From: Dehalococcoidia bacterium | GTDB lineage: Bacteria > Chloroflexota > Dehalococcoidia > UBA2979 | Direction of reading: 5' to 3' | Assembly: GCA_045562675.1 (NCBI GenBank) | Contig: JBJKVL010000008.1 | Location: 131,775-195,774 of the forward strand | Length of the DNA stretch: 64,000 nt | Shown here: in pieces, positions 1 to 64,000 of the stretch | Layout: each line of letters begins with the position of its first letter | How positions within the stretch are numbered: position 1 is the stretch's first letter | Program-made: the position numbers and the translations under genes | The notes under the pieces: model-generated | Databases searched by the model: none | The model's input: only the letters and a program-made list of their open reading frames with translations | What the model was told of the DNA's origin: nothing

Positions 1-476
1 TTAATTTTTTCTAAGCAATCAGTAAGCATTTTCTGACCTCCAAAACCAGGATGCACAGCCATGACAGTGACTTGGTTTATTTTATTGATATATTTTTCGA
101 TTGCTTGAACTGATGTTTCCGGATTAATAGCTAAGGCAAATTCTTTGTTATGCTTCTGTGTTATTGCAATTAATTCACTGGGGTCATCAATTGTTTCTAT
201 ATGTACAATCACTCTATCTACACCAATGTCTATAAATTTTTGCACCTGATCATCTGGATTTGCAACCATTAAGTGTACTTCTATTGGTATCTTGGAAATG
301 GATTTTATTTTTTCTACAATATCTTGGCCAAAAGAAATTTGCGGAACGAAATTACCATCCATGATATCTAAATGCCAACAAGCTAGTTCTTGATTTTCTA
401 CAGATTTAATTTCTTTTTCAATCTGCAAGTAATCCATTGTTAATATTGATGGAGCAATTTTGACGATGGACATCAT
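1..476 (-). CDS. rpe: ribulose-phosphate 3-epimerase (partial; 3' end runs off the window start)
   Basis: Absent from the ORF track because it is open at the window edge. Reverse translation from ATG at 474-476 gives MMSIVKIAPSILTMDY...WHLDIMDGNFVPQISFG...EVHLMV...MAVHPGFGGQK, which carries the H-x-D-x-MDG-x-FVP and GFGGQ motifs of Rpe. Its start abuts the argH stop. Confidence 0.85.
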   Translation of the reverse strand, partial: MMSIVKIAPSILTMDYLQIEKEIKSVENQELACWHLDIMDGNFVPQISFGQDIVEKIKSISKIPIEVHLMVANPDDQVQKFIDIGVDRVIVHIETIDDPSELIAITQKHNKEFALAINPETSVQAIEKYINKINQVTVMAVHPGFGGQKMLTDCLEKI

Positions 477-477
477 A

Positions 478-1881
478 TTATTTCTCAAGCTTTTTGATTG
501 TTTGATTCAATTGAATTTGGGCTTTATTGATAGCACTTTTAACTTGGTTCGGTGCAGTGCCACCAGTGATATTCCTATTTGACAATGATGAATATACACT
601 CAGTTTGGTAATATCATTAGCGAATTTTTTTGAAAATTTTTGATATTGTTGGAGTGTCAGTTCTTCTAGTGATAGATTATTGTCAGTGCAATATTTTACA
701 ATTGATCCAACTATTTCATGAGATTCTCTAAAAGGAATTCCTTTTTTTACTAAGTAGTCTGCGACATCAGTAGCAAGTGCAAATCCACTATTTGCTTTAC
801 GTTCTGCCTCCTCTTTATTAAATGTCAGTGCATGCAGTAAGCCATCAGTGATTGTAAGTACAGAAGTAATAGTATTTATTGAATCAAATAATGGTTCTTT
901 ATCTTCTTGAAGATCACGATTATACGCAAGCGGCAGGCCTTTCATTAGAACAAGTATTTGTACTAAATTTCCGATGACTCGTGCACTTTTACCTCTTACG
1001 AGTTCTGCAACATCAGGGTTTTTCTTTTGAGGCATGATGCTTGAACCAGTTGCAAAATCATCACTGATTTGCACAAGATTAAATTCCTTTGTTGCCCATA
1101 AAATTATTTCTTCCGATAGTCTTGATACATGGATCATGCAGGTAGCCATTGCTGAGTGCATATCAATGACAAAGTCTCGATCGGACACAGCGTCCATAGA
1201 ATTATTTGATATTGCATCAAAGCCGAGTTCATTTGCTAATAATTTTCTATCGAATTTATATCCGGAACCAGCAAGCGCACCCGAGCCAAGCGGCATAATA
1301 TTAGTTTGCTGGATAACATTCATGAATCGATGAGTATCACGAGTTAACATTGCTTCATATGCCAATAGGTGATGTGCAAGTAAGATTGGTTGTGCGACTT
1401 GCAGATGAGTATAGCCAGGGAAAACTGTAGCTTGCTCTGCTTTTGCCATAGCAATAAAACTACTGCGCAAATTAATTAATAAATTGATAATTTCTTTTGA
1501 AGCTACCATGCAATACATTCTGAGATCTGTTGCAATAAGGTCATTTCTGGATCGCCCAGTATGCAGATAGCCTGCATCTTTACCAATCAATTTATATAAT
1601 GCTGCCTCTATGGATAAATGAATGTCCTCATTTTTAATATTGAAGTTAAATTTATTATTTTCAATTTGTTTTTTTATTTTATTTAATCCAGCAGTTATAT
1701 TTTTTGCTTTATTAGCAGAAATTATTTTTTGTTTTTTTAACATTTTTGTATGTGCAAGAGAACATGCAATCTCTTCACTATAAAGCGCCTGATCAAATTG
1801 CAGTGACGCAGTAAATTCTTCAACACCGCTGTCTGTAACTTTTTCAAATGCACCAGACCATAATTTATTTTTTTGTTTCAA
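478..1881 (-). CDS. argH: argininosuccinate lyase
   Basis: 467 aa. Fumarate-lyase superfamily signature GSSIMPQKKNPD and HTGRSRNDLIATD. TTG start with AGGAG upstream. Confidence 0.93.
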   Translation of the reverse strand: MKQKNKLWSGAFEKVTDSGVEEFTASLQFDQALYSEEIACSLAHTKMLKKQKIISANKAKNITAGLNKIKKQIENNKFNFNIKNEDIHLSIEAALYKLIGKDAGYLHTGRSRNDLIATDLRMYCMVASKEIINLLINLRSSFIAMAKAEQATVFPGYTHLQVAQPILLAHHLLAYEAMLTRDTHRFMNVIQQTNIMPLGSGALAGSGYKFDRKLLANELGFDAISNNSMDAVSDRDFVIDMHSAMATCMIHVSRLSEEIILWATKEFNLVQISDDFATGSSIMPQKKNPDVAELVRGKSARVIGNLVQILVLMKGLPLAYNRDLQEDKEPLFDSINTITSVLTITDGLLHALTFNKEEAERKANSGFALATDVADYLVKKGIPFRESHEIVGSIVKYCTDNNLSLEELTLQQYQKFSKKFANDITKLSVYSSLSNRNITGGTAPNQVKSAINKAQIQLNQTIKKLEK

Positions 1882-1901
1882 GTTATACTCCTAGATGTGA
1901 A

Positions 1902-3125
1902 TTATGAGATGTCGTTAATATTTTTATCATCAACGTGCTTTTGAGCTTTTGCCTGTGTTTTTAATGGTTGTCCCCAAATTGCTATAAATCCTTTTGCGAT
2001 AGATTGATCGAATTCATCATCTTCACTATAGGTTGCAAGTTTTGGATCATATAAAGACTCAGTAGATTTCACTCCATTGACAATTGCATTCCCATGCCAT
2101 AATTGCAATCGAACTGTTCCATTAACAAATTTTTGACTTGAATCTATTAGGGCTTTAATATCAGCATGAAATCTACTAAACCAAAGTCCGTCATAAACCA
2201 TTTTTGCATATTCTTGATCAATCACTGACTTCATGTCCTTTTGCTGTCGTGTAAGAGTTAAAGATTCAAGTGCTTGATGTGCTTGAATTAAAACAGATGC
2301 AGCAGGAGATTCATAAATCTCTCTTGATTTTATGCCAACAATTCTATCTTCGACCATATCTATTCTGCCAATGCCGTGCTTACCAGCAATATTATTAAGC
2401 GTGCTGACTATTTCGATAGGATCAGATATTGTGTCATTCAACTTTACAGGGATACCTGCTGCAAATTCTATAGTGATGCTTTCTGGTTCTGTTGAGGTCT
2501 TATTCAAGGGTGTAGTCCATTCATAAATCTCTTCTGGTGGTGCTTCCCATGGATCTTCAAGGATGCCGCATTCAATAGATCGACCCCAAATATTTTCATC
2601 AGTAGAATATGGTGAAGATTTAATTGGCGGCAAAGGAATCTTGTTTTCTTTTGCATAATCAATGACTTCTTCCCGAGTCATATTATTTTCACGACCCGTC
2701 GCGATAATGTCTATATCTGGTTTTAGAGTTTGCAAGCTAATATCAAATCGAACTTGGTCGTTGCCTTTTCCTGTACAGCCATGAGCAACTGCGCTTGCAC
2801 CAACTTCTTTTGCTTTTTCAATAAGCATTTTTGCAATTAACGGTCGCGCTAGAGCAGTGGCAAGCGGATATTTATTTTGATACATTGCATTTGCTTTTAA
2901 AGCTGGGAATGCGTAATTTTCTAAAAATTCTTTTTTTGCATCAATAAGCTTAACTTCTGCAGCACCTGCTTCCAAGCCACGCTTTACAATGTCTTGACTG
3001 TCAGGTAAATTACCTAAGTCAGCTGTCATACAATACACCTCATAGCCATATTCTTTTTTCAGAATATTGACTGCTACTGATGTATCAAGTCCACCTGAAT
3101 AAGCTAATATAATTTTTTTTACCAT
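1902..3125 (-). CDS. argG: argininosuccinate synthase
   Basis: 407 aa. N-terminal AYSGGLDTS ATP-PPase motif and GCTGKGNDQVRF. Confidence 0.93.
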   Translation of the reverse strand: MVKKIILAYSGGLDTSVAVNILKKEYGYEVYCMTADLGNLPDSQDIVKRGLEAGAAEVKLIDAKKEFLENYAFPALKANAMYQNKYPLATALARPLIAKMLIEKAKEVGASAVAHGCTGKGNDQVRFDISLQTLKPDIDIIATGRENNMTREEVIDYAKENKIPLPPIKSSPYSTDENIWGRSIECGILEDPWEAPPEEIYEWTTPLNKTSTEPESITIEFAAGIPVKLNDTISDPIEIVSTLNNIAGKHGIGRIDMVEDRIVGIKSREIYESPAASVLIQAHQALESLTLTRQQKDMKSVIDQEYAKMVYDGLWFSRFHADIKALIDSSQKFVNGTVRLQLWHGNAIVNGVKSTESLYDPKLATYSEDDEFDQSIAKGFIAIWGQPLKTQAKAQKHVDDKNINDIS

Positions 3126-3141
3126 ATTTTTTTTCCATTAA

Positions 3142-4326
3142 TCAATGTACTGCATCGATACTTTTAGCTATTATTGCACACGCTTTCTTTAGTTCATTGC
3201 TTGAAACATTTAATGCAGGCATTAACCTTAATACATTTGGTCTGACTGCATTCACTAATAACCCATTATTTAGACATTCTTGTGAGACAGCCGCAGCAAT
3301 TTCACTCTTAAATTCAATGCCTCGCAATAATCCTATACCTCTTAATTTAACAATATCATCATGCTCGTGCAGTAAATCATTTAATATATTATCTAAGATT
3401 TTTGTAGTTGATTGTATGGTCTTTAACATGTTTGAGTTAAATAACTTATTTGCGACATAATGTGCGCCAGCACACGTGAGTACATTGCCACCAAACGTGC
3501 TGCCATGATCTCCAGCACTAAATACATCTACTTTTTTTGTGGACATAATGCATCCAATTGGCAATCCTCCGCCAAGTCCTTTTGCCGACGTCATGATATC
3601 TGGCAAAATTTTGTTATGTTGATGCGCCCATGCTAAACCTGTTCTACCCATACCTGTTTGTATTTCATCAAGAATAAGCAGCATATTATTTTTATTGCAC
3701 CACTGTCGTATTTTGTTTAAGTAGTCTTTATTCGGTGTAATAACTCCTCCTTCTCCTTGAATTGGTTCGATTAAAATCGCAACTGTTTTTGCTGTTGTTT
3801 GTTTTTTAATTGAGTTCATGTCATTGAAGTTAATAAATTTAAATCCGGGCAGTAATGGCTTAAATGAGTTTTTGTAATTTTTATTATCATTTGCTGAGAT
3901 TGTTGCAATCGTTCTACCATGAAATCCGTTTTTGGCAACTAAAATTTCATAGGCACCTTTTTTATTAATTTGCCCCCATTTTCTTGCAAGTTTTATAGCA
4001 GCTTCATTTGCTTCTGCTCCGGAGTTACAAAACCAAACTCGATCGAGCTTTGATGACTTGAGCAGTAATTCACCTAATTCAATTTGAGGTTGTGAATAAA
4101 AAATATTAGATATATGTACTAATTTTTTTGCTTGCTTGTTGATCGCCTTTGCAAGTCCTGCATCAGCATGACCTAGCAAGTTGGTTGCAATGCCACAAAT
4201 GAAATCAAGATATTTCTTTTCATTTTCGTCCCATACATACGAACCTTTCCCACGAACAATCGTGAGAGGCACTCGATTTGCAACTTGCATAAAAATTTTT
4301 GATTCTTTTTGTTGAATGTTATTCAA
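3142..4326 (-). CDS. argD: acetylornithine aminotransferase (class III PLP aminotransferase)
   Basis: 394 aa. DEIQTGMGRTG and TSAKGLGGGLPIG (PLP lysine) motifs, in an arg operon context. Starts at TTG 4326, or alternatively at ATG 4290. Confidence 0.88.
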   Translation of the reverse strand: MNNIQQKESKIFMQVANRVPLTIVRGKGSYVWDENEKKYLDFICGIATNLLGHADAGLAKAINKQAKKLVHISNIFYSQPQIELGELLLKSSKLDRVWFCNSGAEANEAAIKLARKWGQINKKGAYEILVAKNGFHGRTIATISANDNKNYKNSFKPLLPGFKFINFNDMNSIKKQTTAKTVAILIEPIQGEGGVITPNKDYLNKIRQWCNKNNMLLILDEIQTGMGRTGLAWAHQHNKILPDIMTSAKGLGGGLPIGCIMSTKKVDVFSAGDHGSTFGGNVLTCAGAHYVANKLFNSNMLKTIQSTTKILDNILNDLLHEHDDIVKLRGIGLLRGIEFKSEIAAAVSQECLNNGLLVNAVRPNVLRLMPALNVSSNELKKACAIIAKSIDAVH

Positions 4327-4361
4327 ATTATATGTTCCCGAATATTTATATGAATGTGAAA

Positions 4362-7148
4362 TTAATTATCTAGATCACTAATAATATTCTTAATTTTTTC
4401 AATTTGATTTTCAACATCAGAAATTATTTTTTCTAGTGAATCGATTAATTCTGCATCTGATTGGTTGGATGTTGCCTCGCTCGTTTCACTGGTCTTGCTT
4501 GGTACATCTATAGATTTAGAGTCATCCGTCTCTTGTTCTATTTCATTTTTATCAATGCCTAGCACTTTATATAATGCAGTAGCAAAATCTTCTTCCATTG
4601 CAATTTCGTTACCATTCGCAACAACAACTCGAACAAGTTGAGGTAATTTTCTTGACGACGCTTGAAGATAAATTGGCTCAACATATAATACGGAATTACC
4701 AATTGGAATCATTAGTAAGTTGCCTCGTATAACTTCTGATCCTGATGAGTCCCACAGTGTTATTTGTTGAGAAATTGCAGGATCTTGATCGATGAGCGCT
4801 TCAATTTGAGTCGGGCCATTAATTTGTCTTTCTGTTGGAAATCTATATGCTCGCAATTTCCCATAATTATCACCATCAGATCTTCCAGCTAACCAAGCAA
4901 TTGTATTCGGTCTATTTTGAGGGTTAAATGGTAATATTAAGGCAAATTCTTCTACTGATTCACCTGGGAGTGTCATCACTACATAGTATGGTTCCACTAG
5001 TTGTTCTTTTTGTTTGAATTTCTCAGTAGGTATACTCCAAAAATCTTCACCTACGAAAAATACATTAGCGTCTTTGACGTGATACTTAAGATACATTTCT
5101 GACTGCATTTGAAATAACATTTCTGGATATCGTATATGTTCAATCAGTGCATTTGGCATTTCACTTGCATCCTTAAATAATGTAGGAAATATTTTTGACC
5201 AAGTTGATGCAATAAAATCAGCATCATCAAATAAATATAAATCTATATCACCTGTCTGTGCGTCTGTAATAACTTTAACGCTATTTCTTAAGTAATTAAC
5301 TTTTTGACCATATTCTGAAGAATAAGGGAATGAATTTGTATATGTGTACGCATCGTGTATCCAGTAAATGTCTCCATCAATTGTAACTGCATATGGATCT
5401 GGATCTAACGTTAAGAAAGGAGCAATTTTATTTACTCTTTCGAATATATTTCTGTAGAGCAGCAAGCGAGAATCAGAGCCAAGCTGGTCAGAAATCAAAA
5501 CATTTACATCACCAAGCTCCCATGCTAAGGCAGCTTTTTTGAAAAATGAGTCAAGTTTAATTCCTTTATCTTCCTCATATCTTGTTTGTGCATTCTTTCC
5601 TTCATCTAAAGGATAATCGAATTCATTTTCATTAGTTTTGACCATAACGTAATGATTTGTTAATTCACCAAAATAAATTCTAGAACCGTCGATAGAAAGA
5701 TTCACTTCATCCTCTGAGGATTGAGGTGGTATATTGCTTGTTAATAAATTAGGCAAACCATCCGTATCAACGGAATTAACAGGAGCAATTGCTGCACCAA
5801 AGCCATGCGTTAGCTGTAATCGTTGTCTGGTCCAATTCATATCAGCAGTACTATCAATGTCTAGTTCTCTTGTTGCAACCATGACTGAGCTTAATTTTCC
5901 ATCTATGGTATACCTATCTACATCTACATCTCTAAATTTGTAAAAAGGTCTAATAGATTGAATTTCATTGAAAGTATCTCTTAATGGGCGCGGGTCTAAA
6001 ATTCTTATATTATCAATTGTTTCTGGGTATTGGCTAACTTCTTCTTGAGACACCTGTCTATTTGCTGGAAAGTTTTGTTCATCGATATTATTAAGTCCCC
6101 AAGCTAATCTTGTGTAGTCAATATTTCTTTGAATATAAGGTTGTTCTTTTTGTAATTCATTTGGGTCAACTGTGAATTGTTGAATTGCAGATGGTAACAG
6201 CCCACTACCTACTATGCTTACAAATACCCATAATCCAATTAGAAATGCAGGCAGGCGATAATTATTAGATATAAATGAATTGATAATCACTACGATGCCA
6301 GTGAATAATGCAATTCCTGCTAGGATATATCGTACAGGCAGCTTGATAGAAATATCTGTATATGCTGCACCATAAATTAATCCATTTGCATCAAATAAAA
6401 TATTATATACACTTAAGAAAATACCAACAGCAATCAAGATAATAATTAAGCCGATATTTACAGAGAAATGTCTTTGAATATTTTTTGGCATATTTGAAAT
6501 GTCATTTATTGAGAAAGATGTTAGGTATATACCACCAATAATAAATGTTGAAAATAGCAAAACACCAAGCAACCAACTTTGAACAAATTGAAAAGCGGGT
6601 AATGTGAAAGTATAAAATGCTATATCTCTTTGAAAAACTGGATCAGACGTACCGAATTCTATAGAATTAAAAAATTTATATAATGTGTCCCAATTATTTG
6701 CAGCTGAACTTCCAAAAGTGACAGATATAAATAATGCGATTGATACCAGGATAATTGTTGAGATATTAGACAAAGATGTTGTGACGCCCAGTTGATCTAA
6801 AATCCCACCTTTATTTTTTTGAACTGATTGTTTTTTTGCTATTAAAATGTTTAATGCAATAATTAATGCAGATATAAAGAAGCCAGCAAGAAAAAAAGTT
6901 ATTTTTGCAGATAGAACAGTCTTATAGATTGGTAAATAATCAGCTGATTGTGATGTTTCAGTTGCGCTAAACCATAACCAGTTCACATAAATTTCTTTTA
7001 GAGCACCAAAAACAAAAAGTGCAATTATAGAAAAAACAAATATAGCCACAAGCTTTATTGGAATAGTCGGCAACGAAATACCTTGCCCGTCAAGGCCAAA
7101 CGGATTGCTATCATCTTTGTTAGAGTTGTTAAAATCAAAATAACCCAT
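4362..7148 (-). CDS. UPF0182 family large integral membrane protein
   Basis: 928 aa. The N-terminal third has about 7 hydrophobic helices, with WLWF near TM1. A large soluble domain ends in LLMIPIGNSVLYVEPIYLQA, as I recall for UPF0182. An acidic Ser/Asp/Glu-rich tail follows. Confidence 0.75.
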   Translation of the reverse strand: MGYFDFNNSNKDDSNPFGLDGQGISLPTIPIKLVAIFVFSIIALFVFGALKEIYVNWLWFSATETSQSADYLPIYKTVLSAKITFFLAGFFISALIIALNILIAKKQSVQKNKGGILDQLGVTTSLSNISTIILVSIALFISVTFGSSAANNWDTLYKFFNSIEFGTSDPVFQRDIAFYTFTLPAFQFVQSWLLGVLLFSTFIIGGIYLTSFSINDISNMPKNIQRHFSVNIGLIIILIAVGIFLSVYNILFDANGLIYGAAYTDISIKLPVRYILAGIALFTGIVVIINSFISNNYRLPAFLIGLWVFVSIVGSGLLPSAIQQFTVDPNELQKEQPYIQRNIDYTRLAWGLNNIDEQNFPANRQVSQEEVSQYPETIDNIRILDPRPLRDTFNEIQSIRPFYKFRDVDVDRYTIDGKLSSVMVATRELDIDSTADMNWTRQRLQLTHGFGAAIAPVNSVDTDGLPNLLTSNIPPQSSEDEVNLSIDGSRIYFGELTNHYVMVKTNENEFDYPLDEGKNAQTRYEEDKGIKLDSFFKKAALAWELGDVNVLISDQLGSDSRLLLYRNIFERVNKIAPFLTLDPDPYAVTIDGDIYWIHDAYTYTNSFPYSSEYGQKVNYLRNSVKVITDAQTGDIDLYLFDDADFIASTWSKIFPTLFKDASEMPNALIEHIRYPEMLFQMQSEMYLKYHVKDANVFFVGEDFWSIPTEKFKQKEQLVEPYYVVMTLPGESVEEFALILPFNPQNRPNTIAWLAGRSDGDNYGKLRAYRFPTERQINGPTQIEALIDQDPAISQQITLWDSSGSEVIRGNLLMIPIGNSVLYVEPIYLQASSRKLPQLVRVVVANGNEIAMEEDFATALYKVLGIDKNEIEQETDDSKSIDVPSKTSETSEATSNQSDAELIDSLEKIISDVENQIEKIKNIISDLDN

Positions 7149-7158
7149 TTTATTTTCC

Positions 7159-7938
7159 TTAATTTGTAGTTGAAATTATTGTTTCAATTGCACTGTTGTT
7201 AAATATATCACTAATTATACTTTTACGTTCACTATTTGCAATATGACATTTGACTCCAGACTTAGCTGCGATGATTGCATTTTCAACTTTTGGAATCATG
7301 CCATCTACAATAATTTTTTTCATAATTAATTCCTCAGCATGGTCTGGTGTTAAATTATTAATTATTTTTCCATTTTCATTTTTGACACCATCTACATCTG
7401 ATAACAATATACAGTCTTTTGCATTAGTTGCAATAGCTAAAGCAATTGCAGCGGTATCAGCATTCACATTTAAAATTGCACTTTCTTGATCCAGAGAGGC
7501 TGCTATTGGAGCAATAACTGGTAAATATTTACTATTTAATAGATCTTCCAGTATGCTAGTATTCACTTTTTTGATTTCTCCTACGTAACCAATATTCATA
7601 TTAATTGTTTGAGCTTGAAATAAATTATCATCGACTCCAGCAATGCCAATTGCTCGTAAATCAAATTTATTTAATTCTGCGACAAGCTGTTTATTTGTCG
7701 TTCCTGCTAAGGCACCAATAACAATATCTAAAGTGATTTCATCAGTATATCTTAGTCCTTCTACAAACTTTGTTTCTATATTCATCCTGTTTAGCCAATT
7801 AGAGATTAATTGACCTCCCCCATGCACAATGATAATTTTTGAACCTATTTTGACATGCTTTGCTATTTCTTCAATAATTTTTATGTAATTTTTTGAAGAT
7901 GAGCCACCGATCTTGATAATGGTTAATGATTCTGACAT
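7159..7938 (-). CDS. argB: acetylglutamate kinase
   Basis: 259 aa. Amino-acid kinase fold with IIKIGG...IIVHGGG motifs, in an arg operon context. Confidence 0.9.
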   Translation of the reverse strand: MSESLTIIKIGGSSSKNYIKIIEEIAKHVKIGSKIIIVHGGGQLISNWLNRMNIETKFVEGLRYTDEITLDIVIGALAGTTNKQLVAELNKFDLRAIGIAGVDDNLFQAQTINMNIGYVGEIKKVNTSILEDLLNSKYLPVIAPIAASLDQESAILNVNADTAAIALAIATNAKDCILLSDVDGVKNENGKIINNLTPDHAEELIMKKIIVDGMIPKVENAIIAAKSGVKCHIANSERKSIISDIFNNSAIETIISTTN

Positions 7939-7952
7939 ATTTTTTCCATTAG

Positions 7953-9182
7953 CTATGTTGTATATTCACTATTAATTTTTACATATTCTTGCGTTAAGTC
8001 ACATCCCCACGCTACAGCATTAGCTTGTCCGTCATTCAGATCAATTGAAATGATGACAGTATCGCCATACATTTCATCAACGGCCTTCGCAGCATTACTA
8101 AACAGAGGTTTGCCATTTTCATAAACTTTGATTTCGCCAATATGTATGGAAATTTTATTCTCATCCATACTTGGTAGTGCATTACCTAAAGCAGTGATTA
8201 TTCTTCCCCAATTTGGATCTTTACCTTTGACCATTGTTTTAATCAAAAGTGATGAAATAATTGATCTTGCTGCATGCTTAGCTATCAAATCAGAATTTGC
8301 TTGATTAATCCTTGCTTCAATCAAACAAGTCGCTCCTTCGCCATCACTCGCAATACTCTTTGCTAAATATATACATACTTCTTGTAGTGCATCTTTGAAT
8401 AAGTTACTTAATGGATGCTTTTCGTCGATAGTTTCTTCTTTAGAGTTTTTCTTTGAAATTAACGCAACTATATCACAGGGCGAAGTATCCATATCAACAT
8501 CTATCATGTTAAATGAGGTATTTACAGATTCAGTTAATATTTGATTAGCCCATTTTGGGTCTAGTGGTGCGTCTGTTGTAAGAAAAGCTAGCATTGTTGC
8601 TAAATTAGGATGAATCATTCCAGCACCTTTAGCACATCCAGCAATGATATATTTTCTATTTTCGTACTCTATTTCTAGTGCAATTTCTTTTGGTTGTGTG
8701 TCTGTAGTTAATATCGCATTAGCAAATTCATTACCTTGTAATTGATTTAAAGTAAAACTTTCAACACCAGCTTGAATTAAGTCAACTGGTAATTCGATAC
8801 CAATAATACCAGTTGATGCAATGTATATTTCCTGAGTATTAGCTTGAATTTTTTTTGCTACTGATGATGCTAATGCTTCTGCATGCTTATAGCCAATTGC
8901 TCCGACTGCCGTATTTGCATTTCCTGAGTTCACTAATAATCCACGAAATGGTTTATTTTTTTCCAGTAAATTCATTGTCCATTTTAAGGATTCTCCTTTT
9001 AATTGATTTTGCGTATACTTAGCAACAAAATTACAAGTTTCATCAGAGTAAAGTAGCGCAAGGTCTTTTTTCTTGTCAGATTTGATACCAGCAGTGATGC
9101 CTTCAGCATAAAATCCATTTGGCGATGCAATATGACCGTCTTTAATTTGTTTAATTGCAAATGACTCAACTTGATCATTCAT
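7953..9182 (-). CDS. argJ: bifunctional ornithine acetyltransferase / N-acetylglutamate synthase
   Basis: 409 aa. Contains the autoproteolysis site context HPNLATMLAFLTTDA (A|TML). Confidence 0.92.
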   Translation of the reverse strand: MNDQVESFAIKQIKDGHIASPNGFYAEGITAGIKSDKKKDLALLYSDETCNFVAKYTQNQLKGESLKWTMNLLEKNKPFRGLLVNSGNANTAVGAIGYKHAEALASSVAKKIQANTQEIYIASTGIIGIELPVDLIQAGVESFTLNQLQGNEFANAILTTDTQPKEIALEIEYENRKYIIAGCAKGAGMIHPNLATMLAFLTTDAPLDPKWANQILTESVNTSFNMIDVDMDTSPCDIVALISKKNSKEETIDEKHPLSNLFKDALQEVCIYLAKSIASDGEGATCLIEARINQANSDLIAKHAARSIISSLLIKTMVKGKDPNWGRIITALGNALPSMDENKISIHIGEIKVYENGKPLFSNAAKAVDEMYGDTVIISIDLNDGQANAVAWGCDLTQEYVKINSEYTT

Positions 9183-9221
9183 AAATTAATCCTTTTATCA
9201 AATAATACATTTAATCCTTAT

Positions 9222-9245
9222 TAAATATAAATATAAATATAAATA
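9222..9245. repeat. perfect (TAAATA)x4 hexamer tandem repeat upstream of argJ
   Basis: Four exact TAAATA copies read directly from the sequence, 40-63 nt upstream of the argJ start. May act as an AT-rich promoter or UP-like element, but function is unknown. Confidence 0.5.
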
Positions 9246-9268
9246 ATTAAACATTTTCAAATAATTTC

Positions 9269-9919
9269 TTAAGTAAGATTTTGCTCACATAAATCTTGAA
9301 TTATACACTCATTACACAATGGATTTTTTGCTTGACAGATCTTTCGACCATGCTCAATTAAACTCAAGTGAAATATGCCATATTTTTCTTTTTCAAAAAT
9401 CTGTTCTAAGTCTTCCTGTATATCTATTGTGTTTACTTTTTTTTTGACAAAACCGATTCTTTTTACAATTCTTTCAACATGTGTATCAACTGGTATAAAT
9501 GGAACGCCATATGCGAATAACATTACACATGATGCTGTTTTCTTTCCCACTCCCGGTAAACTAGTTAACCAATTTAGAGCCTCCTTCCTTTTTAAGGTTG
9601 TTAAAAAATACAGGTTATAGTTTTCAACTTCCTCATTAACAATATTTAATACGGTTTTAATATTTTTTGATTTAATATTTGACATGCCCCCAATAGTTAT
9701 CTGTTTTTTAATTTCTGATAGTTGTGCTTTACGAATATTTTCCCAGTTTCCAAAATGATTCATTAATTTGGCAAATGCCTGACCTGAGTTTCTATCAGCA
9801 GTATTTTGCGAAAGAATTGTTAAAATAAGCTCACTAATACCATCACCGTGTGGTCTAATTTTTTTTAGCTTGTATTGCTTTTTTAACAATTTATAAATGC
9901 CGGATGTATTTTTATTCAT
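9269..9919 (-). CDS. nth: endonuclease III-like HhH-GPD DNA glycosylase
   Basis: HhH motif LPGVGKKTASCVMLF. C-terminal 4Fe-4S loop C-x6-C-x2-C-x5-C (CQAKNPLCNECIIQDLC). The ORF-track N-terminus (to 10027) is a hydrophobic, non-conserved extension, so the likely start is the internal ATG giving MNKNTSG. Confidence 0.8.
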   Translation of the reverse strand: MNKNTSGIYKLLKKQYKLKKIRPHGDGISELILTILSQNTADRNSGQAFAKLMNHFGNWENIRKAQLSEIKKQITIGGMSNIKSKNIKTVLNIVNEEVENYNLYFLTTLKRKEALNWLTSLPGVGKKTASCVMLFAYGVPFIPVDTHVERIVKRIGFVKKKVNTIDIQEDLEQIFEKEKYGIFHLSLIEHGRKICQAKNPLCNECIIQDLCEQNLT

Positions 9920-10013
9920 AGCGTTCTTTATATATAAGCAATCTGTATGTTTTATAATTAATAATATAAATATATAATATTGCAAGCTGTAAGTTGCAAG
10001 GATCTTTACAATT

Positions 10014-11051
10014 ATGAACGAAGGCAAGAAAATTAAACTTACTACATTGGCAAGCTGTGCTGGTTGAGCAGGTAAGTTAAGTCATGAGACGCTTAAACAA
10101 GTTTTGTTTAATTCAAAAGATAATAATAACGAATTACTAGTGGATAATAGCACTTTTGATGATGCTGCTGTAATAAAAATTACTGATGAGCTTGCATTAG
10201 TCCAAACAGTTGATTTTTTCCCACCAGTTGTAGATGATCCATATACCTACGGGCAAATTGCTGCATCTAATGCTCTTTCAGATGTCTATTGTATGGGCGC
10301 GAAACCATTATCCGCATTGAATATTTTAGCTATTCCTGAAGATTTAGAAAATCATTTTATTGCTGAAATTCTTGCTGGAGGCAATGCTATTGTTCAAGAA
10401 GCAGGAGCAAATATTGTAGGTGGCCATTCGATTATTGATAAGGAGCCAAAATATGGCTTAAGCGTAACTGGCATTGTGCATCCTGATAAATTAGTTACAT
10501 CTAGCAATGCAAAAATAGGCGATCAAATTATTCTTACAAAACAAATTGGGACTGGTATAGGCTTAACCGGCTTGCAGCAAGGCCAAGTTAAGCAACAATT
10601 AGAAAATGAAATGATTAGTTCAATGATTAGATTAAATTCAACGGCTTCAGATATTGCAATCAAACATAATGTACATGCAATAACTGATGTCACTGGGTTC
10701 GGTTTAGCAGGTCATTTATTCAATGTTGCCAATGCTAGCAAGGTATCTATTTCTGTTGAGCTTGCTGATGTACCACTTTTTGATGGGATTACTGACTTGA
10801 TAAAAAATGATATTTCGACTAGTGGATCAAAACGAAATGAGGAAAGCTTTTCTAAATATATTAATAATCTTGAATCCATTACAGACATTCATAAAGCCGC
10901 AATTTTTGATCCGCAGACTTCTGGCGGTCTATTATTATTCATTGATTCTAAATCAGCAAATGCCCTGGTACAAGAATTATCTGATAACGGCGAACAGGCT
11001 TCAATTATTGGAAATGTTATTAAAAAAGAAAAGAGCATCATTTATTTGTGA
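10014..11051 (+). CDS. selD: selenide, water dikinase (selenophosphate synthetase), selenocysteine-containing; in-frame TGA (Sec) at 10065-10067
   Basis: The ORF track begins at TTG 10104. The same frame reads upstream as ATG(10014) MNEGKKIKLTTLASCAG-TGA-AGKLSHETLKQVL, joining FNSKDNN...DDAAVIK...VDFFPPVVDDPYTYGQIAASNALSDVYCMGAKP. This matches E. coli SelD [25 protein letters not shown] position for position, with TGA at Cys17 and Lys at K20. Total 345 codons. Confidence 0.88.
10077..10096 (+). promoter_or_regulatory. candidate bacterial SECIS-like hairpin downstream of the selD UGA
   Basis: TTAA(10077-80)/TTAA(10093-96) outer stem and GTC(10081-83)/GAC(10088-90) inner stem. There is a 2-nt bulge and an AUGA apical loop about 17 nt after the UGA. 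The stem is AT-rich and weak, folded by eye only. Confidence 0.4.
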
Positions 11052-11070
11052 TGCTCTTTTCTTTAATTTC
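11028..11070. terminator. bidirectional rho-independent terminator between convergent selD and groEL
   Basis: Perfect 13-bp inverted repeat GAAAAGAGCATCA (11028-11040) / TGATGCTCTTTTC (11049-11061) with an 8-nt loop. T-rich tract follows on the plus strand, and an A6 tract precedes it (a T-run on the minus strand). Confidence 0.75.
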
Positions 11071-11088
11071 AATAGCGGTGTGAAGCTA

Positions 11089-12756
<1,668 letters not shown>

Positions 12757-12780
12757 TTATTCCTACTACTAAGTATATTT

Positions 12781-12796
12781 TGAGCATACATGCTCA
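12781..12796. promoter_or_regulatory. perfect palindrome TGAGCAT-AC-ATGCTCA in the groEL 5' leader
   Basis: Read directly from the sequence. It lies between the CIRCE element and the groEL ribosome-binding site. Function unknown. Confidence 0.3.
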
Positions 12797-12804
12797 TACA
12801 ATTT

Positions 12805-12831
12805 TTAGCAGTCTTTAGATAAGACTGCTAA
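12805..12831. promoter_or_regulatory. CIRCE element (HrcA operator)
   Basis: TTAGCAGTC-N9-GACTGCTAA, against the consensus TTAGCACTC-N9-GAGTGCTAA. The one change is symmetrical and preserves the inverted repeat. Located 52-78 nt upstream of the groEL start. Confidence 0.8.
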
Positions 12832-12899
12832 AATAGTTTCTTTAATACACCAATATAGCGCAAGGGGTTTATAAAATTTTTTCTGTAATTGTGAGAGCT

Positions 12900-13244
12900 T
12901 TAAAGTTTTCTAATTTTATTTAGTGGCCAATATCTTAGTACTGCTTTTCCTATAATTAACTCTTTTTTTATATATCCAAACTTTCGGCTATCATAACTAT
13001 CAGCCTTATTATTACCAAGAACATAAAATTCTTTTTCAGTTGTTGAATTGATTGAATCTATTCTTTTGATTAATAACTCTTTATTTATTGGATCTTCAAG
13101 TAGAATTATTTCATTTAATTGAAGATGATCAGTATTGATATTTACATTAATAAGAATCCAATCACCATGATTGATAAGAGGCATCATTGAATGACCACTA
13201 ATTTTTACATTCATAAACTTGTTCAATTTATTCAATATTTTCAA
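12900..13244 (-). CDS. sodX: S26-family signal-peptidase-like NiSOD maturation protease
   Basis: 114 aa. Catalytic-Ser context GHSMMPLI, and it lies immediately downstream of sodN. Confidence 0.75.
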   Translation of the reverse strand: MKILNKLNKFMNVKISGHSMMPLINHGDWILINVNINTDHLQLNEIILLEDPINKELLIKRIDSINSTTEKEFYVLGNNKADSYDSRKFGYIKKELIIGKAVLRYWPLNKIRKL

Positions 13245-13275
13245 TAACGCCTCTTACTAACTATCAAGAGCAGCT

Positions 13276-13707
13276 TTATTTTTTTGATTCCCAAAAAATA
13301 TTTGCAAAATCAGCTACTTGTTCTCTAAGTTTTTTAGCATCATCAATGTTTGTGCCAACACGACAAGCTGAAGCAGTTTTAAGAATGTTCCAAGTTTTGT
13401 CATGTAAGTCAGGATATTGTTCCAAATGTGGCGGCTTAAAGTAATCACCCCATATGATCCTTATTTCATGCTTAACAATTTCAGCATGTTTTTCTTTCAC
13501 ATCAACATATCTTGCAAAAGAATTCATTGCTTCTTTTGAGTTAATTTCGCCAAGGTCAGCAATTAAAGCCATCATCTTTTCTACTGTCTCAGCAGCTACT
13601 TCAGCTGCCTTTGGATCGTAAATTCCACAAGGAATGTCACAGTGAGCAAATACAATAGTCTTTGGCTGCATTTTTACAATGATTTTATTAATCAAATTAT
13701 ATTTCAT
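13276..13707 (-). CDS. sodN: nickel-containing superoxide dismutase precursor
   Basis: Nickel-hook sequence HCDIPCGIYDP follows a short propeptide (...TIVFA|HCD). The start may instead be the internal ATG (MQPKTIVFA). Confidence 0.9.
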   Translation of the reverse strand: MKYNLINKIIVKMQPKTIVFAHCDIPCGIYDPKAAEVAAETVEKMMALIADLGEINSKEAMNSFARYVDVKEKHAEIVKHEIRIIWGDYFKPPHLEQYPDLHDKTWNILKTASACRVGTNIDDAKKLREQVADFANIFWESKK

Positions 13708-13854
13708 TTAATTTTTCCTCCATAAAGATTCTATGCTCTTTATTTTTTGATTTATTTATATATATTAAACCTTAGTGAAAAGTTCAATGCATTATCAAGA
13801 ATTTGCTGACATTTCTTCACAAAATGTATTATATTTTTCATATAAGGAGTTGAA

Positions 13855-14163
13855 ATGAGAAGACACGTATATAATTTTAAATTTAAAGAAGATACATCTG
13901 AAGCAGCAATTCAAGAAATCATTGCTGCCTTTGAAGCCGAGTATATGTCTAATAAAGGAATGACTCATTTTTCTATGGGTCAAAATATATCTGAATCTAA
14001 GCGGCCCAAAAGATTTAATTGGATCATGACAATGGATTTTGAAACTTATGAATCTTTTAGAGATTATGAGGATAGTCCCAAGCACCAGGATATTAAGAAC
14101 TTATTGCATCCAGTTCTGGAGGATATTATGGGTACTGATTATAATATTGGATCAATGACTTAA
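13855..14163 (+). CDS. Dabb (stress-responsive alpha/beta barrel) domain protein
   Basis: 102 aa. MRRHVYNFKFKEDTSEAAIQEI...DFETYESFRDYEDSPKHQ is the typical Dabb pattern. Confidence 0.7.
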   Translation: MRRHVYNFKFKEDTSEAAIQEIIAAFEAEYMSNKGMTHFSMGQNISESKRPKRFNWIMTMDFETYESFRDYEDSPKHQDIKNLLHPVLEDIMGTDYNIGSMT

Positions 14164-14190
14164 AAAATAAGTGAATATTTACTTATTTTT
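14163..14190. terminator. weak AT-rich hairpin between convergent Dabb and nuoB-like genes
   Basis: AAAAATAAGT (14163-14172) / ACTTATTTTT (14181-14190) with an 8-nt loop. The stem is almost entirely A/T, so stability is low. Confidence 0.3.
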
Positions 14191-14796
14191 ATCAAACATT
14201 GATTCTAATTCAATTCTTATAGGATCATTAGCAGGAAGATATTTAGAATAGTCTCCGTTTGGTTCCTTTCTTTCTCTTTCGCCTGTTTTTTCGTATTGCT
14301 TTATTCTCTCTTGCAGTAGCATTAGTCCTTGCAGTAAAGATTCAGGTCTTGGTGGGCAGCCTGGCACATAAACATCTACTGGTGAGATTAAATTGACTCC
14401 TGGTAGTACGGAATATGCATAAGCAAATGGTCCTCCCATCGTCGCGCAGCCTCCCATGGATATGACCCACTTAGGTTCTGCCATTTGCAAGTAAATTCTT
14501 CTTACAACTGGCGCCATTTTCCAGGTTACTGTTCCTGCAACAATCATTAAATCAGACTGCCTCGGAGATGCACGAAATACTTCTGAGCCAAATCTTGATA
14601 TGTCATATCGAGATGATGCCGAGGCTATCATCTCTATTGCGCAACATGCTAGACCAAAAGTGACTGGCCACAGGGAAGAAGATCGAGCCCATTTAACAAT
14701 GTTATCTACAGAAGTTAACAAGACATTCTTACGAACTTCTTCTTCAATTGCTTCATTTGTATTTTCTTGAATTCCAGGCAAAACTATATCAGTCAT
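14179..14796 (-). CDS. nuoB: NADH-quinone oxidoreductase subunit B (NuoB/20 kDa) homolog, orphan copy
   Basis: 205 aa. N2-cluster ligand motifs [19 protein letters not shown] and VPGCPPRPE. No other nuo genes are nearby. Has a C-terminal charged extension of about 40 aa. Confidence 0.8.
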
Positions 14797-14829
14797 TTGT
14801 TCCTCATTTAATTTAATAATAAATAAATA

Positions 14830-16044
14830 CTAGCTATCTAACCATTCACTTTGATTTTTTTTTGAAATATTTTTTTGAGAGGACAGTGCACGCAAGTTTG
14901 TTATAATTTCTGGAAGTATCTTTTTAATATGTTGAATATCATTTCGCGTATTTGCTCTACCAAAACTTAACCTTAATGAGCCTCTAGCTAAATCAGAAGG
15001 AATACCCATTGCGGTTAATACGTGGCTAGGCTCAATAGATCCCGTAGAGCATGCTGATCCAGATGATGCACAAATGCCCTGCATATCTAGTCCTAGCAAT
15101 ATTGCCTCACCTTCAATGCCATCAATAATAAGAGACAACATTCCAGGTATCCTCTGGTTTGGATCCTTTGGCCCCGTAAATCCAATACCAGAAATTTCTC
15201 GACTAATAAAATTTTTTAATTCTTCAAAAAGTTCTTGATCGCGATTAATATCAAGCTTTCTTTGCTGAACTGATATTTCCATTGCTTTTGCGAGTCCAAT
15301 TATTGCAGCTACATTTTCTGTACCGGCACGAATATTTTTTTCTTGTCCACCTCCAATAATTTGGGGGACTATTTTTATACCATTTTTAATATAAAGGACA
15401 CCAGCACCTCTTGGACCATAAAATTTATGACCAGTAAAAGATAATAAATCGACTCCCAATTCTTTTACATCTATTGGAAAATGCGCAACATATTGTACTG
15501 AGTCACTATGTACAATAATTTTGGGATTGCGTGCTTTGATTTTTTCTGTAATCAGTTTAATGTCATTAATAGCACCCACTTCATTATTTGCATGCATAAT
15601 TGAAACCAACTTTGTATCCTTTGTGATAGATTCTAAAACTTTATCAGCCAGAATTTCGCCTTCTTTATTTGGATGCACATGTGAAAAAGTAATTTTCTTT
15701 TGATTAGATAGCATTTCTATAGGATCAATGACTGCATGATGTTCTACTGATGAAGTAACAATATGAATATTTTCATTTTCAAAACTTTCAACAACTCCAC
15801 GTATTGCTAAATTATTTGATTCTGATCCACCAGATGTGAAAAATATTTCTTCAGGAATTGCTCCAATAAAATTTGCAATATCTTCCCTAGATTTTTGAAT
15901 TGCATTAGATGCTCTTTGACCTTCAATATAAATTGATGATGGGTTATGCCAATTGTTCAGCATATAATTTTGCATTGCTTCAATAACTGTTTTATCTACA
16001 GGTGTTGTTGCTGCATGATCAAGGTAGATTCTTTGATTTACCAT
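14830..16044 (-). CDS. cysteine desulfurase, NifS/IscS class I
   Basis: 404 aa. PLP lysine in FTGHKFYGPRGAGVLY and active-site loop SSGSACSTG. Confidence 0.88.
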   Translation of the reverse strand: MVNQRIYLDHAATTPVDKTVIEAMQNYMLNNWHNPSSIYIEGQRASNAIQKSREDIANFIGAIPEEIFFTSGGSESNNLAIRGVVESFENENIHIVTSSVEHHAVIDPIEMLSNQKKITFSHVHPNKEGEILADKVLESITKDTKLVSIMHANNEVGAINDIKLITEKIKARNPKIIVHSDSVQYVAHFPIDVKELGVDLLSFTGHKFYGPRGAGVLYIKNGIKIVPQIIGGGQEKNIRAGTENVAAIIGLAKAMEISVQQRKLDINRDQELFEELKNFISREISGIGFTGPKDPNQRIPGMLSLIIDGIEGEAILLGLDMQGICASSGSACSTGSIEPSHVLTAMGIPSDLARGSLRLSFGRANTRNDIQHIKKILPEIITNLRALSSQKNISKKNQSEWLDS

Positions 16045-16189
16045 TTTGCTCCTACAAAATAAAATCGATAATTGTTTTTATTTTAATAAATCAACTTCTT
16101 TAATTCGTTGTTGAGTAAAAATAATTTATGATTTATTATTTTAAGTAGGTTTTATTAAATTTATATTTATGGTTAAAGGAGCATTGCTA

Positions 16190-16636
16190 ATGAACAGGGA
16201 TTTAACAGCTAGTTCGAATGATACTAGTTCTGAAAGCAGAGATCTAACAATGAGCTCACCTTTGGTAAATACCACTAAAGAAATTGTTAACATTACTACT
16301 TTTGCCGCTGAAAAAGCAAAAGCGTTAATGAAAGATCGCGATCTTGAAGATGCCGCATTAAGAGTTTTTGTTACTCCTGGAGGGTGCGCAGGCTATGAGT
16401 ATGGTATGGCCATTGCAGAGACTGTTGAAGTATCAGATAAACTAATTGAAAATAATGGTCTAAAAATTGTTATTGACAATGCAGCAGTTCCATTAGTGAA
16501 TGGTATGGAAATTGATTATGTTGATGATATTATGAAATCAGGTTTTACAATTAACAACCCTAATGCCACAGCCTCCTGTAAGTGTGGGACTTCATTTAAA
16601 ACTGCCAATGATTCTGGCCAAGCTAGATCTTGCTAG
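16190..16636 (+). CDS. A-type iron-sulfur cluster carrier (IscA/ErpA/HesB family)
   Basis: C-terminal CKCGTSF and GGCAGYEYGM motifs. Start chosen at ATG 16190, which has AAGGAG 8 nt upstream. The ORF track starts at 16169. Confidence 0.82.
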   Translation: MNRDLTASSNDTSSESRDLTMSSPLVNTTKEIVNITTFAAEKAKALMKDRDLEDAALRVFVTPGGCAGYEYGMAIAETVEVSDKLIENNGLKIVIDNAAVPLVNGMEIDYVDDIMKSGFTINNPNATASCKCGTSFKTANDSGQARSC

Positions 16637-16660
16637 TTCAGTAAATTATTGGACTAGATA

Positions 16661-17149
16661 GTGACTTCATCAAGACCGGATCCAAGAAACTCTGATTGGG
16701 ACAATGTAGATTACTGGAATGACAGGATAAAAACTGTTGTCGGGGGATCGGTGCCTATAATATTTGAAAAAGTTTCTTTAGAAGAAGTGATATTAAGTTT
16801 AGAAGTTGATAAGCGTTCCCATCAGCCGAGTGGAATTTTACACGGAGGGATTTCTGTTTTACTTGCTGAGACAGCTGCTTCAGTTGCTGCGCACAGAAAT
16901 TCAACTCCAGACAAAAAAATTGTTGGCTTAGAAATTAATGCGAATCATATACGTTCTGTTTCTAAAGGAACAGTTTATGCAAAAGCAACAGCAATACATG
17001 TTGGTCGCTCAACGCAAATATGGTCTATAAGAATTTCAGATACTCAAGATCGCACTGTATGTCTTTCCCGTTGTACAATTGCTGTGTTGAATAAAAATCC
17101 AGGCGATATTGAAGAAGATATTCCAGAAAAATATAAAGTTATAAAATAA
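16661..17149 (+). CDS. PaaI/YdiI-type hotdog-fold thioesterase
   Basis: HQPSGILHGGISVLLAETAAS motif. 162 aa. Confidence 0.75.
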   Translation: MTSSRPDPRNSDWDNVDYWNDRIKTVVGGSVPIIFEKVSLEEVILSLEVDKRSHQPSGILHGGISVLLAETAASVAAHRNSTPDKKIVGLEINANHIRSVSKGTVYAKATAIHVGRSTQIWSIRISDTQDRTVCLSRCTIAVLNKNPGDIEEDIPEKYKVIK

Positions 17150-17162
17150 AGGAGCATGCAGG

Positions 17163-17690
17163 ATGAATGAGCAAGCAGGTTATAATTTGCAGAAATTTAC
17201 TTCACAATTCATATGTGAGTTAATTGAAAAATTCATTGATTTGGTAAGTGATTGCTCTGAAGATGACTTACATAAAACACCCAACACCGATTCAAATCAC
17301 ATAGGTTTTTTGACTTGGCACGTTATGCGCTCTATAGATAATGTCATATTTTTTGCCTTTGATAGAGAAAAACCTATTTGGCTGCAAAATCAATACGAGC
17401 AATCCATGTCTTTACCTAAAGTCCATCAAGGGACTGACTATTCTTTAGAAGAGGCACAGGATTTAAAAATTATAAAAAAGGAATTACTAATTAATTATTG
17501 CAATGATTTAAAGGATGCGATTGATAAAAAACTTAGTAATGTGTCTGATGATTATCTTTTTACAATAATTAAAGTTGTTCCTTGGGGTGAGATTACTCGC
17601 TTAGAATCTATTGGCAAGATGATGATTGCGCATGGTAACGAGCATCTTGGTGAAGCACAAAACATTTATTCTATTATTAAAAAACATTAA
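17163..17690 (+). CDS. DinB-family (four-helix bundle) protein
   Basis: 175 aa. His-containing helices LTWHVMRSIDN and AHGNEHLGEA are typical of DinB/YfiT-like proteins. Confidence 0.6.
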   Translation: MNEQAGYNLQKFTSQFICELIEKFIDLVSDCSEDDLHKTPNTDSNHIGFLTWHVMRSIDNVIFFAFDREKPIWLQNQYEQSMSLPKVHQGTDYSLEEAQDLKIIKKELLINYCNDLKDAIDKKLSNVSDDYLFTIIKVVPWGEITRLESIGKMMIAHGNEHLGEAQNIYSIIKKH

Positions 17691-17705
17691 CAACGAGATA
17701 TACGA

Positions 17706-18566
17706 ATGAGTTTAGAGCCACTTCCTTTAGTAGTTTTATTAGGCATGCTGCAATTTGTTTTTGGCGGTTATGTTTTTATTGCAATGATTCAAAAAGAATT
17801 AGTAGTTGCGAGCTCAAGAAAAGGCTTTGTGACAGCGTTATGTGTCACTTATGTTCCATTTACATATTTAATGCTATTTATGTCATTCAGTATAGTTGAT
17901 CAGATTGATCAACTATATTTTATAAGTTTTGGTGGATCACGCACAATTTTGCAATTTTCTTTTGTATTAATGGTTCTATTTTCTAGTATGCATTTTTTAA
18001 CAGTTTGGCGTGCTGGTTCTAAAAAAATACTATCTTCCTTAAAGTTAAGAATAGCTATAAATAATTTATTAATAGCATTATCTATCGCAATTCTTTTTAT
18101 AATCTTTCTTAGTTTTAAAACAACGATATTAGGACTAGTTTTCTTAGTTTTACATTCTGTCATAGCTGGTTTAATGCTAGGTGGTGCAAATACAGCAATG
18201 ACATGGGGGCATTGGTATCTTGTCACTCCAAGCTTACCAAAAGAACCACTTGTATTTTTAACTGGCCTATTAATGAAAGTTATTTTTGTGAGTTTTTTAT
18301 TTTTTATATTAATGATGGTATTCCAATACGAAGTTCTTTCATTAACAAAAAATAATGCATTAAATTATATTAATAATCCTGCGTTGTGGTTACGTTTTTT
18401 AGTCGGGATAGGCCTCACTTTTCCTTTAGTTTATTTTGCATTTAAGGCCGCTCAAATTAATGGGATGATGACAGCTACTGGATTACTCTATCTTGCGTTA
18501 GGAGCAATATTAGCTGGAGCGTTTTTATCTAATGCTTTGCTTTTTGAGATAGGTATTCCGACTTAA
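17706..18566 (+). CDS. polytopic membrane protein of unknown function
   Basis: 286 aa with about 8 hydrophobic segments. I do not recognise a family. Confidence 0.5.
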   Translation: MSLEPLPLVVLLGMLQFVFGGYVFIAMIQKELVVASSRKGFVTALCVTYVPFTYLMLFMSFSIVDQIDQLYFISFGGSRTILQFSFVLMVLFSSMHFLTVWRAGSKKILSSLKLRIAINNLLIALSIAILFIIFLSFKTTILGLVFLVLHSVIAGLMLGGANTAMTWGHWYLVTPSLPKEPLVFLTGLLMKVIFVSFLFFILMMVFQYEVLSLTKNNALNYINNPALWLRFLVGIGLTFPLVYFAFKAAQINGMMTATGLLYLALGAILAGAFLSNALLFEIGIPT

Positions 18567-19654
18567 GATGACTGATTATTCTCTTCAGCTAATCTATTAT
18601 TAATATATGTCAGCATTTCTTTTATAAATGCATATGTTGGCAAGATTACTAAAAGACCAAAGAAACCAAATAAATATCCTGCCACAATTAAAAGAATGAC
18701 AATAACTGCAGGTTGCACATCGATTGTATCAGAATGTACTTTTGGCACAAGAATTAAATTTTCAATCATTTGAATAGCAAAATAAATAAATATTACAGGA
18801 AGAGTTAGGCTGGGATCAAAGCTTAAAACTATTAATAATGCAGGTATTAAAGCAATCCATGGACCAATTACGGGAATTAACTCAGTGACTCCTCCTATTA
18901 CACCCAATGCAAATGACATCGGCAAATTAATTATTGTAAGCGAAATACCAATTGCAGTTCCTACAACTAAGGCTAAAAGAAATTGTCCTCTTAAATAATT
19001 ACCAAAAATCTTTTCAAATTTTGAAAGAATAAAATTGATATCAGTATGCATGAAAGCTGGAAAAGTAGATATTATATTTTTTTTGTGCAAGGTCCCATCT
19101 CGTAACACATAAAACATCCAAAATGGCACTATTAAAAATCCTAGAATTATTGCAATAGTATTAGTTAGATAGCTAATTAAGTTTTTTGAAAAATCAGTAA
19201 AAAACTCAGTAAACGTTACGCTCATGTCTGATAAATAATTATCTATTTGCAACTGAGTTTCTATAGGCACTTGATTTCTATATTGATTTATTAAATTGAT
19301 AAATTCAAGTCTTGCTTTTTCTGTCAAAATTGGTAAATCATTAGTAAATTGTCTAAATTGATTTGAAATACCATCGCCAATAATAATAATAAATAGTGAT
19401 ATCATGACAACAAGTAGGCCATAAACAATAAATATTGCAAAAATCTTTTTGACATAGTCTGTACCAAATTTAATACGAATTAATGCATTAGTTAATCTTT
19501 TAGTTAATGGCTCTAAGCTGTAAGCCAGTATTGCTCCAACAAAAAAGGGTATTAGTGGTGTGCGAGCAAGCCAAAGCAGCACGATAATCATTATGCTTAC
19601 TGAAATCCATAAAGTTAATAGAAATTTGTTATAAGTCATATTGTTAACAAGCAT
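18563..19654 (-). CDS. AI-2E family transporter (PerM/YhhT-like permease)
   Basis: Multi-TM protein with ELIPVIGPWIALIPALL, typical of AI-2E. The ORF-track start at 19753 overlaps the upstream gene, so the internal ATG at 19654 (or 19639) is more likely. Confidence 0.7.
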   Translation of the reverse strand: MLVNNMTYNKFLLTLWISVSIMIIVLLWLARTPLIPFFVGAILAYSLEPLTKRLTNALIRIKFGTDYVKKIFAIFIVYGLLVVMISLFIIIIGDGISNQFRQFTNDLPILTEKARLEFINLINQYRNQVPIETQLQIDNYLSDMSVTFTEFFTDFSKNLISYLTNTIAIILGFLIVPFWMFYVLRDGTLHKKNIISTFPAFMHTDINFILSKFEKIFGNYLRGQFLLALVVGTAIGISLTIINLPMSFALGVIGGVTELIPVIGPWIALIPALLIVLSFDPSLTLPVIFIYFAIQMIENLILVPKVHSDTIDVQPAVIVILLIVAGYLFGFFGLLVILPTYAFIKEMLTYINNRLAEENNQSS

Positions 19655-19688
19655 TTCATCGATTATTACAAAACAACGGTGCAGATTA

Positions 19689-20984
19689 TCAGCTGTTTGC
19701 TGATATCCAATCGTTGTAATTGTTATGATAATCCACTCGCTTCTGCAAATCATGAACTTTTGAAATTATTTTTTCAAACTCTTCATTAGATAAACCATCT
19801 TTTTTTTGTAAATAATCTTCAACAGCATTGGCAAGCTTTTCACCATTGACTGTATCTAGTGGGTTTAAGTAGCTATTAATAACATAATCAGCTACTTTTT
19901 CAGCATGCTTCATTGAATCTCTAATGTTGCCTTTTCCTGTTACTGCATTGCCTGCCAAAAAAATACCCTTTTCAGTGTCATAGATTCCATTTTCTTCATT
20001 TTCAATCTTGTATGTTTCCCCATTCATTTGGATACCTTCAATAGGTTCTGGTATAGAACCAATTGAAGAAATGATCTGCGTAGTATCCATTGATATAATT
20101 TCATCTGAAGTTTGTACTTTTCCATCAATGAGCTCTGTCTTGTTGAGAATAATGCCTTCAAGTTGGTTATTATTAATAATTAATTCTTTTGGAGATACTA
20201 ATTCATGAAAATTGAATAAAAATTTATCCATAGCTTTTTGTAATATTTTTCCTCTGACATTTTGTATTCTATTTATCACTTCTTCATTAGCACCCTCAGG
20301 TATATCAGCTAACGGCATTTGTTTAGATGTCCTTCGATAAAGAATTGTTGCACCTTTAATATTCAATTGATCATAGTTTATTTTGTATTGTTCGCAAATC
20401 TTAGGAATGCCTTGTGTTTCAATTTCTTCTACATCTATTGCATTTTTAATTGATTCAGGAATGGCATTTTTGAAAAGTTCTATTTGGCAAGCCTTCGCGA
20501 CATCAAGAGAGGCCAAACCTCCACCAATTATTGTTACGCCATCTTTGATTTCAATCTTGTAATCAACTTCATCTTGGTGATTAAACCAATATATAAAATC
20601 ATTTTGATAGACTAGAGAATTTTTTTCAAGAACATCTGAACCTGCTAAGTTTATAGGCCTATCTTTTGATGCACCAATAGCTAAAATGATTGCAGAAAAA
20701 TTCAAATTATTTGACAGATCGTCAAAACTAATATCTTTACCTAATTTTGTTTTTGGAACAAAAAATATGTTTGGATGGTTAAGTCTATCATTAATTTTAG
20801 CATATTCTTGTTCACGTTGTTTTTTATGCCATTTTGGTAAGCCATCTTCTATTTTGCCAAAAGGTCTTGAATTTTGTTCTATTACTACTACAGTATGACC
20901 TTTATCAATTAAGGATGACGCTGCTACTGAGCCTGATACTGCTCCACCAACAATTGCTACTAAGTGCTTACTAGATGCAGACAC
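19689..20984 (-). CDS. FAD/NAD(P)-binding oxidoreductase (adrenodoxin-reductase/FprA-like)
   Basis: N-terminal dinucleotide fold VAIVGGAVSGSVAA...VVVIEQ, then PFGKIEDGLPKWH, and a second Rossmann motif IIGGGLASLDVA. Confidence 0.55.
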   Translation of the reverse strand: MSASSKHLVAIVGGAVSGSVAASSLIDKGHTVVVIEQNSRPFGKIEDGLPKWHKKQREQEYAKINDRLNHPNIFFVPKTKLGKDISFDDLSNNLNFSAIILAIGASKDRPINLAGSDVLEKNSLVYQNDFIYWFNHQDEVDYKIEIKDGVTIIGGGLASLDVAKACQIELFKNAIPESIKNAIDVEEIETQGIPKICEQYKINYDQLNIKGATILYRRTSKQMPLADIPEGANEEVINRIQNVRGKILQKAMDKFLFNFHELVSPKELIINNNQLEGIILNKTELIDGKVQTSDEIISMDTTQIISSIGSIPEPIEGIQMNGETYKIENEENGIYDTEKGIFLAGNAVTGKGNIRDSMKHAEKVADYVINSYLNPLDTVNGEKLANAVEDYLQKKDGLSNEEFEKIISKVHDLQKRVDYHNNYNDWISANS

Positions 20985-21242
20985 AATTTATTCCTTAATT
21001 ATCAAGAAAATAATTTTCTCTATACCAATAAAACTTATTTCTGATCTTTCTTATGCTCAATAGTTTTTATAACAACTTCGTCTTAATAATTAATTTTAAC
21101 TAGAATACAAATAATTAAAAAAAGTTTACAATTAAGGCACAAATTATAAAAAAAAGTTAGTAAAAAAGTGTTTGAAAATGAGCATTGATTTTTTTGCTCA
21201 TGAATTTAGGTTCTTAAAAATTAATAATTAGTCAGGATATTT

Positions 21243-21641
21243 ATGAAGTTGAATTTTTTCTCTTTGGAGCAAGATTTTTCTTTTAGTGAAGAAATAGTAT
21301 TCAGTAATGATTATTTTCAAAAATATAATACTGCTACATCATCTCAAATCGGTAATCATTTTTCTGATAAAATATCTCCTCTTGCAGCTACAGCAATTAT
21401 CCTTGGAAAATTGTTAGATAAATTTGATATACCAATAGGATTATTCCATACTGGGCAAAATGTTAGTGCGTTTAATTTTATTTATCCAAGTATCAAATTA
21501 GATTTGCTTTTTTCAATCTCTAGATCAACAATCAAAAATAACGCAAAATTTGTAACATTTGATTTTCAATTAATGCATGATCAGAAACTCCTTATTTCCG
21601 GGAATACAAACGTTACTGCAAGGCTAGAAAACGGATCATGA
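21243..21641 (+). CDS. hotdog-fold protein, probable non-catalytic partner of the downstream MaoC dehydratase
   Basis: 132 aa. ATGA overlap with the next gene suggests translational coupling. Similarity is weak and judged by eye. Confidence 0.4.
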   Translation: MKLNFFSLEQDFSFSEEIVFSNDYFQKYNTATSSQIGNHFSDKISPLAATAIILGKLLDKFDIPIGLFHTGQNVSAFNFIYPSIKLDLLFSISRSTIKNNAKFVTFDFQLMHDQKLLISGNTNVTARLENGS

Positions 21642-22027
21642 TTGATAAAGTATTAACTATTCCTGCAATAATAAAAAAAATTGACCAGCAATTAGTTAAT
21701 CAATATGCGATTGCTGCCAATGATCCAAACCCTATCCATATCGATCCGAATATAGCTCAACATACTATTTTTAAAAAACCTGTCGCTCATGGAATGCTGG
21801 TTGCTTCTGCAATTTCTGAAGCTATGACATTAGCATATGGTGATGATTGGTTTCAGTATGGTTCTATTCAAATAAAATGGAAATCACCAGCGATTACTCC
21901 AGTTGAAATATTTACAGAGATAACTTTTGCTAAGGAAGATGAAGCAGCAATTACTTATAATGCAAAGTGTTTTAATGAAGATGGTACTATGCTTATTAAT
22001 GGCAAAGTGTCATTAAGAAGAAATTAA
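21638..22027 (+). CDS. MaoC-like (R)-specific enoyl-CoA hydratase/dehydratase
   Basis: 129 aa. YAIAANDPNPIHIDPNIA...PVAHGML hydratase-2 motif. Confidence 0.75.
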   Translation: MIDKVLTIPAIIKKIDQQLVNQYAIAANDPNPIHIDPNIAQHTIFKKPVAHGMLVASAISEAMTLAYGDDWFQYGSIQIKWKSPAITPVEIFTEITFAKEDEAAITYNAKCFNEDGTMLINGKVSLRRN

Positions 22028-22037
22028 TAATATATCT

Positions 22038-22478
22038 ATGAATAATTTTGAATTACAACAACACAATTGTTTTGGCTGCGGCTTGAAAAATGATATTGGC
22101 TTGAAATTAAATTTTACTAAAAAAAATGACTTAATTGTTGGCAGCTTCATTGCACACATAGATTATGAGGGCTTTCCTAATATCTTACATGGAGGCATTC
22201 AGTCCACTATATTAGATGAAGCCATGAATTGGGTATTTTTTATTGATCAAATATTTGTTGTGACTACTAAAATTGAGCTAAAGTTTCGTAGGCCTATCCC
22301 TATAAATGAATCAGTCGTTATTCAAGCTGAACGAATAACAGAGAATAAAAAATTATATACAGCAAAAGGACAAATCATTCTAGAATCAGGTGCTATTGCA
22401 ACAGAATCATATGGTGAATTTTACGTTATGAAAGAAAGTGAAAAGCATAAAGTCATTGAGCATTTTAATAATAATTAA
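22038..22478 (+). CDS. PaaI-family thioesterase
   Basis: 146 aa. CFGCG near the N-terminus and NILHGGIQSTILDEAM. Confidence 0.7.
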   Translation: MNNFELQQHNCFGCGLKNDIGLKLNFTKKNDLIVGSFIAHIDYEGFPNILHGGIQSTILDEAMNWVFFIDQIFVVTTKIELKFRRPIPINESVVIQAERITENKKLYTAKGQIILESGAIATESYGEFYVMKESEKHKVIEHFNNN

Positions 22479-23656
22479 GTACTTTTTTTGAATTGTTCAT
22501 TACCAAATATAAAGAAAATAATTGCCACAATAAAAAGCAAGACGCTATTAATTTCTAAGCTTGTTTCTAAACTGTATTTATCAGCAATCAATCCTAAGAT
22601 TGGCGGGCCAATTACAAATCCAATATCACCTGCTGTACGGTATAGGCTCATTGCTATTCCAGTAATTTCTTTAGGAGATATATCTACAACGTATGCTGCT
22701 GGTGCAGGTCCTGCCAAAGCCATCGACAAGCTAATTAAAATTGAAACTAATATGAAAGAAAATAGACTATCTGAAAATGTATAGAGTAATAAGCAAAAAC
22801 CAGCTGCTATCAAACTCGGTAAAATAACTTTTCTTCTTCCATATTGATCCGCTAAAAATGATGCAGGTATTAAAACTATGAGATGCATTATTGCTTGTAC
22901 AGTAAAAATAATTCCAATCATGCCGGTTGAAATATTTAATTTTGTTACAGCTAATAATGGAATAATCGTATGCCTGCTTCCTTGACGTGTTAAAAATATT
23001 GCAATTGTTACTAATCCAATTGAAACAAATTCCATTGATTTAATTAATTTGATTATCAAATTTTTAGTACTAGGTGTTTTTTTTGTATTTATGTTTGTTG
23101 CATTGTTTTCTTTTTGCTTGACTAATGTTTCCGGTAATCGCATAGCACTATAGAAACTAGCAAGTGCAACTATTATCCCAATAAAGTAAAAAGGCATTCT
23201 TATTCCATATAATTCTGCTAGTATGCCTCCAATAGCTGGACCAATCGCTACTCCGCTCAGTAAAGCTGCTTGATTCATGCCTATAAATCTAGCACGATTG
23301 CTATCATCAGAAATATCAGATATATATGCCAATGCTGCTAATGTATACATGCCATGCCCAATCCCTGAAATAAATCTGGCAAATAATAACATCATTAGGT
23401 TATTGGAATAACCAGTTAAAATAATACCAAATGCATTAATTAATGGTCCAAGAATTAACAGTGGGCGCCTACCAATTTTATCCGTAATAATTCCTATAGG
23501 AAAATTGAATAATAATCGAGCAAAAGCAAAAATTGACACTGCGAAACCTATTGAGCTGACTGTAATATTTAAATTTTTGGCAAATATTGGCAATAGCGGA
23601 GATATGACTCCTTGGCCAGTTGAAATAAATGCTGTAGCTATACAAAGCATCACCAA
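22475..23656 (-). CDS. MFS transporter
   Basis: 393 aa with about 12 TM segments. MFS motif A occurs twice (ITDKIGRRPLL and ADQYGRRKVIL). Confidence 0.85.
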   Translation of the reverse strand: MVMLCIATAFISTGQGVISPLLPIFAKNLNITVSSIGFAVSIFAFARLLFNFPIGIITDKIGRRPLLILGPLINAFGIILTGYSNNLMMLLFARFISGIGHGMYTLAALAYISDISDDSNRARFIGMNQAALLSGVAIGPAIGGILAELYGIRMPFYFIGIIVALASFYSAMRLPETLVKQKENNATNINTKKTPSTKNLIIKLIKSMEFVSIGLVTIAIFLTRQGSRHTIIPLLAVTKLNISTGMIGIIFTVQAIMHLIVLIPASFLADQYGRRKVILPSLIAAGFCLLLYTFSDSLFSFILVSILISLSMALAGPAPAAYVVDISPKEITGIAMSLYRTAGDIGFVIGPPILGLIADKYSLETSLEINSVLLFIVAIIFFIFGNEQFKKST

Positions 23657-23844
23657 TTTATTATTAAAAATTTTTTTAATTTTTTTTCCTTTGTATTTTT
23701 ATATAAATTATAAATATTGTTTAGTAAAAATTTTAGAAATTAAGTTAAAATGTTGTTTTTTACAGTTTATTGAATAATTACTCTATATTTATAGACATTA
23801 ATTAAAAATTATAATAATTTATTTTTAACAAGCTTGGAGGTAAT

Positions 23845-24597
23845 GTGTCTGAAACAATTTTACAAGTAAACAACTTAAATGTGTCATTAACAGATAACAA
23901 AGAAATTTCTATTTTGAATGGTTTAGATTTATCTATCAATCCAGGTGAGATTCATGCAATAATGGGGCCAAACGGTTCTGGAAAAAGCACATTAGCAAAT
24001 ACTATAGCAGGTAATCCGATGTATCAAATTGATAGCGGGGATATCTTGATGGATAACAAGAGTGTTATAGAAATGAGTCCTGATGAAAGAGCTAAAAATG
24101 GTATATTTCTATCATTTCAATATCCAACTGCAATACCTGGCGTGACAATGGTTAATATGCTGAGAGCTTCATTGAAGGCAATACGAGGGGAAGAGCCATC
24201 AGCACGTGAGTTTATCGAAGAACTAAAAGAGACACTTAACAGACTAAAAATGGATGAGTCTTTTGCAAGAAGATATGTTAATGATGGTTTTTCTGGAGGA
24301 GAGAAAAAACGAGCAGAAATCCTTCAACTTGGCATGATTAAACCTAAATTAGCTATTTTAGATGAAACTGACTCTGGCTTAGATGTTGATGCACTTCGAG
24401 CAGTTGCAGATGGAATTAATACTTTAAAAACGTCTGAAATGAGCATCTTAATGATTACGCATTATGAACGAATTTTAAACTACGTTAAGCCAGATTTTGT
24501 GCATATTTTAGTAGATGGGAAGATTGTTAAGTCTGGTGGTTTTGAATTAGCAAAAGAAATTGAAGAACAAGGATATGATCCTATATTAAGTTCATAG
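23845..24597 (+). CDS. sufC: Fe-S cluster assembly ATPase SufC
   Basis: 250 aa. Walker [13 protein letters not shown] signature FSGGEKKR and Walker [16 protein letters not shown] start preceded by GGAGG. Confidence 0.93.
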
Positions 24598-24703
24598 ATG
24601 CTAAATCATATTTAAAGTGAGGACTATTTTTGAACGTTATTGATACTAATTGTAGCCACAGAAAAAATATAAGATTAAAATAAAGCTATAAGGAGCTAAA
24701 ATT

Positions 24704-26146
24704 ATGGCGAAATCAAATGCAAAGTCAGTCCAAGAAGCAGCAGACGCAGCGGCAGCAGCTGTCGGTGAATACAAATGGGGATTTCATGATACTGAAACAC
24801 CACTTTATCAAGCAGATAAAGGATTGAATGCAGGTATTGTAAATGATATTTCTTCAATGAAAAATGAGCCTAAGTGGATGCTTGATAAAAGAATGCAGGC
24901 ATTAGAAATTTTTCGAGAATCAAAGAATCCAAAATGGCCTGGAAGTTCTGATTTACTTGGAGAAATAGATTTTGATAATATTCGTTATTATGTTAAAGCT
25001 ACTGATAAAGATTCAACTGATTGGGATGATGTGCCTGAGTATATTAAGGACACTTTTGATAAACTTGGAATTCCAGAAGCAGAAAAACAATTTCTAGCTG
25101 GCGCTGGTGCGCAGTATGATTCTGAAGTTGTTTATCATAACATTCGAGAAGATCTTGCAAAACAAGGAGTCTTATTTCTTGGAATGGATCAAGCACTTGC
25201 TGAACATCCAGAGATTGTAAAAGAGCATTTTGGTACTGTTATTCCTTCTGGTGATAATAAATATGCTGCCTTAAATACTGCTGTTTGGTCGGGAGGCTCA
25301 TTTATATATGTTCCACCTGGTGTAAAAGTAGATATTCCATTACAAGCATATTTTAGAATTAACACTGAGAACATGGGTCAATTTGAAAGAACATTAATTA
25401 TTGCTGATGAAGGCTCCTATGTTCATTATGTTGAAGGTTGCACAGCTCCAACTTATAGTAGCGATTCTTTGCATTCTGCTGTGGTTGAAATCATTGTTAA
25501 AAAAAATGCACGTGTTCGATATACTACTATACAGAATTGGTCAAACAATGTTTATAACTTAGTAACCAAAAGAGCCGTTGCATATCAAGATGCAGTTATG
25601 GAATGGGTTGATGGTAATATTGGCTCAAAACTAACAATGAAATATCCATCCGTTTACCTAATGGAACCAGGTGCTCATGGCGAAATTCTTTCTTTGGCTT
25701 TTGCTGGAAATGACCAGCATCAAGATGCTGGCGGTAAAGTTGTCCATGTTGCCCCAAATACCTCATCTGCCATTGTGTCAAAATCTGTTTCTAGAGGGGC
25801 AGGACGTACTTCATATAGAGGGCTATTAAAAGTCCATGAAGGAGCAGAAAACAGCTCATCTACAGTTCGCTGTGATGCACTGTTACTTGATGATTTATCT
25901 CGATCTGATACATATCCGACGATGGAAGTTGATTCTGATAATGTAAATATTGGACATGAAGCCTCTGTTTCAAAATTAGGCGATGATCAATTGTTTTATT
26001 TGATGAGTAGAGGAATCAATGAAGAAGAAGCTGCAAAAATGGTTGTTAACGGATTTGTGGAACCAATTGTTAAAGAGCTTCCTATGGAGTATGCGATTGA
26101 GTTAAATCGATTAATCGAATTGCAAATGGAAGGTTCAGTTGGTTAG
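24704..26146 (+). CDS. sufB: Fe-S cluster assembly scaffold SufB
   Basis: 480 aa. Highly conserved SufB C-terminal beta-helix, including [24 protein letters not shown]. Confidence 0.93.
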
Positions 26147-26194
26147 TAATCTTAATGACTTTATTTGATTGTTTCAATTATGAGTAAATAAAAA

Positions 26195-27349
26195 ATGACT
26201 AATAATTCCTTAAAAATTTTTGCAAAAGATTCACTAGATTCATTTAACAATATTGATATGCCTTCGAAACTCGATAGGCCTTGGCGGTATACTGATATAT
26301 CTCATATAACATTTGTTCCAGATGAACTTGAAGGTTTAAATTACAATATTGATATTTCAAACAACTTAGTAGACGGTGTTATTGTTGAGCATGCTAGTAA
26401 AGATCAATTAGATCAATTTCATAAAATTTTTTCTGATAATGTTGGCAAAACACAAGTTATAAATCCTGACAAATTTTCACTTACTAATGATGCATTTTGG
26501 CATAACAGTATTTTAGTTCACTCTAAAAAAAATGCAGTCATGGATGAGCCTATTAAAATTGATATTTCGTCTGATGCAGTTGCAATGCTGCCTAGGATAT
26601 TAGTTTATGCTGAAGAAAATTCGGAAATTAGAATACAGCTTTCTACTTCTTCAGAAGCAATAACTAAATTTGTGATTTCTACTATAGAAATCTTTGCAGA
26701 AAAATCTGCTCGCATCAAATTATTCGTTACTAGTCATCTCAACAATCTCACTGAAGAATTTATGTACGTGCGAGCTAACCTTGACACAAATTCTGATTTC
26801 GAGTTAGCGCTACTTCCTGTCACTGGCAAATTATTCAAGCATACTGTGGAGAACTCTATTGTTGGAGAAGGTGCTAATGCTTCAATTAAAGGATTTGCCT
26901 TAGGAGATGACGATCAGCATTTTGACTTTGTTACGATTCAGGATCATATTGGTGAAAAAAGTACTTCACATGTTGATATTCGTTCAGCATTAGGTGACTC
27001 GTCTAGAAATGTTTATTATGGCATTACAAGAGTAGAAGAATCTGCATTTGATGCAGAAGCTGAGCAATCAAACAGAAACCTTTTACTTTCTTCAAATGCT
27101 AAAGCAGATTCTGATCCAGTATTGGAAATTTTAACATCACATGTTATCAAATGCGGGCATGCTGCTACTGTCGGCCCTTTGGATAACGATGCTATTTATT
27201 ATTTACAAAGCCGAGGATTATCAATGAAGGAAGCAACTAAATTACTAGTATCTGGGTCATTTAGTGAAACTTTCGCCAATATGCCATTTAGCGACATCCA
27301 AGACGTCCTTTTGAAGGTCATAAATAAAAAATTGGAGCAACTGAATTGA
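26195..27349 (+). CDS. sufD: Fe-S cluster assembly protein SufD
   Basis: 384 aa. SufB/SufD family C-terminus (CGHAATVGPLDNDAIYYLQSRGL), positioned after sufB. Confidence 0.88.
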   Translation: MTNNSLKIFAKDSLDSFNNIDMPSKLDRPWRYTDISHITFVPDELEGLNYNIDISNNLVDGVIVEHASKDQLDQFHKIFSDNVGKTQVINPDKFSLTNDAFWHNSILVHSKKNAVMDEPIKIDISSDAVAMLPRILVYAEENSEIRIQLSTSSEAITKFVISTIEIFAEKSARIKLFVTSHLNNLTEEFMYVRANLDTNSDFELALLPVTGKLFKHTVENSIVGEGANASIKGFALGDDDQHFDFVTIQDHIGEKSTSHVDIRSALGDSSRNVYYGITRVEESAFDAEAEQSNRNLLLSSNAKADSDPVLEILTSHVIKCGHAATVGPLDNDAIYYLQSRGLSMKEATKLLVSGSFSETFANMPFSDIQDVLLKVINKKLEQLN

Positions 27350-27651
27350 TTTTTGTTTGCGATGCAAATGAATTAAATGAAGGAGAATGTAAATCATTTT
27401 CAATTAATGATAGTAAATATTTGTTGTCTAAATTAGATGATAGATATTATGCCATTGAGGATATGTGCACTCATGACGGGGAAACACTAAGTGGAGGCAG
27501 ATTGCTCGGTCAAGAAATTTCTTGTCCGCGACATGGTGCTCTTTTTGATGTTACTACTGGTAAAGTATGTTCCTTACCAGCCTTATATGATGTAAAATCT
27601 TTTTCTGTTATCAAAAAAGACACCTCTTTATTTATTGAGATTGAAGATTAA
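27346..27651 (+). CDS. Rieske [2Fe-2S] ferredoxin-like protein
   Basis: 101 aa. CTHDGETL...CPRHGALF gives the Rieske C-x-H / C-x-x-H ligand pairs. Confidence 0.85.
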   Translation: MIFVCDANELNEGECKSFSINDSKYLLSKLDDRYYAIEDMCTHDGETLSGGRLLGQEISCPRHGALFDVTTGKVCSLPALYDVKSFSVIKKDTSLFIEIED

Positions 27652-27652
27652 T

Positions 27653-28900
27653 ATGAATGATGGCCTAAAGTCATTAGAAGATAAAATTATAAAGATTCGT
27701 AATGACTTTCCAATATTAAGCAGAGAGATTAATGGCAACAACCTATCTTATCTAGATAATGCTGCCTCTAGCCAAAAGCCAAATGCAGTAATCGATAAAA
27801 TGTCATCAATTTATTCGAATTCGTATTCTAATGTCCATAGAGGTGTTCATACGCTATCAATGGAATCGACTATAGCTTATGAGGATGTACGAAAAACAGT
27901 TGCCGGATTTATTAATGCTCCTAATCATGAATCAATAATATATACGAAGGGCACTACGGATTCAATTAATTTATTTTGCCAAGGATGGGCAAAAAATAAT
28001 TTAAAAAAAGGTGACAAGGTAGTTTTGTCTGAAGTTGAGCATCATGCAAATTTAGTACCGTGGTTTATGCTTAGAGATGCTATTGGGATTGTAATAGAGT
28101 ACATTCCTGTCGGAGAAGACTTTTTACTTGACATGAATGTTGCTGAACAAGTTATAGATGAACAAACAAAAATAGTTTCCATATCACACATATCTAATTC
28201 GCTAGGCACTATTGTTCCTTTAAAGGAAATTATTGAAATCGCCCATAAGAATGATGCAATTGTATTAGTTGATGGTGCACAGAGCATTCCGCATCAGCGA
28301 ATCGATGTAGGCGTCCTGGATATTGATGTCTTGGTGTTTTCTGCCCATAAAATGTGTGGACCAACTGGAGTTGGCATATTATGGGGCAAGGAATCAATTT
28401 TGAATCAAATGGAACCTATCTCAGGAGGAGGTGATATGATTTCATCTGTTACTTTTGATAATGCTAATTGGAATGAAATCCCTTATCGCTTTGAAGCTGG
28501 AACACCTAATATTGTAGGCGTTATTGGCTTAGGAGCAGCAATTGATTATTTGGAATCTGTGAATTTTGCTGAATTATCCCAATTTTCCCATTATTTATCT
28601 GAATATGCTCGTCAGGAATTAAGTGATATTAAAGGAGTTCAAGTTCTTGGTCCTAGTCATGCTAAAATGCGTTCAAGTTTATTTTCATTTGTTATTGATG
28701 ATATCCATCCTCATGATGTGGCACAGGTGTTGGATGCTCAGGGCATAGCAATAAGAGCGGGACATCATTGTGCTCAACCTACTTTAAATAAATTTGGTCT
28801 TTCATCTACAGCACGTGCATCTTTCTATTTGTATAATAATCTTGAGGATACAAAACAATTGGTCAATGGTGTACGATCAGTCATTAGTAGGTTTACATAA
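27653..28900 (+). CDS. sufS: cysteine desulfurase SufS (class II)
   Basis: HRGVHTLS, PLP lysine in FSAHKMCGPTGVGIL, and active-site RAGHHCAQP. ATG 27653 lies just after the Rieske stop. The ORF track starts at 27635. Confidence 0.9.
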   Translation: MNDGLKSLEDKIIKIRNDFPILSREINGNNLSYLDNAASSQKPNAVIDKMSSIYSNSYSNVHRGVHTLSMESTIAYEDVRKTVAGFINAPNHESIIYTKGTTDSINLFCQGWAKNNLKKGDKVVLSEVEHHANLVPWFMLRDAIGIVIEYIPVGEDFLLDMNVAEQVIDEQTKIVSISHISNSLGTIVPLKEIIEIAHKNDAIVLVDGAQSIPHQRIDVGVLDIDVLVFSAHKMCGPTGVGILWGKESILNQMEPISGGGDMISSVTFDNANWNEIPYRFEAGTPNIVGVIGLGAAIDYLESVNFAELSQFSHYLSEYARQELSDIKGVQVLGPSHAKMRSSLFSFVIDDIHPHDVAQVLDAQGIAIRAGHHCAQPTLNKFGLSSTARASFYLYNNLEDTKQLVNGVRSVISRFT

Positions 28901-29340
28901 TGAATAATGGATTAGATGATTTATATAGAGAAATTATTTTGGATCATAATCGTAATCCAAGGAATTATGGTTCTATACAACAAGATGACGTTGTTGCAAT
29001 TGAAGAGTATAATCCGTTGTGTGGTGACAAAATAATTGTTTATCTCACTTCTGCTTCAGGCATCGTTGAAAATATTAAGTTTGAAGGTGAGGGTTGTTCA
29101 ATTTCACAAGCATCTGCTTCAATTATGACTGACTTAATAATGGGTACCGATATTCAAAAGGCAAATAAGTTAATTGAGCAATTTCATAATTTTATGGTAG
29201 ATAATGATGATAATATTCCAGATAACGAATTAGGTGATATTGATTCCTTGCAAGGAGTTAGAAAATTTCCAGCAAGAGTAAAGTGTGCTGGTCTTGCTTG
29301 GTCGTCATTAAAAAAAGCAATCGGTAATATAAAAAATTAA
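28900..29340 (+). CDS. sufU: SUF sulfur-transfer/scaffold protein SufU (IscU-like)
   Basis: 146 aa. NPLCGD, GEGCSISQASAS and VKCAGLAW cysteine motifs. Confidence 0.88.
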   Translation: MNNGLDDLYREIILDHNRNPRNYGSIQQDDVVAIEEYNPLCGDKIIVYLTSASGIVENIKFEGEGCSISQASASIMTDLIMGTDIQKANKLIEQFHNFMVDNDDNIPDNELGDIDSLQGVRKFPARVKCAGLAWSSLKKAIGNIKN

Positions 29341-29361
29341 TTTAATTGAAAGGATTCCATT

Positions 29362-29697
29362 ATGGATACAGAAAAATCATTAGATGACAAAAATTATGAT
29401 AGTGATGCGCTTATGGAAATACTTAAATCTGTGGAAGATCCAGAATTAAAAATGAGCGTTGTGGATCTTGGTTTAATATACAAAATTGACATTCAAGAGG
29501 ATAAAAAAGTTACAGTAGACATGACTTTAACTTCGCCAGGTTGTCCAGTTGGGCCGCTCATTCAAAGTCAAATCTACTATAAATTAATGGATTTAGATGC
29601 ATTAGACGACGTTGTTGTTAATATTGTTTGGGATCCACCATGGGATCCAAAAATAATGGCATCAGAAGAAGTTAAACTAATGTTGGGTATTTTTTAA
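29362..29697 (+). CDS. DUF59/MIP18-family Fe-S assembly protein (SufT-like)
   Basis: 111 aa. TLTSPGCPVGP motif, as the terminal gene of the suf operon. Confidence 0.8.
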   Translation: MDTEKSLDDKNYDSDALMEILKSVEDPELKMSVVDLGLIYKIDIQEDKKVTVDMTLTSPGCPVGPLIQSQIYYKLMDLDALDDVVVNIVWDPPWDPKIMASEEVKLMLGIF

Positions 29698-29705
29698 TCT
29701 CTATT

Positions 29706-30230
29706 TTATCTTTGACCAATTTGCCTGCCGTGTTTTGGTTTTCCGTATTTGCTTACTGAGATGGTTGAACAGTATGATTCATCAAATACATTGTTTTGAT
29801 TGCAAATTCCATATTTAACTTGATTAATTGAAACTTCCACTTCTTCTTCTAAAGTCCTTACTTCAAATTCATCTAATTGCTTAATTTGATTGCTTAATTG
29901 TTCTCCATATTCATTAAAATATGTTTTGTCACATTCATTAAAAAAAACTGGACTAAAATTATTCACTTTAATATCTCTTCTATATGATAAATTACATCCA
30001 TTATTTGGATCTCTTGAATAAAATGCAGATATATCTTTGTTAGCATTTAAAATAAACCAAATCCCATGTACGTTATTATTTTCATCCTGACCAAAACTGA
30101 TTATTGGGTAAAATTTATTTCCTGTAGTTCTAATTTTTTCAATATCTTGGTTGATTGTTAAGCTTCTTGTGTCATTGCTAGAGATGATATATGAACAAGA
30201 GAATACTAACAGGAAACTAAGAGAAATCAT
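29706..30230 (-). CDS. hypothetical secreted protein or lipoprotein
   Basis: 174 aa. N-terminal hydrophobic segment ending in FSC (a possible lipobox). No family recognised. Confidence 0.45.
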   Translation of the reverse strand: MISLSFLLVFSCSYIISSNDTRSLTINQDIEKIRTTGNKFYPIISFGQDENNNVHGIWFILNANKDISAFYSRDPNNGCNLSYRRDIKVNNFSPVFFNECDKTYFNEYGEQLSNQIKQLDEFEVRTLEEEVEVSINQVKYGICNQNNVFDESYCSTISVSKYGKPKHGRQIGQR

Positions 30231-30395
30231 TACGATCCTAAATGTAGCTCTTGATTGTTTTTTTTCTTTAGTAATATTTTACTCACATCTCTTATTGATT
30301 CTTATTTACTATTTAATTATATATATTGCTCAAATGCTATAATTTCATTAATTTTTATAATCTCTTTGTGAAAACAATTTTTAGGATTTATTCGC

Positions 30396-32000
30396 ATGCT
30401 TTTAAATCGAAGAAACTTTCTTAACTTTTCTGGTATGTTTATGGCAAACTTAATGATTTCTGCTTGTACTGGCACAAAGCCTGAAACTAATTTTTCGTCT
30501 ACTGAGGTTATTAATTTGACGGAACCTGCGATTCCTCCTCGTCAACTGAGTAGTCAACATAACTATTTGATTGGTTGTTACAATATTTCAAATAACGATA
30601 TTCAGGAAAATTATATTAATCCATTAATCTATTCAACTTTAATTGATATGGATATTTCAACTGGAGATTTATTTTCTGATATTGCATCTAAGATTGAGAT
30701 ATTAAATCCAACTAATTATCTTTTTTCAATCCGAGATGATATTTACTTTCATCCAGATCAAAATGGTTATGCAGAAAGAATGACTATTGAGGACATTATT
30801 ATTGATTTTCAGATTAGAAAAGAAAACTCAGAGGCTTTTTTTTCTAAAGTCATAAAAGATATTAAAGTAATTAATAGCAAAATATTACTTGTGTTACATC
30901 AACCTTTTCCATATTTTTTTGAATATATTGCAAATCCATCGCTTACAGGCATTGGTAAGCCAGCATCATCTAATTTCAATCAGCAGCGAAGAGGCTCGGG
31001 GCCATTTCTGCCTCTTATGATAAATTCTGATGAATTTATTTTGGGAAGAAACGAGTTATATCATCAGAAAGAATTACCACTATTGAAAACTATAGTAATA
31101 AAAAATTATCCTGACATTAATATTTTAAGAAATGATTTTAATGAGAATAAAATCGACTTGATTTTTTCTGATGAATTTATAGAATCATTAAATTCAATTC
31201 CCTTGAACTATACTGAATTGGTGTTTCCATCAAAGGAACTAATTTATCTAGGTCTTTCTATGGATAATTATAAGGGCGGCAAACAAGTGAAATTTATAAA
31301 AGCATTTCAAAACCCTAAGGTACGTAAAGCTTTATCAATGTCTTTAGACAGAAAAAAATTAAGTGAAGAATTTAATGGATTTTTGTCTGGTCCAATCCCG
31401 CCTTCTTTTCCTCTTGATTCTTTAAATGTCAACGAACTTGGCTTAAATGAATTTATGAGATTTGATCCTGATACGGCAGCTGTATTATTAGAAGAAAGCG
31501 GTTATAAGGGATTAGAATTCAGGATAGATTTGCCTAACTCTATTTTTTTTAATCAGTTGGGGGGTGAGTTAATACGTCAAATATCAAATGTAGGTTTTAA
31601 ACCAAGATTGATTTTTCGAGATATTAACAAACTTCAGAAGAGTTTTCAATTGGGAGATTTTGAATGTATATTGTTTAATTATAATTATAATTTAAATCCT
31701 GATGATGGATTGCTAATTAATACCTCAAGTGGCAAAAATGGTCAATTTTCATATTGGGGATTTTCAAGTCCGATTTATGATCTAGAAGTTGAGAAATCTT
31801 TTTTGAATAATTTACCTACTCAAAGAGGTTCATTAGCAAAAAATGCCCAACAGATTTTATTTGAGCAAAGTCCTGCAATGATACCATTATTTTGCAAGGG
31901 TTCTAAAATTTTAGCTAGTCAAAAAATTTCAGGTTTTCAATATAATAAATTTGAAAGCAATATGAAGTTATATAGTAAATATTGGTCAAAATACTCTTAA
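30396..32000 (+). CDS. ABC transporter substrate-binding protein, family 5 (peptide/nickel type), Tat-lipoprotein
   Basis: 534 aa. Twin-arginine motif NRRNFLNF followed by the lipobox MISAC. SBP_bac_5-like core. Confidence 0.75.
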   Translation: MLLNRRNFLNFSGMFMANLMISACTGTKPETNFSSTEVINLTEPAIPPRQLSSQHNYLIGCYNISNNDIQENYINPLIYSTLIDMDISTGDLFSDIASKIEILNPTNYLFSIRDDIYFHPDQNGYAERMTIEDIIIDFQIRKENSEAFFSKVIKDIKVINSKILLVLHQPFPYFFEYIANPSLTGIGKPASSNFNQQRRGSGPFLPLMINSDEFILGRNELYHQKELPLLKTIVIKNYPDINILRNDFNENKIDLIFSDEFIESLNSIPLNYTELVFPSKELIYLGLSMDNYKGGKQVKFIKAFQNPKVRKALSMSLDRKKLSEEFNGFLSGPIPPSFPLDSLNVNELGLNEFMRFDPDTAAVLLEESGYKGLEFRIDLPNSIFFNQLGGELIRQISNVGFKPRLIFRDINKLQKSFQLGDFECILFNYNYNLNPDDGLLINTSSGKNGQFSYWGFSSPIYDLEVEKSFLNNLPTQRGSLAKNAQQILFEQSPAMIPLFCKGSKILASQKISGFQYNKFESNMKLYSKYWSKYS

Positions 32001-32009
32001 GCAAGTCTA

Positions 32010-32552
32010 TTAGTTGATCAAGCCTGTGAGCTGATTAAAGTCATCAATTATTTGTATATTTTTTGTTGTAGAAAATTCTTTATTATAATCCCATTTTCTA
32101 AAAAATAATTTACAATTAGCGCGCTCATTTAACAACTGAATAGTTTGAATGTCATCATCTATGTGCTCTTCTGATCCAATTTCTTGAATTTTCAATAACT
32201 TATAATGAGAGCTTCCAAAATTTGTTTGGTTAAAAATGATTTCTTCAAAAAATTTTCTAATGTTATTTTTTTCAAGCCAGTGAATTGGAGATGTTCTTCT
32301 GCCCGTCAATAGAATCAATTTACGACGTTTTTGTAAGACTTCAAGAGTTTCTTTAATATTAGGCAATATAGGACGATAGCTATATCTTAGTTTATCAGTA
32401 AAGTTTAAAAATATTTGTGGTGGAACAAAAGCTTTAGGTGGCTCAGAATCAGGATTTAAAATTGTTTTATTTATACCTAATTTGAATGGATATGGTGATC
32501 CACAAATTACTCCGTCCAGATCTATAGTTAAAATTTTATGCTGATTATACAT
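32010..32552 (-). CDS. HAD-superfamily hydrolase-like protein
   Basis: 180 aa. N-terminal DxDG motif (LTIDLDGVICG). Confidence 0.5.
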   Translation of the reverse strand: MYNQHKILTIDLDGVICGSPYPFKLGINKTILNPDSEPPKAFVPPQIFLNFTDKLRYSYRPILPNIKETLEVLQKRRKLILLTGRRTSPIHWLEKNNIRKFFEEIIFNQTNFGSSHYKLLKIQEIGSEEHIDDDIQTIQLLNERANCKLFFRKWDYNKEFSTTKNIQIIDDFNQLTGLIN

Positions 32553-33923
32553 TTATTTTCTTATTCTTTTTAAGGTGCTCATTAATTGGTTAGGTGAAAT
32601 ATTTTTGTTTTTTTCTAGTAAATTGTTAATAAGTAGTTGAGATTGCACTGGATGAAGGTTCTTTTTGGTTAGTAACAAATATTTTTCTTGAATTTGTTTA
32701 TTGTTGACTGGATTTTCTGGATCTCCAAGAGGATATAGAATATTTTTTGATATTTTTTGGCCATTTTTTAAATTCAAATGAACATTACTTGGCCATTTTT
32801 TTGGATAATATTTATCAAGAGAATGATTAACATTGAAAGATATTTTTTTTGCTAATGAGTTAATTTTTTTATTTTGAATAGTCTTATCAGTAAATTGTTG
32901 AGGACCCAGCTCACCATTTATTAATGCTGAAGCGATGCAAAAAGGCAAATTAAATTTTGCTGCATAAGGAGTGTTTGCTTCTACTCCTTCTAAAAGATCA
33001 AGAGCTTGTGAGTATATTTCGACTTTAATACTTTTAATGTCATCAATTTCAAAATCGTTTTGTTTTTTTATTTGTATAGCTCCTTCAACAGCTGGATGAG
33101 TATGGCGGCATGAGGCATACATTTTGAATGAAACACCAGTAATTTTCCATTTTTTTTGATTTACGGATAAGTTGTTTAGAATTTTTTTTGGTTTTGCATC
33201 TGGAGACATTGCTGCGAACAGGCCTTTTTCCCCTTCTAGAATTTGCGTTGCGCTAGTAAAATTATTTTTTGATAATAAGCATGCAAGTATTCCATCATAA
33301 GCTGCTTTAGCAGGATGTAATTGTTTTGACATTGCACCATCAGAAAGAAATTCCCATAATCCGCTAGTCATTGTTCCAGCTGAACCAATTGACATTAATG
33401 TTTGCATTTCATTTGCATTTGATAATCTACTAATTGCCGCAGACACTCCTATTGTTCCTGCGGTTCCAGTAGTATGCCAAAATTTATAATGATTTGGCCC
33501 TAATTCTTCTCCAATTCTTATCATGACTTCATAGCCAATAATAATTGCATCCAGCAATTCATTTAAAGTAGATTTTTTATATTCTGCATATGCTAAGCAT
33601 GCAGCAATAATACATGAACCAGGATGTGAAATAGAATTTCTATCTAGATCATCCATCTCAATAACATGTGCAGCTGCTGCATTAATGAATGCTGCATGCG
33701 CCACATTAGTTTTTTTATTTTTAAATAGTACAGTTGATTGATTATTACCTCCTAAACTAGAGATAGTTTTTTCAATGCTCCTTATTGGCAACATGCTGCT
33801 TCCAGCAATTACTGATCCTATCCAGTCAACCAAATATCTTTTAGCAATTTTTCGAGTAACAGGATCTATTCTTGCGTTTACAACAAATTTTGATATTTCT
33901 TTTGATACGAGTTTTTTTGTCAT
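32553..33923 (-). CDS. MmgE/PrpD family protein (2-methylcitrate dehydratase-like)
   Basis: FINAAAAHVIEMDDLD, HPGSCIIAA, WHTTGTAGT and MYASCRHTHPA motifs. Likely start is the internal ATG (MTKKLVS). The ORF track starts at 33998. Confidence 0.8.
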   Translation of the reverse strand: MTKKLVSKEISKFVVNARIDPVTRKIAKRYLVDWIGSVIAGSSMLPIRSIEKTISSLGGNNQSTVLFKNKKTNVAHAAFINAAAAHVIEMDDLDRNSISHPGSCIIAACLAYAEYKKSTLNELLDAIIIGYEVMIRIGEELGPNHYKFWHTTGTAGTIGVSAAISRLSNANEMQTLMSIGSAGTMTSGLWEFLSDGAMSKQLHPAKAAYDGILACLLSKNNFTSATQILEGEKGLFAAMSPDAKPKKILNNLSVNQKKWKITGVSFKMYASCRHTHPAVEGAIQIKKQNDFEIDDIKSIKVEIYSQALDLLEGVEANTPYAAKFNLPFCIASALINGELGPQQFTDKTIQNKKINSLAKKISFNVNHSLDKYYPKKWPSNVHLNLKNGQKISKNILYPLGDPENPVNNKQIQEKYLLLTKKNLHPVQSQLLINNLLEKNKNISPNQLMSTLKRIRK

Positions 33924-33992
33924 AAAGTTATTATACAATTTGTTTAAATATATATGCTGAGTTGTCATATAATTTGATAGTAGAAAAAAATA

Positions 33993-34982
33993 ATGCAAGC
34001 TGTTGTAATTTCAAAACCTGGTTCTCCTGATGTTTTAACGGTCGAGGAATTCCCTGATCCGACTATTACTAAAAATGAAGTGCTTATTAAAGTTGTTGGC
34101 GCAGGGGTGAATCGCGCTGATCTTTTACAAAGACGAGGCATGTATCCTAGTCCTGAAGGTTTTCGAGATGAGATACCTGGCTTAGAGGTATCAGGAATCA
34201 TCGTTCAAATAGGTGAAAATGTGCCAAAAGAATGGAAAGAAGGTCAAAAAGTGATGGCATTAGTTGATGGTGAAGGCTATGCATCAATGGCTGCGATCAA
34301 TCACAGGATGTTGATGGAAGTACCATCCGACATTGAGATAATTCATGCTTCTGGAATACCAGAAGTATTCTTAACTGCTTATGATGCACTTGTTATACAG
34401 TGTGGAATGAAATTGCAAGATAAACTATTGATACATGCTGTTGGCTCGGGCGTTGGGACAGCTGCTGTTCAAATAGCGAAAGAATTTGACTGTCAAATTT
34501 TTGGTACAGCTGGCGATGATGCGAAAATAGATTTTGCTAAACAATTGGGTTTGCAACATGGAATTAACTACAATGAAGAATCTTTTCTTGAACATATTAA
34601 ATCCACAACCAATAAAAGTGGAGTTGATATTATTTTAGATGTAGTTGGTTCTGGTTATTTGGAAGATAACGTTAATAGCTTATCTGTGAAAGGTCGATTA
34701 ATCATCATAGGTCTTTTGGGAGGAGATAAAGCAAATATTCAACTAGGCAAGATATTAAGAAATCGACTGCAGATAATAGGTACAGTGCTTAGGTCTAGAA
34801 CATTAGAGGAAAAAATTAATCTAACTAATCAGTTTAAAAATGATTTTCTATATAAATTTTCACAGAAAAAAATTCATCCAGTTATTGATCGTGTATATCC
34901 ATATCATCTTGCTAATGAAGCACATGAATTAATGGAAAATAATGCTAATACAGGAAAAATTATTTTAGATTTTACTACTTAA
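33993..34982 (+). CDS. NAD(P)H:quinone oxidoreductase, PIG3/zeta-crystallin (MDR) family
   Basis: 329 aa. GVNRADLLQRRGMYPSP...IPGLEVSG and AVGSGVGTAAVQIA. Confidence 0.82.
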   Translation: MQAVVISKPGSPDVLTVEEFPDPTITKNEVLIKVVGAGVNRADLLQRRGMYPSPEGFRDEIPGLEVSGIIVQIGENVPKEWKEGQKVMALVDGEGYASMAAINHRMLMEVPSDIEIIHASGIPEVFLTAYDALVIQCGMKLQDKLLIHAVGSGVGTAAVQIAKEFDCQIFGTAGDDAKIDFAKQLGLQHGINYNEESFLEHIKSTTNKSGVDIILDVVGSGYLEDNVNSLSVKGRLIIIGLLGGDKANIQLGKILRNRLQIIGTVLRSRTLEEKINLTNQFKNDFLYKFSQKKIHPVIDRVYPYHLANEAHELMENNANTGKIILDFTT

Positions 34983-35899
34983 AATAAAATATTATTCTTC
35001 ACAACCCATAGTATCAGTGTAAGTGTAAAAAAACTAAGTGTTGTTGAGCCTACAACAATCATTGAAGCTAATTGAGGCTTTGCATCAAATTCAGTAGCTA
35101 AAATAATTGTAAATACTGCAGTAGGTAAGCCTGCTGAAACGATTAATACATTACTGTATATTTCAGGTAAATTAATCATCTGAGTTATCAAAAACATAAT
35201 TATTGGAGCAAGTATTAATCTAAAGCTAATTGCTGAACATGCATCTTTGATAGATTCAATTTCAATGCCCTTATAAATCTGTAGACCAAGTACAAGAAGC
35301 ATGACAGGAATTGCAGCATCACCAAGGAAATTAATTGATTTCATAATTGTATCAGGCGTCTCGATATTTGCAAAATTGAATATAACTCCTAGAATGGAAG
35401 CATAGACCATTGGATATTTTAATGGTTCTAGCAATGCGGCTTTAGATACAAAAGAAGCACGTGAAGCCACTAATACGTTAACGGTTGAATAAAGCGTTGT
35501 ATTTGCTACAAGAAAAATAATTGCAACTTCTAATCCAGTTTCTCCAAAACCTAAATATCCTATAGGTAATCCCATATTCCCAGCATTAATAGTTGTTATT
35601 GACAATGAAAAACTAGCTCTAGTTTTTTCGTCATGTTCCTTGCTTCTAATCTGACTCCAGATTCGTGCATAAATAAAACCAAGAAAGAATAATCCCCATG
35701 TTGCTAAAATCACTTTTAGGGCTATATCATCACTAACTGTAGACTGCGATAATGAACGAAAAATTAATGCTGGACTAAATAAATAAAATACAGAAGCTGA
35801 TATGGATTTAATATCAATTGATTTGAATTTACCTAATATGATACCGGTTGCAGCAATGAGATATACAGGCAATATAACTTCTAGTAAAATTGATATCAT
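34979..35899 (-). CDS. AEC (auxin efflux carrier) family permease
   Basis: 306 aa with about 10 TM segments and a typical AEC N-terminus (ILLEVILPVYLIAATGIILGK). Confidence 0.75.
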   Translation of the reverse strand: MISILLEVILPVYLIAATGIILGKFKSIDIKSISASVFYLFSPALIFRSLSQSTVSDDIALKVILATWGLFFLGFIYARIWSQIRSKEHDEKTRASFSLSITTINAGNMGLPIGYLGFGETGLEVAIIFLVANTTLYSTVNVLVASRASFVSKAALLEPLKYPMVYASILGVIFNFANIETPDTIMKSINFLGDAAIPVMLLVLGLQIYKGIEIESIKDACSAISFRLILAPIIMFLITQMINLPEIYSNVLIVSAGLPTAVFTIILATEFDAKPQLASMIVVGSTTLSFFTLTLILWVVKNNILF

Positions 35900-35919
35900 A
35901 GCAATCTTTTATCTTTATT

Positions 35920-37050
35920 TTATCTTTCATCTATTGGGATATATTTTATTTGCTCTGGTCCATTATAATCTAAAAGTGGTCTGATTAAAATATTATTTGT
36001 ATATTGTTCGATAACACTGATTATCCATCCAGGTATTCTGCCGATTGCAAAAATTGGTACAAAAAATTCATGTGGAATATCAAGTAAATAATAAATTACT
36101 CCAGCATAAAAATCAACATTTGCAGCCACACCTAATCGCTTATAAGGCTCCATCTCAATTTCAACTGCTTCTAAAATTTGCAACCATTGTGATTCATTAA
36201 ATTTTTCAGATAAATCTTTCACTCCTTGTTTTAAATGTTTTGCGCGTGGATCCTCTGTTCTATACACTCTATGACCAAAACCCATAATTGGTTTTTTATC
36301 TTTTCTTTTTTCTTTAACATAATTTTTTGCATTTTCAGGTTTTTCAATTTCTAAAGCCATTGTCATGACATTTTCTGCAGCCCCTCCATGAGCTGGTCCA
36401 GATAAAGCAGCTATTGCGGCTGTAATGGATGCGTATAAGCTTGCACCAGTACCGGCAACAACTCTTGCGGTGAATGATGACGCATTTGAACTATGTTCTG
36501 CATGAAGAATAAAGTCTTTATCAATTAATTGAGCTTCATCTGGCGATGGCTTAGTTCCACTCATCATATATAAAAAATTTTCCGCATGAGTTAATTCTTT
36601 GTTTGGATGTATGTATTCTTGATTTTCTCTGAATCGTTTATGGCAAGCAACAATTGTAGGTGTTTTTGCAATAATGTCAGCACTTAACTTTTTTATATTA
36701 CTAACTGAAGTTAAATTGTCATTTTCTATACTTCCTAAGTAAGAAATAGATGTTTGTAAGACGTCCATAGGATGTAAGCTTTTCATTTCTTTAATCAGTG
36801 CTACTAATTCATCTGGTATTGATCTTTTTTCTGCAAGTAATGACTTATAAGCATCTAATTCATTTTGATTTGGCAAATTTCCTTCAATTAATAAATAACA
36901 TATTTCTTCAAAAGTTGATTTTTCAGCTAAATCATCAATTGAATAACCACGATATAAGAGTACTCCTTTTTTACCATCAATGAATGTAACATCGGAGCGA
37001 TCAAAAAATACCCCTTGCAAACCTCTATGGATATCATTTGTTTCTGACAT
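35920..37050 (-). CDS. citrate synthase / 2-methylcitrate synthase (type I, about 375 aa class)
   Basis: 376 aa. LHAEHSSNASS and GFGHRVYRTEDPRAKHL catalytic motifs. Confidence 0.88.
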   Translation of the reverse strand: MSETNDIHRGLQGVFFDRSDVTFIDGKKGVLLYRGYSIDDLAEKSTFEEICYLLIEGNLPNQNELDAYKSLLAEKRSIPDELVALIKEMKSLHPMDVLQTSISYLGSIENDNLTSVSNIKKLSADIIAKTPTIVACHKRFRENQEYIHPNKELTHAENFLYMMSGTKPSPDEAQLIDKDFILHAEHSSNASSFTARVVAGTGASLYASITAAIAALSGPAHGGAAENVMTMALEIEKPENAKNYVKEKRKDKKPIMGFGHRVYRTEDPRAKHLKQGVKDLSEKFNESQWLQILEAVEIEMEPYKRLGVAANVDFYAGVIYYLLDIPHEFFVPIFAIGRIPGWIISVIEQYTNNILIRPLLDYNGPEQIKYIPIDER

Positions 37051-37060
37051 TTTTACCTTC

Positions 37061-37078
37061 CATTGAAAAATTTCAATG
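37061..37078. promoter_or_regulatory. perfect palindrome CATTGAAA-AA-TTTCAATG between the acyl-CoA ligase and citrate synthase genes
   Basis: Read directly from the sequence. Lies about 10 nt upstream of the citrate synthase RBS on the minus strand. Function unknown (operator or intercistronic hairpin). Confidence 0.25.
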
Positions 37079-37092
37079 ATTAAAAGAAATAA

Positions 37093-38832
37093 TTAGTCAT
37101 CCTCTAAAGTTGATGTATCACCCTCAGGCAAACCAAGCTCTCTAGCTTTTAAAAGACGTCGCATAATTTTACCAGAACGAGTTTTAGGTAAACTCTCAAT
37201 AAACTCTATTTCTCTTGGCGCTGTACCTGGCCCTAGCTTGTTTCTACAGTGACCTATCAGTTCTCTTCTTAAATCTTCGCTTTGTTCAAAACCTTCCGAT
37301 AATGAAACAAAAGCCTTCACAATCTCCATTGCGACAGGATCAGGTTTACCAATAACTCCTGCTTCAGCAACAGCGGGATGTTCAATCAATGCACTTTCAA
37401 CTTCAAACGGACCCACTAAATGACCTGCAGTATTAATCACATCATCATCTCTACCTATAAACCAAAAGTAATCATCTTTATCCTTCTTCGCCCTATCTCC
37501 AGTAATATACCAATCTCCTTTAAATCTTGATTGATATCTTTCTTCATCGTTCCAGTATGTCCTAAACATAGAAGGCCATCCTGGTTTTACCGCCAATTGC
37601 CCCTCTGTATCTGGCTCAGTAATTTCTTTAAAATTATCATCAATAATCGCCACTTCAATTCCTGGGAACATTTTTCCCATTGAGCCAGGTCTAATATTCA
37701 ATGAAGGATAATTTGCAACCATAATTGCTCCTGTTTCTGTTTGCCACCAATTATCATGTATAGGCAGATTAAAGGCTTCTTCACCCCAGACAACTCCTTC
37801 AGGATTCAGCGGTTCTCCAACAGACATAATGTATCTTAATGAGTCAAGCTGCATACTTTGAGGCAGTTCACTCCCAGCCTTCATAAGCAATCTAATTGCA
37901 GTTGGAGCAGTATACCAAACAGTAACATTGTGCTTCTTAATTACTTCATACCACTTTCTAGCACTAAATCCTCCTTCATAGATTACACTTGTTGCTCCAT
38001 TGCTCCATGGAGCAAACATTCCATAGGATGTTCCAGTAACCCACCCAGGATCAGCTGTGCACCAATATATATCTTCTTCATGTAAATCGAGCACATATTT
38101 ACCAGTAGCAAAATGGCTTATTAATGCATTGTGAACATGAGCAGCTCCTTTTGGGAGCCCTGTAGTTCCTGAAGTAAAATGCATAACAGCCCAATCTTCA
38201 GCAGTAAATCCACTAATTTCAAATTCAGTTGACGCATTTTTAACTAATTGATGATAATGCAAGACACCTTCTAATTCTTCTGCATCTGACCTATGAGATA
38301 TAACGATAATATTTTTTAATGATGGTAAGTCATCTTTAATAGCATTAATTTTAGGTAGCAAATTAGGAGTTGTTACAATATATTGCCCTTCAGCCCTATT
38401 AAATCTTTCTGCAACTGGTTCTGGACCAAATGCAGAAAATAAAGGCGCAATGATACCACCAGCTTTTAATACACCAAAACATGCAAAATATAATTCTGGA
38501 ATACGATCTGTAAAGAAAAATACACGGTCACTTTTTTGCAATCCTAATTCATTCATAGCATTAGCAAATTTATTTGATTCATCACGAAAATCACTGAACG
38601 AATAATTTTCTATCTCATCTTCAGCGCTTTGCCATATAATTGCTAGCTTATCTGGATTAGCCTCTGCATGTTTATCTATACAGACATAAGCTTGGTTAAA
38701 TTTCCCCTTAGGGATATTCAATTCACTTTCAACATTATCCCATGACCAATCTTCACTAGCCTTGCGAAGATTTTCTAAATTAGGCGATATTACATTTGAT
38801 TTTTTATTTTTTTTTATTTCAGCATAGTCCAT
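37093..38832 (-). CDS. AMP-forming acetyl/short-chain acyl-CoA synthetase (AcsA type)
   Basis: 579 aa. AMP-binding motifs HFTSGTTGLPKG, YWCTADPGWVTG and WYITGDRAKKDKDDYFWFIGRDDDVIN, plus C-terminal PKTRSGKIMRR. Confidence 0.85.
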   Translation of the reverse strand: MDYAEIKKNKKSNVISPNLENLRKASEDWSWDNVESELNIPKGKFNQAYVCIDKHAEANPDKLAIIWQSAEDEIENYSFSDFRDESNKFANAMNELGLQKSDRVFFFTDRIPELYFACFGVLKAGGIIAPLFSAFGPEPVAERFNRAEGQYIVTTPNLLPKINAIKDDLPSLKNIIVISHRSDAEELEGVLHYHQLVKNASTEFEISGFTAEDWAVMHFTSGTTGLPKGAAHVHNALISHFATGKYVLDLHEEDIYWCTADPGWVTGTSYGMFAPWSNGATSVIYEGGFSARKWYEVIKKHNVTVWYTAPTAIRLLMKAGSELPQSMQLDSLRYIMSVGEPLNPEGVVWGEEAFNLPIHDNWWQTETGAIMVANYPSLNIRPGSMGKMFPGIEVAIIDDNFKEITEPDTEGQLAVKPGWPSMFRTYWNDEERYQSRFKGDWYITGDRAKKDKDDYFWFIGRDDDVINTAGHLVGPFEVESALIEHPAVAEAGVIGKPDPVAMEIVKAFVSLSEGFEQSEDLRRELIGHCRNKLGPGTAPREIEFIESLPKTRSGKIMRRLLKARELGLPEGDTSTLEDD

Positions 38833-38870
38833 TGCTGCTCCTCTAGTAGGCAGGTAATTTAGTGGTTTAT

Positions 38871-39035
38871 TTATCTTTTACCTTTTGTTTCAATGAAAGT
38901 TGCTTTTTCTTGAAATTCTTTGCAGTCAGCACATAAGACAGATTTTTCTCTAAATAAAATTCCATCTTTAATAACATATTTGCCACAAATAGCACATTTG
39001 CCTTCTGGTCCATTTTCACCGATTTTAACTGTCAA
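38871..39035 (-). CDS. small Cys4 zinc-ribbon protein (54 aa), missing from the ORF track
   Basis: TTG start preceded by AGGAAA. Translation is MTVKIGENGPEGKCAICGKYVIKDGILFREKSVLCADCKEFQEKATFIETKGKR, with CxxC...CxxC pairs. Ends 38 nt upstream of the acyl-CoA ligase gene on the same strand. Confidence 0.5.
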   Translation of the reverse strand: MTVKIGENGPEGKCAICGKYVIKDGILFREKSVLCADCKEFQEKATFIETKGKR

Positions 39036-39226
39036 TATTATTTCCTATATAAATTATTATTTGCTAACCATAAAATAATATACTTTTATCAGATTTAATG
39101 CATTAACTCTGGTAATCTTTTCTTTATCAAAGCATTCTGATGCTTACCAATTGCATGTAAGTAGATTAAACTTTATGATTATCAGCGTTCATTTGTTTTT
39201 ATTTATTTTTTATAAGGAATTAAACT

Positions 39227-40687
39227 ATGGATTTAAAAGAAAAATGTTTCGATTTATTACAACGTTCAGATTTTTTAACACTTGCCACTAGTGTATCTGG
39301 GAACCCCTCTGTAGCTAATGTTTATTTTGCTAATGATGGTTTTGATATTTATTTCTTTACTTTTAATCCAACAAGAAAAGCTGTGCAAATTAATTTCAAC
39401 TCTCAGATTCAATGTGTTATTCGACCTGAAAACGAAGAAGGTATTAAGGAGTTACAAATTGATGGCTATGCTACAAAAATTTCTGATAATAATGAAAAAG
39501 CAAAAGCTAAACAGGCAATTTTAAATGTCACTAAAGCTTTTGAAGTTTATATGAATGATGATTTTTTAATTGCTAACGATGTAGTTGGTTATTATAAAAT
39601 TCAACCAACTACAATTAAATATGTTGACTTTTTTGCAGAAACAAAGTTTGAATGGATTGAATTTCCAGAAAACAAGCCTGGTTTTATTAAACAGTTCGCC
39701 AGTGGAATTTTGAACAAATTGAAATATTTTATGACTATTGTTCGTGCTCCATTTTTAACTGCGACTATTGCCCCAATACTTTTAGGTTCTTCAATTGCAT
39801 ATTGGGAATTTAGCCAATTCAATTGGAATATTTTTTGGCTTACCCTTTTTGGTGGTATTCTTGCACATTGTGGGACTAATATGATTAATGATTATTTTGA
39901 CCATACTTCTAGGAATGATGAAGCAAATAAACTTTTTTCTCCATTTAATGGAGGCTCTCGAGTGATTCAGTCGGGCTTGATGGCACCGATGAATGTTTTA
40001 ATCGGCTCTTTAGTTTGTTTTTTGTTTACAATTATCATTGGACTTGAATTAAATTCTCAAGTTAATGGTTCATTTTTTGCGACTTCACCTTTACTTTATG
40101 TTGGTATCATCGGAATCTTTCTAGCTATTATGTATACCGGCTTTCTAAGATTAGCTTATAATGGCCTCGGTGATTTGGCTGTTTTTTTAGGTTTTGGTCC
40201 AGTTATGGTTTATGGTTCAGCATATATACAGAATCAAGCAGTTGATTTTTTAACAACTATGCTCGTATCTATTCCTGTAGGAATATTTATAGCTTTGGTT
40301 TTATTTATTAATTGCTTTCAAGATTATAAAGCAGATAAATCAACAAATAAAAATAGCTGGGTCGTTAAATTAGCTGGCCCTGATGATAAAGCTAATTATC
40401 GTAAACCATTTAATGTTTGGCAATTTTTTATGATTGTGGCTTTCCTTTTTATTGCATTGAACGCGATGTTTATTAATGCTTTAACTGGAATTGCATTATT
40501 GCCTATGGCATTATTTTATTTTGGATTAAAAAAGGGCAGAGCTTGGCTTATCGAATGGGAAAAAGAAGATGCTAATGTTGACTATCTTCCTTATGAATTA
40601 TTGATTGTTAATGTCTCTACAATAGGGACACATTTTTTAACAGGAGTTTTGCTTACAATGGGCTTCTTATTAAGTGCTTGGTTGTAA
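39227..40687 (+). CDS. fusion protein: N-terminal pyridoxamine-5'-phosphate-oxidase-like (FMN-binding split barrel) domain + UbiA/MenA-type polyprenyltransferase
   Basis: 486 aa. Residues 1 to about 150 (LLQRSDFLTLATSVSGNPSVANVYFANDGFDIYFFT) look PNPOx-like. Residues from about 170 on have about 8 TM segments with NMINDYFDHTSRNDEAN and FQDYKADK, the Asp-rich UbiA motifs. Confidence 0.7.
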   Translation: MDLKEKCFDLLQRSDFLTLATSVSGNPSVANVYFANDGFDIYFFTFNPTRKAVQINFNSQIQCVIRPENEEGIKELQIDGYATKISDNNEKAKAKQAILNVTKAFEVYMNDDFLIANDVVGYYKIQPTTIKYVDFFAETKFEWIEFPENKPGFIKQFASGILNKLKYFMTIVRAPFLTATIAPILLGSSIAYWEFSQFNWNIFWLTLFGGILAHCGTNMINDYFDHTSRNDEANKLFSPFNGGSRVIQSGLMAPMNVLIGSLVCFLFTIIIGLELNSQVNGSFFATSPLLYVGIIGIFLAIMYTGFLRLAYNGLGDLAVFLGFGPVMVYGSAYIQNQAVDFLTTMLVSIPVGIFIALVLFINCFQDYKADKSTNKNSWVVKLAGPDDKANYRKPFNVWQFFMIVAFLFIALNAMFINALTGIALLPMALFYFGLKKGRAWLIEWEKEDANVDYLPYELLIVNVSTIGTHFLTGVLLTMGFLLSAWL

Positions 40688-40743
40688 TTCATAGACAATC
40701 AAGCAAATAATTAATGGTTACCATTATCATAAAGGTCACTAAC

Positions 40744-41385
40744 ATGATTTATCTAGATTTACATGCACATTCTACAGATGCTTCGGATGATGCTGGTGCT
40801 ACTGTTGAAGGGTATTTGAAATGGTGTATGGTTCGTAAAAAACAAGGACATAAAATTGATGGCTTTGTTCTAACTGAGCATAGAACCTTTGATCATGATT
40901 TATCTTATGCATCTATTGCAGATAAGTATGGTTTACTCGTTTTGAAAGGTGCAGAAATTGAAACAGATATTGGCCATATGTTAGCGTTTGGTTTAAATAA
41001 AGAGTTTACAAACCATTTTGATTTAAGTGATGTACATTTATCCCATTCGAAAATTCTTGACTCCTTAGAAACTCTTGGTGGGATTGCTATTCCAGCACAC
41101 GCGGGAAGACCGTCCATAGGCATGGCTGAATATATTGAAAAAGGCATAGTAGCTTTAGATAAAATTATTGCTATAGAATCATCTAATGGTGGTTCTAATA
41201 ATGAAGAGAATACAAAAGCAGCATCAATCGCAAATGAGTATAACTTTAAGACCGTTGGGGGAAGTGACTCTCATTTTGTATCAAGTATTGGTAAGTGTGT
41301 AACTGCATTTGAAGATCAAATCACTAATGAAGTCGACTTAGTAAATGCATTAAGAAATGGTGCTTATTCAGCCTATTCTGAATAA
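40744..41385 (+). CDS. PHP-domain metal-dependent phosphoesterase
   Basis: LDLHAHSTDASDD (HxH), TEHR, PAHAGRP and GGSDSH motifs. Start taken at ATG 40744. Confidence 0.7.
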   Translation: MIYLDLHAHSTDASDDAGATVEGYLKWCMVRKKQGHKIDGFVLTEHRTFDHDLSYASIADKYGLLVLKGAEIETDIGHMLAFGLNKEFTNHFDLSDVHLSHSKILDSLETLGGIAIPAHAGRPSIGMAEYIEKGIVALDKIIAIESSNGGSNNEENTKAASIANEYNFKTVGGSDSHFVSSIGKCVTAFEDQITNEVDLVNALRNGAYSAYSE

Positions 41386-41424
41386 AATCAGTTACTATAT
41401 ATATTAATTAAATTGGATTTATTA

Positions 41425-41877
41425 ATGATTAATTATAATAATAAAGTGGTTGGACAAAAAATTGATTTTGGTTCATTTGATGTCACAAAAGATTTAGTTG
41501 AATCTTATTGTTCATCAGTTAATGAAAACAACCCTTTGTATTTAGATGAATCAGTTGCAAAGCAATCTGTTTATGGCAAATTAATTGCTCCCCCTTTAAT
41601 TTTTGTTTCAGTGCAATTTGATGTCGAATTACCTGATCCAGAAGTAAATTTTGGTAATGCCCGTTTTTTAGCTGGTCAAAAAGTCGAGTCATTCCATCCA
41701 ATTTATATTGGAGATACTATTCAGGCAGTTGGTAGTATTACTGATGTCTATGAAAAGACAGGCAGGACAGGCACGATGGTCTTTGTAGTTAATCAAACAG
41801 AATATTTTAATCAAGACAATATACTCGTTGCAACTAGACAAGCATCTATGGTTCATAGGGAGGTTGAAAGTGAGTAA
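41425..41877 (+). CDS. MaoC-N/FAS1-like dehydratase hotdog subunit (partner of the next gene)
   Basis: About 150 aa. NPLYLDESVAKQSVYGKLIAPP pattern. Its stop overlaps the GTG start of the downstream gene. Confidence 0.65.
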   Translation: MINYNNKVVGQKIDFGSFDVTKDLVESYCSSVNENNPLYLDESVAKQSVYGKLIAPPLIFVSVQFDVELPDPEVNFGNARFLAGQKVESFHPIYIGDTIQAVGSITDVYEKTGRTGTMVFVVNQTEYFNQDNILVATRQASMVHREVESE

Positions 41878-42313
41878 TCAATTACTTTTTGCTGATGTTG
41901 AATTGGGTCAGGAATTTTCTGATAGTTATATCGCTAGTTCAGAAAAAGTACAGCAATTTCTTGATGCAAATAGGACCTTGGAAAGAACTGAAATCGAAGA
42001 TGGCAGATTCACAAGCAAGGAAGGTGCATCAACTTTAGGATTAGAAAAACCGATTTTGCCTGGAGTGATGAGTATGTCCATAATAACAAAACTAGTTACT
42101 GATATTATTGCCCCCAATGGCAAACTGCATAAATTTGATGCAAGCTTTAGAAGGCCAGTTTTTCATAATGATGCTTTGAAATTGTCTGCTTTAGTTGTTG
42201 ATACAATTATTGAAGAGGGAAAAGGCATTATTAAACTAGATGTTGCCCTTGAGAATGATAGAGGAGAAAAACCCTTACAAGGTACTGCGGTAGTTGAATT
42301 ACCAGTTAAATAA
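41870..42313 (+). CDS. MaoC-like hotdog dehydratase subunit
   Basis: GTG start at 41870 with GGAGG 8 nt upstream (VSNQLLFADVELGQEF...). The ORF-track start at 41828 overlaps the previous gene. Confidence 0.6.
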   Translation: MSNQLLFADVELGQEFSDSYIASSEKVQQFLDANRTLERTEIEDGRFTSKEGASTLGLEKPILPGVMSMSIITKLVTDIIAPNGKLHKFDASFRRPVFHNDALKLSALVVDTIIEEGKGIIKLDVALENDRGEKPLQGTAVVELPVK

Positions 42314-42315
42314 AG

Positions 42316-43104
42316 TTATTTTGATTTTTTCTTGCTAAATTCTTTTGGACCGGCCTTTGCTTCATCTGTTTGTCCAATAATCCATCTAATTGCATGCCCC
42401 ATCCTTAATGCTTCACTTAAAGACAGATCACGTGAATGATTTGCGATTTCTTTAGCACCAATTATTGCCATTGGTGCATTCGCAGCAATATCGCTAGCAA
42501 TTTCTTTTGCAACGTTTAATAAATTTTCAGGAGTGACAATTCTTGAAATAACTCCCCAATTCAATGCATCTTGTGCAGAGTAACTATTACCAGTTAGTAC
42601 CATTTCCATTGCAGGGGCTTGCGGAATAGCTTTTAAAATTCTTTGAATACCTCCACCACCAGGTACAAAACCTCGTTTTACTTCTGGTAATCCAAAAGAT
42701 GAACGTTCAGTTGCTATGCGGATATCACAAGTTAGTGCAAGTTCTAGGCCTCCTCCAAGGCAATATCCATCAATAGCAGCAATCATGGGTTTTCTTACGG
42801 GTATTGTAAAAAAATTATCAACAGGGTTATGATTAATGAATTCCTCAACAAGACCACCAGATGCTCCAGTTGAACCAGGTTGTGACCATTCTTTCAAATC
42901 AGCACCAGCGCTAAACGCTTTTCCTCCAGCTCCCGTAATTATTCCAACTTGAATGTCCGTATCATTATGAATTCTACTCAATGCATCCATTAGAATATCA
43001 CGAGCTGCGCTATTGAGTGCATTCATTGCTTGCGGCCTATTTAATGTAATAAGCCCAACTTTATCTTCAATTTCAAAAATCACTGGTGAATCATTATTCA
43101 TCAA
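42316..43104 (-). CDS. enoyl-CoA hydratase/isomerase (crotonase) family protein
   Basis: 262 aa. ITGAGGKAFSAGADL and AAIDGYCLGGGLELAL oxyanion-hole motifs. Confidence 0.88.
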   Translation of the reverse strand: MMNNDSPVIFEIEDKVGLITLNRPQAMNALNSAARDILMDALSRIHNDTDIQVGIITGAGGKAFSAGADLKEWSQPGSTGASGGLVEEFINHNPVDNFFTIPVRKPMIAAIDGYCLGGGLELALTCDIRIATERSSFGLPEVKRGFVPGGGGIQRILKAIPQAPAMEMVLTGNSYSAQDALNWGVISRIVTPENLLNVAKEIASDIAANAPMAIIGAKEIANHSRDLSLSEALRMGHAIRWIIGQTDEAKAGPKEFSKKKSK

Positions 43105-43121
43105 AAAACTCTCATAATTTT

Positions 43122-43535
43122 TTATAGCTTAATTTCTACTTCTACAGGTTTAAGCACGTCCCTATTGTCTTTTTCAACTTTAACATTAATTAAGACATTT
43201 AGCACAGTCATATTGTTCACTAATCTAGAATCCGCAACATCAAAATCAAATTTGACTGTTTCACCTATCATTACCATGGATAGATATCTTAGTTTCATTT
43301 TTACTATAGATGCATTTTGACCTAATTCTGATATCAAGTGTTTTGCAATTATTGCTCCAAACATTTGGCCATCAACAATTGGTTTATTAACGTTTAATTT
43401 TTCTTTTACAAATTGAGAATCATAATGAAATCTATGAAAATCCCAAGTTGCACCAGCATAAGACACTAATAACTGAGGTGTTATATGTATTGATAAACTT
43501 TGAATTGTCAATTTTTCTTTCATTATTATTCTCAA
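43122..43535 (-). CDS. MaoC-like hotdog dehydratase subunit
   Basis: 137 aa. WDFHRFHYDSQFVKE...IVDGQMF hydratase-2-like motif. The true start may be the internal ATG (MKEKL). Confidence 0.65.
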   Translation of the reverse strand: MRIIMKEKLTIQSLSIHITPQLLVSYAGATWDFHRFHYDSQFVKEKLNVNKPIVDGQMFGAIIAKHLISELGQNASIVKMKLRYLSMVMIGETVKFDFDVADSRLVNNMTVLNVLINVKVEKDNRDVLKPVEVEIKL

Positions 43536-44029
43536 TTAGTAGGCATGTATATCATGTCTTCAATATTTTCAGCTAATAAAACTTTGTCTTGATTAAAGTA
43601 TTGTATATTTGAAGAAATTATTAAAAATGCAGAATCTTTTCCTTGCTTCTCAATAATGTTTACAATTTTCCATTTAACCTCAAGCTTTGTTGTAGGAAGT
43701 AGTGGATGATAAATTTTATATTCATTGCCACCCCTCACAATGGAATATTCAACATCTAAGGGAATATCCCATGAATGACCAATATATCCTTGTTCATCCA
43801 TTGTTTTATTCATATATTGATTTGTTTCAAAAATAAATGTTGGCGGAGCCATTACGTTTGCCATTTTAGGCTGATCAAGTGACGATTGATTATCATCGAT
43901 TTGCTTTTTGTTATTAAGTGCTAATTCAAAATATCTGATAGAAGCAAAGCCAATTTCTTCATTAGCAAGATACGTTACCTCTTTTCCGATCATTTTCTTT
44001 ACCGCTTCAGATATTAAACTCATGCTCAT
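43532..44029 (-). CDS. MaoC-N/FAS1-like dehydratase hotdog subunit
   Basis: 165 aa. Overlaps the downstream MaoC gene by 4 nt. Same two-gene architecture as 41425-42313. Confidence 0.6.
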   Translation of the reverse strand: MSMSLISEAVKKMIGKEVTYLANEEIGFASIRYFELALNNKKQIDDNQSSLDQPKMANVMAPPTFIFETNQYMNKTMDEQGYIGHSWDIPLDVEYSIVRGGNEYKIYHPLLPTTKLEVKWKIVNIIEKQGKDSAFLIISSNIQYFNQDKVLLAENIEDMIYMPTN

Positions 44030-45144
44030 TCTTCCAATAGTGCTATTGTTTCAATTTCAATCATGAGGCCTTTTCTTATTAATCTTTCGCAGACAATTCC
44101 AGTAGAAGTTGGGAAAGGGGAGCTCAATAATTTTTTTCTAATTTTATCAGTTTTGGCGTAGCTAGGTAATCCGTCACTTGCAACATAATCTACTGTCCGA
44201 ACAATATTCTTTAAACTTCCACCACATGCCTTTAATATTTTATTGGTTTCTTTGAATATATATTCTGTTTGCTTTTCTATATCGCCTGGAAACAAAACAT
44301 CCCCAGTCGCATAATCAAAAGCAGCAAGCCCAGAAATAAAAATTAAATTGTTAGCTTTTATTGCTGGCGAAAAAGTAAGGGAGGGATGCCATTTTTTATA
44401 AGGGTTTACTATTTGCTTACTTGTTTTGGAGAGCGTAAAGTGTATTTGTATTAATTGATTATCTTCCATAAGCTTCTTCATAATGATTCCTGTAGATGCT
44501 GGATATGGTGCTGAAAAATACTTCTTTCTGATGGAATTAGTTTCTTTATATTCATGCAAAATATCTTTTCGAATAAATTCTGTTGTATTGACTACATTGT
44601 CCCAATTCATTCCTAATTGTTTAATTTCGTCATCAACCTCTTTATAAATATTTTCTGCTTGTTCTTCTAATGTTGCAAAAGTTTTACCAGTTTTAGAAAT
44701 ATACAAGAGGTCTCCTGAATTTGATAAATTGTTATAAATAATTTCAATTTCTATATGTGCTTCTTTTCTTAATAGTCGATTAGACATGATTTGAGTATGT
44801 GCAACTTGCTCATTTTGCAAAAATTTCTCTCTCGTCTGATTTATAAGTTCTATCTCTTCTGCAGCTTCTGGGGTGATGTATTCAATAAAATGCAAGATAC
44901 TTTGAGATTCAGATATTGCTATTATTGACTTAATTTTTTTGTATACAATATCTAGCTGCTCTTCTAATGTGCCTGCAGCTGAGACTATGTCCTTTTCTTT
45001 AATATATCTTGATGCAGTATGCCCAGATAAGAAAGTAAATTCTGGAGTATGCATTCCTAAGCTAAAACTATATCTTGAAGCGTCAAGCCAAGGAAATTTA
45101 TTTGGTTCCAATGCATATTGATGCTTGTTCATTGATTTATCCAC
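44026..45144 (-). CDS. triple-domain RidA/YjgF/RutC-family protein (three tandem Rid domains in one chain)
   Basis: 372 aa. Three successive Rid-like modules each end in an x-IEIE/IQIH-x strand: ...FLSGHTAS...LEEQLDIVYKKIKSI...AHIEIEIIY; ...LYISKTGKTFATLEEQAENIYKEV...PASTGIIMKKL...IQIHFTL; ...IFISGLAAFD...IEKQTEYIFKETNKILKACGGSL...PTSTGIVCERL...IEIETIAL. Confidence 0.7.
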   Translation of the reverse strand: MDKSMNKHQYALEPNKFPWLDASRYSFSLGMHTPEFTFLSGHTASRYIKEKDIVSAAGTLEEQLDIVYKKIKSIIAISESQSILHFIEYITPEAAEEIELINQTREKFLQNEQVAHTQIMSNRLLRKEAHIEIEIIYNNLSNSGDLLYISKTGKTFATLEEQAENIYKEVDDEIKQLGMNWDNVVNTTEFIRKDILHEYKETNSIRKKYFSAPYPASTGIIMKKLMEDNQLIQIHFTLSKTSKQIVNPYKKWHPSLTFSPAIKANNLIFISGLAAFDYATGDVLFPGDIEKQTEYIFKETNKILKACGGSLKNIVRTVDYVASDGLPSYAKTDKIRKKLLSSPFPTSTGIVCERLIRKGLMIEIETIALLEE

Positions 45145-45947
45145 TTTGGTTTTCGTTTTTCTTTATATGCATCCAAAGCTTCTGTTGCATCAAGAGTCTC
45201 TCGATTAATTTTTTGTAGTTCATAGATTTTTTTCATTGATGAAGATAAATCATTTTCCAAGGCATGTGTTATTGATTTCTTAAGTTCTTTTGCTGTAAGT
45301 GGCGGCACATAAGTTGCTATTTCTTCAGCAATTTCATAACATCGCTTCATTAAATTTTTTTCAGAGGTTATTTCATTTATAAAACCAAGCTTCAGAGCTT
45401 CTTCTGCTGATATGGTTGATGCTGTCATTGCCCATTGGAATGTTTTAGGATAACCAAGAATATCCAATATTAATTTCAAGCTTCCGTCATCAGGCAAAAT
45501 GCCTCTTCTGGCAAAAACCCATGCAAATTTTGATTGTTCATTTGCAATTCTAATATCACATGCAGCTGCAAGGCCTATGCCTGAACCAACTGCTGCACCA
45601 TTTATACCACCAATAATCGGTTTTTGTATATTTCTCATGAGATAGGTAACTGCTCGAATATCGGAGATGTGTTCAGGTAAATCATTAGTAGTAATTGGCT
45701 CTTCTGGTTCTAGTGCTTTGCCCTCTTGAACCATTTTTTTTATGTTGCCACCACCACAAAATACATCACCAACAGCAGAAAAAATGATCACTCGAACGCT
45801 ATCATTTGTATCATATTCTGTAAGTACATTGATAATTTCTTGATTCATATCAAAATTGACAGCATTTTTATTTACTGGATCATTAATCAGTATTTCTGCT
45901 ATGCCAATATCGCTAATGTGGGTCGTAATATATTTATTTTCTTTCAT
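45129..45947 (-). CDS. enoyl-CoA hydratase/isomerase (crotonase) family protein
   Basis: 272 aa. FSAVGDVFCGGGNI and GGINGAAVGSGIGLAAACD motifs. Confidence 0.85.
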   Translation of the reverse strand: MKENKYITTHISDIGIAEILINDPVNKNAVNFDMNQEIINVLTEYDTNDSVRVIIFSAVGDVFCGGGNIKKMVQEGKALEPEEPITTNDLPEHISDIRAVTYLMRNIQKPIIGGINGAAVGSGIGLAAACDIRIANEQSKFAWVFARRGILPDDGSLKLILDILGYPKTFQWAMTASTISAEEALKLGFINEITSEKNLMKRCYEIAEEIATYVPPLTAKELKKSITHALENDLSSSMKKIYELQKINRETLDATEALDAYKEKRKPKWINQ

Positions 45948-45970
45948 GAGTTCATTTTATCGAAAAATGA

Positions 45971-48379
45971 TTAATTAAATATGTTTTTTTCTTCTAATTC
46001 TTCTATTTCTTTGCTGGATAGATGCAGGACATTTGCAAGAATTTCTTGAGTATGCTCACCTAATAATGGTGCTGGATTTAATAATGATTTTAAATTGTCG
46101 ATGTGCCAAGGTACGCCAGGATGCTTAACTTTTCCTCCAGTTGGATGTTCGGTTTCAATAATAAATTCTCTATGTAAGAGTTGAGGATCAGATAATAAGT
46201 CATCTGGCTGTAAAATTGGACCTGATTTAATTCCTTTTTTTTGTAACTTTGTTGTTAATTCAAGGTTAGTAAATGATTGCGTCCAAGATGCAATTATATT
46301 TTCTAATTCATCTTCATGTTTTTTTCTATTCTCATTTTTATTGAATTTATTTGAGTTAAGGATTTCACTAGCTATACAATCTTTTAATTGCTCCCATTCT
46401 TCTTCAGAAGTTATTGAAATTGCAATCCATCGATCATAACCTTTAGTCGGAAAAAAACCATGCGGTGCATACTGATCACTTCTATTACCAATTCTGCTAT
46501 GCTGGACATTGTTTAATGTCGTATCGATAATAGCATTTGGAATTAAAGTGAGCATTGGTTCAAACATTGAACCATCTATGTATTGCCCTGTGTTTGTTAA
46601 TTGAGCATCGATTAGTGATGCTATAATTGCGAAAACACCATAAGACCCTGCCAATGGATCTGGCATCACCGCTCCTAAAATTCTAGGCATGCCATCTTGA
46701 TAGCCAGTTAGCTCAGCTACTCCACTAAATAAATTAATTGCACTATGTAATCCGCCATGACTTGCCATTGGCCCACTTCTACCAAAGGCTCCAAGTGATA
46801 ATTGTACAATTTTAGGGTTTAATTCTCTAATGGTTTCTTTAGAAAGACCTAGCTTACTCATTACGCCTGTTTTGAAGTTATCTACCACTACATCAGCAGT
46901 TTTAATAATTTCTTTTGCAAGCTTTCGAGCTTCTTCGTTTTCTAGATCTAGCTGGATACTTTTTTTACCTTCGTTTAATAAATTGAAGTGGCCACTGTTA
47001 TTATAGTGGTCCTCATTATTAGCAAACGGAGCTGTCACGCGAGTAGTCATATGTTTGCTAGTTTCAAATAGAATAACTTCTGCACCCATGCGTGACAGCC
47101 ATTGCGTTGCAAATGGAAGAGCAACCACTTGTCCGAAGTCAGCTATTCTTATTCCTTGCAAAGGCAGCGTTGATTCTTTATTTTCTATTTCATGCAAAAT
47201 AAGAGGATGCCTCTCGGATGACCATTGTAGATCATTATTAGATTGGTCTGGGTTTATTGAATGAATTTGAATTGGTGTTTTTTCTAATTTCATTTGTGGA
47301 CCAGGCATACTAAATTTCTTTTTGTTGATATTTAGATTTAAAATACTTTCACGTTGTTTAACATGCTCAGAATTAAGCATGTCGCGAATACTGTAATATG
47401 CAAAAAATGGCAAACCATTTTTATCAGCTAATTGAATAATCTCTTTTCCAGATAACTCCATAGTCCAATTGATAATTAATTGCCTCAAGGCATCCCAATT
47501 GGCTGTTCGATCGTACACATTAGCAAAAACTTCAGAATCTGCCCAATCTGGATTATCCATCATAATTTTCAATTTCTCCCATTGATGATCCCAAGGTGCA
47601 GCAATTGCAACATACCCATCTTTACAAGGAACATAATAATTTGGCATTCTTGATAATGACGTTGGCAATCGTCCAATAAGTAATTCCCCATAGGCCCAGG
47701 CAGTTAAATCCCTTTGTTCATAAGAAGCGACTGCTTCTTGTATGCTGACATCTACATGATGCCCATTCCCACTGTTGATTCTCTCAAATAATGCTAGGAT
47801 CGTTGCATCAGCACCTACAATTCCAGCAATGGATTCAGCAATATTTGTATTTGGATGTAATGGTGGCTCATTTTCTTGGTCAGTAACTACATCTGGTACT
47901 CCAGGAGAAGCATATGCCATGCCACTCATAGCATATACAATTAATTCATCAGCAAAAAAATCTGAATAAGGACCATCTAAGCCAAATGGGGTAATTGTAG
48001 TAAAAACTAATTTTTTAAATTGTGTAGTAATTGTTGCTGGGGTTAGCCCGATTGCATCTAAATCAGCAAATGAAAAATCTGTAATCAAAATATCAACAGT
48101 ATCTAAAATATCCAATAATTTTTCAAAGTCAGGTTTGTCATAAACATCAAGAGTAACTGATCGTTTATTTGTACTCGTATAGATAAACGATCCACTAAAT
48201 TTTAGGTCCTCTTGATTATCGGGGAATGGTCCCATTTTTCTTAGTGGATGGCCATCGTGATTCTCGATAATGACAACCTCTGCGCCATAATCGGCAAATT
48301 GCTTTGCTGCAATTGCACCGCTGAATCCTTTTGTTAATTCAAGGACACGTAATCCTTTTAGTGCAGAAGAGTCACTCAT
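45971..48379 (-). CDS. tandem-domain family III (CaiB/BaiF) CoA-transferase (two complete domains fused)
   Basis: About 802 aa. Domain 1 begins LKGLRVLELTKGFSGAIAAKQFADYGAEVVIIE. Domain 2 begins LQGIRIADFGQVVALPFATQWLSRMGAEVILFE. Start taken at ATG 48379 (MSDSSALKG). The ORF-track start at 48454 overlaps the upstream gene. Confidence 0.8.
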   Translation of the reverse strand: MSDSSALKGLRVLELTKGFSGAIAAKQFADYGAEVVIIENHDGHPLRKMGPFPDNQEDLKFSGSFIYTSTNKRSVTLDVYDKPDFEKLLDILDTVDILITDFSFADLDAIGLTPATITTQFKKLVFTTITPFGLDGPYSDFFADELIVYAMSGMAYASPGVPDVVTDQENEPPLHPNTNIAESIAGIVGADATILALFERINSGNGHHVDVSIQEAVASYEQRDLTAWAYGELLIGRLPTSLSRMPNYYVPCKDGYVAIAAPWDHQWEKLKIMMDNPDWADSEVFANVYDRTANWDALRQLIINWTMELSGKEIIQLADKNGLPFFAYYSIRDMLNSEHVKQRESILNLNINKKKFSMPGPQMKLEKTPIQIHSINPDQSNNDLQWSSERHPLILHEIENKESTLPLQGIRIADFGQVVALPFATQWLSRMGAEVILFETSKHMTTRVTAPFANNEDHYNNSGHFNLLNEGKKSIQLDLENEEARKLAKEIIKTADVVVDNFKTGVMSKLGLSKETIRELNPKIVQLSLGAFGRSGPMASHGGLHSAINLFSGVAELTGYQDGMPRILGAVMPDPLAGSYGVFAIIASLIDAQLTNTGQYIDGSMFEPMLTLIPNAIIDTTLNNVQHSRIGNRSDQYAPHGFFPTKGYDRWIAISITSEEEWEQLKDCIASEILNSNKFNKNENRKKHEDELENIIASWTQSFTNLELTTKLQKKGIKSGPILQPDDLLSDPQLLHREFIIETEHPTGGKVKHPGVPWHIDNLKSLLNPAPLLGEHTQEILANVLHLSSKEIEELEEKNIFN

Positions 48380-49259
48380 TTTCTTCCTCGTCAGGCAACA
48401 AGGCAGATTTTGACCAACTTCTTGGATCTCTTGATGGCCATGAATCATCTTCAACTTGATTTAAAAATTTTTCAATCATTTGATTAAATAGATCAGGCTC
48501 TTCAAGATTTACGGTATGTCCAGTATTTGGAACAATAAATAATCCAGATGTAGGAATACATCTTTTCATAAAAATCGATGGTTCAAGACAGGGCTCATCT
48601 TCATCACCAGTAATTATTAATGCAGGTATATTAATTGCTTTCATTTCTTTTTCTAAAGAAAGAATTGAAGGTCGATTTCTTTGAACTCCTAACATTGTAT
48701 TAGCATGTCCTAAAGATGAAGAATTTTGAAAAAGTCTCTTAAATTCTTCCCAAGCTTTTCGGTCTTTGTTTTGAAGTTGAACTCTCGTAGCACTGATAGT
48801 ATAAACATCTCCAAATTTTTCGATACCTTCTTGAAGTATTCGATTTGCAACATGCTCTGCATCTTTTTCAAAATTACTACGGTCTTTTGTGCTGCCATAT
48901 CCAACGCCCGCAATTGTTATAGATAAACATCTTTCAGGGAACTGAATCCCAAACAAAAGAGTAGCATAACCGCCCATCGACAATCCTATAATGTGTGCTT
49001 TTTCAATATTTAATTCATCTAATATAGATAGAATATCCTGTACAGCAATGTCTTGCGAATAACTTTTCTCTGATTCTGGTACATCAGATGGAGGATAGCC
49101 ACGAGCATTATAGGTAATTGCTTGATATTTTTCAGAAAAATATTCAACTTGCTTTGCCCAACTAGCGTGCTCTCCAGCAAATTCATGTACAAATACTACT
49201 GGAATTCCTGAACCAGTAACTTCGTAATATAATTGCACGTCATTATTTGTTAGCGACAT
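48372..49259 (-). CDS. alpha/beta-fold hydrolase (enol-lactonase/esterase-like)
   Basis: 295 aa. HEFAGE oxyanion region, nucleophile elbow GLSMGG, and C-terminal NTGHTVNLEEP. Confidence 0.82.
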   Translation of the reverse strand: MSLTNNDVQLYYEVTGSGIPVVFVHEFAGEHASWAKQVEYFSEKYQAITYNARGYPPSDVPESEKSYSQDIAVQDILSILDELNIEKAHIIGLSMGGYATLLFGIQFPERCLSITIAGVGYGSTKDRSNFEKDAEHVANRILQEGIEKFGDVYTISATRVQLQNKDRKAWEEFKRLFQNSSSLGHANTMLGVQRNRPSILSLEKEMKAINIPALIITGDEDEPCLEPSIFMKRCIPTSGLFIVPNTGHTVNLEEPDLFNQMIEKFLNQVEDDSWPSRDPRSWSKSALLPDEEENE

Positions 49260-49287
49260 TGACTATTTTTCTCTTTTTAATTATGAA

Positions 49288-50289
49288 TTATTTATTTCCG
49301 AATGTTTCAAAAATCCCGTCATAATATTGGAGATTCACCTCATGCTCAACGCCATGCCTTGGAGAAAAGAAAATAACTCTATCTAAAACCCCGTCATATC
49401 TGCCTACTTGGTCTCGAACATCTTGTGGAGTTCCATATAAACAACATGAATTTAACATATCATCACTAATTGCATCAGCAACATTTTCCATATCACCTGT
49501 ACGAAATGCTTCTCTTACTTCAACTTTTTCTTTTTCCCATCCTCCAGCATCAAAAATATTATCAAAGGCTTTTGGAGAAAGATAAAAGCCAAGATTCTTT
49601 GCCGCATCACGTCTTGCAATAGATCTGTCTTTATGAATTGCTGTAATCACATCACTGGAAAAATTAAATTCATTTCTTTCTCTCGATCGCTCTTGTAAAC
49701 CTTCACCAATAATTGGAAGCACTGAATTTTTAAGATGTTGCATGCTATTAATTGGATGACCAATTAAACCATCAGCGACACGCCCTGCTACTTTTAATGA
49801 AAACTTATTAACCGCAGCTAAATATATTGGTAGTGGATGCTTGCAAACGATACCTCTCGATCCTCTAAGTTGAAAGAATTTTTTTTCCCAAACCACAGGT
49901 TCTCCATTTAATGACATTACATGTTTAATCAATTCAATAAATTCTTGTACTCTTGGTGCGGGATGCTCAGCTTGATCACCAAAAATTCCGAAAAAACGAT
50001 TTAACTGTGGTTTTACTCCTGATCCAATGCCAAACATGCATCTGCCATCAGATAATTCTTGGAGATCGATCATGCTGACGATGTGAGCTATTGGATTCAT
50101 TAAAGGTTGCACAACTACAGCAGTGCCAAGTTTGATTTTTTTTGTTGCTTGAGCAAAAGCTGCTAGTCTTACGTATCCTTGCGGACCACTGACCCATGCA
50201 CTTTCAAATCCTGCTGCTTCAGCTTTTTGAACTATTTTTAGCCCTTCATTAATAGGAATTTCTATTGGGGCGATTCCATATTCTGGCAT
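49288..50289 (-). CDS. luciferase-like monooxygenase (LLM) family oxidoreductase (flavin or F420 dependent)
   Basis: 333 aa. LLM TIM-barrel pattern AEAAGFESAWVS...IKLGTAVV...FGIGSG. Confidence 0.78.
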   Translation of the reverse strand: MPEYGIAPIEIPINEGLKIVQKAEAAGFESAWVSGPQGYVRLAAFAQATKKIKLGTAVVVQPLMNPIAHIVSMIDLQELSDGRCMFGIGSGVKPQLNRFFGIFGDQAEHPAPRVQEFIELIKHVMSLNGEPVVWEKKFFQLRGSRGIVCKHPLPIYLAAVNKFSLKVAGRVADGLIGHPINSMQHLKNSVLPIIGEGLQERSRERNEFNFSSDVITAIHKDRSIARRDAAKNLGFYLSPKAFDNIFDAGGWEKEKVEVREAFRTGDMENVADAISDDMLNSCCLYGTPQDVRDQVGRYDGVLDRVIFFSPRHGVEHEVNLQYYDGIFETFGNK

Positions 50290-50346
50290 AAATTTCTCCT
50301 TAATTGTTATTGAATAAAGATAGCTTGATTATCTACACATTGTACA

Positions 50347-51435
50347 TTATTGAAATGCAGGAATAATTTCTTTTCCAAATTTTTTCATTGATTCTTGTAC
50401 TTTTACTTGATCCATGTCGCCCCAATCAAAACAAGCCATTAAGGAACGGATATCTTTTTTATCAAGTTCGTCAATTTTTTCTTTTACAGTTTTTACTGAA
50501 CCATAAATAACACCTCTTTGTAGGTAATCGGCAACTCCCTCATCTGGAGTAAAAACTGGGGAGCTCCATTTTTGTGAATCGTGACCCTTGGCTTTTTCCT
50601 CTTGATTGCTTTCCTCTGGGTTAAATTTTGCTCGTGTAGTTAGTAGATGTTTACGCAGCCTGTGTGTAGGCTCTTGGACATTTTCATAAGCTTCTTCATC
50701 TGTCTCAGCAACATGAATACTGCGTTGTAAAGTGGAAATGTTTAAATTATTTTGTACACTTTGCTCAGAATGACCAGCAGACTCCATTTGTTCTTTATAG
50801 AAATTTAATCTTTCTACTGCTATTTCAATTCCCATTCTTGGGAGCATAATTGGACAATTGTTAATTGCTGCCCATGCTAATGTTTCGTTAGACGAACCAG
50901 ACATTTGGATGAGAGGATGTGGTGTTTGTACTGGCTTTGGTCTTACGCCAGGTATTGAAAGATTGAAAAAATTGCCATTATAATTTAGCGGCTCGCCATT
51001 TGCTTGCCATGCTTTTTTCATATAATCAACTCCTTCAAACATGCGTTCTCTATGTTCAGTTTCATCGCCATCAACTCCGAATGCTACATATTCAAATTCG
51101 TTAAATTTTGAACCACGCCCAATTCCTACAGTTAGTCTTCCATTCAATAGATTATCCAATAAGCTTGTTTGTAAAAGAATACGAGTTGGATGATGGATAG
51201 CCATTTGCAATATAGCAAAACCTATTCGTATTTTTTTTGTTCTTTGTGCAAGCGCTGCAGCCAATGGTATGGGGTCTCCATATGCGTCTTCTCCAGTAAA
51301 GTTATGCTCAGTCAACCAAGCACATTCAAACCCAAGATTTTCTGCTAATTCAATACAGTCAAATTGCTGATTAATAACTCTGTAATCTTCTTCTGGAGAT
51401 GGACTTAATGGCAAATGAAATGTTCCAAACTGCAT
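50347..51435 (-). CDS. luciferase-like flavin-dependent monooxygenase (LLM family)
   Basis: 362 aa. MQFGTFHLP...AENLGFECAWLTEHNF...IRIGFAIL...VGIGRGS. Confidence 0.8.
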   Translation of the reverse strand: MQFGTFHLPLSPSPEEDYRVINQQFDCIELAENLGFECAWLTEHNFTGEDAYGDPIPLAAALAQRTKKIRIGFAILQMAIHHPTRILLQTSLLDNLLNGRLTVGIGRGSKFNEFEYVAFGVDGDETEHRERMFEGVDYMKKAWQANGEPLNYNGNFFNLSIPGVRPKPVQTPHPLIQMSGSSNETLAWAAINNCPIMLPRMGIEIAVERLNFYKEQMESAGHSEQSVQNNLNISTLQRSIHVAETDEEAYENVQEPTHRLRKHLLTTRAKFNPEESNQEEKAKGHDSQKWSSPVFTPDEGVADYLQRGVIYGSVKTVKEKIDELDKKDIRSLMACFDWGDMDQVKVQESMKKFGKEIIPAFQ

Positions 51436-51495
51436 TATTTTTTCCTTTCAGATGGTTCGAATGTTAACAGTTTGATAATATGTTGTCTGTTGAAT

Positions 51496-52353
51496 TTATG
51501 CAAGTAAAACTGTTCCAACAATGACTTCTTCTTTATTATCTTTTTCTACCCATACTCTCAGCAATTTTTTATCTATTATTGAATAGAAAGCATTAATTTG
51601 TTCACCAGCCCAAACAGGCCTAACAAATTTTAAGCTCATCTTGCCACCTAGAGTAAATTGATTCTCAAAATCTTTTGCAAGCAATCTTGTTAGTAACCCA
51701 AAACCAAATGCCCCTTGTGATAAAGGACCTGGATTACCTTGCTTTTTTGCTAATGCAACATTTGTATGACCATTGACCTCACCAGGTCCTTCAAAGTCAT
51801 TCATTCGATCTTGTGATAACAACAACGCTAATCCTTTCGATTCCCATGATTCGGGACGAGGCGGAATAGGGATACTGGCTTCTTTTTCAGGATGGTTATT
51901 TATTTCTTCTTCTGGAATCGTAAAAAACCAGCTTCTTCTATTAGTTTGCAACAAGTTATCTTTTTCAAAAATATTGGTTTCCCACTCTACATATCCACGA
52001 CCTTTTTTTACAGATTTATTTGTTACTTTGCCTGTTACAGTTAGTGGAATGTCTCTGGGGATAGAGTCAAAGAAGTCAACTTCTAATGTTGCTAATCCTG
52101 CTGATATATCCCTAAAGGGCGTTAATACATTTTGTCCTGAATAATATGTAATATAATCTGGAGCATGAACTAAATATAAGCGAGCATCATCATTATATAA
52201 ATTGCACCATCTATCAATATTTTCTTCAGAGATTGTCATTGTACACTGCGAAGGCAAGGCGCCAAGTTTGAAATCTTCCCAATTTATGCTCTTTGAATCA
52301 TCTAGTTTTGGTATTTTATTTACTGCTGGTATTTCTATTAAATTGCTATTCAT
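51496..52353 (-). CDS. double hotdog-fold MaoC-like dehydratase
   Basis: 285 aa. The N-terminal and C-terminal halves each look hotdog-like (C-terminal half HTNVALAKKQGNPGPLSQGAFG). Confidence 0.6.
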   Translation of the reverse strand: MNSNLIEIPAVNKIPKLDDSKSINWEDFKLGALPSQCTMTISEENIDRWCNLYNDDARLYLVHAPDYITYYSGQNVLTPFRDISAGLATLEVDFFDSIPRDIPLTVTGKVTNKSVKKGRGYVEWETNIFEKDNLLQTNRRSWFFTIPEEEINNHPEKEASIPIPPRPESWESKGLALLLSQDRMNDFEGPGEVNGHTNVALAKKQGNPGPLSQGAFGFGLLTRLLAKDFENQFTLGGKMSLKFVRPVWAGEQINAFYSIIDKKLLRVWVEKDNKEEVIVGTVLLA

Positions 52354-52469
52354 AATAATTCTCCAAAACTAATATTACATTAAACTACTAGTGATTGACA
52401 TTAATTTATTTGAATTTTCATAATTGAAGTGTTTAAATGGATTCTGTAGTATTTTAGAAAGATTAACTT

Positions 52470-53981
52470 ATGTCTGAAAAATTAATAATTGTTACACCGC
52501 CATCTACCAATGGATTCGACGCTGAATCTAGAGGACTCAATGGATTGTTTATTAGAATGTGTTATAGCAGATTATTTGCTTATCCGGCAAATAAAGATAA
52601 TGATGGCAACCTAATTGGTGACACTACTCAGATTGAAGGAGTACTTGCAGATAGCTATGAAGTTTCTGATGACAAGATGACCTATCTAATTAATCTGAAA
52701 AAAGGTGTTAAATCATATTTTGGCAATGAATTAACAGCAAAAGACGTAGTATGGGGCTGGCAGCGAGCTTTTGCATTACGCGACGTAGGAAAATGGGTTG
52801 CAATCATTGGTTCAGTTGTTAGCGCTGATTCTATAGTGGCCGTTAATGATTATCAAGTTCAATTTACTCTCCGTGCGCCTAATCTTACTTTTCTACAACA
52901 ATTAACTAGAGTGACACCAGTAATTAATGATTCTACAGAAGCAAAGAAACATGCTACAGATGATGATCCATGGGCTAGTAAGTGGCTTTTATCTAATCCG
53001 TGTGGATTTGGAGCATATTACTTAGATTCTCTTGATCCATGGAGGCAAGCAACATTTAAAGCAAATCCAAATTATTTTGATCCTGCAATAATCTCAGAAG
53101 TACAAGTATTATTTGAGTCAAGTAGTCGCAAACGGGCTACTATGCTTGCAGATGGTCAGGCTCATTTGATACCAAATCTTGAAACACATTTACGTCCATT
53201 TATTCAATCAGAATTAGATGGAGTGACAATAAGTCAAATTGCTTCAGGCAGACATGCAGTACTTGGCATGCATGTTGATCATCAACCATTCAACGACCAT
53301 TTAATTAGAAAAGCTGTTGCTTATGCAGTGCCTTATGATCGAATCATTGCAGAGGCATATCATGGTGCAGCACATCGATGGACTGGACCTATGCCAATGG
53401 GGACACCTATGTCTCTTGATGCGCAATCATGGCCCTATGATTTTAAATTGGAAGAGGCCCAGAGGCTCCTGGCACAAACTGAATATAAATCAGGATTCAA
53501 AACTGAACTGTTTGTTGATGCAGCTGACGCAGAGCATGTTGCAATGGCAGAAATTGTTGCAGATGCTCTAAGTGAAATAAACATTCATATTGATATAGAA
53601 AAGATGGAATCCGGTATATTTTGGGCTGGAGCCAGGTATTTTAGACCTTTCCCAATGCTAATATATGAAGATTTGCATCAAGTCCCTGATCCGTATTACA
53701 CGCTTGTACATGATTATACAACTGGAGGAATGGGCTTGATTAATGTGGGTCAATATCATAACAATGAACTTATTGAAATTGTTAAATCAATTGAGTCCGC
53801 AGGTGAAATTGATGTACGCCATGATTTGGTGGATAGAGCACAAAAAATAATTATAGATGATTGCCCATATGCTAATTTAGTCGCTCCTGATTTTCTAGCT
53901 GCGCATTCTAATAAAATAACAAATTGTTATTGGGCCCCAGACAGAAGCTTGGCTGTTGAAAAAATTACTTTTTTAAGTTAG
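52470..53981 (+). CDS. ABC-type substrate-binding protein family 5 homolog lacking any signal peptide
   Basis: 503 aa. SBP_bac_5-like core (YLINLKKGVKSYFGNELTAKDVVWGWQRAF). The N-terminus MSEKLIIVTPPSTNGFD has no hydrophobic leader or lipobox, and upstream in-frame stops preclude an extension. Confidence 0.7.
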   Translation: MSEKLIIVTPPSTNGFDAESRGLNGLFIRMCYSRLFAYPANKDNDGNLIGDTTQIEGVLADSYEVSDDKMTYLINLKKGVKSYFGNELTAKDVVWGWQRAFALRDVGKWVAIIGSVVSADSIVAVNDYQVQFTLRAPNLTFLQQLTRVTPVINDSTEAKKHATDDDPWASKWLLSNPCGFGAYYLDSLDPWRQATFKANPNYFDPAIISEVQVLFESSSRKRATMLADGQAHLIPNLETHLRPFIQSELDGVTISQIASGRHAVLGMHVDHQPFNDHLIRKAVAYAVPYDRIIAEAYHGAAHRWTGPMPMGTPMSLDAQSWPYDFKLEEAQRLLAQTEYKSGFKTELFVDAADAEHVAMAEIVADALSEINIHIDIEKMESGIFWAGARYFRPFPMLIYEDLHQVPDPYYTLVHDYTTGGMGLINVGQYHNNELIEIVKSIESAGEIDVRHDLVDRAQKIIIDDCPYANLVAPDFLAAHSNKITNCYWAPDRSLAVEKITFLS

Positions 53982-53988
53982 GCACATA

Positions 53989-55173
53989 TTGTTAAATAGG
54001 TTATTTCCAAATATTTATGAAGGATGGATTATTGTCATCGCATCCGGTTTTGTGATGATGTTATCAGGAAGTACATTTTTTTACGGATTAAGTGCAATTT
54101 TTACCTCACTGTTAATAGATTTTAACTGGAGCGTAGCTTCTACATCATTAGCTTTTTCATTAAGAACTGAAGTACAAGGCTTAACGGGGCCGATTATTGG
54201 TTTAAGTATTGATAAACTTGGTCCAAAATTCACTATTATTGTAGGCATACTTATTGCTGGTTTCGCTCTTTTTGCACTTTCATTTATCAATAACCTTTTT
54301 CAATTTTATTTAGTAATGTTAATTTCCGCTCTTGGCATTGGTGCAGCTGGTGGACAAGTTGGCATGGCTGCTGTTGCAACTTGGTTTGATAAAAAACGTT
54401 CTCGGGCTCTATCAATTATGTCAGTTGGCGGTGGCATCTCAGGTGCCTTAGTATTTCTTGTAGCTTGGTTAGTTGAATCATATGGATGGCGTACCGCATT
54501 ACAAATTTTATCAATATATTATATTGTAGCTGGTTTATTTTTTGCATTTAACATTCGTTCTCGACCAAAGGATCATCATCAACCAATGGATGGTGTTGCA
54601 AAATCACTTGCTGATAGTGAAGAAAATAATATTGAAGGTCTTAGGACTAAGGACGCATTAAAAACAAAAGGTTTTTGGTCTATTGCATTTGCAACATCTT
54701 TTTGTTTATTTGCAGGAGTTCCAATTATATTGTTAACCATTCCCTTTTTAGAATCTCTTGGTTACTCTAAGACGCTTGCTAGCATAGCTATGATTGCTTT
54801 TACTATTTCAACAGTAATTGGTCGTTTAGGCTCTGGATATTTAGCAGATAAATATAGCAACAAGCTCATACTAACCATTGGCTACTTGCTTGTTAGTTTT
54901 GGAACAGGAGCTTTGTTTTTTGCGAACGATATTTATATGACTATGATTCTTTTGTTTATTTGCGGTCCTGGATTTGGAGCATCAATCCCAATTCGAGCAT
55001 CTATAATTGCAGAATATTTTGGTACAATTAACTTTGGTACAATTAACGGTTTTTGTGTATTTGTTTCGACGTTTGGTGCAGTTGTTGGACCATGGATTGT
55101 GGGTAAAATGGTTGATGTCTCAGGTGAATATAGTTATGGGTTGGTTAGTAGCTGGACTTATAGCATTTTTTAG
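53989..55173 (+). CDS. MFS transporter (oxalate/formate antiporter-like)
   Basis: 394 aa with 12 TM-like segments. Contains SIDKLGPKF and LADKYSNK loops. Confidence 0.8.
   Translation: MLNRLFPNIYEGWIIVIASGFVMMLSGSTFFYGLSAIFTSLLIDFNWSVASTSLAFSLRTEVQGLTGPIIGLSIDKLGPKFTIIVGILIAGFALFALSFINNLFQFYLVMLISALGIGAAGGQVGMAAVATWFDKKRSRALSIMSVGGGISGALVFLVAWLVESYGWRTALQILSIYYIVAGLFFAFNIRSRPKDHHQPMDGVAKSLADSEENNIEGLRTKDALKTKGFWSIAFATSFCLFAGVPIILLTIPFLESLGYSKTLASIAMIAFTISTVIGRLGSGYLADKYSNKLILTIGYLLVSFGTGALFFANDIYMTMILLFICGPGFGASIPIRASIIAEYFGTINFGTINGFCVFVSTFGAVVGPWIVGKMVDVSGEYSYGLVSSWTYSIF
55018..55047 (+). repeat. perfect 15-bp tandem duplication (TTTGGTACAATTAAC x2) inside the MFS gene
   Basis: Read directly from the sequence. 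It is in-frame and duplicates the peptide FGTIN-FGTIN. Confidence 0.9.
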
Positions 55174-55256
55174 CAGTACCTTGCTTTGATTTTTGCAGAA
55201 AAACCATCTCAAATGATAAAGTAAAGAAAATCATGCTTCAAAAAAATATGAAAATT

Positions 55257-56065
55257 AATGACATCAATATAGCATATGCAGATAGCGCGGTAGCGGCATT
55301 CCTGTTATTTTTCATCAATGGTTTATACGAATTCTAAAAAAGTTTGGTCAGATTTAGTTCCATATATAAATAAACAATATAGAATCTATTACTTTTGATG
55401 CGCGAGGCTGCGGTGAAACAGATAGACCTGATAATGGATTTACGCTTGATGGATATGTTAAAGATATTATTGCTATAGCAGATGAATTAAAATTTACTAA
55501 ATTTCATTATGTCGGACATAGTATGGGAGGGTTAATAGGAATGTGGCTAACTCATAAATATCCTGAAAGAGTTAATAAAGTTATTTTAATAGCACCTGCT
55601 CCATCTGTAGGAGTGAGAGATGGCTTGCTTTTTGAAGACATGATGAAAAGGAATAGAAGAATCAGACGCGATCAAGATATTGATTTATTAATCAAAGAAA
55701 GAATGAAAATGTCAACAGTTCCAATTACAGAAGAACAAGCTCGAGAAAGGTCCTTCGATTTCCTTGATGTCAGCGACGAGCATTTTGAACAATCTGGCAC
55801 AATGATTGCAAATGCGAACATACGTAAAGAATTACAAGCTGTAACAAATGAAATAATGTTTATAGTAGGTGCAGCAGATTTTTTACTGAAAGATAATTTA
55901 GAAGATTTTTTATCGTTACAAAATGGCTCAATACATGTTTTTAGTCGAATTGGTCACAGTATTCCTAGAGAAATTCCTGAAGAATGTGCAAATGTAATTA
56001 ATGATTTTTTAGAATATGGCGTAGTTAACTATAAAACTTTAAATCAAAGAGAGGATTCTGAATAA
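55257..56065 (+). pseudogene. alpha/beta-fold hydrolase, N-terminal region disrupted by multiple frameshifts
   Basis: Intact ORF 55523-56065 starts inside the nucleophile elbow. Its frame reads FDARGCGETDRPDNGF...HYVGHSMGGLIG upstream to a stop at 55367. Earlier segments sit in other frames: MNINIAYADSA (from 55257), GIPVIF (55295-55312), INGLY, and NSKKVWSDLVPYINKQYRIYYF. Confidence 0.65.
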
Positions 56066-56583
56066 TGCCAATATATACTTTAGGAGGTTGTACTCCTAAA
56101 ATTCATCCAGATGCATATGTTGCTCCATCTGCAGATATAATTGGTGATGTTACTATTGAAGCAAATGCTTCTATTTGGTTTGGCACGGTGTTAAGAGGTG
56201 ATGCAGGGGCAATTGTGATAGGTGAAAATTCAAATATTCAAGATTTATGTATTTTGCATGAAGCTGTTACGATTGGTAAAAACTGTGTATTAGGTCATGG
56301 GGTGCTTGCACATGGCATAACCATGAATGAAGGAGCTGCTCTTGGCAATGGCGCATTGGTTCATGAAGGAAGCACTATAGGCGCCGGTGCTATTGTAGCT
56401 GCAGGTTCTGTGGTAAATGCAAATACTGAAATACCCAAAAATACTATTTGGATGGGTATTCCAGCAAAAATGAGAGGCGAGGTTCCAGAAAGAATTTCTA
56501 ATCGATTTCAAAATACGTTAAGTGATTATTTGGAACTCAAGGTTGGATATGCAAATAGCCTCATACAAGAGAATAGAGATTAA
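56065..56583 (+). CDS. gamma-class carbonic anhydrase-like / left-handed beta-helix (YrdA/PaaY/CaiE) protein
   Basis: 172 aa. Hexapeptide repeats, with WFGTVLRGD and CILH motifs. Confidence 0.82.
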   Translation: MPIYTLGGCTPKIHPDAYVAPSADIIGDVTIEANASIWFGTVLRGDAGAIVIGENSNIQDLCILHEAVTIGKNCVLGHGVLAHGITMNEGAALGNGALVHEGSTIGAGAIVAAGSVVNANTEIPKNTIWMGIPAKMRGEVPERISNRFQNTLSDYLELKVGYANSLIQENRD

Positions 56584-56604
56584 TTTTGTGTTATAATTTT
56601 AATT

Positions 56605-57654
56605 ATGAATAAAAAACATTTTACTGTACTTGAAACAAATGCTTCTCAGGAAATAGAGATTGAATTACGCAATGATCAATTGTGGATTGATGCAAATAAA
56701 TTATCAAATAATTTAGATTGGACCTTAAAGCCAGAAGGGCTTTGTAAAGGCGAAATTTGTGTGCCTGTAAGAGAGCCAAATTTATTATCAGAGGAGAATC
56801 AAATTAACATGACACAATTTGCAAAAGAACTTAATCGTCCAATTGTAATTGAATTAGACAAGGATGTTGTTTTTTTAGGAGAATCAGCGACTGATCGCTC
56901 CGCTGCATTATATGCACATCAAGCACCAGATTTTGAATTACCAGATCTTGATGGAAATATGCATCGCTTATCAGAACATTTCGGTAAAAAACTTTGCCTC
57001 GTTGTGCATGCATCCTGGTGAGGTTGCAGACAAGATTTGCCAGTTTGGCAAGAAATATATACAGAATTATCAAAAAACAATTTTACAGTTTTTTCTGTAA
57101 TGGAAGATAAAAATATTGATGATGCTAAGCCATGGATAGAAGCTGCAAATGCAGATTTTCCATGTACTGTTGATACCAAACATATTGTTTCTGATTTATA
57201 TAATATGTTTAATGTCCCATCAATAGTGTGGATCAATGAGTCAGGTAAAATTGTTCGTCCTAATGATGTTGTGGTTATGAATGAGAGTGGTGCAAAATTA
57301 GTAAAAGTTGACCCTGAAGAATACATTGAAAAAATTCGTAATTGGGTACTTCATGATCATCCTGCTGTTTCGTCTGAGGAAGAATTTTTTAAATTAAAAA
57401 ATGAACGTTCTGCTACAGATGAAGAACAGTTAGCCCGAGCAGAATTTGCAATTGGTGAATGGCTATATATTAATGGAGAAAAGGATTTAGCAGCCAAGCA
57501 TTTTGAACAAGCAACTCAATTATCTCCTGCTGATATAATGATTCAACGAGGCACTATGTCAATGCGAGGCATGGACCCAATGAAGGATTATGGACCTATT
57601 GCTGGTGAAATTATTCAGAAAGGGCATAAGCTCTATACGCCAATTCGTGATTAA
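56605..57654 (+). CDS. thioredoxin-fold thiol:disulfide oxidoreductase (TlpA/ResA/redoxin-like) selenoprotein; in-frame TGA (Sec) at 57019-57021
   Basis: ORFs 56605-57021 and 57037-57654 are in the same frame, separated only by TGA plus 5 sense codons. The joined sequence reads ...APDFELPDLDGNMHRLSEHFGKKLCLVVHASW-U-GCRQDLPVWQEIYTELSKNNFTVFSV...VPSIVWINESGKIV. That is the TlpA/ResA pattern with TGA at the first redox Cys. 349 codons. Confidence 0.82.
57036..57052 (+). promoter_or_regulatory. candidate bacterial SECIS-like hairpin downstream of the redoxin UGA
   Basis: TTTGCCA (57036-42) pairs with TGGCAAG (57046-52). The stem includes 3 G:C pairs and one G:U pair. Apical loop is GUU, about 21 nt after the UGA. 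Folded by eye. Confidence 0.5.
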
Positions 57655-57668
57655 TATAAGGAGGAATT

Positions 57669-58478
57669 ATGGCATACGCAGATTATGAAACACTTGTTAT
57701 CGACATAAAGGATTATGTCGCAACTATTAGAATGAATCGTCCTGAAAAATTAAATGCTTTTGATCAAGTTATGGGCAAAGAACTGATTCGTGTTACTGAT
57801 GAATTAAAAAATGACAATGATGTGCGGTGTACTATTTTGACAGGAACGGGTAGAGGTTTTTGTTCAGGCGTTGATTTAGGACAAGATAGAACACCTGCTG
57901 AAGAAAATATTTTTAGTAGGGATATGCTTGATGAGCATGGTTTTAGTGGAAGGGTTGCACTAGCTTGGAACGAATTAGACAAACCTACAATTGCTGCAGT
58001 GAATGGAGTTGCAGCTGGCGGCGGACTTGGTCTAGCAATGCTTCAAGATATTCGAGTTGCATGTGATTCAGCAAGATTGATTCCAATTTTTGGTCGAAGA
58101 GGCATAGCACCGGAACTAGGCATGAGTTGGACCACTCCAAATATTATTGGGTATAGTAAAACTTTGGAATGGTTTTATACTGGTGATGAATTGTCTGGAA
58201 AACAAGCACATGAACTTGGAATTGCAAATCATGTTGTACCTGATGACCAATTGATGAACTTTTCCTTTGAGCTAGCTACCAAGATAGCTGAATGGAGCTC
58301 TCCTATAGCAACGAGACTCACAAAACGAACAGTTTATGCTAGCCTGAATGCAGATAGTTTAAGGCAACATTTAATTTATGAGGCTATGAATGTAGGGCTT
58401 GGTAGCTCAACAGAAGATACAGTTGAAGGCCGCACTTCAATAATTGAAAAACGTAAACCTAATTTTCAGGGTAGATAA
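57669..58478 (+). CDS. enoyl-CoA hydratase/isomerase (crotonase) family protein
   Basis: 269 aa. LTGTGRGFCSGVDL and AAVNGVAAGGGLGLAM motifs. Confidence 0.87.
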   Translation: MAYADYETLVIDIKDYVATIRMNRPEKLNAFDQVMGKELIRVTDELKNDNDVRCTILTGTGRGFCSGVDLGQDRTPAEENIFSRDMLDEHGFSGRVALAWNELDKPTIAAVNGVAAGGGLGLAMLQDIRVACDSARLIPIFGRRGIAPELGMSWTTPNIIGYSKTLEWFYTGDELSGKQAHELGIANHVVPDDQLMNFSFELATKIAEWSSPIATRLTKRTVYASLNADSLRQHLIYEAMNVGLGSSTEDTVEGRTSIIEKRKPNFQGR

Positions 58479-58485
58479 ACTTAAA

Positions 58486-59319
58486 TTAATCTAAATAATT
58501 ATTAATAATTTCAGCCCATTGTTCTGGATTTTTATCCAAATTTAATAGCGAGGGACTTTCTGGCCTAATTCCCTCAGCATTTGATATTCCATTTACATAA
58601 TCATCATGTTGTGCAGCTAAAAAACTACCACTGCCATGTACGATTAATGTTGGCACAGTAATTTTTTTAATTTCTTCAAAAAAATCATATTTTAACATAC
58701 AAAATGGTGCGGCACCTTCCCATCCAAAGTCACCATAAATTTCTTCAACATTTTCACGTGAATCAAGAATTAAATGGTCAATTACTTTTTCCATTACTCT
58801 ATTAAGGTCTGATTCTGGATCTGTACCACCACTTTTTTCCCAAATTTCCATTAAATGACTGCCATCATTTTTCACTGGATAGTATCTATGAGCATTAAAG
58901 AGTCGATCACGACCTCCGTCTATAGCTGCATAGTTGAATGGCTCCTGTACAATTAACTTATTGATTCTATTACTATGCAGCGCAGCAAATGCAACTGAAA
59001 CAGCAGATCCTGTATGAGTAGAAAAAATGTCTGTTTTGTCAATCCCTAATTCATCAATTAACCAAAGTACAGTTTGAGCATATTGATTTAAGTCTGTATA
59101 AGGCTTTGGAGGTCTTGCAGATTGGCCACAGCCCATCATAGTCATTGCAATCACTCTTCTATCTTTTGCAACTCTCCACATGTGACGTGAATATTGTCTA
59201 GATGATTGAGGTAATCCATGTAGTAATAACAATGGTTTACCTTTACCAAGTTCTCTATATTCTATTTGGCCATCTGGGGTTTGCATCATATGTCTTTTGG
59301 GCATTGATTTTTCATCCAT
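58486..59319 (-). CDS. alpha/beta-fold protein, paralog of 59434-60213 with an atypical nucleophile elbow
   Basis: 277 aa. LLLHGLPQSS region. At the elbow position the sequence is S-T-H-T-G-S, against G-L-S-T-G-S in the neighbouring paralog (aligned by eye). Confidence 0.6.
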   Translation of the reverse strand: MDEKSMPKRHMMQTPDGQIEYRELGKGKPLLLLHGLPQSSRQYSRHMWRVAKDRRVIAMTMMGCGQSARPPKPYTDLNQYAQTVLWLIDELGIDKTDIFSTHTGSAVSVAFAALHSNRINKLIVQEPFNYAAIDGGRDRLFNAHRYYPVKNDGSHLMEIWEKSGGTDPESDLNRVMEKVIDHLILDSRENVEEIYGDFGWEGAAPFCMLKYDFFEEIKKITVPTLIVHGSGSFLAAQHDDYVNGISNAEGIRPESPSLLNLDKNPEQWAEIINNYLD

Positions 59320-59433
59320 ATTTTTCCTCCTGTTTTAAGGTTTCACCATTCTAGCATATTTCAGAGAAAAGATAAAATTCATAATGTAAAATTAAACACA
59401 CACGATGGCTTTTAATTCTATTAAAATGATTAC

Positions 59434-60213
59434 ATGAAAATATTAAGAAATTTCATTGATGTAAAAGGTAATCAGGTTCATTATCGCCAGTGTGGTACTG
59501 GACATCCTATAATTTTGTTGCATATGACTCCTGGCTCTTCAATGATTTATGAAGAATGCATGAAATTGCTTGCAGAATATGATTATCAGGTTTTTGCCAT
59601 TGATACTCCTGGTTACGGTGACAGTGATTCGATTGGTGAAAATAAGACAATAGAAGACTACAGTGAGATTATTAGTGAAGTTATTAAAACATTAAGATTA
59701 AAAAAAGTACATTTAGTTGGACTAAGCACAGGTAGTGTTATTGCAGCAGCTACTGCAATATATTACAGTGATTTTATTGATAGATTAATCCTTGTGGAGC
59801 CAGGGATCTTCAACACTCCAGATAGACAAAAGCGTGGATATCATGGCGTTAAGATTGGACTTGATAAAGATGGACAATATTTTGTAAATAGATGGAAACA
59901 GATTAGCAATGGGTTTGGAGGCAACCTGACCAATGACCAGGCATTTGTTTTATTTTTAGACGCTTTACGATCACACAAACATCAGCATGAAGCATACCAA
60001 GCACTGATTTATTATGATTTACTTAATGATCTACCAAAAATTACCGTTCCTACTCTTTTAATTAGTGGTGCTTTATCTACTCGTGAAGAGCCTATGGAAA
60101 CATTTAGTCAAAAAATAAATGATTCATCAATTGCAATAATTGAAAATGCAGCCAATGCACCTCCTCTCGAGCAACCACAAAAATTTGTTGAAACTGTATT
60201 ACAATGGCTATAG
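59434..60213 (+). CDS. alpha/beta-fold hydrolase
   Basis: 259 aa. ILLHMTPGSS, nucleophile elbow VGLSTGS, and a C-terminal acid/His region. Confidence 0.75.
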   Translation: MKILRNFIDVKGNQVHYRQCGTGHPIILLHMTPGSSMIYEECMKLLAEYDYQVFAIDTPGYGDSDSIGENKTIEDYSEIISEVIKTLRLKKVHLVGLSTGSVIAAATAIYYSDFIDRLILVEPGIFNTPDRQKRGYHGVKIGLDKDGQYFVNRWKQISNGFGGNLTNDQAFVLFLDALRSHKHQHEAYQALIYYDLLNDLPKITVPTLLISGALSTREEPMETFSQKINDSSIAIIENAANAPPLEQPQKFVETVLQWL

Positions 60214-61052
60214 ATTTACAAGTTCATTTTTGGGAACAACATTCTAAAGAACGCCCGCATCTCAATATTGCTATACCCAACTTGCCTTATCCGTTTGGCC
60301 CAGATGAAATGTTGCCTCTTATGAAAGATGCAGGGGTAGAGCATGTTGTCATAGTTCCTCCAGGATTTATGGGTGATAATAATAGCTACGCATTAGAATG
60401 CGTAGAGCAATACGCCGACAAATTTTCTGTTATGGGTTTAGTTGACATAAATAATATACGATTGAAAGAGAATATTTCAAATTGGCTTAATCAACCAGGC
60501 ATGATAGGCATTAGAACTCATCTTAGTAAAAGAATGCGTGATCGATGGTCAAGTGAGCAACAAGCGGATATTTTATGGCAATCATGTAGTGAATATCAAA
60601 TTCCTGTAGCAGTTTTTGCAGGAGGTGAAACTAGTTATTTAGAAAGTGTGTTAAAGAGGTATCCTAGTCTTTCTTTAATTATTGATCATTTTGGGCTTGG
60701 TCCGATAGATGCTAGTATAAAAAACGGAGTAGACTATCAGTCTTTTCGCGAGATGATGTCATTAAGTAAATATTCAAATGTGTATATCAAGGTTTCAACA
60801 TTACCTGTTCGGTCCTCTTCTGATTATCCATTTACTGATATGCATCAAGTTGTTCAGGAAACTATTAAGTCGTTTCGACCAGAACGAATGTTGTGGGCTA
60901 CTGATTTTACACAATCACTAAATAGAAATGGTTCGACATATATTGAAGAAGTTAATTTTTGGCGTTCAGGCATGCCCTTCCTCACGCAAACTGATATCGA
61001 TGCCATACTATCTATGAATGCAAAAAAAATTTTTCCACAATTAAATAATTAG
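60204..61052 (+). CDS. amidohydrolase-2 (ACMSD/TIM-barrel metal-dependent hydrolase/decarboxylase) family protein
   Basis: 282 aa. N-terminal IDLQVHFW, IIDHFG, and C-terminal WATDFTQ are typical of Amidohydro_2. Confidence 0.7.
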   Translation: MAIDLQVHFWEQHSKERPHLNIAIPNLPYPFGPDEMLPLMKDAGVEHVVIVPPGFMGDNNSYALECVEQYADKFSVMGLVDINNIRLKENISNWLNQPGMIGIRTHLSKRMRDRWSSEQQADILWQSCSEYQIPVAVFAGGETSYLESVLKRYPSLSLIIDHFGLGPIDASIKNGVDYQSFREMMSLSKYSNVYIKVSTLPVRSSSDYPFTDMHQVVQETIKSFRPERMLWATDFTQSLNRNGSTYIEEVNFWRSGMPFLTQTDIDAILSMNAKKIFPQLNN

Positions 61053-61648
61053 TTTTGGTTCTTTAGTGTTTCAATAAATAGGTTTCTTTTATTTGTGCTA
61101 TAAAGCTCTTTAAAATTATCTTTGAACTTATTTTTTTCGGGTTCCATAAATAGCTCCACAAAACTTAATTGATTGCTTGCAAGAATTTTTGGTATAGCTT
61201 TTTCCCATTTTTCAATGGAATTAAATGAAAATATTGATTCATAACCAGCAGCTTTTGCCATATCGGCAAATGAAATTGTTTTATTCCCAGGAATTATGAT
61301 GCTGCCATTTGTTTCATATGTGCCATTGATACATACGCAATGAATTAAATTTTTTGGCTTGATATTTCCAATTGTTACTAATGTGCCTAAATTCATTAAT
61401 AAGCTTCCATCACCATCTAAAACAATAACTCGTTTATTTGGTTTACCTAGAGCTAATCCTAATGCATGAGAAGAACCTTGCCCCATTGCACCAGTAAATG
61501 TGTAATTTAAATCTGAATTTGATATGTTTGCCCATGTTGTTGCTGCTTGATATACGGCGACAACAATTTCGTCTGTACGTACATTATTTAATAATTGGAG
61601 TGCTTCTAATCTGTCCATTGATTTTTTTTCATTGTGGCTCACTGCCAA
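61049..61648 (-). CDS. ThDP-dependent decarboxylase beta subunit (sulfopyruvate/phosphonopyruvate decarboxylase-like, ComE-type)
   Basis: 199 aa. ThDP-binding motif LDGDGSLLMNLGTLVTIG...N. The start may be the internal ATG at 61618. Confidence 0.7.
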   Translation of the reverse strand: MAVSHNEKKSMDRLEALQLLNNVRTDEIVVAVYQAATTWANISNSDLNYTFTGAMGQGSSHALGLALGKPNKRVIVLDGDGSLLMNLGTLVTIGNIKPKNLIHCVCINGTYETNGSIIIPGNKTISFADMAKAAGYESIFSFNSIEKWEKAIPKILASNQLSFVELFMEPEKNKFKDNFKELYSTNKRNLFIETLKNQN

Positions 61649-62132
61649 TTAAAACAACATGAGGCTTGCATGCATTGAATGATTTATTTATTAAACTGGT
61701 TATGCTTTGTTCATCTCCTGATTGATCTATGTAGCTGTATTCAATATTCATTGCTTCAAGTATAGGTTTTATAATTTTTAATCCGTAACGATTTGAATCA
61801 TTTGGATCTGTTCCTGATTCATGCCTCAACAATCCTACTAGTAGGAATGTTGGATTGCCTATTTCCACACTAACAGCTCGTAAACAATTAATTGAATCTA
61901 ATAAACCAGTATGCTGGATTAAAATCACAGATTTTTTGCCTGCAGCATATAACCCAGCAGATATTGATATTGCTTCATCTTCTTTGCAGACTTGAATCAC
62001 TTTTATTTCATTGTTATTTATTAGGGGCTTTAATATGTTTTCACTTGTTGTGATATCGGGAACTGACAAGACATATTCTATATTAGATTGATTTAGTTGT
62101 TTTATTATTTCTGTGCCAACAAGTTTTTGCAT
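61629..62132 (-). CDS. ThDP-dependent decarboxylase alpha subunit (ComD-type, pyrimidine-binding domain)
   Basis: 167 aa. VLSVPDITTSE...CKEDEAISISAGLYAAGKKSVILIQHTGL. Confidence 0.7.
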   Translation of the reverse strand: MQKLVGTEIIKQLNQSNIEYVLSVPDITTSENILKPLINNNEIKVIQVCKEDEAISISAGLYAAGKKSVILIQHTGLLDSINCLRAVSVEIGNPTFLLVGLLRHESGTDPNDSNRYGLKIIKPILEAMNIEYSYIDQSGDEQSITSLINKSFNACKPHVVLIGSEPQ

Positions 62133-62195
62133 ATTTTTATATTAGTTTGTGTAAGATATAATTTTCAACTATATAATGTTTCAATAAGGTTAAGT

Positions 62196-62981
62196 ATGCA
62201 TATAAATTTTTCTGATCAAGTTGCTGTTATTACTGGTGGATCAAAAGGAATAGGCCTTGCAACAGCAAAGCAATTTGTACAATCTGGAGCGAAAGTTGTG
62301 ATCTGCAGTAGATCACAAGATAATCTGGATAATGCAGTTAATGAAATTGAGCTTGCGCAAAATGTATTAGCAATACAATGCGACATTGGTAGTTCAAAAG
62401 ATGTTGATAGTTTATTTGAAAAGACATTAGCTACATTTGGCAAGATTGATATCTTAATAAATAATGCTGCTCCAACAAGCTGGGGTCCTTTAATTAATGA
62501 AGTCGATGAAGCAGCATGGCTAGAAGCTGTTAATGCAAAATTTATTGGCTATATTAGATGTACCAAGCTTGCTGTAGAAGATATGCTGCTTCGTAAAAGT
62601 GGCAGAATTATTAATATTGTAGGCATGGGTGGCAGAGGGCCAAACAAACGGTATTTGACTGGGGGACCAATTAATGCTGCGGTTCTCTCATTAACAAAAT
62701 CCTTAGCAAATAATTATGGTCCTGATGGGATTTTGGTTACTGCACTGTCACCTGGTCCTATTGATACTGGCCATCATGAAAATATATTAAATTGGATGGC
62801 TCAAGAATCAGGAATATCGTTTTCTCAAGCAAGAAACAATTTCCTGAATGGTATCCCTGTGCGCAGATATGGCACTCCTGATGAAGTTGCAAATACAATA
62901 GCATTTTTAGCTTCTGATAAAGCTAGTTATATTACTGGCTCTGAATTCTTGGTAGACGGTGGTCGATTTCGCAGCTTGTAA
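62196..62981 (+). CDS. short-chain dehydrogenase/reductase (SDR) family oxidoreductase
   Basis: TGGSKGIG cofactor motif, INNAA, and SPGPIDT. The active-site region is RYLTGGPINAAVLSLTK, non-classical with FabI-like spacing by eye. Start taken at ATG 62196. The ORF track starts at 62097. Confidence 0.78.
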   Translation: MHINFSDQVAVITGGSKGIGLATAKQFVQSGAKVVICSRSQDNLDNAVNEIELAQNVLAIQCDIGSSKDVDSLFEKTLATFGKIDILINNAAPTSWGPLINEVDEAAWLEAVNAKFIGYIRCTKLAVEDMLLRKSGRIINIVGMGGRGPNKRYLTGGPINAAVLSLTKSLANNYGPDGILVTALSPGPIDTGHHENILNWMAQESGISFSQARNNFLNGIPVRRYGTPDEVANTIAFLASDKASYITGSEFLVDGGRFRSL

Positions 62982-62995
62982 TTTAGGAAGAAATA

Positions 62996-63676
62996 ATGGA
63001 TAAAAAACATCTTGTAATTGCAACTGATAATGTATCTTTCAAAAATCATTTTCGTGATTTTTTTGATCAAGACAATTATGAAGTTTCTTATTTTGATTTA
63101 AATGTTGAAACAAATTTAACTGATGACATACTTGTTGATTCTAAAAGCACAGCTAATATTCAGAATGCAATCCAACAAGCATCTCTTCAAAGAGGAACAG
63201 TTGATGCATTTGTTAATTACTCTAATTTTATTCATTTAGACTATTTTTCTAATAATTATGAAGCATTAATGGAATATTGGGATTACAAAGTTCTAGGTTG
63301 TTTGAGATTAATCAGAGAAATCGCTGAAAATATGAAAAGTAATAATAAGGGCTCAATAGTTAATATTATTAATATACAATCAAGATTTCCAGAATTAAAT
63401 GATGCTATTGCGCTGTCAGCAGATATGGCTATTTTAAATTTAACAAAAGGTGTTGCTGCAGATTTGATTGACTATGGCGTTAAATGTAATTCCATTTCCT
63501 TAGGTGATTTTGAATTTAATAAATTTAATGAAAATGAGAAAGAGTTGATTCCAGCAAAAAGACTTGGTCAACCAATTGAACTAATGAACGTGCTACGATT
63601 TATTTTGTCTGATGAAAATCAGTATCTTGTTGGAGAAAATATTAATTTGGACGGAGGCTATTCGCGTCAATTATAA
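62996..63676 (+). CDS. degenerate SDR-fold protein (no glycine-rich dinucleotide motif, no obvious Tyr/Lys catalytic pair)
   Basis: 226 aa. N-terminus KHLVIATDNVSFKNHF replaces TGxxxGxG. The SDR-like C-terminal half is ALSADMAILNLTKGVAADLIDYGVKCNSISLG...GENINLDGG. Confidence 0.5.
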   Translation: MDKKHLVIATDNVSFKNHFRDFFDQDNYEVSYFDLNVETNLTDDILVDSKSTANIQNAIQQASLQRGTVDAFVNYSNFIHLDYFSNNYEALMEYWDYKVLGCLRLIREIAENMKSNNKGSIVNIINIQSRFPELNDAIALSADMAILNLTKGVAADLIDYGVKCNSISLGDFEFNKFNENEKELIPAKRLGQPIELMNVLRFILSDENQYLVGENINLDGGYSRQL

Positions 63677-64000
63677 TTTATATTTTTTTTCTGCATAGCG
63701 GTCCTCTATTCTTGTACTTTTTGTTCTTGTTTGTATTCCAAAAATTTGCCCACTCAAATCATTAAAATAGTATATTTCCCCTGCCTTATCCTCAGTTATA
63801 TGTCTTTCAAGGGGGGTTAATTTATTATCAAGTAATTTGTTGAAAACGCTTTTTACATCCCTGCATCTAAAGACAAATGATTGTCTAGAAGAAAGCCTAG
63901 AAGAGCATTTGTCTTTTGTTTCATCTCCATACATAAAATTGATTGTTGTGAATGCATCTATTGCTAGCTCAATATTTTCCTTGGATTCTTCAATGATAGA
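63671..64000 (-). CDS. hypothetical protein, possibly VOC/glyoxalase-like (partial; open to the window end)
   Basis: The reading frame stays open upstream of the ORF-track ATG (63934) to position 64000. The C-terminal pattern ...FVFRCRDVKSVFNKLLDNKLTP...AGEIYYFNDLSGQIFGI is weakly VOC-like. Confidence 0.3.
   Translation of the reverse strand, partial: SIIEESKENIELAIDAFTTINFMYGDETKDKCSSRLSSRQSFVFRCRDVKSVFNKLLDNKLTPLERHITEDKAGEIYYFNDLSGQIFGIQTRTKSTRIEDRYAEKKYKL

Follow-up and report, generated by a model that had tools for sequence, protein, structure and literature searches.

The selD locus and its reading frame

The selD gene of the 64-kb window (the whole stretch of DNA that was analysed) lies on the plus strand, and its reading frame is crossed by a single in-frame TGA. 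The features of the locus are listed below.

9951..9978, plus strand: promoter-like site TTTATA-16-TATAAT, 10 of 12 positions matched, upstream of ATG 10014
10014..11051, plus strand: full selD coding sequence (CDS), 345 codons including the predicted Sec18, stop codon TGA 11049-11051, frame unbroken save for one TGA
10014..10016, plus strand: true start ATG; a homologous ATG starts the genes of four relatives
10056..10058, plus strand: Cys15 codon TGT, forming a CxxU motif with Sec18, as read off the sequence
10065..10067, plus strand: predicted Sec codon UGA (codon 18), equivalent to Cys17 of E. coli SelD in the alignment to 3u0o
10074..10076, plus strand: Lys21 codon AAG, equivalent to E. 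coli Lys20 and invariant in alignment A1
10104..10106, plus strand: TTG miscalled as a start, in fact Leu31, within the 3' arm of hairpin H2 (described below)
11025..11064, no strand assigned: terminator-like 17-bp hairpin, -23.8 kcal/mol

Translation from ATG 10014 gave MNEGKKIKLTTLASCAG*AGKLSHETLKQVLFNSK..., in which TGA 10065-10067 is the sole in-frame interruption before the stop codon at 11049-11051. The mechanical ORF list starts selD at TTG 10104 and reports a protein of 315 aa. The identical sequence of the selD locus is present in four independent public assemblies, and the same truncated 315-aa product is called in them. The initial annotation had proposed that the ORF track, by starting at this TTG, loses the N-terminal catalytic loop, and that the frame continues upstream to ATG 10014 across that one TGA; both points were borne out, with all three codons at the positions it gave. 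The relatives that start at the homologous ATG (L001, L002, L004 and L013) share the N-terminus MN(E/Q/A)GKKI(K/R)L. For annotation, selD should be called at 10014-11051, with Sec at codon 18.

The promoter-like site is one of 7 found in the region, against 5.8 expected, and the consensus scan is not significant. The terminator-like hairpin lies between the convergent genes selD and groEL and holds the selD stop codon; the consensus terminator scan did not list it. The window also carries argB, argD, argG, argH and argJ.

We compared the 345-codon protein, with Cys put in for the TGA, with the SelD family. It scored 373.9 bits against NCBIfam TIGR00476 (cut-off 125), residues 8-313 covering profile positions 1-309 of 311, and 325.9 bits against NF002098 (cut-off 299). 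The Pfam domains AIRS (PF00586, 99.4 bits) and AIRS_C (PF02769, 75 bits) were both detected. Residues 6-336 were matched to E. coli SelD (PDB 3u0o) with E = 3e-58, and at the N-terminus query residues 6-31 fell on chain residues 5-30 without gaps. Against this structure, the gapless alignment claimed in the initial annotation, with the TGA on Cys17 and the next Lys on Lys20, holds far beyond chance. G17, position 18 and K21 are invariant in alignment A1. By family membership the gene is SelD (selenide, water dikinase), its predicted activity being the ATP-dependent production of selenophosphate from selenide.

The window protein differs from E. coli SelD (3u0o) in having Sec for Cys17, Gly for Cys19 and an extra Cys at -3. 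Among 60 distinct Sec-type relatives, 32 have Cys at -3. Published Sec-SelDs include a CxxU subtype, which makes up about 5.6% of the single-domain Sec-SelDs in GOS (PMC2398784).

Codon 18 and the reading of UGA

Both TGA and Cys codons were found at codon 18 among homologues: across 90 homologous loci, 60 carry TGA, 19 TGC and 11 TGT (Cys in 30 altogether). The flanking peptide is conserved in all 90. TGA is present at this codon in eight of nine genome relatives, and TGA-type selD homologues span GC contents from 0.29 to 0.73. Synonymous, third-position changes predominate in the 17 codons upstream of the UGA (8 synonymous and 2 nonsynonymous in L001; 9 and 2 in L004). Judged from these substitutions, the upstream peptide is under purifying selection.

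These observations bear on the possibility that the TGA is a true stop, in which case selD would be a pseudogene, or the protein would begin at TTG 10104 and the upstream 17 codons would be an unrelated short ORF. Such an explanation would fit the calls in the four public assemblies, where the 315-aa product is the only one reported by gene callers, and the use of TGA as a normal stop in the genome. It does not fit the retention of TGA at the exact codon in two-thirds of the homologues over so wide a range of GC contents, nor the selection on the upstream peptide. Moreover, the SelD profile is covered from position 1 only when residues 8-30 are included, a protein begun at the TTG would be a truncated SelD without the essential Cys/Sec17 and Lys20, and the downstream hairpin covaries only in TGA-type genes. 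We consider a true stop highly improbable.

Reassignment of UGA to Gly or Trp (genetic code 25 or 4) would instead place one of these residues at codon 18 in the glycine-rich loop; with Gly, the sequence would read ...SCAGGAGK..., which is superficially plausible for such a loop. Stop codon usage argues against this explanation. The 63 long ORFs in the window end in TAA (43), TGA (11, including selD) or TAG (9), and groEL, argJ and a 928-aa UPF0182 gene have no internal TGA. By this usage, TGA is an ordinary stop in the host, and the genetic code is the standard one. When the 64 kb were scanned for same-frame ORFs joined by TGA, just two long frames emerged, selD and a gene at 56605-57654, and in both the TGA aligns to a catalytic Cys. 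Replacement of Cys17 would inactivate SelD, as known from E. coli mutants. We give reassignment almost no weight. The proposal in the initial annotation that selD encodes a selenoprotein with Sec in place of Cys17 is supported by the alternation of TGA and Cys, the alignment to the E. coli enzyme and the conserved upstream peptide.

Candidate SECIS hairpins downstream of the UGA

Two hairpins within the coding sequence were considered as candidates for the SECIS element.

10081..10090, plus strand: mini-hairpin H1, GUC-AUGA-GAC, core of the candidate in the initial annotation, -1.9 kcal/mol
10093..10111, plus strand: best-supported candidate SECIS hairpin H2, stem 10093-10100/10104-10111 (8 bp), loop GUU 10101-10103, with covariation

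RNAalifold, applied to 28 Sec-type sequences, predicted H2 as the sole helix, with compensatory changes in six of seven pairs. Codon pairs in the stem switch among GCG/CGC, AUG/CAU, AAA/UUU, ACG/CGU, GCC/GGC, GUU/AGC and GCA/UGC, and the G and U of the loop are invariant across the 28 H2-type sequences. H2 cells are paired in 88% of cases, versus 34-44% in slid controls and 55% in Cys-type homologues, a percentage that is inflated because the 28 sequences were picked for having the hairpin. This selection does not touch the diversity of pair types, nor the comparison of Sec-type with Cys-type sequences as whole sets. In that comparison, 27 of 60 Sec-type sequences have an H2 of at least 7 contiguous base pairs, and none of 27 Cys-type sequences does (Fisher p = 7e-6; the sequences are related and the counts not independent).

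In the bacterial SECIS model (bSECISearch; PMC13188914), the loop has 3-9 nt, the upper stem 4-16 bp and the UGA-to-loop distance 16-37 nt; loop position 1 or 2 is a G, as a rule with G or U after it, and the minimum free energy is -7.5 kcal/mol or lower. H2 lies within the CDS 3' of the UGA and agrees with the rules on loop size, stem, G position and spacing, having a 3-nt GU loop, 8 bp and a 33-nt spacer (10068-10100) from the UGA to the loop. It departs from the model in its stability, which at -3.6 kcal/mol (-5.5 kcal/mol for the H1 core and H2 together) is well under the threshold, and in the small extra hairpin between the UGA and H2. H2 is weak because of the low GC content (33.5%); in GC-rich relatives the energies are -19 to -27 kcal/mol. 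The 61-nt region does reach -7.5 kcal/mol, but by another fold than H2. The spacing of H2, near the upper limit of the model, is also much longer than that of E. coli fdhF.

Folded as a single sequence, the region 10065-10125 (61 nt) was no more stable than its shuffles (z = -0.45). Its minimum-energy fold pairs the UGA region with 10103-10110, a pairing that is not conserved, and the pair probabilities give 0.45-0.69 to a 6-bp alternative (10077-10082/10091-10096) versus about 0.1 to H2. Since GC-rich sequences fold in any case, folding energy separated Sec- from Cys-type segments only weakly: the difference had p = 0.005 in the H1 segment and did not reach significance in H2 or in the segment as a whole. 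Pairing at specific positions told far more. When GU-loop hairpins after a TGA were sought by pattern, 11 matches emerged versus 10.6 in shuffled sequence. By itself the motif thus has no diagnostic value, and meaning attaches just to the two matches that lie inside long open frames. Rfam, which is without a suitable bacterial SECIS model, gave nothing over the window at the gathering threshold, and its sole match over 10000-10200 at E <= 10, to an sRNA family, is put down to chance.

The initial annotation had placed the SECIS element at 10077-10096, with an AUGA loop about 17 nt after the UGA; the loop in fact starts 16 nt after it. This stem-loop is possible on paper but of low stability (-0.6 kcal/mol in that form, with an upper stem of 3 bp followed by a 2-nt bulge), and it lies in the region that folds no better than shuffles. 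It breaks two rules of the bacterial model, because AUGA has no G in positions 1-2 and the upper stem is only 3 bp. In the closest relatives, L001 and L002, the equivalent of the loop is AUAA, again without G, and the lower stem is not conserved. That lower stem (10077-10080 with 10093-10096) also takes bases from the better hairpin at 10093-10111, which covaries and which Cys-type homologues lack. AUGA characterises the SECIS elements of eukaryotes rather than those of bacteria.

The gene could still be Sec-type with its functional SECIS at 10077-10096 (or the core 10081-10090) rather than at 10093-10111. The position would match that in E. coli fdhF, in which SelB binds a loop some 20 nt past the UGA, and it is where the only conserved hairpin is found in 32 Sec-type SelD sequences without H2 (82% paired versus 51% in Cys-type). 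In H2-type relatives the corresponding 4-bp helix shows UA/CG covariation, with 72% of cells at this position paired, and single-sequence pair probabilities favour 10077-10082/10091-10096. In the window itself, however, the core forms only three of its four pairs, neither the stem-loop as drawn nor its core has an energy beyond -1.9 kcal/mol, a G is missing from loop positions 1 and 2, and RNAalifold did not predict the helix. We regard this placement as unlikely. In GC-richer relatives the position of the core is taken by a small covarying hairpin, and in other SelD lineages by the only hairpin they have; from this shared position, H1 may be what is left of a degenerated hairpin, or may act as an auxiliary element or a spacer.

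Taking the two hairpins together with the evidence on codon 18, we conclude that selD (10014-11051) is very probably a complete Sec-type selenophosphate synthetase, with Sec at the equivalent of Cys17 and H2 as the likeliest SelB-binding hairpin. In the proposed mechanism, UGA 10065-10067 would encode the catalytic Sec18 within Cys15-x-x-Sec18, and Lys21 would correspond to E. coli Lys20. SelB carrying Sec-tRNA(Sec) would bind an mRNA hairpin inside the CDS, most likely 10093-10100/10104-10111 with its GUU loop, and, competing with release factor 2, bring Sec to the UGA. The small GUC-AUGA-GAC hairpin at 10081-10090 may shorten or organise the spacer. From the sequence, we infer both the insertion of Sec at codon 18 and the binding of SelB to H2. 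Expression of SelD should depend on selenium supply, because SelD makes the donor needed for its own synthesis; such dependence is known for Sec-type SelD/SPS2.

Within the SelD family the hairpin occurs at either of two positions. Tentatively, and with somewhat less than even confidence, we suggest that the SECIS element has moved within the family, being a distal hairpin in about half of the sampled Sec-type genes, including that of the window, and a proximal one in the others. The distal type would be centred on a conserved Val codon, with the loop GUN 33 nt after the UGA, and the proximal type would have the loop CGGGN 16 nt after the UGA. The stem would be kept by reverse-complementary codon pairs, with residues +10 and +14 from Sec covarying as A/R, M/H, K/F, T/R, A/G and so on, and a remnant of the proximal hairpin may serve in the distal type as a spacer-compacting element. 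If this is true, SelD would be a natural system for the tolerance of SelB to UGA-to-SECIS distances, and would also show how an RNA signal shapes protein sequence.

Comparison with known Sec-type SelD and a second Sec-type gene

Known since the 1990s, Sec-type SelD is one of the commonest marine selenoproteins; examples of Sec-type SelD/SPS2 are found in Haemophilus influenzae and Methanococcus, and the type is abundant in marine metagenomes. The window protein resembles these enzymes in the UGA at the E. coli Cys17 position within the N-terminal glycine-rich loop, followed by the conserved Lys, in its AIRS fold, in its single-domain length of about 345 aa, and in the predicted dependence of its own synthesis on the Sec machinery. 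It differs in coming from a low-GC (33.5%) uncultured lineage, and in having the CxxU loop variant (Cys15) without a second Cys (the equivalent of E. coli Cys19). Its nearest genome relatives are labelled as Chloroflexi/Dehalococcoidia MAGs, at 60-62% identity and with the same gene order. The finding of a Sec-type SelD is correct but ordinary, because this is a well-known enzyme variant that ORF finders routinely cut short, and current understanding is unchanged by its presence here. Of the SelD sequences counted in the GOS survey, 357 were Sec-type and 558 Cys-type (PMC2398784). Only one prokaryotic selenoprotein family is more widespread than SelD (PMC13188914), and a Sec-type selD has been reported in Actinomarina (2026 preprint). 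The SelD of Actinomarina starts MRLT, and arginine biosynthesis, for which the window carries genes, is missing in Actinomarina; on these two grounds it was rejected as the source of the window.

The other long frame found by the scan for TGA-joined frames lies 47 kb from selD in the window.

56605..57654, plus strand: second Sec-type gene, Prx-like (UGC-containing) family, TGA 57019-57021
57036-57042/57046-57052, plus strand: hairpin after TGA 57019, loop GUU 57043-57045, centroid energy -6.3 kcal/mol

This gene is split into two ORFs in the ORF calls. Pfam AhpC-TSA (PF00578) matched residues 105-217 with 57.4 bits, spanning the TGA. All 10 full-length aligned homologues have Cys at the TGA position, as part of WCGCR with its redox motif CGC. 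In the closest homologues the called gene begins just past the TGA. L097 retains the TGA. The Prx-like (UGC-containing) family is listed in Table 2 of the GOS survey (PMC2398784), and the window gene resembles it in its AhpC-TSA domain and in U-G-C where homologues have C-G-C. The protein is extended at its N-terminus by about 100 aa, which include a conserved CxGxxC stretch, and its C-terminal region is TPR-like. The hairpin apex A-GUU-U is common to H2 of selD and the hairpin of this gene.

The second Sec-type gene lends indirect support to the view that the host would decode UGA as Sec. With at least two predicted selenoproteins in 64 kb, this low-GC uncultured lineage is marked as a selenium user, one in which selenophosphate synthesis would itself be selenium-dependent. 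A tblastn search of the 64-kb window with E. coli SelA and SelB gave no match, absence being uninformative at this size, and ARAGORN found no tRNA, tRNA-Sec included, in the same 64 kb. In the flanks of the closest relatives, the only match to E. coli SelA and SelB by tblastn was selB in L004, where it adjoins a TGA-type selD. A tRNA-Sec gene adjoins the TGA-type selD in three further loci (L050, L071 and L088), and selA, selB and selC are presumably present elsewhere in the genome of the window.

Reading frame of selD across the TGA codon

The frame that opens at ATG 10014 reads MNEGKKIKLTTLASCAG-TGA-AGKLSHETLKQVLFNSK... and contains no further stop before TGA 11049-11051, as the initial annotation had described it, with a lone in-frame TGA and an ORF called from TTG 10104. 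The listed ORF from this TTG encodes 315 aa, and the same 315-aa product is given by the stored gene calls of four independent public assemblies that carry an identical locus. At least four public metagenome assemblies (homologous loci L093-L096; ERZ7462831, ERR12177233, ERZ23796823, and ERR9649086) contain the selD-groEL region without any sequence difference.

The 345-residue product, with Cys put in for the TGA, was scored against protein profiles. NCBIfam TIGR00476 (SelD equivalog) gave 373.9 bits against a cut-off of 125, residues 8-313 matching profile positions 1-309 of 311; NF002098 gave 325.9 bits (cut-off 299), and both Pfam AIRS domains were found. The best match among solved structures was E. 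coli SelD (3u0o, E = 3e-58). Its N-terminal alignment was gapless and placed codon 18 (TGA) on Cys17, bearing out the initial annotation, and Lys21 on Lys20. Cys15 (TGT 10056-10058) lies three residues before Sec18, forming a CxxU loop (Cys15-x-x-Sec18, 10056-10067), and an equivalent of E. coli Cys19 is absent. The CxxU subtype accounts for about 5.6% of single-domain Sec-SelDs in the GOS survey (PMC2398784). Cys at position -3 was present in 32 of 60 sampled Sec-type relatives, far above that figure, probably reflecting bias of the sample towards relatives of the window gene.

We then compared the codon with its counterparts in relatives. Among nine SelD loci from a scan of genome representatives, the homologous codon was TGA in eight and TGC in one (L003). 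A metagenome scan yielded 80 further loci; over all 90, the codon was TGA in 60, TGC in 19, and TGT in 11. The peptide (K/R)LT......G[U/C]..K was kept on both sides of the codon in all 90 loci, at GC contents from 0.29 to 0.73. In the 17 codons 5' of the TGA, differences from relatives were mostly synonymous, third-position changes (synonymous/nonsynonymous, 4/1 for L013, 8/2 for L001, and 9/2 for L004), indicating that the upstream peptide is translated and under selection. Both a pseudogene and a true start at TTG 10104 are thereby excluded. The window, with 33.5% GC, is coding-dense under the standard code. The stops of its 63 long ORFs are TAA (43), TGA (11), and TAG (9), selD itself ending in TGA; because TGA is thus a regular stop, reassignment of UGA was ruled out.

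Since Sec-type SelD has long been established, the finding is correct but ordinary; it is useful for fixing the annotation. The Cys/Sec polymorphism of SelD was reportedly described by Guimaraes et al. in 1996, as credited in a preprint. In the GOS survey, Sec-type SelD sequences numbered 357 and Cys-type ones 558, and SelD ranked with the most abundant selenoproteins of marine samples (PMC2398784); a 2026 review places it second among prokaryotic selenoprotein families in breadth of distribution (PMC13188914).

Hairpins downstream of the selD UGA

The initial annotation had proposed a SECIS-like stem-loop at 10077-10096, in which 10077-10080 pairs with 10093-10096 and an AUGA loop is closed by GUC (10081-10083) and GAC (10088-10090). 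Folding did not favor this structure: its energy as drawn was -0.6 kcal/mol, compared with -2.6 for an alternative pairing of 6 bp that leaves a loop of 8 nt and -1.9 for the 3-bp core alone (H1, 10081-10090), and the 61-nt region folded no better than shuffled sequences (z = -0.45). The published model of bacterial SECIS elements (PMC13188914) calls for 3-9 nt in the loop, 4-16 bp in the stem, 16-37 nt of spacing, and an MFE of -7.5 kcal/mol or lower; one of the first two loop positions should be G, in most cases with G or U after it. With its AUGA loop (AUAA in L001 and L002), the proposed hairpin breaks the G rule, and no more than 3 bp form its upper stem. A different, covarying hairpin, the distal H2 (10093-10111), conforms to every rule of the model except the energy threshold, hard to reach at 33% GC.

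H2 was identified by codon alignment of relatives, in which the region is free of gaps. Its center is a conserved Val codon that follows the UGA at a distance of 12 codons. The window sequence is UUAAACAA-GUU-UUGUUUAA, with 10093-10100 paired to 10104-10111 around loop 10101-10103 (-3.6 kcal/mol); relatives have forms such as CUGGCGCAG-GUC-CUGCGCCAG, CUGAUGCAG-GUC-CUGCAUCAG, and CUUGCCCAG-GUU-CUGGGCAAG. Reverse-complementary codon pairs keep the stem (GCG/CGC, AUG/CAU, AAA/UUU, ACG/CGU, GCC/GGC, GUU/AGC, and GCA/UGC), and these switches alter the encoded amino acids. At least seven contiguous pairs in the exact H2 geometry were present in 27 of 60 distinct Sec-type sequences, compared with 0 of 27 Cys-type sequences (Fisher p = 7e-6). 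For 28 H2-type sequences, RNAalifold predicted the H2 helix alone, with compensatory changes in six of seven pairs. Pairing reached 88% of cells in these sequences, versus 34-44% with partners slid and 55% for the same structure on 26 Cys-type sequences; because the 28 were picked for having the hairpin, the percentage paired is inflated, though neither the range of pair types nor the Sec/Cys contrast is affected.

The 32 Sec-type sequences without H2 (among L015-L089), which were not chosen for any structure, carry a proximal hairpin with a 5-nt loop CGGGN at offsets 13-29 from the U of UGA. Its form is (U)(G/A)GGUC-CGGGN-GACC(U)(G/A), with the loop 16 nt after the UGA, and 82% of its positions are paired, the corresponding values being 25-55% with partners slid and 51% for Cys-type sequences. 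The distal hairpin sits on Q-V-L codons, with 33 nt between UGA and loop, and its carriers retain a short proximal version. In GC-richer H2-type relatives, this version is a hairpin of 4-6 bp at the H1 position (e.g., GGUC-CUGA-GACC and CAGGGC-CAGAA-GCCCUG), with UA/CG covariation and 72% pairing across H2-type relatives. Because Sec-type sequences lacking H2 have the proximal hairpin and the others have H2, two SECIS placements seem to exist among Sec-type SelD genes, each gene having one or the other. Of all the results, only this comparative evidence for the position of the SECIS, and for alternative placements within the family, is mildly new. The window's proximal element is down to 3 bp and would represent a decayed form that might still assist folding of the 25-nt spacer; the H1 core and H2 together give -5.5 kcal/mol. 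We regard H2 as the probable SelB-binding element of the window and the proximal hairpin as an unlikely one, the remaining probability falling to a requirement for both.

A second TGA-containing gene and probable Sec decoding

A scan for pairs of ORFs in one frame with a single TGA between them returned one other credible case in the window:

56605-57654, + strand: predicted Prx-like (UGC-containing) selenoprotein gene, ATG 56605, TGA 57019-57021, stop 57652-57654

The ORF list splits this gene into 56605..57021 and 57037..57654. Pfam AhpC-TSA matched residues 105-217 of the product (57.4 bits), across TGA codon 139. A protein search recovered full-length homologues (about 345 aa) at 35-41% identity, and others at 54-93% identity that are called from just after the TGA only (about 205 aa), a pattern typical of Sec forms that gene callers have cut in two. 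On a 1.6-Mb contig, one of these split homologues likewise carries TGA at that position. Cys occupies it in 10 of 10 aligned full-length homologues (motif ASW-C-GCR), corresponding to W-U-G-C-R here. By these sequence features, the gene is assigned to the 'Prx-like (UGC-containing)' family listed in the GOS survey (PMC2398784). A 7-bp hairpin, UUUGCCA-GUU-UGGCAAG (57036-57052), follows the TGA at 57019; the distance from UGA to loop is 21 nt, and the centroid energy is -6.3 kcal/mol. This hairpin shares the A-GUU-U apex with selD H2, as would be expected if a single SelB reads both genes.

Two independent genes with TGA for a catalytic Cys within 64 kb provide strong indirect evidence for a Sec-decoding trait. 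tblastn with E. coli SelA and SelB found no match in the 64-kb window, which is too small to decide the matter; neither a tRNA nor an Rfam family at gathering threshold was detected in it. Among loci with TGA-type selD, selB lies directly upstream of the gene in L004 (3346-5268), and tRNA-Sec (anticodon TCA) lies within a few kb in L050 (6564-6661), L071 (5031-5127), and L088 (395-491).

Gene neighborhood of selD

Two features flank the selD frame:

9269-9919, - strand: nth (HhH-GPD, endonuclease III-like), 216 aa by public gene call, upstream of and divergent from selD
11025-11041/11048-11064: 17-bp perfect hairpin, -23.8 kcal/mol, with T-rich and A-rich flanks, including the selD stop codon

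The listed nth ORF (252 aa, TTG start 10027; 9269-10027) would overlap the selD start, but it is over-extended and there is no real overlap. The divergent gap spans 94 bp before ATG 10014 and contains the best promoter-like match of the region (9951-9978, 10 of 12 positions), in a scan that was overall not above chance. An arginine-biosynthesis block lies beyond nth. Convergent genes on the downstream side are groEL, one resembling a signal peptidase gene, and one for a nickel superoxide dismutase. The hairpin at 11025-11064 separates selD from groEL and is probably a bidirectional terminator; a consensus terminator scan did not report it.

The nickel superoxide dismutase gene (Sod_Ni, 143 aa) stands beside a small S24/S26-type peptidase gene, probably encoding the Sod_Ni maturation protease. 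This pair (12900-13707, - strand) is kept in L001 and L002, which are Chloroflexi/Dehalococcoidia MAGs by their submitters' label. Gene order is as in the window in L001, L002, and L013; GroEL identity to the window is 92-95% in L001 and L002, and SelD identity is 60-62% in these two and 86% in L013.

Follow-up and report, generated by a model that had tools for sequence, protein, structure and literature searches.

A stretch of about 22 kb (positions 41413-63676) in a small marine genome is crowded with CoA-dependent enzymes and their paralogs, and it raises the question of whether these genes form one catabolic pathway and, if so, what that pathway degrades. The stretch lies in a window of 64,000 nucleotides (G000:C8:131775-195774), to which all coordinates below refer. 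An earlier note had described it as a catabolic island with no match to a characterized pathway; every ORF that it listed is present, and each family that it named was confirmed by Pfam. Its view of the pathway also held: no protein of the cluster reaches an NCBIfam equivalog cut-off, and the enzymatic assignments given here are therefore all at the superfamily level.

Genome Context

The host, with a GC content of 33% and a genome of roughly 1.3 Mb (assembly 79% complete), is a genome-streamlined marine member of the Dehalococcoidia, of the AncK29 or gsSAR202 type. This agrees with the SAR202-type Chloroflexota origin suggested earlier, with the titles of same-genus metagenome-assembled genomes (MAGs; Chloroflexi Anck29-46, Dehalococcoidia), and with published work (PMC6123686; PMC11994032). 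The expected abundance of paralogs was likewise found: despite a size of 1.07 Mb, the genome encodes ~13 crotonases (blastp against ~1013 ORFs), 11 luciferase-like proteins (LLMs; Pfam), and ~19-24 family-III CoA-transferase loci among ~1000 genes. Even in so paralog-rich a genome, the enrichment in this stretch is real, with three crotonases among 25 genes and two LLMs, against ~0.3 expected for each. Matches to acyl-CoA dehydrogenase (ACAD) and thiolase are absent from the 64-kb window; outside it there are 12 ACAD matches and a single clear thiolase. The genome also encodes three flavin reductases.

The Ten-Gene Operon

Ten minus-strand genes (g03-g12, 42316-52353) are packed with intergenic distances of -83 to +60 nt, including overlaps of 4-16 nt at three junctions. 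Nine of them fall in a 9.0-kb block (42416-51408, from crotonase ECH1 to LLM2) that matches a second species in the genus (G001) at ~99.7% identity. Apart from 25 isolated mismatches and one diverged patch (46064-46181), sliding-window identity inside the block is 99.2-100%; outside, it falls to 63-85%, locally 92%, with breakpoints at 42415/42563 and 51408/51409. The block was thus recently transferred and moved as a unit, although an assembly or binning problem in one MAG could in principle produce the same pattern. A scan for promoters and terminators performed no better than on shuffled sequence. Because of the tight and overlapping spacing, the near-identical block, and a recurring gene order described below, we regard the operon as a credible functional unit.

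Predicted Enzymes of the Operon

Operon gene g08 (45971-48454, minus strand) encodes an 827-amino-acid protein with two CoA_transf_3 stretches (PF02515, 533.6 bits), as the earlier description of a double CoA-transferase implied; its true start is probably near 48379. Each half is 41% identical to one gene of an unfused, collinear pair in a distant locus (L078), and alignment places acidic residues, predicted to be catalytic, in both (Glu207 and Asp599). Judged from these alignments, the protein joins both subunits of a two-subunit enzyme in one chain, which refines the earlier assignment.

The three crotonases all belong to PF00378 (ECH_1), as had been noted, but they differ in the hydratase glutamates. 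ECH1 (42316-43104, minus strand, 191 bits), the last gene of the operon, retains both in alignment (GGGLELA, FGLPEV) and scores 224 bits against the EchA19 model (cut-off 400). ECH2 (45129-45947, minus strand, 157.8 bits) lacks the pair, carries the motif G-I-L-P-D-D-G, and matches models for PaaG and for alternative oxepin-CoA hydrolase below cut-off; it is probably of the isomerase type. ECH3, outside the operon (57669-58478, plus strand, 166 bits), also lacks the pair (motif G-I-A-P-E-L-G) and scores 164 bits against PaaG (cut-off 345). Both ECH2 and ECH3 thus look like isomerases rather than hydratases.

The first gene of the operon (g12, 51496-52353, minus strand) encodes a double-hotdog, hydratase-2-like protein. 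It is rare, with 67 matches at E<=1e-3 in 1.84 billion representatives, and occurs in two of the 21 genera of the order. Its family has the motif F-E-G-P-G-E-x-N-x-H-T, with a near-invariant His196, and the family profile matches structures of MaoC, MFE-2 hydratase 2, and HtdX. The protein retains a hydratase-2-like Glu/His motif.

Only one of the "two LLM monooxygenases" proposed earlier resembles an FMN monooxygenase. LLM2 (50347-51435, minus strand, Bac_luciferase) matches MupA/Atu3671 and luciferase alpha classes best, below cut-off, and its nearest solved structures are 8cbb (6e-30), 7bip, and PuwE. LLM1 (49288-50289, minus strand, Bac_luciferase) has its best NCBIfam matches to TIGR03617 and Mer, followed mostly by F420 classes, all below cut-off, and among solved structures it lies nearest to F420-dependent Mer (8qpl, 2.8e-27). 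It therefore looks like an F420-dependent, Mer-like oxidoreductase. The host has CofE and a CofD-family gene; use of F420 by LLM1 is uncertain, and a search of the assembly (79% complete) detected neither CofG nor CofH.

The adjoining alpha/beta hydrolase, ABH1 (48372-49259, minus strand, PF00561, 71.6 bits), is of the esterase, lactonase, or C-C hydrolase type. Among solved structures, it is most similar to esterases and to CumD, a meta-cleavage product hydrolase, and models for PcaD, MenH, and RutD match below cut-off.

A Conserved Three-Gene Module

The "triple RidA" reported from the operon (g06, 44026-45144, minus strand, 372 amino acids) does contain three Ribonuc_L-PSP stretches (PF01042) in one chain, but without the catalytic residue of an imine deaminase: where PFPTSTG aligns with PYPARS of a RidA, Ser replaces the Arg that is required for imine hydrolysis (PMC4433059). 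An AlphaFold2 model of this 3xRidA protein (pLDDT 92.6) has a chorismatase-like fold, a single-chain pseudo-trimer; the best Foldseek matches are the chorismatases 5a3k, 4bps, and 5ag3 (E 3e-15, TM 0.57/0.63). At 14-16% identity and a TM of ~0.6, this likeness may reflect only a common three-domain architecture.

The next two genes encode a MaoC-N (FAS1_DH_region) subunit (43532-44029, minus strand, PF13452, 28.2 bits), which overlaps its neighbors by 4 nt on each side, and a MaoC hotdog subunit (43122-43535, minus strand, PF01575, 47.2 bits), whose 4-nt overlap with its upstream gene corresponds to an adjacency also present in distant genomes. In all seven distant homologue contexts, where 3xRidA relatives share 28-34% identity with the host protein, a FAS1_DH_region gene directly follows 3xRidA, and MaoC comes next in six. 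Relatives are recorded from Bradyrhizobium, Nitrospinae, Betaproteobacteria, and Acidimicrobiales; 3xRidA/MaoC-N/MaoC is a three-gene module that recurs across bacterial phyla. The contexts also hold ACADs, acyl-CoA ligases, and thiolase/DUF35 or FadB. Locus L078 combines 3xRidA with a crotonase, MaoC-N, MaoC, the unfused CoA-transferase pair, and a gene 37% identical to LLM2. Within the order, the 3xRidA and double-hotdog genes share the same eight of 99 genomes, in genera g1 and g16 only.

Proposed Route

We propose, with slightly better than even confidence, that the operon degrades a carboxylic acid as its CoA thioester by transfer, isomerization, hydration, redox, and hydrolysis. The acid is probably substituted, unsaturated, or dicarboxylic. 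It would be taken up by a divergently encoded MFS permease, perhaps joined by a leaderless solute-binding-protein homologue, and activated without ATP by the fused family-III CoA-transferase. ECH2 would reposition a double bond. Hydration would be of the (S)-type through ECH1 and of the (R)-type through the double-hotdog protein and a MaoC-N/MaoC heteromer, the latter acting jointly with the chorismatase-like 3xRidA protein. The F420-type LLM could serve as a dehydrogenase or reductase and the FMN-type LLM as a monooxygenase, and cleavage by ABH1 would be hydrolytic, not thiolytic. What we infer in this route is the sequence of steps, the donor of CoA, the cofactors used, and the class of substrate.

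The Wider Island

Divergent from the operon lie the genes for the family-5 solute-binding-protein homologue (52470-53981, plus strand, PF00496, 205.5 bits) and the MFS permease (53989-55173, plus strand, PF07690, 149.3 bits), which is of the monocarboxylate or oxalate:formate type and scores 149.6 bits against the SfMCT model (cut-off 320). The binding-protein homologue begins MSEKLIIVTPP and has no hydrophobic leader; its orthologue in genome G103 likewise lacks one after the first Met (MTARELRVAISP). On the other side, the two mutually overlapping genes of a second hotdog pair run in the opposite orientation to the operon: a MaoC-N type subunit (41413-41877, plus strand, PF13452, 84.8 bits; best named match HadA, at 35 bits far under its cut-off, 180) and a MaoC subunit (41828-42313, plus strand, PF01575, 34.5 bits), with 50-54% and 56-57% identity, respectively, to their counterparts in genus g16.

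Beyond the permease, the genes at 55.5-63.7 kb may add hydrolase, isomerase, and decarboxylase steps. Besides ECH3, they include the C-terminal two-thirds of an alpha/beta hydrolase (55523-56065, plus strand), with a weak PF00561 match from the nucleophile elbow onward and a degenerate N-terminal part; at the orthologous position, genome G018 has a longer, overlapping alpha/beta-hydrolase match of ~270 amino acids (24% identity to ABH1). Two further alpha/beta hydrolases are ABH2 (58486-59319, minus strand, PF00561, 48.8 bits) and ABH3 (59434-60213, plus strand, 65.8 bits). An amidohydrolase-2 (60204-61052, plus strand, PF04909, 116 bits) is closest to a lactonase subgroup, with L-fucono-1,5-lactonase and 4-sulfomuconolactone hydrolase models at ~1e-14, below cut-off. 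A split ThDP decarboxylase (61049-62132, minus strand; alpha 61629-62132, beta 61049-61648; PF02775 and PF02776, TPP_enzyme_N/C) matches sulfopyruvate and phosphonopyruvate decarboxylase models below cut-off. SDR1 and a shorter SDR-fold partner, SDR2 (62097-63676, plus strand; 62097-62981 and 62996-63676; PF13561, 182 and 73.2 bits), have no detected orthologues in stretches of 50 kb (G103) and 40 kb (G102) around the TPP genes. Also present are a hexapeptide-repeat, gamma-carbonic-anhydrase-like protein (56065-56583, plus strand, PF00132, 70.2 bits), probably unrelated housekeeping, and a thioredoxin-fold frame broken by TGA (56605-57654, plus strand; AhpC/TSA matches on both halves), a putative selenoprotein that has no tblastn match in G018, G103, or G102 and is missing from the syntenic g16 locus.

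Are these genes one unit? The operon and its sub-modules are independently supported, but collinearity with g16, the only other genus having the island, belongs to a macro-synteny over ~75 kb, equally collinear throughout, and is therefore uninformative about the whole. The case for the 22 kb as a unit is weaker than that for the operon. It is possible, if somewhat doubtful, that the operon, the transporter genes, ECH3 with its alpha/beta hydrolases, the amidohydrolase-2, the ThDP enzyme, and the SDR pair are separate catabolic units, neighbors by chance in a genome dense with such paralogs. The use of both strands, the presence of at least six transcription units with the hexapeptide and selenoprotein genes in between, the abundance of CoA-transferases, crotonases, and LLMs genome-wide, the extent of g16 collinearity, and the end of the transferred block at the operon all fit such an arrangement; the operon's independent support, and the recurrence of amidohydrolase-2, alpha/beta hydrolases, and ThDP enzymes near 3xRidA homologues elsewhere, argue against it.

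Alternative Substrates

A scheme along the lines of the earlier note starts from an alicyclic carboxylate (CRAM-like, terpenoid, or sterol-derived), activated by CoA transfer, opened by a type-II Baeyer-Villiger LLM, hydrolyzed as a lactone by an alpha/beta hydrolase or the amidohydrolase-2, and decarboxylated. The same logic was put forward for SAR202 FMNOs (Landry et al. 2017; PMC5395668), LLM2 is of the FMN type, and four alpha/beta hydrolases and the lactonase-like amidohydrolase lie nearby; there are also parallels to steroid clusters, all below cut-off (EchA19-like, HadA-like, and HsaD-like proteins and an Rv3520c-type F420 LLM). We nevertheless consider this scheme unlikely, as just one LLM is monooxygenase-like, with no feature that marks it for Baeyer-Villiger chemistry, the lactonase-like and ThDP genes belong to transcription units outside the operon and are linked to it by macro-synteny only, and the widely conserved partners of 3xRidA/MaoC are ACADs, CoA ligases, and thiolases, an LLM being found in two of ten 3xRidA homologue contexts looked up.

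A nitrogenous substrate (a beta- or omega-amino acid, amide, or lactam carboxylate), whose CoA ester would by dehydrogenation or ring cleavage yield an enamine- or imine-CoA for the Rid-fold protein, with Ser standing in for Arg to suit a thioester instead of a free carboxylate, would fit a loose analogy with the Rut pathway (LLM, alpha/beta hydrolase, and Rid-fold protein together, like RutA, RutD, and RutC), the nitrogen-related genes that recur near homologues of 3xRidA (amidase, gamma-glutamyltranspeptidase, CN_hydrolase, class-III aminotransferase, and branched-chain-amino-acid-type ABC systems), and a TRZ/ATZ-like amidohydrolase in the g16 operon, but is very improbable given the scores for RutC (54 bits, cut-off 169) and RutD (63, cut-off 238), the failure to find RutA or RutB, the missing Arg, and the lack of both amidase and aminotransferase in the streamlined operon.

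Comparison with Known Systems

The CoA-thioester route that we prefer can be compared with the orthologous operon of g16, a large-genome genus, in which an ACAD, a family-I CoA-transferase subunit (3-oxoacid CoA-transferase A), and the deaminase-type amidohydrolase are inserted between the same genes, the ACAD adjoining the CoA-transferase. The reported absence of ACAD and thiolase is correct for the window, but that of ACAD is confined to the streamlined genus. By analogy, we count the g16 ACAD and CoA-transferase subunit as pointing to a catabolic operon. For the fused CoA-transferase, the nearest characterized relatives transfer CoA from succinyl-CoA to dicarboxylates; at only ~30% identity, these suggest a donor and substrate as guesses. 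Over the C-terminal half, dicarboxylate CoA-transferases are its closest relatives, with matches to SUGCT (9br7, 3e-50) and, below cut-off, succinate-glutarate and succinyl-CoA:mesaconate models, and the two halves resemble the two chains of benzylsuccinate CoA-transferase (PDB 9fn0), the N-terminal half chain A (1.2e-25) and the C-terminal half chain B (6e-49).

Organization of the Operon and Its Surroundings

The ten-gene operon on the minus strand (52353 to 42316) encodes, in gene order and with families assigned by Pfam, a 285-aa double hotdog protein, two luciferase-like (LLM) proteins (LLM2, then LLM1), an alpha/beta hydrolase (ABH1), an 827-aa CoA-transferase with two CoA_transf_3 stretches, a crotonase (ECH2), a 372-aa protein with three Rid domains (3xRidA), an FAS1_DH_region (MaoC-N)/MaoC pair, and a second crotonase (ECH1). 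Intergenic distances range from -83 to +60 nt, with overlaps of 4-16 nt at three junctions. A second MaoC-N/MaoC pair lies on the plus strand (41413-42313), and a leaderless family-5 solute-binding homologue and an MFS permease are divergent from the operon. Beyond the permease are found an alpha/beta-hydrolase fragment, a hexapeptide protein, a thioredoxin-fold frame interrupted by TGA, a third crotonase (ECH3, 57669-58478), two alpha/beta hydrolases, an Amidohydro_2 protein, a split ThDP enzyme, and two SDRs. All of the open reading frames (ORFs) reported in the earlier note were present at their coordinates, and each family named there was confirmed by Pfam. The absence of an acyl-CoA dehydrogenase (ACAD) or thiolase from the window was also borne out (no PF00441 or PF00108 match within C8:131775-195774, contig C8 being that of the window); elsewhere the assembly holds 12 ACAD matches and one clear thiolase. 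No protein of the island (~22 kb, 41413-63676) reaches an NCBIfam equivalog cut-off, in agreement with the claim that the cluster matches no characterized pathway.

No regulator gene was found in the island, and a promoter and terminator scan of the region gave counts at or under shuffle expectation with one exception, a near-consensus sigma-70-like site (TTGACA-18-CATAAT, 52395-52424) located in the divergent intergenic region (116 nt) at a suitable position to serve the solute-binding homologue and permease genes. The solute-binding homologue itself (52470-53981) has no leader, and its 48%-identical orthologue in G103, a genome of the other operon-bearing genus, likewise lacks a hydrophobic leader following the first Met (MTARELRVAISP..., L057:17579-19210; the start codon is not fixed). 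The protein may therefore be cytoplasmic. The TGA-interrupted thioredoxin-fold gene (56605-57654) is missing from the syntenic position in that genus, where one genome (G018) carries a CbiM/ABC cobalt-uptake pair instead. The alpha/beta-hydrolase ORF in 55200-56065 begins at the nucleophile elbow; the matching ORFs of two same-genus relatives (G001 and G003) are likewise preceded by ~375 nt with no called N-terminal part, and G018 has a longer match (~270 aa) overlapping the orthologous position. This truncation may reflect a degeneration common to these genomes of the streamlined genus, or a wrongly called start.

Host and Paralog Background

The host assembly (1.07 Mb, 79% complete, ~33% GC) represents a genome of ~1.3 Mb. 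The same genus contains "Chloroflexi bacterium Anck29-46" (QGNP01) and "Dehalococcoidia bacterium cluster2_bin.142." Anck29-46 (1.11 Mb, 32% GC) falls in the AncK29 clade beside SAR202 (Colatriano et al. 2018; PMC6123686), so the analogy with SAR202 drawn previously is taxonomically apt. A 2025 ISME J paper on genome-streamlined SAR202 (gsSAR202) cites as a member an Arctic MAG of 1.11 Mbp from an earlier study, and reports an average gsSAR202 share of >90% in the SAR202 community of the sunlit ocean (PMC11994032). The ~1,000 ORFs of the host include ~19-24 family-III CoA-transferase loci, ~13 crotonases, 11 LLMs, and the 12 ACADs; over this background, a stretch of 25 genes with three crotonases and two LLMs is enriched ~ten-fold and ~seven-fold, respectively.

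Conservation of the Operon as a Unit

Collinear islands occur in the two same-genus relatives and in five genomes of the second genus (73-75% GC, 2-3.7 Mb), in the latter at 35-63% amino acid identity. In a control comparison, however, ~75 kb of the host contig (C8:123580-196996, reaching from ~8 kb ahead of the window as far as the window end) proved equally collinear with G103:C1:2681554-2812727, and synteny was therefore not counted as evidence for a 22-kb unit. The gene-order check proposed in the earlier note thus favors the operon, on the evidence below, and not the whole island; a rival reading is that the right-hand 8 kb is unrelated to the operon. The retention of gene order over ~75 kb between two genera of one family, at 33% versus ~73% GC, is itself an instance of synteny across extreme compositional divergence.

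The double hotdog and 3xRidA occur in exactly the same eight of 99 genomes of the order, all from these two genera, and in two other genera synteny ends directly after the conserved gene at 37093-38832. The relatives are all MAGs and close kin are not independent, so that this phyletic pattern corresponds to one or two evolutionary events. A second line of evidence is a 9.0-kb block (42416-51408) that is ~99.7% identical to contig C27 of G001 (loci L022/L025), a different species, whereas the flanks are 63-85% identical. The block extends from the 3' end of the ECH1 gene to 27 nt inside the start of the LLM2 gene, with sharp breakpoints (~42415-42563 and 51408/51409), and contains 25 isolated mismatches and one diverged 118-nt patch. 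This points to a recent homologous exchange of nine operon genes between species as one piece, or to a chimeric MAG contig. The patch (46064-46181, toward the 3' end of the CoA-transferase gene, with 29 mismatches to G001) resembles a micro-mosaic and may be another short tract of recombination.

The phyletic pattern and the block exchange, together with a gene module found across phyla and a related locus in another organism (L078, both described below), support treating the operon as a unit, as far as sequence comparison can. In the second genus, extra genes lie between the orthologous operon genes: an ACAD beside the CoA-transferase, the A subunit of a 3-oxoacid CoA-transferase (217 bits, over its cut-off), an amidohydrolase of the TRZ/ATZ-like deaminase type, and a DUF1761 gene. 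The inserted ACAD indicates that the lack of such an enzyme in the window is a trait of the streamlined genus and not a defining feature of the pathway.

The 3xRidA Protein and Its MaoC Module

The 3xRidA protein has three PF01042 stretches, and its AlphaFold2 model, built with 41 homologues, shows three repeated units (pLDDT 92.6, pTM 0.92). Across its family, Arg105, Arg126, Glu132, Arg206, and Arg336 (alignment numbering) are invariant. Domain 3 reads PFPTSTG where RidA has PYPARS, Ser replacing Arg, and domains 1 and 2 also lack the Arg by eye. The conserved Arg (Arg105 of Salmonella RidA) is essential for imine hydrolysis, and both "3x-RidA" fusions and Ser-for-Arg variants were named or noted by Niehaus et al. 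(2015; PMC4433059); the architecture itself is therefore known. The only full-length structural matches of the model found by Foldseek are chorismatases (5a3k, 4bps, and 5ag3; E 3e-15 to 4e-14, TM 0.55-0.63, 344-346 aligned columns, 14-16% identity), all others covering one Rid domain, and no chorismatase is among the phmmer matches in the PDB. We read the likeness of the model to chorismatases (FkbO/Hyg5/XanB2) as a common pseudo-trimer architecture and not a common function.

The genomic setting appears to be new. An FAS1_DH_region gene directly follows the 3xRidA gene in each of the seven neighborhoods of full-length homologues with 28% identity or more, and in six of the seven a MaoC gene comes next, in the same order as in the window. 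Relatives of these homologues are named in Bradyrhizobium, Nitrospinae, Betaproteobacteria, and Acidimicrobiales, and homologue P0144 is carried by a Bradyrhizobium strain. Nearby genes code for ACADs and acyl-CoA ligases, for thiolase/DUF35 or FadB plus thiolase, and for OYE and double-size alpha/beta hydrolases. In an eighth neighborhood, L078, a crotonase, MaoC-N, MaoC, and 3xRidA are found with two genes for CoA-transferases, one LLM2-like gene (37% identity), and Amidohydro_2. The MaoC-N/MaoC pair is missing beside the two most distant 3xRidA homologues. Our literature searches found no description of the operon or of the 3xRidA/MaoC-N/MaoC module; fused double CoA-transferases (DddD-like) are, like 3x-RidA, already known.

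At one locus (L084, JGI 3300076002, homologue P0125), the neighbors of 3xRidA/MaoC-N include a family-III CoA-transferase, an LLM, a lyase of HpcH/HpaI type, a mesaconyl-CoA-hydratase-like gene, and a PrpD fragment. Such a combination recalls the metabolism of C5 dicarboxylates (itaconate, mesaconate, citramalate).

Crotonases and Hotdog Proteins

Among the three crotonases, only ECH1 has both catalytic hydratase glutamates (GGGLELA, FGLPEV). In ECH2 and ECH3, Gly and Phe replace the two glutamates, and both proteins share a G-I-x-P-(D/E)-x-G motif. PaaG-type crotonases catalyze isomerase-type chemistry, and the missing Glu pair and the motif suggest, by analogy, the same for ECH2 and ECH3. 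The EchA19 (steroid side chain) equivalog was not reached (224 bits versus a cut-off of 400).

The family of the double hotdog protein is very small, with 67 matches at E<=1e-3 among 1.84 billion representatives, a size that rests on an exhaustive search, an ordinary homologue search having returned seven close relatives. Its motif F-E-G-P-G-E-x-N-x-H-T is the hydratase-2 motif with Glu for Asp, and the family profile matches MaoC, MFE-2 hydratase 2, and HtdX structures. Mesaconyl-/itaconyl-CoA hydratase was rejected as an identity for this protein, since phmmer gave no PDB match and the profile matches are to generic MaoC/MFE-2; beta-methylmalyl-CoA dehydratase matches the profile only at E 0.09, and ChsH1/ChsH2 only at E ~0.3.

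A paralogue of this rare protein (34% identity) is encoded outside the window at C8:62737-63645, adjoining two ACAD genes (C8:63669-66235) and a CofD-family gene (C8:66354-67163). The chemistry may exist in a second version at that locus, this one including ACADs.

The Fused CoA-Transferase

The C-terminal half of the 827-aa protein is closest to SUGCT (succinate-hydroxymethylglutarate CoA-transferase; 9br7, 3e-50), with chain B of benzylsuccinate CoA-transferase (9fn0, which we take to be BbsEF) slightly behind (6e-49); the N-terminal half is closest to 9fn0 chain A (1.2e-25). For both halves, the similarity to 9fn0 is at the superfamily level only. The C-domain scores 350 bits against NF052585 and 331 bits against NF041294, the equivalog cut-offs being 750 and 700. 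A pair of adjacent, unfused genes in L078 aligns collinearly with the halves (41% identity to each), which marks the protein, on this comparison, as a fused enzyme of heterodimer type. Acidic residues occupy the catalytic positions of both halves (Asp599 in the C-half, Glu207 in the N-half). An inactive N-domain was considered and rejected, because the position is always acidic: Glu here, Asp in the orthologues of the second genus, and Glu in the unfused homologue.

Luciferase-Like Proteins and Cofactors

The earlier note had described two LLM monooxygenases. This stands for LLM2, which most resembles FMN-dependent monooxygenases of the luciferase type (8cbb, 6e-30) and by similarity is probably of FMN type, but not for LLM1. 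The top NCBIfam matches of LLM1, all below cut-off, are mainly to F420 classes (TIGR03617, Mer), and its nearest solved structures are F420-dependent methylene-H4MPT reductases (8qpl, 2.8e-27). Three flavin reductases are encoded by the host, along with CofE (F420 glutamyl ligase, 248 bits) and one member of the CofD family. A search for CofG and CofH (Fo synthase) was negative in this assembly, which is 79% complete; the host may scavenge Fo, or the two genes may reside in the part that is missing. Use of F420 by LLM1 is plausible.

A Proposed Route and Its Alternatives

We propose that the operon encodes a CoA-thioester catabolic route for a carboxylic acid. The acid would be imported by the MFS permease and activated without ATP by the fused CoA-transferase, whose nearest relatives use succinyl-CoA and dicarboxylates. 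ECH2 would then isomerize a double bond, and ECH1 and the hotdog hydratases would carry out hydration with their 3xRidA partner. LLM1 could perform an F420-linked alcohol/ketone step and LLM2 an oxygenation, and ABH1 would finally cleave the product hydrolytically. We infer the order of steps, cofactors, CoA donor, and substrate from the families, residue features, fold, gene packing, and conservation observed. In its most specific form, the proposal is of an undescribed route in which a chorismatase-like, single-chain 3xRidA is the obligate partner of a heteromeric MaoC hydratase acting on CoA esters, coupled to an F420-dependent LLM and a fused heterodimer-type CoA-transferase; we put this forward tentatively, and think it rather unlikely to be correct in full.

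A nitrogen-containing substrate is suggested by the amidase, transpeptidase, nitrilase, and aminotransferase neighbors of the 3xRidA module and by the deaminase in the operons of the second genus; the domains of 3xRidA themselves lack the Arg needed for imine hydrolysis. The scheme first advanced for this region, a Baeyer-Villiger/lactone route, is a further rival, to which the FMN-monooxygenase likeness of LLM2 would lend itself and the F420 likeness of LLM1 would not. A Rut-like pathway, considered for the joint presence of LLM, alpha/beta hydrolase, and RidA genes, was rejected because the Rut models fail (RutC TIGR03610, 54.3 bits versus a cut-off of 169.1; RutD TIGR03611, 62.9 versus 238.5; no RutA model among the 21 NCBIfam matches listed for LLM1 or the best 25 of 27 for LLM2; no RutB-type isochorismatase family among the Pfam matches of the island) and the catalytic Arg is missing.

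If the most specific form of the proposal is correct, 3xRidA/MaoC-N/MaoC would be a widespread, unrecognized enzymatic module of bacterial acyl-CoA metabolism, and abundant streamlined marine Chloroflexi would use it to feed on one particular component of the dissolved organic matter in the sea. A genome of ~1.3 Mb keeps only what it needs; the retention of a ten-gene operon in such a genome, and its recent exchange between species, suggest that the substrate matters in situ. To our knowledge, no genome-streamlined SAR202-type bacterium has been cultured. Which dissolved-organic-matter carboxylates these cells consume could be approached by expressing the two LLMs, the leaderless binding protein, or the fused CoA-transferase. 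The constant adjacency of the Ser-variant 3x-RidA to MaoC-N/MaoC across phyla likewise gives this Rid subgroup a testable functional context; such proteins are routinely annotated as "enamine deaminase," an activity for which the protein described here lacks the required residue.

Comparison with Known Systems

The benzylsuccinate (Bbs) system resembles the window in having a family-III CoA-transferase of two different subunits, which the fused protein matches at the superfamily level, a crotonase, and an SDR pair, of which one member in the window is a shorter, weaker-scoring protein of SDR fold. It differs in that identity is only ~30% and the two subunits are fused here; the window has no BbsG-type ACAD and no BbsAB thiolase/DUF35, and its SDR pair lies 10 kb off in a separate transcription unit. 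The Bbs host is an anaerobic toluene degrader, whereas the present host is an aerobic marine organism. Dicarboxylate CoA-transferases (SUGCT, succinate-glutarate CaiB-type, and succinyl-CoA:mesaconate) are the best matches of the C-domain, which keeps the catalytic Asp, but they are single-domain homodimers and the fused protein scores far under their cut-offs.

The two-gene MaoC-N plus MaoC modules of HadAB/HadBC and ChsH1-ChsH2 resemble the pairs described here in their translational coupling, and there is a weak HadA match. Scores are far under cut-off, however; Pfam found no Ltp2 aldolase or thiolase family in the window, which also lacks DUF35, and those systems have no 3xRidA partner.

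DddD, the DMSP CoA-transferase/lyase, has a tandem double family-III architecture, and the two CoA_transf_3 stretches of the 827-aa protein liken it to DddD by architecture alone. Neighbors of ddd type (BCCT transporter, DddA/DddC dehydrogenases) are absent from the Pfam results for the island, in which the transporter is of the MFS family. Fused family-III paralogs of this kind number in the dozens in SAR202-type genomes. DddD was reported as the top Swiss-Prot match of some SAR202 CoA-transferases (Landry et al. 2017; PMC5395668). The expansions described for SAR202 in that study involve the same families (FMNO, CaiB/BaiF, SDR, and enoyl-CoA hydratase) and the same type of organism. They are family counts and not this operon, which is confined to two of the 21 genera of its order; the host described here has kept the family expansion even at a genome size of ~1.3 Mb.

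Follow-up and report, generated by a model that had tools for sequence, protein, structure and literature searches.

What might a protein made of three fused RidA/YjgF domains do in the middle of an operon of acyl-CoA catabolism? The question is posed by a gene, hereafter triple-Rid, in a 64,000-nucleotide stretch of Dehalococcoidia DNA (the window), where crotonases, CoA-transferase domains and MaoC/hot-dog genes surround it (Table 1), in agreement with the CoA-dependent catabolic operon proposed in a preliminary description of the locus. The 372-aa frame described there is real and intact. An alternative ATG at 45132, four codons inside the GTG start, overlaps the stop codon of the preceding crotonase gene in an ATGA and gives a 368-aa product identical to the database form P0002; because of this overlap and this match, ATG 45132 is the likelier start and 44026..45132 the likelier extent of the gene. 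A second ATGA is formed by the triple-Rid stop and the start of hotN. A search for signs of frameshift or misassembly found none, and the possibility that three adjacent Rid genes were merged by such an error, for which no point in favor emerged, can be given practically no weight: the frame is uninterrupted, the identical 368-aa product is represented by 32 member sequences on two contigs and another 90 clusters agree with it in length and coverage, the gene is also present in complete chromosomes and cultured isolates, and the linkers between modules are short and modelled at pLDDT 84-87.

Table 1. Features of the triple-Rid locus, in window coordinates
Feature	Coordinates	Strand	Remarks
Upstream part of operon	48372..52353	minus	alpha/beta hydrolase, two luciferase-like oxidoreductases, 285-aa MaoC-like protein
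827-aa protein with two family-III (CaiB/BaiF-type) CoA-transferase domains	45971..48454	minus	overlap of the ORF with the next gene leaves the first start codon uncertain
Upstream crotonase-family enoyl-CoA hydratase/isomerase	45129..45947	minus	translationally coupled to triple-Rid
triple-Rid ORF	44026..45144	minus	372 aa from GTG 45144; stop codon 44026-44028; ATGA overlaps at both ends
Rid module 1	44728..45144	minus	residues 1-139; N-terminal FPW motif
Rid module 2	44416..44727	minus	residues 140-243; truncated, without the first ~28 residues of the domain
Rid module 3	44029..44415	minus	residues 244-372; most canonical of the three
hotN, 165-aa hot-dog subunit	43532..44029	minus	FAS1_DH_region PF13452, 28.2 bits; without hydratase motif
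hotC, 137-aa MaoC_dehydratase subunit	43122..43535	minus	PF01575, 47.2 bits; 4-nt overlap with hotN
Downstream crotonase-family enoyl-CoA hydratase	42316..43104	minus	

The triple-Rid protein belongs to a widespread, uncharacterized family of about 355-415 aa. A protein cluster search returned 91 homologues at ~97% coverage from many phyla, complete isolate genomes included, and a search of 1.84 billion proteins gave 490 representatives at E<=1e-30. The survey of three-domain Rid proteins and their neighborhoods covered about 90 full-length clusters, and neighboring genes were read at 80 named genome loci, Bradyrhizobium isolates among them; these loci were retrieved with patterns from the alignment of a closer subgroup, the full diverse alignment having no conserved stretch of 7-10 columns, and the set is consequently biased to that subgroup.

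Three consecutive Rid modules had been recognized by eye in the translation and, in fact, Pfam PF01042 matches the protein in three stretches (112.8 bits, E 1.3e-32; curated threshold 27.3). When the modules were scanned singly against this model, module 3 scored 65.8 bits, module 2 scored 35.4 bits, over profile positions 29-112 only and hence without the N-terminal strands, and module 1 scored 20.6 bits (E 4.6e-4), under the gathering score. In a single-sequence search of the PDB module 1 alone retrieved no Rid protein; only the Pfam HMM and a profile built from the family recognize it. With this profile each of the three modules separately matches solved Rid proteins, module 1 YabJ (profile positions 21-133, 61 bits), module 2 5yu2 (positions 146-252) and module 3 many chains (positions 274-386). 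The modules also resemble one another significantly, with 38% identity between modules 2 and 3 (z 23.5) and 27% both between modules 1 and 3 (z 11.4) and between modules 1 and 2 (z 5.4), values which suit the clear divergence ascribed to them earlier. The SG...IEIE pattern, in turn, had been attributed to every module; it is incomplete in the truncated module 2, which reads ISKTG and LIQIH instead.

The AlphaFold2 model of the protein (pLDDT 93.6, pTM 0.92) is one compact body in which a beta-alpha-beta-alpha-beta-beta pattern occurs three times over. Chorismatases are single-chain pseudo-trimers built from YjgF-like domains, and a pseudo-threefold description of them was reportedly given by Juneja et al. 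in J Mol Biol in 2014. When the whole model was used as a Foldseek query, chorismatases were the only multi-domain matches in the PDB: 4bps, 5a3k and 5ag3 align over 346 columns (TMq 0.55-0.57, TMt 0.60-0.63, E ~1e-14), with an RMSD of 4.3-5.4 A and 14-15% identity. Single Rid chains (RutC, RidA and PH0854) cover one third of the model (TMq 0.31-0.33, TMt 0.85-0.92, RMSD 1.3-2.8 A). From the pTM and the superposition on the chorismatase chains, in which all three modules take part, we infer a pseudo-threefold packing, and the chain should fold as a covalent trimer, that is, as the intramolecular pseudo-trimer that had been suspected. The chorismatase structures concerned were solved in 2013-15 (Hubrich et al. 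2015 J Am Chem Soc 137:11032).

The concept of a covalent Rid trimer is already known, from these structures and from the 3x-RidA proteins. The latter were named in 2015 in a paragraph which defines them by three tandem Rid domains, "presumably covalently linked trimer units", gives EF_0115 of Enterococcus faecalis as an example and puts them in the RidA subfamily (Niehaus et al. 2015, BMC Genomics 16:382, PMC4433059). Our search of the literature on tandem or three-domain Rid proteins yielded nothing past this one paragraph, and the papers naming RidA, YjgF and MaoC together were unrelated. The triple-Rid protein has the same tandem arrangement of three Rid domains within a single chain as 3x-RidA, and a 3x-RidA-type paralogue of 413 aa is encoded in the same genome (L087:6122-7363; TIGR00004 179.5 bits). 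Of the paralogue's modules, 2 and 3 keep the canonical Arg (YPARAS, FPTRTT), whereas no module of the triple-Rid protein does; the paralogue has no hot-dog hydratase partner, the gene after it encoding a Zn-dependent dehydrogenase. With 3x-RidA represented by the family of this paralogue (B), hhalign module scores were 184-237 within the triple-Rid family (A) and 104-175 in comparisons of A with B, where no diagonal appeared, and in a maximum-likelihood tree all modules of family A fell on one side of a branch with 96/97 support. The modules form a clade of their own in both analyses, which points to an independent triplication, and at the level of sequence the triple-Rid family appears as a lineage separate from the 3x-RidA-type paralogue. 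The ancestor of this triplication would have been a Rid domain already devoid of Arg105.

Published work predicts deaminase activity from the residue at the Arg105 position and found Rid7, an Arg-less protein, inactive (PMC4433059, PMC5619798). The alignment agrees with the motifs VAHT, PAST and PTST previously read in place of P-A-R-S, and Arg105 is replaced by His116 in module 1, Ser217 in module 2 and Ser347 in module 3. In none of the 83 family sequences does any module have an Arg there (0/83); small residues occupy the position in all three modules. By the published criterion, this family-wide loss argues against a RidA-type deaminase, and the earlier suggestion of a function other than deamination gains in plausibility. 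An Arg is present, however, nine to eleven residues N-terminal of the Arg105 position in each module of all core sequences (74/74), the residues in the triple-Rid protein being R105, R206 and R336, the last of which is conserved in 83/83 sequences; R126 of module 1 is a further invariant Arg. This combination of a canonical Arg missing throughout the family and an invariant Arg upstream of its position in every module is new here, and so are the separate triplication described above and the association with a hydratase gene pair described below. The relocated Arg is placed on helix alpha2, and its location relative to the clefts is judged from its alignment to Y154 of AtRidA. Single-domain Rid proteins, sought in this genome and in all retrieved loci for a comparison of their Arg positions, were absent.

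Other residues of the Rid clefts and interfaces are retained to a varying degree. The equivalents of Glu120 are E132 in module 1, Gln233 in module 2 and E363 in module 3, the position being E in 83/83, Q in 57/83 and E in 80/83 sequences, respectively; those of Tyr17 are Y25 in module 1 and F258 in module 3 (Y in 61/83 sequences), and module 2 has no Tyr17 loop. Module 2 thus differs from the other two in having lost the pocket Glu, which makes the clefts non-equivalent, as had been envisaged for a fused trimer, with two of them probably functional and one degenerate. In AtRidA the trimer is held by an inter-subunit salt bridge between K136 and E182 (PMC4960622); most of the 83 sequences carry K/R and D/E at the corresponding positions of all three modules, and in the triple-Rid protein they hold H85, N186 and R316 at the basic site and E134, H235 and E365 at the acidic site. 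Compared with the homotrimers RidA, TdcF and AtRidA, the family keeps the RidA fold in each module (TMt as above) and, at most positions, the equivalents of K136-E182, Glu120 and Tyr17 (PMC4960622), but its modules are covalently joined and non-equivalent, Arg105 is missing, and module 2 has neither the N-terminal hairpin nor the pocket Glu. With Rid4-Rid7 it has in common the missing catalytic Arg, and imine hydrolysis is not expected (PMC4433059, PMC5619798); in contrast, Rid4-Rid7 consist of one domain each, in which the Arg is replaced by Trp (Rid4, Rid7) or by a residue that varies (Rid5, Rid6). The annotations "RidA family protein" and "2-iminobutanoate/2-iminopropanoate deaminase" carried by genes of the family are probably wrong as to function.

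The most constant neighbors of triple-Rid are hotN and hotC. HotC retains the Asp...His spacing of hydratases (ATWDFHRFH; five seed sequences share ATWD-x4-H) and weakly resembles HadB (E 4.5e-3), and NCBIfam has no model for either protein. As in HadAB/HadBC and in ChsH1-ChsH2 of Mycobacterium tuberculosis, two small hot-dog genes are adjacent, one non-catalytic and the other with an Asp/His motif, but the similarity to these systems is marginal, and both the heteromer and its (R)-specific hydratase activity are here predicted from the genes. To our knowledge, no Rid-fold partner of HadAB or ChsH1-ChsH2 has been described. Triple-Rid is immediately followed by hotN and then hotC in 67/74 loci with enough downstream sequence (69/74 if a locus in which the pair is fused and another in which a copy is broken are included), a proportion which overstates the independent support because the loci were drawn from the 80 retrieved with the patterns of one subgroup and are mutually related. 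The same order occurs in distant homologues (25-33% identity) and in one same-family relative, and in a natural fusion of an ADP-forming acyl-CoA synthetase with triple-Rid the next gene is a fused hot-dog pair. No hot-dog pair adjoins triple-Rid in L060, L074, L078, L083 and L084, nor in three of the five Dehalococcoidia relatives examined (L092, L094 and L095); in L003, a cluster of like kind with two separate CoA_transf_3 genes, the pair lies within the cluster without adjoining triple-Rid. The order crotonase, triple-Rid is also found in a relative (G180, L091) and in L089.

A DUF35 protein and an SCP-x-type thiolase are encoded in 11-13 related loci, as in steroid side-chain clusters. A role of triple-Rid as the retro-aldolase or thiolase of the pathway was considered and dropped, because some loci encode these two proteins beside it. 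Likewise, an itaconate/mesaconate pathway was considered in view of the family-III CoA-transferases, MaoC hydratases and MmgE/PrpD neighbors, and the evidence was too thin to name a substrate.

Based on these observations we hypothesize, with a probability of roughly 55%, that the triple-Rid protein is a pseudo-trimer from a separately triplicated family without Arg105, that it is not a deaminase, and that it works with the hotN/hotC hydratase. Its three diverged Rid/YjgF modules would pack like the subunits of a RidA trimer, in the manner of the chorismatases, with the RidA-type basic/acidic pair retained at all three module interfaces in most members. Rather than acting on 2-iminoacids, it would cooperate with the HadAB-like heterodimer, a putative (R)-specific enoyl-CoA hydratase whose genes lie directly downstream and are translationally coupled to triple-Rid. 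Its part could be that of a third subunit, or it could catalyze the adjacent step. The rebuilt clefts may bind an anionic acyl-CoA or carboxylate intermediate, and the chemistry, of a kind typical for the fold, could consist of proton transfer followed by water addition or tautomerization on an enol- or enamine-like intermediate, in a pathway that may be a catabolic route for an organic acid.

Gene adjacency fits a catalytic, a scaffold or a ligand-binding role alike, and a non-catalytic protein, which either serves the hot-dog hydratase as scaffold or adaptor or is a small-molecule-binding regulator or carrier of the pathway substrate, has to be weighed against this proposal. A precedent is offered by the DUF35 domain, which docks the aldolase Ltp2 onto ChsH1-ChsH2. 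The strict gene order and the translational coupling are typical of complex subunits, the catalytic Arg is lost from all modules and module 2 is degenerate, and the clefts of Rid trimers are known to bind many small carboxylates (PMC4960622). We nevertheless regard such a role as unlikely: E132, E363, Y25, the three invariant Arg residues and R126 are conserved across phyla at 25-35% identity, and pocket-type residues conserved at so low an identity speak more for an active or ligand-binding site than for a protein that is purely a scaffold. Furthermore, no fusion of triple-Rid to a hot-dog domain was seen among the ~90 loci.

The same conserved residues can be read in favor of an enamine/imine deaminase in which the Arg on alpha2 replaces the guanidinium of Arg105, and which guards the pathway from a reactive enamine or deaminates a 3-amino-enoyl intermediate. 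The equivalents of Glu120 and Tyr17 in modules 1 and 3 and the invariant Arg of each module would suit it, as would the known chemistries of the fold, all of them enamine or enol-ether hydrolyses (PMC4433059), and no stand-alone Rid gene is present in this genome. The protein also passes the NCBIfam deaminase model TIGR00004, although barely (106.9 against a cut-off of 106.25 bits) and only by summing its three domains. In our view this reading is improbable, since besides the published significance of the Arg105 position and the inactivity of Rid7, no PLP enzyme, amine oxidase, aminotransferase or other amine-generating enzyme is among the gene families recurring around the 80 loci, so that no consistent source of imine is seen, and the 3x-RidA-type paralogue, with its canonical Arg in two modules, can fill the RidA role. 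A chorismatase-type enzyme, similar to FkbO, Hyg5 and XanB2 and cleaving chorismate or a related enol-pyruvyl ether, is suggested by the best whole-chain structural matches, by the common architecture of three YjgF-like domains in one chain (~330-340 aa in chorismatases) and by weak matches of the family profile to 5ag3/5a3k (E 4e-5) and FkbO (E 4.5e-3). However, the identity is only 14-15%, these matches cover only part of the chain and that to FkbO is out of register, a Pfam scan of the triple-Rid protein gave no chorismatase domain, and both context and substrate would be different: shikimate, polyketide or xanthomonadin genes were not seen nearby, the neighbors being crotonases, hot-dog hydratases, CoA-transferases, acyl-CoA dehydrogenases and synthetases and luciferase-like oxidoreductases, a context consistently of acyl-CoA catabolism. 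The chance that the protein is a chorismatase is accordingly very slim.

Rid proteins occur throughout life, and the lineages without the Arg, Rid4-7 and others, are still without an assigned function. The proposed non-deaminase pseudo-trimer is part of a fixed three-gene module, triple-Rid/hotN/hotC, which extends from Dehalococcoidia to Bradyrhizobium, with cultured hosts that are available for genetics, and natural fusions link triple-Rid to CoA-ester formation. The passage from a homotrimer to a single chain, in which the interfaces are free to diverge, has occurred more than once in the Rid fold. More tentatively, it is possible, if doubtful, that triple-Rid, hotN and hotC constitute a new three-protein system for enoyl-CoA processing in which triple-Rid is obligatory, that its asymmetric, covalently locked clefts, reshaped about an Arg that moved from the P-A-R-S loop to alpha2, carry out a new reaction of the Rid fold on a CoA thioester or its acid, and that the pseudo-trimer arose convergently at least three times, in the triple-Rid family, in 3x-RidA and in the chorismatases. 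If true, this would make the triple-Rid family the first Arg-less Rid lineage with an assigned function.

Counted from the GTG at 45144, the triple-Rid ORF holds 372 open codons. An ATG at 45132, four codons inside the ORF, forms an ATGA with the TGA that ends the crotonase gene upstream and gives a 368-aa product, the same as the collection's protein cluster P0002 (32 member sequences), and therefore the gene is more likely to be 44026..45132; its stop likewise overlaps the ATG of the downstream gene hotN as ATGA. Pfam finds three PF01042 (Ribonuc_L-PSP) matches in the product (112.8 bits, E 1.3e-32), and inter-module identity is 27-38%, with z values of 5.4, 11.4 and 23.5 in pairwise alignments against shuffled controls. 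Despite its sub-threshold Pfam score, module 1 qualifies by profile comparison as a Rid domain, since positions 21-133 of the family's own profile match YabJ at 61 bits; positions 146-252 and 274-386 match other solved Rid proteins. The three Rid modules read in the preliminary description are thus recovered, and we place the probability of this architecture at about 0.9. The SG...IEIE pattern ascribed to every module does not extend to module 2, which is without the N-terminal hairpin and has LIQIH at its end.

An artificial joining of separate genes, by frameshift or misassembly, is contradicted by 91 proteins of 354-413 aa in the protein collection, which match at approximately 97% coverage and occur in metagenomes as well as in genomes labelled Nitrospinae, Betaproteobacteria, Acidimicrobiales, Rhodospirillaceae and Bradyrhizobium. 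A profile search returned 490 proteins at E<=1e-30 among 1.84 billion representatives, and among the 80 named genome loci of the family are some on complete chromosomes and some in cultured strains of Bradyrhizobium. Within the 201 genomes sampled from Dehalococcoidia the distribution is patchy: 27 match at E<=1e-40, 11 of them, the window's own included, over the full length (E<1e-110). In Bradyrhizobium mercantei SEMIA 6399 (L081:6893-8681) the frame is split into ORFs 6893-8131 and 8391-8681, followed by intact hotN-hotC, and may be a disrupted or insertion-bearing copy. In the metagenomic protein P0138 (803 aa) two tandem triple-Rid units make up a single chain with six PF01042 domains (411.7 bits).

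An AlphaFold2 model built with 83 homologues (mean pLDDT 93.6) repeats one strand-helix pattern three times, and its pTM of 0.92 makes the relative placement of the three domains confident. The top seven Foldseek matches in the PDB are chorismatase chains (4bps, 5a3k, 5ag3; about 333 residues), whose alignments span 345-346 columns at TMq 0.55-0.57, TMt 0.60-0.63 and RMSD 4.3-5.4 A, so that all three modules are superposed together on one solved chain; single-domain Rid proteins each cover just a third of the model, at TMq 0.31-0.33 and TMt up to 0.92. Chorismatases, studied by Juneja et al. in 2014 and Hubrich et al. in 2015, are reportedly monomers with a pseudo-threefold symmetry like that of the RidA trimer. 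The three modules are accordingly predicted by the model to pack as an intramolecular pseudo-trimer. In the trimer of Arabidopsis RidA (AtRidA), a K136-E182 salt bridge joins neighboring subunits, and R165/T167 of one subunit bind the ligand close to E180 of the adjoining one (PMC4960622). In the alignment of 83 sequences the position of K136 is mostly taken by R/K in module 1 and K/R in modules 2 and 3, and that of E182 by E, D/E and D/E in modules 1 to 3, a conservation which lends independent support, at the sequence level, to a pseudo-trimer.

None of the modules in this alignment has an arginine at the position of RidA Arg105, which is occupied by V/I/A/H/S in module 1, A/S in module 2 and S/A in module 3; the motifs VAHT, PAST and PTST, first read by eye, agree with the alignment and place His116, Ser217 and Ser347 there. 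Nine to eleven residues upstream each module bears an invariant arginine (R105, R206 and R336 of the protein; each in 74/74 core sequences), aligned with AtRidA Tyr154 on helix alpha2, seven residues past the pocket residue F147, and this relocated arginine may reach the clefts. The Glu120 equivalent is E in 83/83 sequences in module 1 and 80/83 in module 3, and Gln in module 2; that of Tyr17 is retained in modules 1 and 3, module 2 lacking its loop. By this pattern the clefts are non-equivalent, two with pocket-type residues and one degenerate, in agreement with the earlier suggestion of three non-equivalent interface pockets.

The window's genome (1.07 Mb assembled, 78.6% complete, 33% GC) carries three different triple-Rid genes, which contain all eight of its PF01042 matches; no stand-alone single-domain Rid gene is found in this assembly. 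The paralogue in L087 is assigned by its residues and TIGR00004 score to the published 3x-RidA type and shares 73% identity with a protein labelled as coming from a Dehalococcoidia MAG. That in L088 is flanked, within the region L088:2054-9460, by a 475-aa ligase-like gene, in which only the AMP-binding C-terminal domain PF14535 is detected, and by an amidase, a context of amide or aryl-acid type that differs from the window operon's; an arylmalonate-decarboxylase-like gene lies farther upstream, and further ORFs surround these genes.

Profile-profile module scores are 184-237 within the family of the window's protein, 228-305 within the 3x-RidA-type family and 104-175 between them, without any module-to-module diagonal, and in a maximum-likelihood tree of 63 modules a branch supported at 96/97 has all those of the former family on the same side. 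Gene conversion left aside, these results indicate that the two families triplicated separately; conversion as the cause of the clustering is unlikely, since the modules share so little identity. In the P0007, P0051 and P0074 subgroup, module 2 is complete with its N-terminal hairpin in the family alignment and groups in the tree with its own module 3 and not with the others' module 2 (support 91/87), which suggests that in this lineage module 3 gave rise to it by replacement or renewed duplication.

In the window operon, hotC retains the Asp...His spacing of the hydratase motif, with a weak HadB match, and hotN has no match among solved structures. The fused CoA-transferase domains are separate adjacent genes in L003, a related locus; the fused ORF, as annotated from a TTG, runs 83 nt into the hydrolase gene before it, and its true start probably lies farther downstream.

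Features of the window operon, the triple-Rid modules, adjoining genes and paralogues
Feature	Location	Strand	Description
Double hot-dog protein		-	first in minus-strand gene order
Two luciferase-like oxidoreductases		-	next in order
Alpha/beta hydrolase		-	next in order
Double family-III CoA-transferase	45971-48454	-	827 aa, two domains fused
Crotonase		-	directly before triple-Rid
Triple-Rid ORF	44026..45144	-	
Module 1	residues 1-139		alone: PF01042 20.6 bits, E 4.6e-4, under gathering score
Module 2	residues 140-243		alone: PF01042 35.4 bits, profile positions 29-112 only
Module 3	residues 244-372		alone: PF01042 65.8 bits
hotN	43532..44029	-	165 aa, FAS1_DH_region
hotC	43122..43535	-	137 aa, MaoC_dehydratase
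Second crotonase		-	after hotC
Second hotN/hotC-type pair	41413-42313	+	FAS1_DH_region 84.8 bits, MaoC 34.5 bits; adjoins operon on opposite strand, without triple-Rid gene
PNPOx_N/UbiA protein	39227-40687	+	486 aa; N-terminal pyridoxamine-5'-phosphate-oxidase-like domain and UbiA-family prenyltransferase membrane domain, an unusual pairing
3x-RidA-type paralogue	L087:6122-7363 (G000:C10)		413 aa; canonical Arg in modules 2 and 3; TIGR00004 179.5 bits
Third triple-Rid paralogue	L088:6558-7856 (G000:C9)		432 aa; without Arg; PAST, PAVT, PAVN at Arg position

The hot-dog pair follows homologues of only 25-33% identity (L001/L002, L004, L006) and lies within the same cluster in L003. Among the 74 of 80 loci with enough downstream sequence, 67 show the order triple-Rid, hotN, hotC with almost no spacer, these loci being mutually related members of one subgroup and not independent counts, and 2 more have a fused hot-dog pair or a broken triple-Rid followed by the pair. 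A relative of the same taxonomic family repeats the exact window order of crotonase, triple-Rid, hotN, hotC and crotonase. Eight examined loci lack an adjacent pair, a distant 407-408-aa group (P0082) has another context without hot-dog genes, and no triple-Rid::hot-dog fusion was seen among the examined loci. In L089:3934-7209 (P0159, 1091 aa, metagenomic) an ADP-forming acyl-CoA synthetase (CoA_binding_2, Succ_CoA_lig, ATP-grasp_5) is fused to a triple-Rid module, with a crotonase and a divergent MmgE/PrpD gene before it and a fused hotN-hotC after. Neighbors across the loci include acyl-CoA dehydrogenases (37), AMP-forming ligases (37), CoA-transferases (20), luciferase-like enzymes (about 20), an SCP-x-type thiolase with a DUF35 protein (11-13 loci), Liv-type ABC transporters and an old-yellow-enzyme-type reductase; no amine-forming enzyme is among the recurring neighbor families of the 80 loci.

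The central idea of the preliminary description, a covalent Rid trimer, is right but already published: such proteins were named 3x-RidA in 2015, in a passage that speaks of 'presumably covalently linked trimer units' (PMC4433059), and chorismatases are solved examples of a covalent three-domain Rid-like fold. What sets the present family apart from known covalent trimers is the missing canonical arginine, the relocated invariant one, its own origin and a conserved hydratase partner; a literature search found no publication on it. In published work deaminase activity is predicted from Arg105 (PMC4433059; PMC5619798), and by this rule the absence of the residue argues against a 2-iminoacid deaminase. 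Since pocket-type residues are conserved, a catalytic role seems about twice as probable as a scaffold role. We consider the chances roughly even that triple-Rid works with the HadAB-like hydratase in a CoA-ester pathway, in which it would be either a subunit of the hotN/hotC enzyme or the enzyme of an adjacent step.

Follow-up and report, generated by a model that had tools for sequence, protein, structure and literature searches.

Under the name UGC-containing TlpA/Prx-like, a predicted selenoprotein family described from 2008 onwards combines a redoxin fold (pfam00578) with a single selenocysteine (Sec) in a U-G-C motif. In the sources describing it, the family is defined only by motif and domain, has abundant Cys homologs and is present in environmental metagenomes (Zhang & Gladyshev 2008; PMC13188914); the 2008 survey also describes it as commoner in non-marine samples (Zhang & Gladyshev 2008). 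Term searches of these papers, directed at other terms, brought up no account of an N-terminal C-x4-C domain, a TPR-like tail or SECIS covariation. A literature search with the term 'WAxxUGC' found no papers, and no biochemical study of any family member was found in the literature. Among known proteins, the same central fold occurs in the thiol-disulfide oxidoreductases ResA and TlpA (Bacillus subtilis, Bradyrhizobium; PDB 1su9, 1st9, 1jfu, 4txo), which are membrane-anchored and extracytoplasmic.

Here we analyze a 64 kb stretch of DNA (the window) from a marine Dehalococcoidia lineage, in which two adjacent open reading frames separated by a TGA had been interpreted in an earlier note as one thioredoxin-fold selenoprotein. 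We conclude, with a probability of about 90%, that positions 56605-57654 are a single gene encoding a 349-residue, probably cytoplasmic, three-domain predicted selenoprotein of the UGC-containing TlpA/ResA-like (Prx-like) family (Table 1). Like the members described, the protein has a redoxin domain, a U-G-C Sec and Cys homologs; whereas the survey has the family commoner in non-marine samples, this instance comes from a marine lineage. With the family predicted as early as 2008, the finding confirms the earlier call and corrects an annotation but does not introduce a new kind of system, and it leaves knowledge of selenoproteins unchanged in kind.

The family name given in the earlier note does exist: NCBIfam NF041054.1 ('WAxxUGC_long', ResA-like WAxxUGC motif-containing protein) is an equivalog model that the joined protein matches with E=1.4e-67, residues 26-326 aligning with profile positions 6-329 of 354. 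The match is colinear and the two share the same three-part length class; they differ in the motif, which in the window is H-A-S-W-U-G-C, so that A, U, G and C are kept while the leading W is replaced by H. The score of 228.5 bits lies below the curated cut-off of 300. Ten other relatives, of which six are Sec-type and four Cys-type, reach 214-286 bits, likewise below 300, so the equivalog takes in a narrower clade than the homologous family, and because of this strict cut-off automated annotation will go on missing the selenoprotein.

Table 1. Positions of the features discussed, numbered from the first nucleotide of the window
Feature	Position	Strand	Remarks
Complete predicted selenoprotein gene	56605..57654	+	349 codons plus TAA (57652-57654); Sec at residue 139; from translation
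Predicted UGA selenocysteine codon (U139)	57019..57021	+	N-terminal nucleophilic Cys position of the thioredoxin-fold motif
N-terminal domain, ~100 aa, family-specific, beta-rich	56605..56904	+	AF2 pLDDT ~95 over residues 1-95
Invariant Cys pair C47-x4-C52 (CKGEIC)	56743..56760	+	Predicted beta-hairpin; C47 56743-56745, C52 56758-56760
ResA/TlpA-type thioredoxin-fold (redoxin) domain	56905..57294	+	U-G-C-R-x-D-L-P motif; N-V-P loop (N203-V204-P205)
All-helical TPR-like C-terminal domain, ~110 aa	57310..57651	+	AF2 homolog model helical over residues 236-336
SECIS-type hairpin	57036..57052	+	On codons (D)-L-P-V-W-Q-(E), 15 nt past UGA
selD (selenide, water dikinase), Sec-containing	10014..11051	+	UGA 10065-10067 (residue 18); separate from the selenoprotein gene

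One reading frame across an in-frame UGA

The proposal that ORFs 56605-57021 and 57037-57654 form one gene is borne out: they lie in the same frame, together make up 349 codons, and full-length homologs (324-389 aa) are colinear with the joined gene. In translation, the first ORF ends with GKKLCLVVHASW, followed by the TGA at 57019-57021, and the frame past this codon reads GCRQDLPVWQEIY up to the TAA at 57652-57654; the TTG listed as the 'start' of the second ORF is the Leu codon of D-L-P-V-W-Q. The single in-frame UGA falls within the U-G-C motif (HASW-TGA-GCR). Elsewhere in the window TGA is a normal stop, since it terminates 18 of the 83 long stop-to-stop segments, and the junction at 57019 exceeds chance, as it is the sole TGA in the 64 kb that splits two segments of at least 100 codons each. 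A second TGA junction, at 33739, was discarded; its translation is low-complexity and out-of-frame and yields no selenoprotein.

As claimed, the TGA occupies the position of the nucleophilic Cys. Among the best 120 matches, all 109 full-length homologs carry a Cys there (SW-C-G-C-R), the invariant first Cys of W-C-G-C-R-x-(D/E)-L, and W138, C139, G140, C141 and R142 are all invariant alignment columns. When homologous loci were fetched, the codon at this site was TGA in 90 of 99 motif instances and TGC in the other nine; the TGA-bearing loci span 33-75% GC and come from metagenome-assembled genomes (MAGs) labelled Chloroflexota, Methylomirabilota, Binatia, Planctomycetia, Proteobacteria, Myxococcota, Actinomycetota and others. 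Furthermore, among the best 149 representatives of 50%-identity clusters, 120 are fragments that stop exactly at ...SW.

These counts bear on the reading of the TGA as a genuine stop, which would leave either two genes (138 aa and ~205 aa) or one gene disabled by a nonsense mutation. Such a reading agrees with the annotation, in that gene callers and GenBank split the locus (MFL2634831.1, a 'peroxiredoxin family protein', is the first ORF; in a related MAG the second half is listed as a 'hypothetical protein'); the lack of significance of the window's hairpin when folded alone (see below) also fits it. However, a nonsense-inactivated gene would not keep its TGA so widely, that is, at the same codon in 90 motif instances from phyla that are distant and differ in GC content, and in 120 distinct 50%-identity clusters. 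As for two genes, the 15 nt that would separate them encode the invariant G-C-R-x-D; the 'start' of the second is, depending on the caller, a Leu or a Val codon of LPVWQ, giving products of 184, 205 or 207 aa; and a thioredoxin domain truncated behind strand beta-1 would be unable to fold. Among the observations that the earlier note had named as counting against its own reading are two independently conserved genes and poor conservation right 3' of the TGA; the homologs have no conserved start/stop pair, and the sequence directly downstream of the TGA is almost invariant. We consider a genuine stop very improbable.

With the TGA read as Sec, the gene at 56605-57654 is mis-annotated in public records: MFL2634831.1 comprises the first 138 residues only, and the accession directly after it is that of the gene downstream. 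The same split recurs in at least 120 sequence clusters, so that protein databases systematically conceal a widespread selenoprotein. A large, multi-phylum, Sec-biased family of this kind is a reasonable target for experiments.

At position -4, Sec-type relatives have Y, H, W or F, the window having H. A division of Sec-type from Cys-type proteins by Y/H versus W/F at this position was lost in a broader set, in which Sec-type fragments commonly read (W/F/Y)ASW.

The hairpin downstream of the UGA

A hairpin had been noted at 57036-57052 with its loop about 21 nt after the UGA, and the sequence positions agree. Its arms, TTTGCCA (57036-57042) and TGGCAAG (57046-57052), enclose a GTT loop (57043-57045); the core stem pairs 57037-57041 with 57047-57051 and can be extended by U57036-G57052 and A57042-U57046. 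When only the core is paired, the loop at 57042-57046 reads A-GU-U-U, so that the GU occupies 57043-57044 (+25/+26, counted from the U of the UGA). The spacing, which the earlier note had called usual for bacterial SECIS elements, is 20-21 nt and lies inside the 16-37 nt of the published bSECIS model. Folding gives a 7-bp centroid stem at the expected place with an energy of about -6.3 to -6.7 kcal/mol, but against shuffled sequences the window's hairpin, taken by itself, is indistinguishable (z = -0.33). As the single-sequence thermodynamics are not significant, the significance of this hairpin derives solely from the comparison with homologs.

For that comparison we used 85 unique Sec-type sequences, with shuffles (n=500) and slid controls. 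The consensus hairpin is YUGCC-N-GU-N'-U-GGCAR, and RNAalifold returns a consensus stem of 5 bp. Of the cells, 96.8% are paired; shuffles reach 88.2% (0/500) and slid controls 25-59%. The covariation score is 0.229 versus 0.080 in shuffles (0/500). Pair 24-27 is GC in 39 sequences, CG in 36, AU in eight and otherwise in two; pair 19-33 is CG in 79 and UA in five. The GU is flanked by the third, synonymous bases of the Pro and Val codons, which can form a Watson-Crick pair in 83 of 85 sequences; on the protein tree, at least 18 changes are needed for their combined state and at least 15 for each of the two by itself. As a natural covariation data set on a bacterial SECIS loop, the family is unusually clean.

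Sec-type and Cys-type sequences also differ over this stretch. The Leu codon is exclusively CUG or UUG in the Sec-type (85/85), whereas it is CUC in four of nine Cys-type sequences (p=4e-5), and the variable residue of LPxWQ is Val (77) or Gly (8) in the 85 Sec-type sequences, as opposed to mostly Ala (52), Gly (30) or Val (9) in 109 Cys-type sequences (p=5e-34). The median energy of the core hairpin is -10.6 kcal/mol in the former and -5.1 kcal/mol in the latter.

In PMC13188914, the bSECIS model specifies (i) a loop of 3-9 nt, a stem of at least 4 bp and a spacing of 16-37 nt; and (ii) a G in the first two loop positions, an N1-N2 pair and a minimum free energy (MFE) of at most -7.5 kcal/mol. 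In terms of this model, the window's hairpin has a stem of 6-7 bp and a GUU or AGUUU loop, while its MFE of -6.4 to -6.7 kcal/mol misses the energy value. That value is reached by 82 of the 85 sequences; the three misses are the window and two AT-rich relatives, and the window's hairpin is the weakest in the family (about -6.4 kcal/mol). The geometry also agrees with the description of bacterial SECIS elements in PMC4605307. An Rfam scan of the whole 64 kb window gave zero matches at gathering thresholds.

Among known elements, the SECIS of E. coli fdhF, whose loop G22-G23-U24-C25 was checked in 5,419 genomes, is likewise a coding-region hairpin directly 3' of the UGA with a GU flanked by a complementary pair in the apical loop. 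It differs in that its GU lies at +23/+24, 2 nt closer to the UGA than the GU at +25/+26 here; moreover, the family's hairpin has an extra unpaired U after N2, its lower stem is short or absent, and the window's version is AU-rich and weak. The SECIS of Moorella thermoacetica fdhA, which we take to be UUGCCGGUCUGGCAA, is presumably a near-identical hairpin. By analogy with the known mechanism in bacteria, SelB, loaded with Sec-tRNA(Sec), would bind the hairpin and insert Sec at the UGA.

Domain architecture and the predicted active site

Structure models were computed with AF2 for a Cys-type homolog (P0003) and for the window's first ORF. The homolog model has a pLDDT of 95.2 and a pTM of 0.92, which suggests that the protein is one compact three-domain unit.

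The N-terminal domain of about 100 aa with a CKGEIC cysteine pair, pointed out earlier, is readily located, and C47, C52 and P54 are invariant columns in three alignments. The pattern G.C....C.P occurs in 132 of 149 cluster representatives, and the AF2 models predict strands at residues 45-48 and 51-53, around the pair. A Pfam scan assigned no family to the domain, and a fold search gave no structural neighbor in the PDB (best E 0.06); an usher N-domain considered as a relative (E ~0.06, TM 0.3-0.4) was dismissed as noise. The N-terminus, MNKKHFTVLETNASQEIEIELRND, has no hydrophobic segment as read by eye, and the AF2 model opens directly with the beta-strand domain.

The TlpA/ResA/redoxin layout of the central domain is well supported. 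Residues 105-220 match Pfam AhpC-TSA (PF00578, 1.8e-15) and Redoxin (PF08534, 6.4e-10); Foldseek places ResA at E ~5e-11 with a TM of 0.83, and profile searches against PDB sequences reach E values of 1e-22 to 5e-24, with ResA, TlpA, DsbE and StoA among the Foldseek and profile matches. The R-x-D-x-P expected past the second Cys is intact in the translation (U-G-C-R-x-D-L-P), N203 is invariant, and V204 and P205 are nearly so; this conserved N-V-P loop was interpreted in the earlier note as the putative cis-Pro region. The protein shares with ResA and TlpA the fold of the central domain and the motif context W-C-..-C-(R/K)-x-E/D-x-P; in contrast to these single-domain proteins it has two extra domains, and in place of their C-x-x-C with two Cys it has U-G-C (C-G-C in homologs), one residue shorter. 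In the profile alignment a single gap column falls within the motif (WCG.CR vs WCPpCR), so U-G-C is a one-residue deletion of CxxC. The compression described in the earlier note is thus real; it is not peculiar to this gene, however, but a trait of the whole family.

The helical, TPR-like tail of about 110 aa that had been suggested is likewise seen in the homolog model, as helices over residues 236-336. TPR_2 matches reach 19-21 bits, under Pfam's threshold, and designed consensus-TPR chains match profile positions 255-306, no single stretch passing the threshold.

What the active site does is a separate matter. By homology to ResA and TlpA and from selenoprotein chemistry in general, the U139 selenolate may attack a substrate disulfide or another oxidized sulfur species, and C141 would resolve the intermediate via a strained U-G-C selenenylsulfide. 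The leading candidate for a second redox center, which would recycle the active site, is the C47-x4-C52 pair, and the TPR-like tail is a candidate partner-binding surface. Alternatively, C47, C52, U139 and C141 might together form a peroxidase-type or a metal/metalloid site rather than part of a ResA/TlpA-like disulfide reductase. The best Pfam match is AhpC-TSA, GenBank and the 2008 paper use the names peroxiredoxin or Prx-like, and four invariant thiol/selenol groups together with the C-G-C spacing are unusual for a simple reductase. Yet the motif of peroxiredoxins (AhpC/TSA, BCP), P-x3-(T/S)-x2-C, is absent around U139/C141; the W-C-x-C-R-x-D/E-x-P context is that of ResA, TlpA and DsbE, as are the nearest structures; and the ResA/TlpA NCBIfam models rank above those of thiol peroxidases (3.9e-16 vs 4e-4), the latter matching only at E=4e-4 to 1e-2. 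We therefore view a peroxidase or metal site as unlikely, though deserving of consideration, and prefer the disulfide reductase.

A more speculative possibility, which we put forward tentatively and with the odds against it, is, instead of a plain disulfide reductase, a two-center redox machine in which the invariant C-x4-C of the undescribed N-terminal fold either exchanges electrons with the strained U-G-C selenenylsulfide or joins it in a four-ligand Se/S site, and in which the SECIS has also fixed L-P-V-W-Q at the start of the active-site helix. If true, the constraint of the SECIS on L-P-V-W-Q would be a clear case of an RNA signal shaping the active-site region of a protein.

Among 85 loci inspected for conserved neighbors, no gene recurs beyond groups of closely related genomes, and none points to a substrate; this analysis was swamped by spurious long ORFs in GC-rich DNA.

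Selenium machinery and the meaning of TGA in this genome

SelD is the selenium-donor enzyme required for Sec insertion. The window encodes one, found by tblastn with E. coli SelD (35% identity, E=3e-59) and scoring 373.9 bits against TIGR00476 (cut-off 125); its own translation runs through a UGA (...LASCAG*AGKLSH). Because this SelD is itself Sec-containing, the organism is expected to use selenium. The check for Sec-decoding machinery was positive for selD, but neither selA nor selB was found within the 64 kb window, and a tRNA scan of the same 64 kb found no tRNA-Sec. Two Sec-encoding genes, including selD, lie in these 64 kb; this indicates that a streamlined, AT-rich lineage of marine Dehalococcoidia probably uses selenium.

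The last reading to be weighed is that the TGA is translated as a standard residue (Trp, Gly or Cys) through a reassigned code or near-cognate suppression. The source genome is AT-rich (33.5% GC), and some AT-rich lineages do reassign TGA. Against this, TGA serves as a stop for the long segments counted above, and one junction only joins two long segments; a SECIS with covariation lies downstream, and a Sec-containing SelD is present. We find reassignment barely credible and retain Sec as the residue encoded: the aligned residue in homologs is always Cys, a classic Sec/Cys pair, and homologs in genomes of 70-75% GC retain the same TGA.

The family is large, extends over many phyla and, among the window's relatives, is strongly Sec-biased.

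A gene split by an in-frame TGA

The open reading frame at 56605-57021 (ORF1) ends in ...LCLVVHASW and a TGA (57019-57021), downstream of which the frame continues unchanged as GCRQDLPVWQEIY... for 210 further codons to a TAA at 57652-57654, giving 349 codons in total (56605-57654); the listed "start" of the second ORF (57037-57654), the TTG at 57037, is a Leu codon within D-L-P-V-W-Q. The sequence thus contains what an earlier note described from it, namely two adjacent ORFs in one frame split by a TGA and, 3' of this codon, a hairpin (TTTGCCA 57036-57042, loop GTT, TGGCAAG 57046-57052), and we judge its interpretation of the pair as a single selenoprotein to be correct as well. Of 83 long stop-to-stop segments in the window as a whole (33.5% GC), 18 end in TGA; the TGA at 57019 is the only one that joins two segments of at least 100 codons each, which fits a standard code in which TGA is elsewhere an ordinary stop. 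The only other TGA linking two open segments in the window, at 33739 (+), joins 68 and 72 codons in a non-coding frame with a low-complexity translation, and was rejected as a gene.

Using the joined protein, with U replaced by C, as query against 5.8 billion proteins, we identified 445 relatives. Among the best 120 of these, 109 are full-length (324–389 aa), all of them with S-W-C-G-C-R at the site, while the remaining 11 are fragments of 191–207 aa that start directly past the motif. When translated, the DNA encoding the fragments has an in-frame TGA at the equivalent position (e.g., HSSW*GCREDLPVWQ, from a 1.6 Mb contig with a local GC content of 73%); these fragments are splits made by gene callers. 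A species-level scan, restricted to a single genome for each species, yielded 80 loci, and across all fetched loci the motif codon is TGA in 90 instances and TGC in nine. The MAGs concerned carry the labels Dehalococcoidia/Tepidiformaceae, Methylomirabilota/Rokubacteria, Binatia, Planctomycetia, Alpha-, Gamma- and Deltaproteobacteria, Myxococcota, Acidimicrobiia and others. When ORF1 was searched exhaustively with HMMER against 1.84 billion cluster representatives, 664 relatives emerged; among the best 149, 120 terminate exactly at ...(A/S)SW and a further 11 continue through the site as WCGCR. That both the TGA and the ...SW endings are conserved among relatives rules against the TGA being a nonsense mutation or marking a genuine boundary between two genes.

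Two tandem Sec-containing paralogs, about 1.1 kb apart and each with its own TGA and SECIS, were seen in Tepidiformaceae/Chloroflexota genomes (loci L016, at 9213 and 10331, L017, L026, L027, L032, L045, L046 and L047). The gene, with a bacterial-type SECIS within the coding region, is also present on two high-GC contigs labelled as ammonia-oxidising archaea, Candidatus Nitrosocosmicus (L019, 70% GC) and Nitrosopumilus (L036, 63% GC), which are most likely mis-binned bacterial contigs.

The gene is a mis-annotated new addition to a family of predicted selenoproteins already catalogued: the family name given in the earlier note exists as NCBIfam NF041054.1 ("WAxxUGC_long, ResA-like WAxxUGC motif-containing protein"), which the protein matches with E=1.4e-67. 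Its score of 228.5 bits lies below the curated cut-off of 300; as ten other relatives (six with TGA at the motif codon, from other lineages, and four with Cys) score 214–286 bits, this equivalog defines a narrower clade, and the window protein is an ordinary member of the wider family. In GenBank, ORF1 is MFL2634831.1, a "peroxiredoxin family protein" of 138 aa. The next accession, MFL2634832.1, is an exact match to the window's downstream enoyl-CoA hydratase and, like MFL2634782.1, an exact match to its GroEL, is from a "Dehalococcoidia bacterium" MAG; since that accession is already the next gene along, the MAG record seems to contain no annotation for the C-terminal 210 codons. A related MAG lists the gene's second half as a "hypothetical protein" (MBR73387.1). 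Our literature search found no experimental study of any family member. To the published accounts found, the present analysis adds (i) a quantitative measure of covariation in the SECIS and of the imprint it leaves on the peptide; (ii) an apparently family-specific N-terminal domain with an invariant Cys pair; and (iii) a co-located Sec-containing selD.

Covariation in the predicted SECIS hairpin

Alignment of 85 unique sequences 3' of the UGA from homologs with TGA at the motif codon (Sec-type) gave the consensus GGN UGY MGN NNN GAY YUG CCN GUN UGG CAR, for which RNAalifold predicts a 5-bp stem (columns 19–23 with 29–33) and a 5-nt loop, N-G-U-N-U. With the stem taken as columns 18–24 and 27–34, 96.8% of cells are paired, vs 88.2 ± 0.8% in shuffles (0 of 500 as high) and only 25–59% when the partner strand is slid. 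Covariation scores 0.229, vs 0.080 in shuffles. The most informative pair, 24–27, consists of the synonymous third positions of a Pro and a Val codon; 39 sequences have G-C here, 36 C-G and eight A-U, and two are unpaired. On a neighbour-joining protein tree the combined state changed no fewer than 18 times, and either position by itself at least 15 times, so that the two columns switched together repeatedly and shared ancestry is excluded as the cause. At pair 19–33, 79 sequences have C-G and five, the window among them, have U-A.

Because the hairpin overlies a conserved peptide with inherently complementary codons, genes with Cys at the site (Cys-type) were needed as a control. The Leu codon is exclusively CUG or UUG in 85/85 Sec-type genes, vs CUC in 4/9 Cys-type genes (p=4e-5); the bases flanking the loop GU (N1 and N2) are complementary in 83/85 vs 5/9; and the median core hairpin energy is -10.6 vs -5.1 kcal/mol. 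Residue x of L-P-x-W-Q is Val (77) or Gly (8) in the 85 Sec-type genes, whose codons supply the loop G-U or G-G, vs Ala 52, Gly 30, Val 9 and Ser 8 among 109 Cys-type proteins (p=5e-34), a bias indicating that the RNA signal constrains the protein sequence.

The family hairpin matches the geometry described for bacterial SECIS elements, a stem of 6–8 bp whose loop has a conserved G some 20 nt past the UGA (PMC4605307) and, in PMC13188914, a bSECIS model with a 3–9 nt loop, G within its first two positions, an N1-N2 pair and 16–37 nt spacing. The E. coli fdhF SECIS, 100% identical in >5,400 genomes, shares the N1-GU-N2 loop (G22-G23-U24-C25), placed 2 nt nearer the UGA. Analyzed alone, the folding energy of the window hairpin (-6.4 kcal/mol) is not significant, and it is the weakest of the 85. 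The AT-rich marine clade to which it belongs, with L003 and L004, ranges from -6.4 to -6.9 kcal/mol vs the family median; these are the only three of the 85 to fall short of the usual -7.5 kcal/mol threshold, and standard bSECIS searches might therefore overlook them.

Domain architecture and inferred chemistry

Features of the selenoprotein and of selD (residue numbers for the protein, window coordinates for selD)
Feature	Position	Strand	Description	Basis
N-terminal domain	~1-100		beta-rich; invariant C47-x4-C52 on a beta-hairpin	AF2 model
CKGEIC Cys pair	C47/C52
Thioredoxin fold	~105-232		nearest ResA, TlpA, DsbE, StoA	structure and profile matches
C-terminal domain	236-336		all-helical, TPR-like	TPR matches all sub-threshold
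selD (selenophosphate synthetase)	10014-11051	+	ATG 10014, stop 11049-11051

For P0003, the full-length Cys-type homolog nearest to the window protein (42% identity), the AF2 model (73-sequence alignment) has a pLDDT of 95.2 and a pTM of 0.92, a confidence that suggests a single compact three-part unit. For the N-terminal domain, a Pfam scan found no family and a fold search of the PDB no structural neighbour (best E 0.06); exhaustive-search relatives with a sufficiently long match align colinearly from near their own N-terminus. The thioredoxin-fold part matches its nearest relatives with Foldseek E ~5e-11 and TM 0.83, and profile E-values of 5.5e-24 to 1e-22. The profile alignment has a single gap column within the motif (WCG.CR vs WCPpCR), so that U-G-C is a CxxC minus one residue, family-wide. 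By homology, the chemistry would likely be a nucleophilic attack by the U139 selenolate, which C141 would resolve; for a second redox centre, the C47/C52 pair would be the prime candidate. Inspection by eye reveals no hydrophobic segment at the N-terminus, and the protein is therefore probably cytoplasmic, unlike ResA and TlpA.

selD and the gene neighbourhood

A tblastn search with E. coli SelD matched window 10032-11021 (35% identity, E=3e-59). The gene, present in the mechanical ORF list only as a truncated ORF (10104-11051), has an in-frame TGA at 10065-10067, residue 18 (...LASCAG-U-AGKLSH), aligned to Cys17 of the E. coli protein; with U replaced by C, the product scores 373.9 bits on TIGR00476 selD (cut-off 125). 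The region 3' of this TGA has a folding energy of -7.5 kcal/mol (z=-0.57; single sequence). A Sec-containing SelD points to functional Sec decoding; a search of the window DNA found no selA, selB or tRNA-Sec within the 64 kb.

The selenoprotein gene lies in a catabolic cluster (window 48372-63676, also seen at locus L091) of several alpha/beta hydrolases, luciferase-like monooxygenases, a CoA-transferase of family III, a PaaY/gamma-carbonic-anhydrase-like hexapeptide protein, an enoyl-CoA hydratase, an amidohydrolase 2, SDRs, an MFS transporter and a peptide-type solute-binding protein, in which we saw no obvious connection to the selenoprotein. We take this cluster to resemble descriptions of SAR202-type marine Chloroflexota. 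The gene order around the selenoprotein gene is repeated in many metagenome contigs, and relatives are present in Tara Oceans data.
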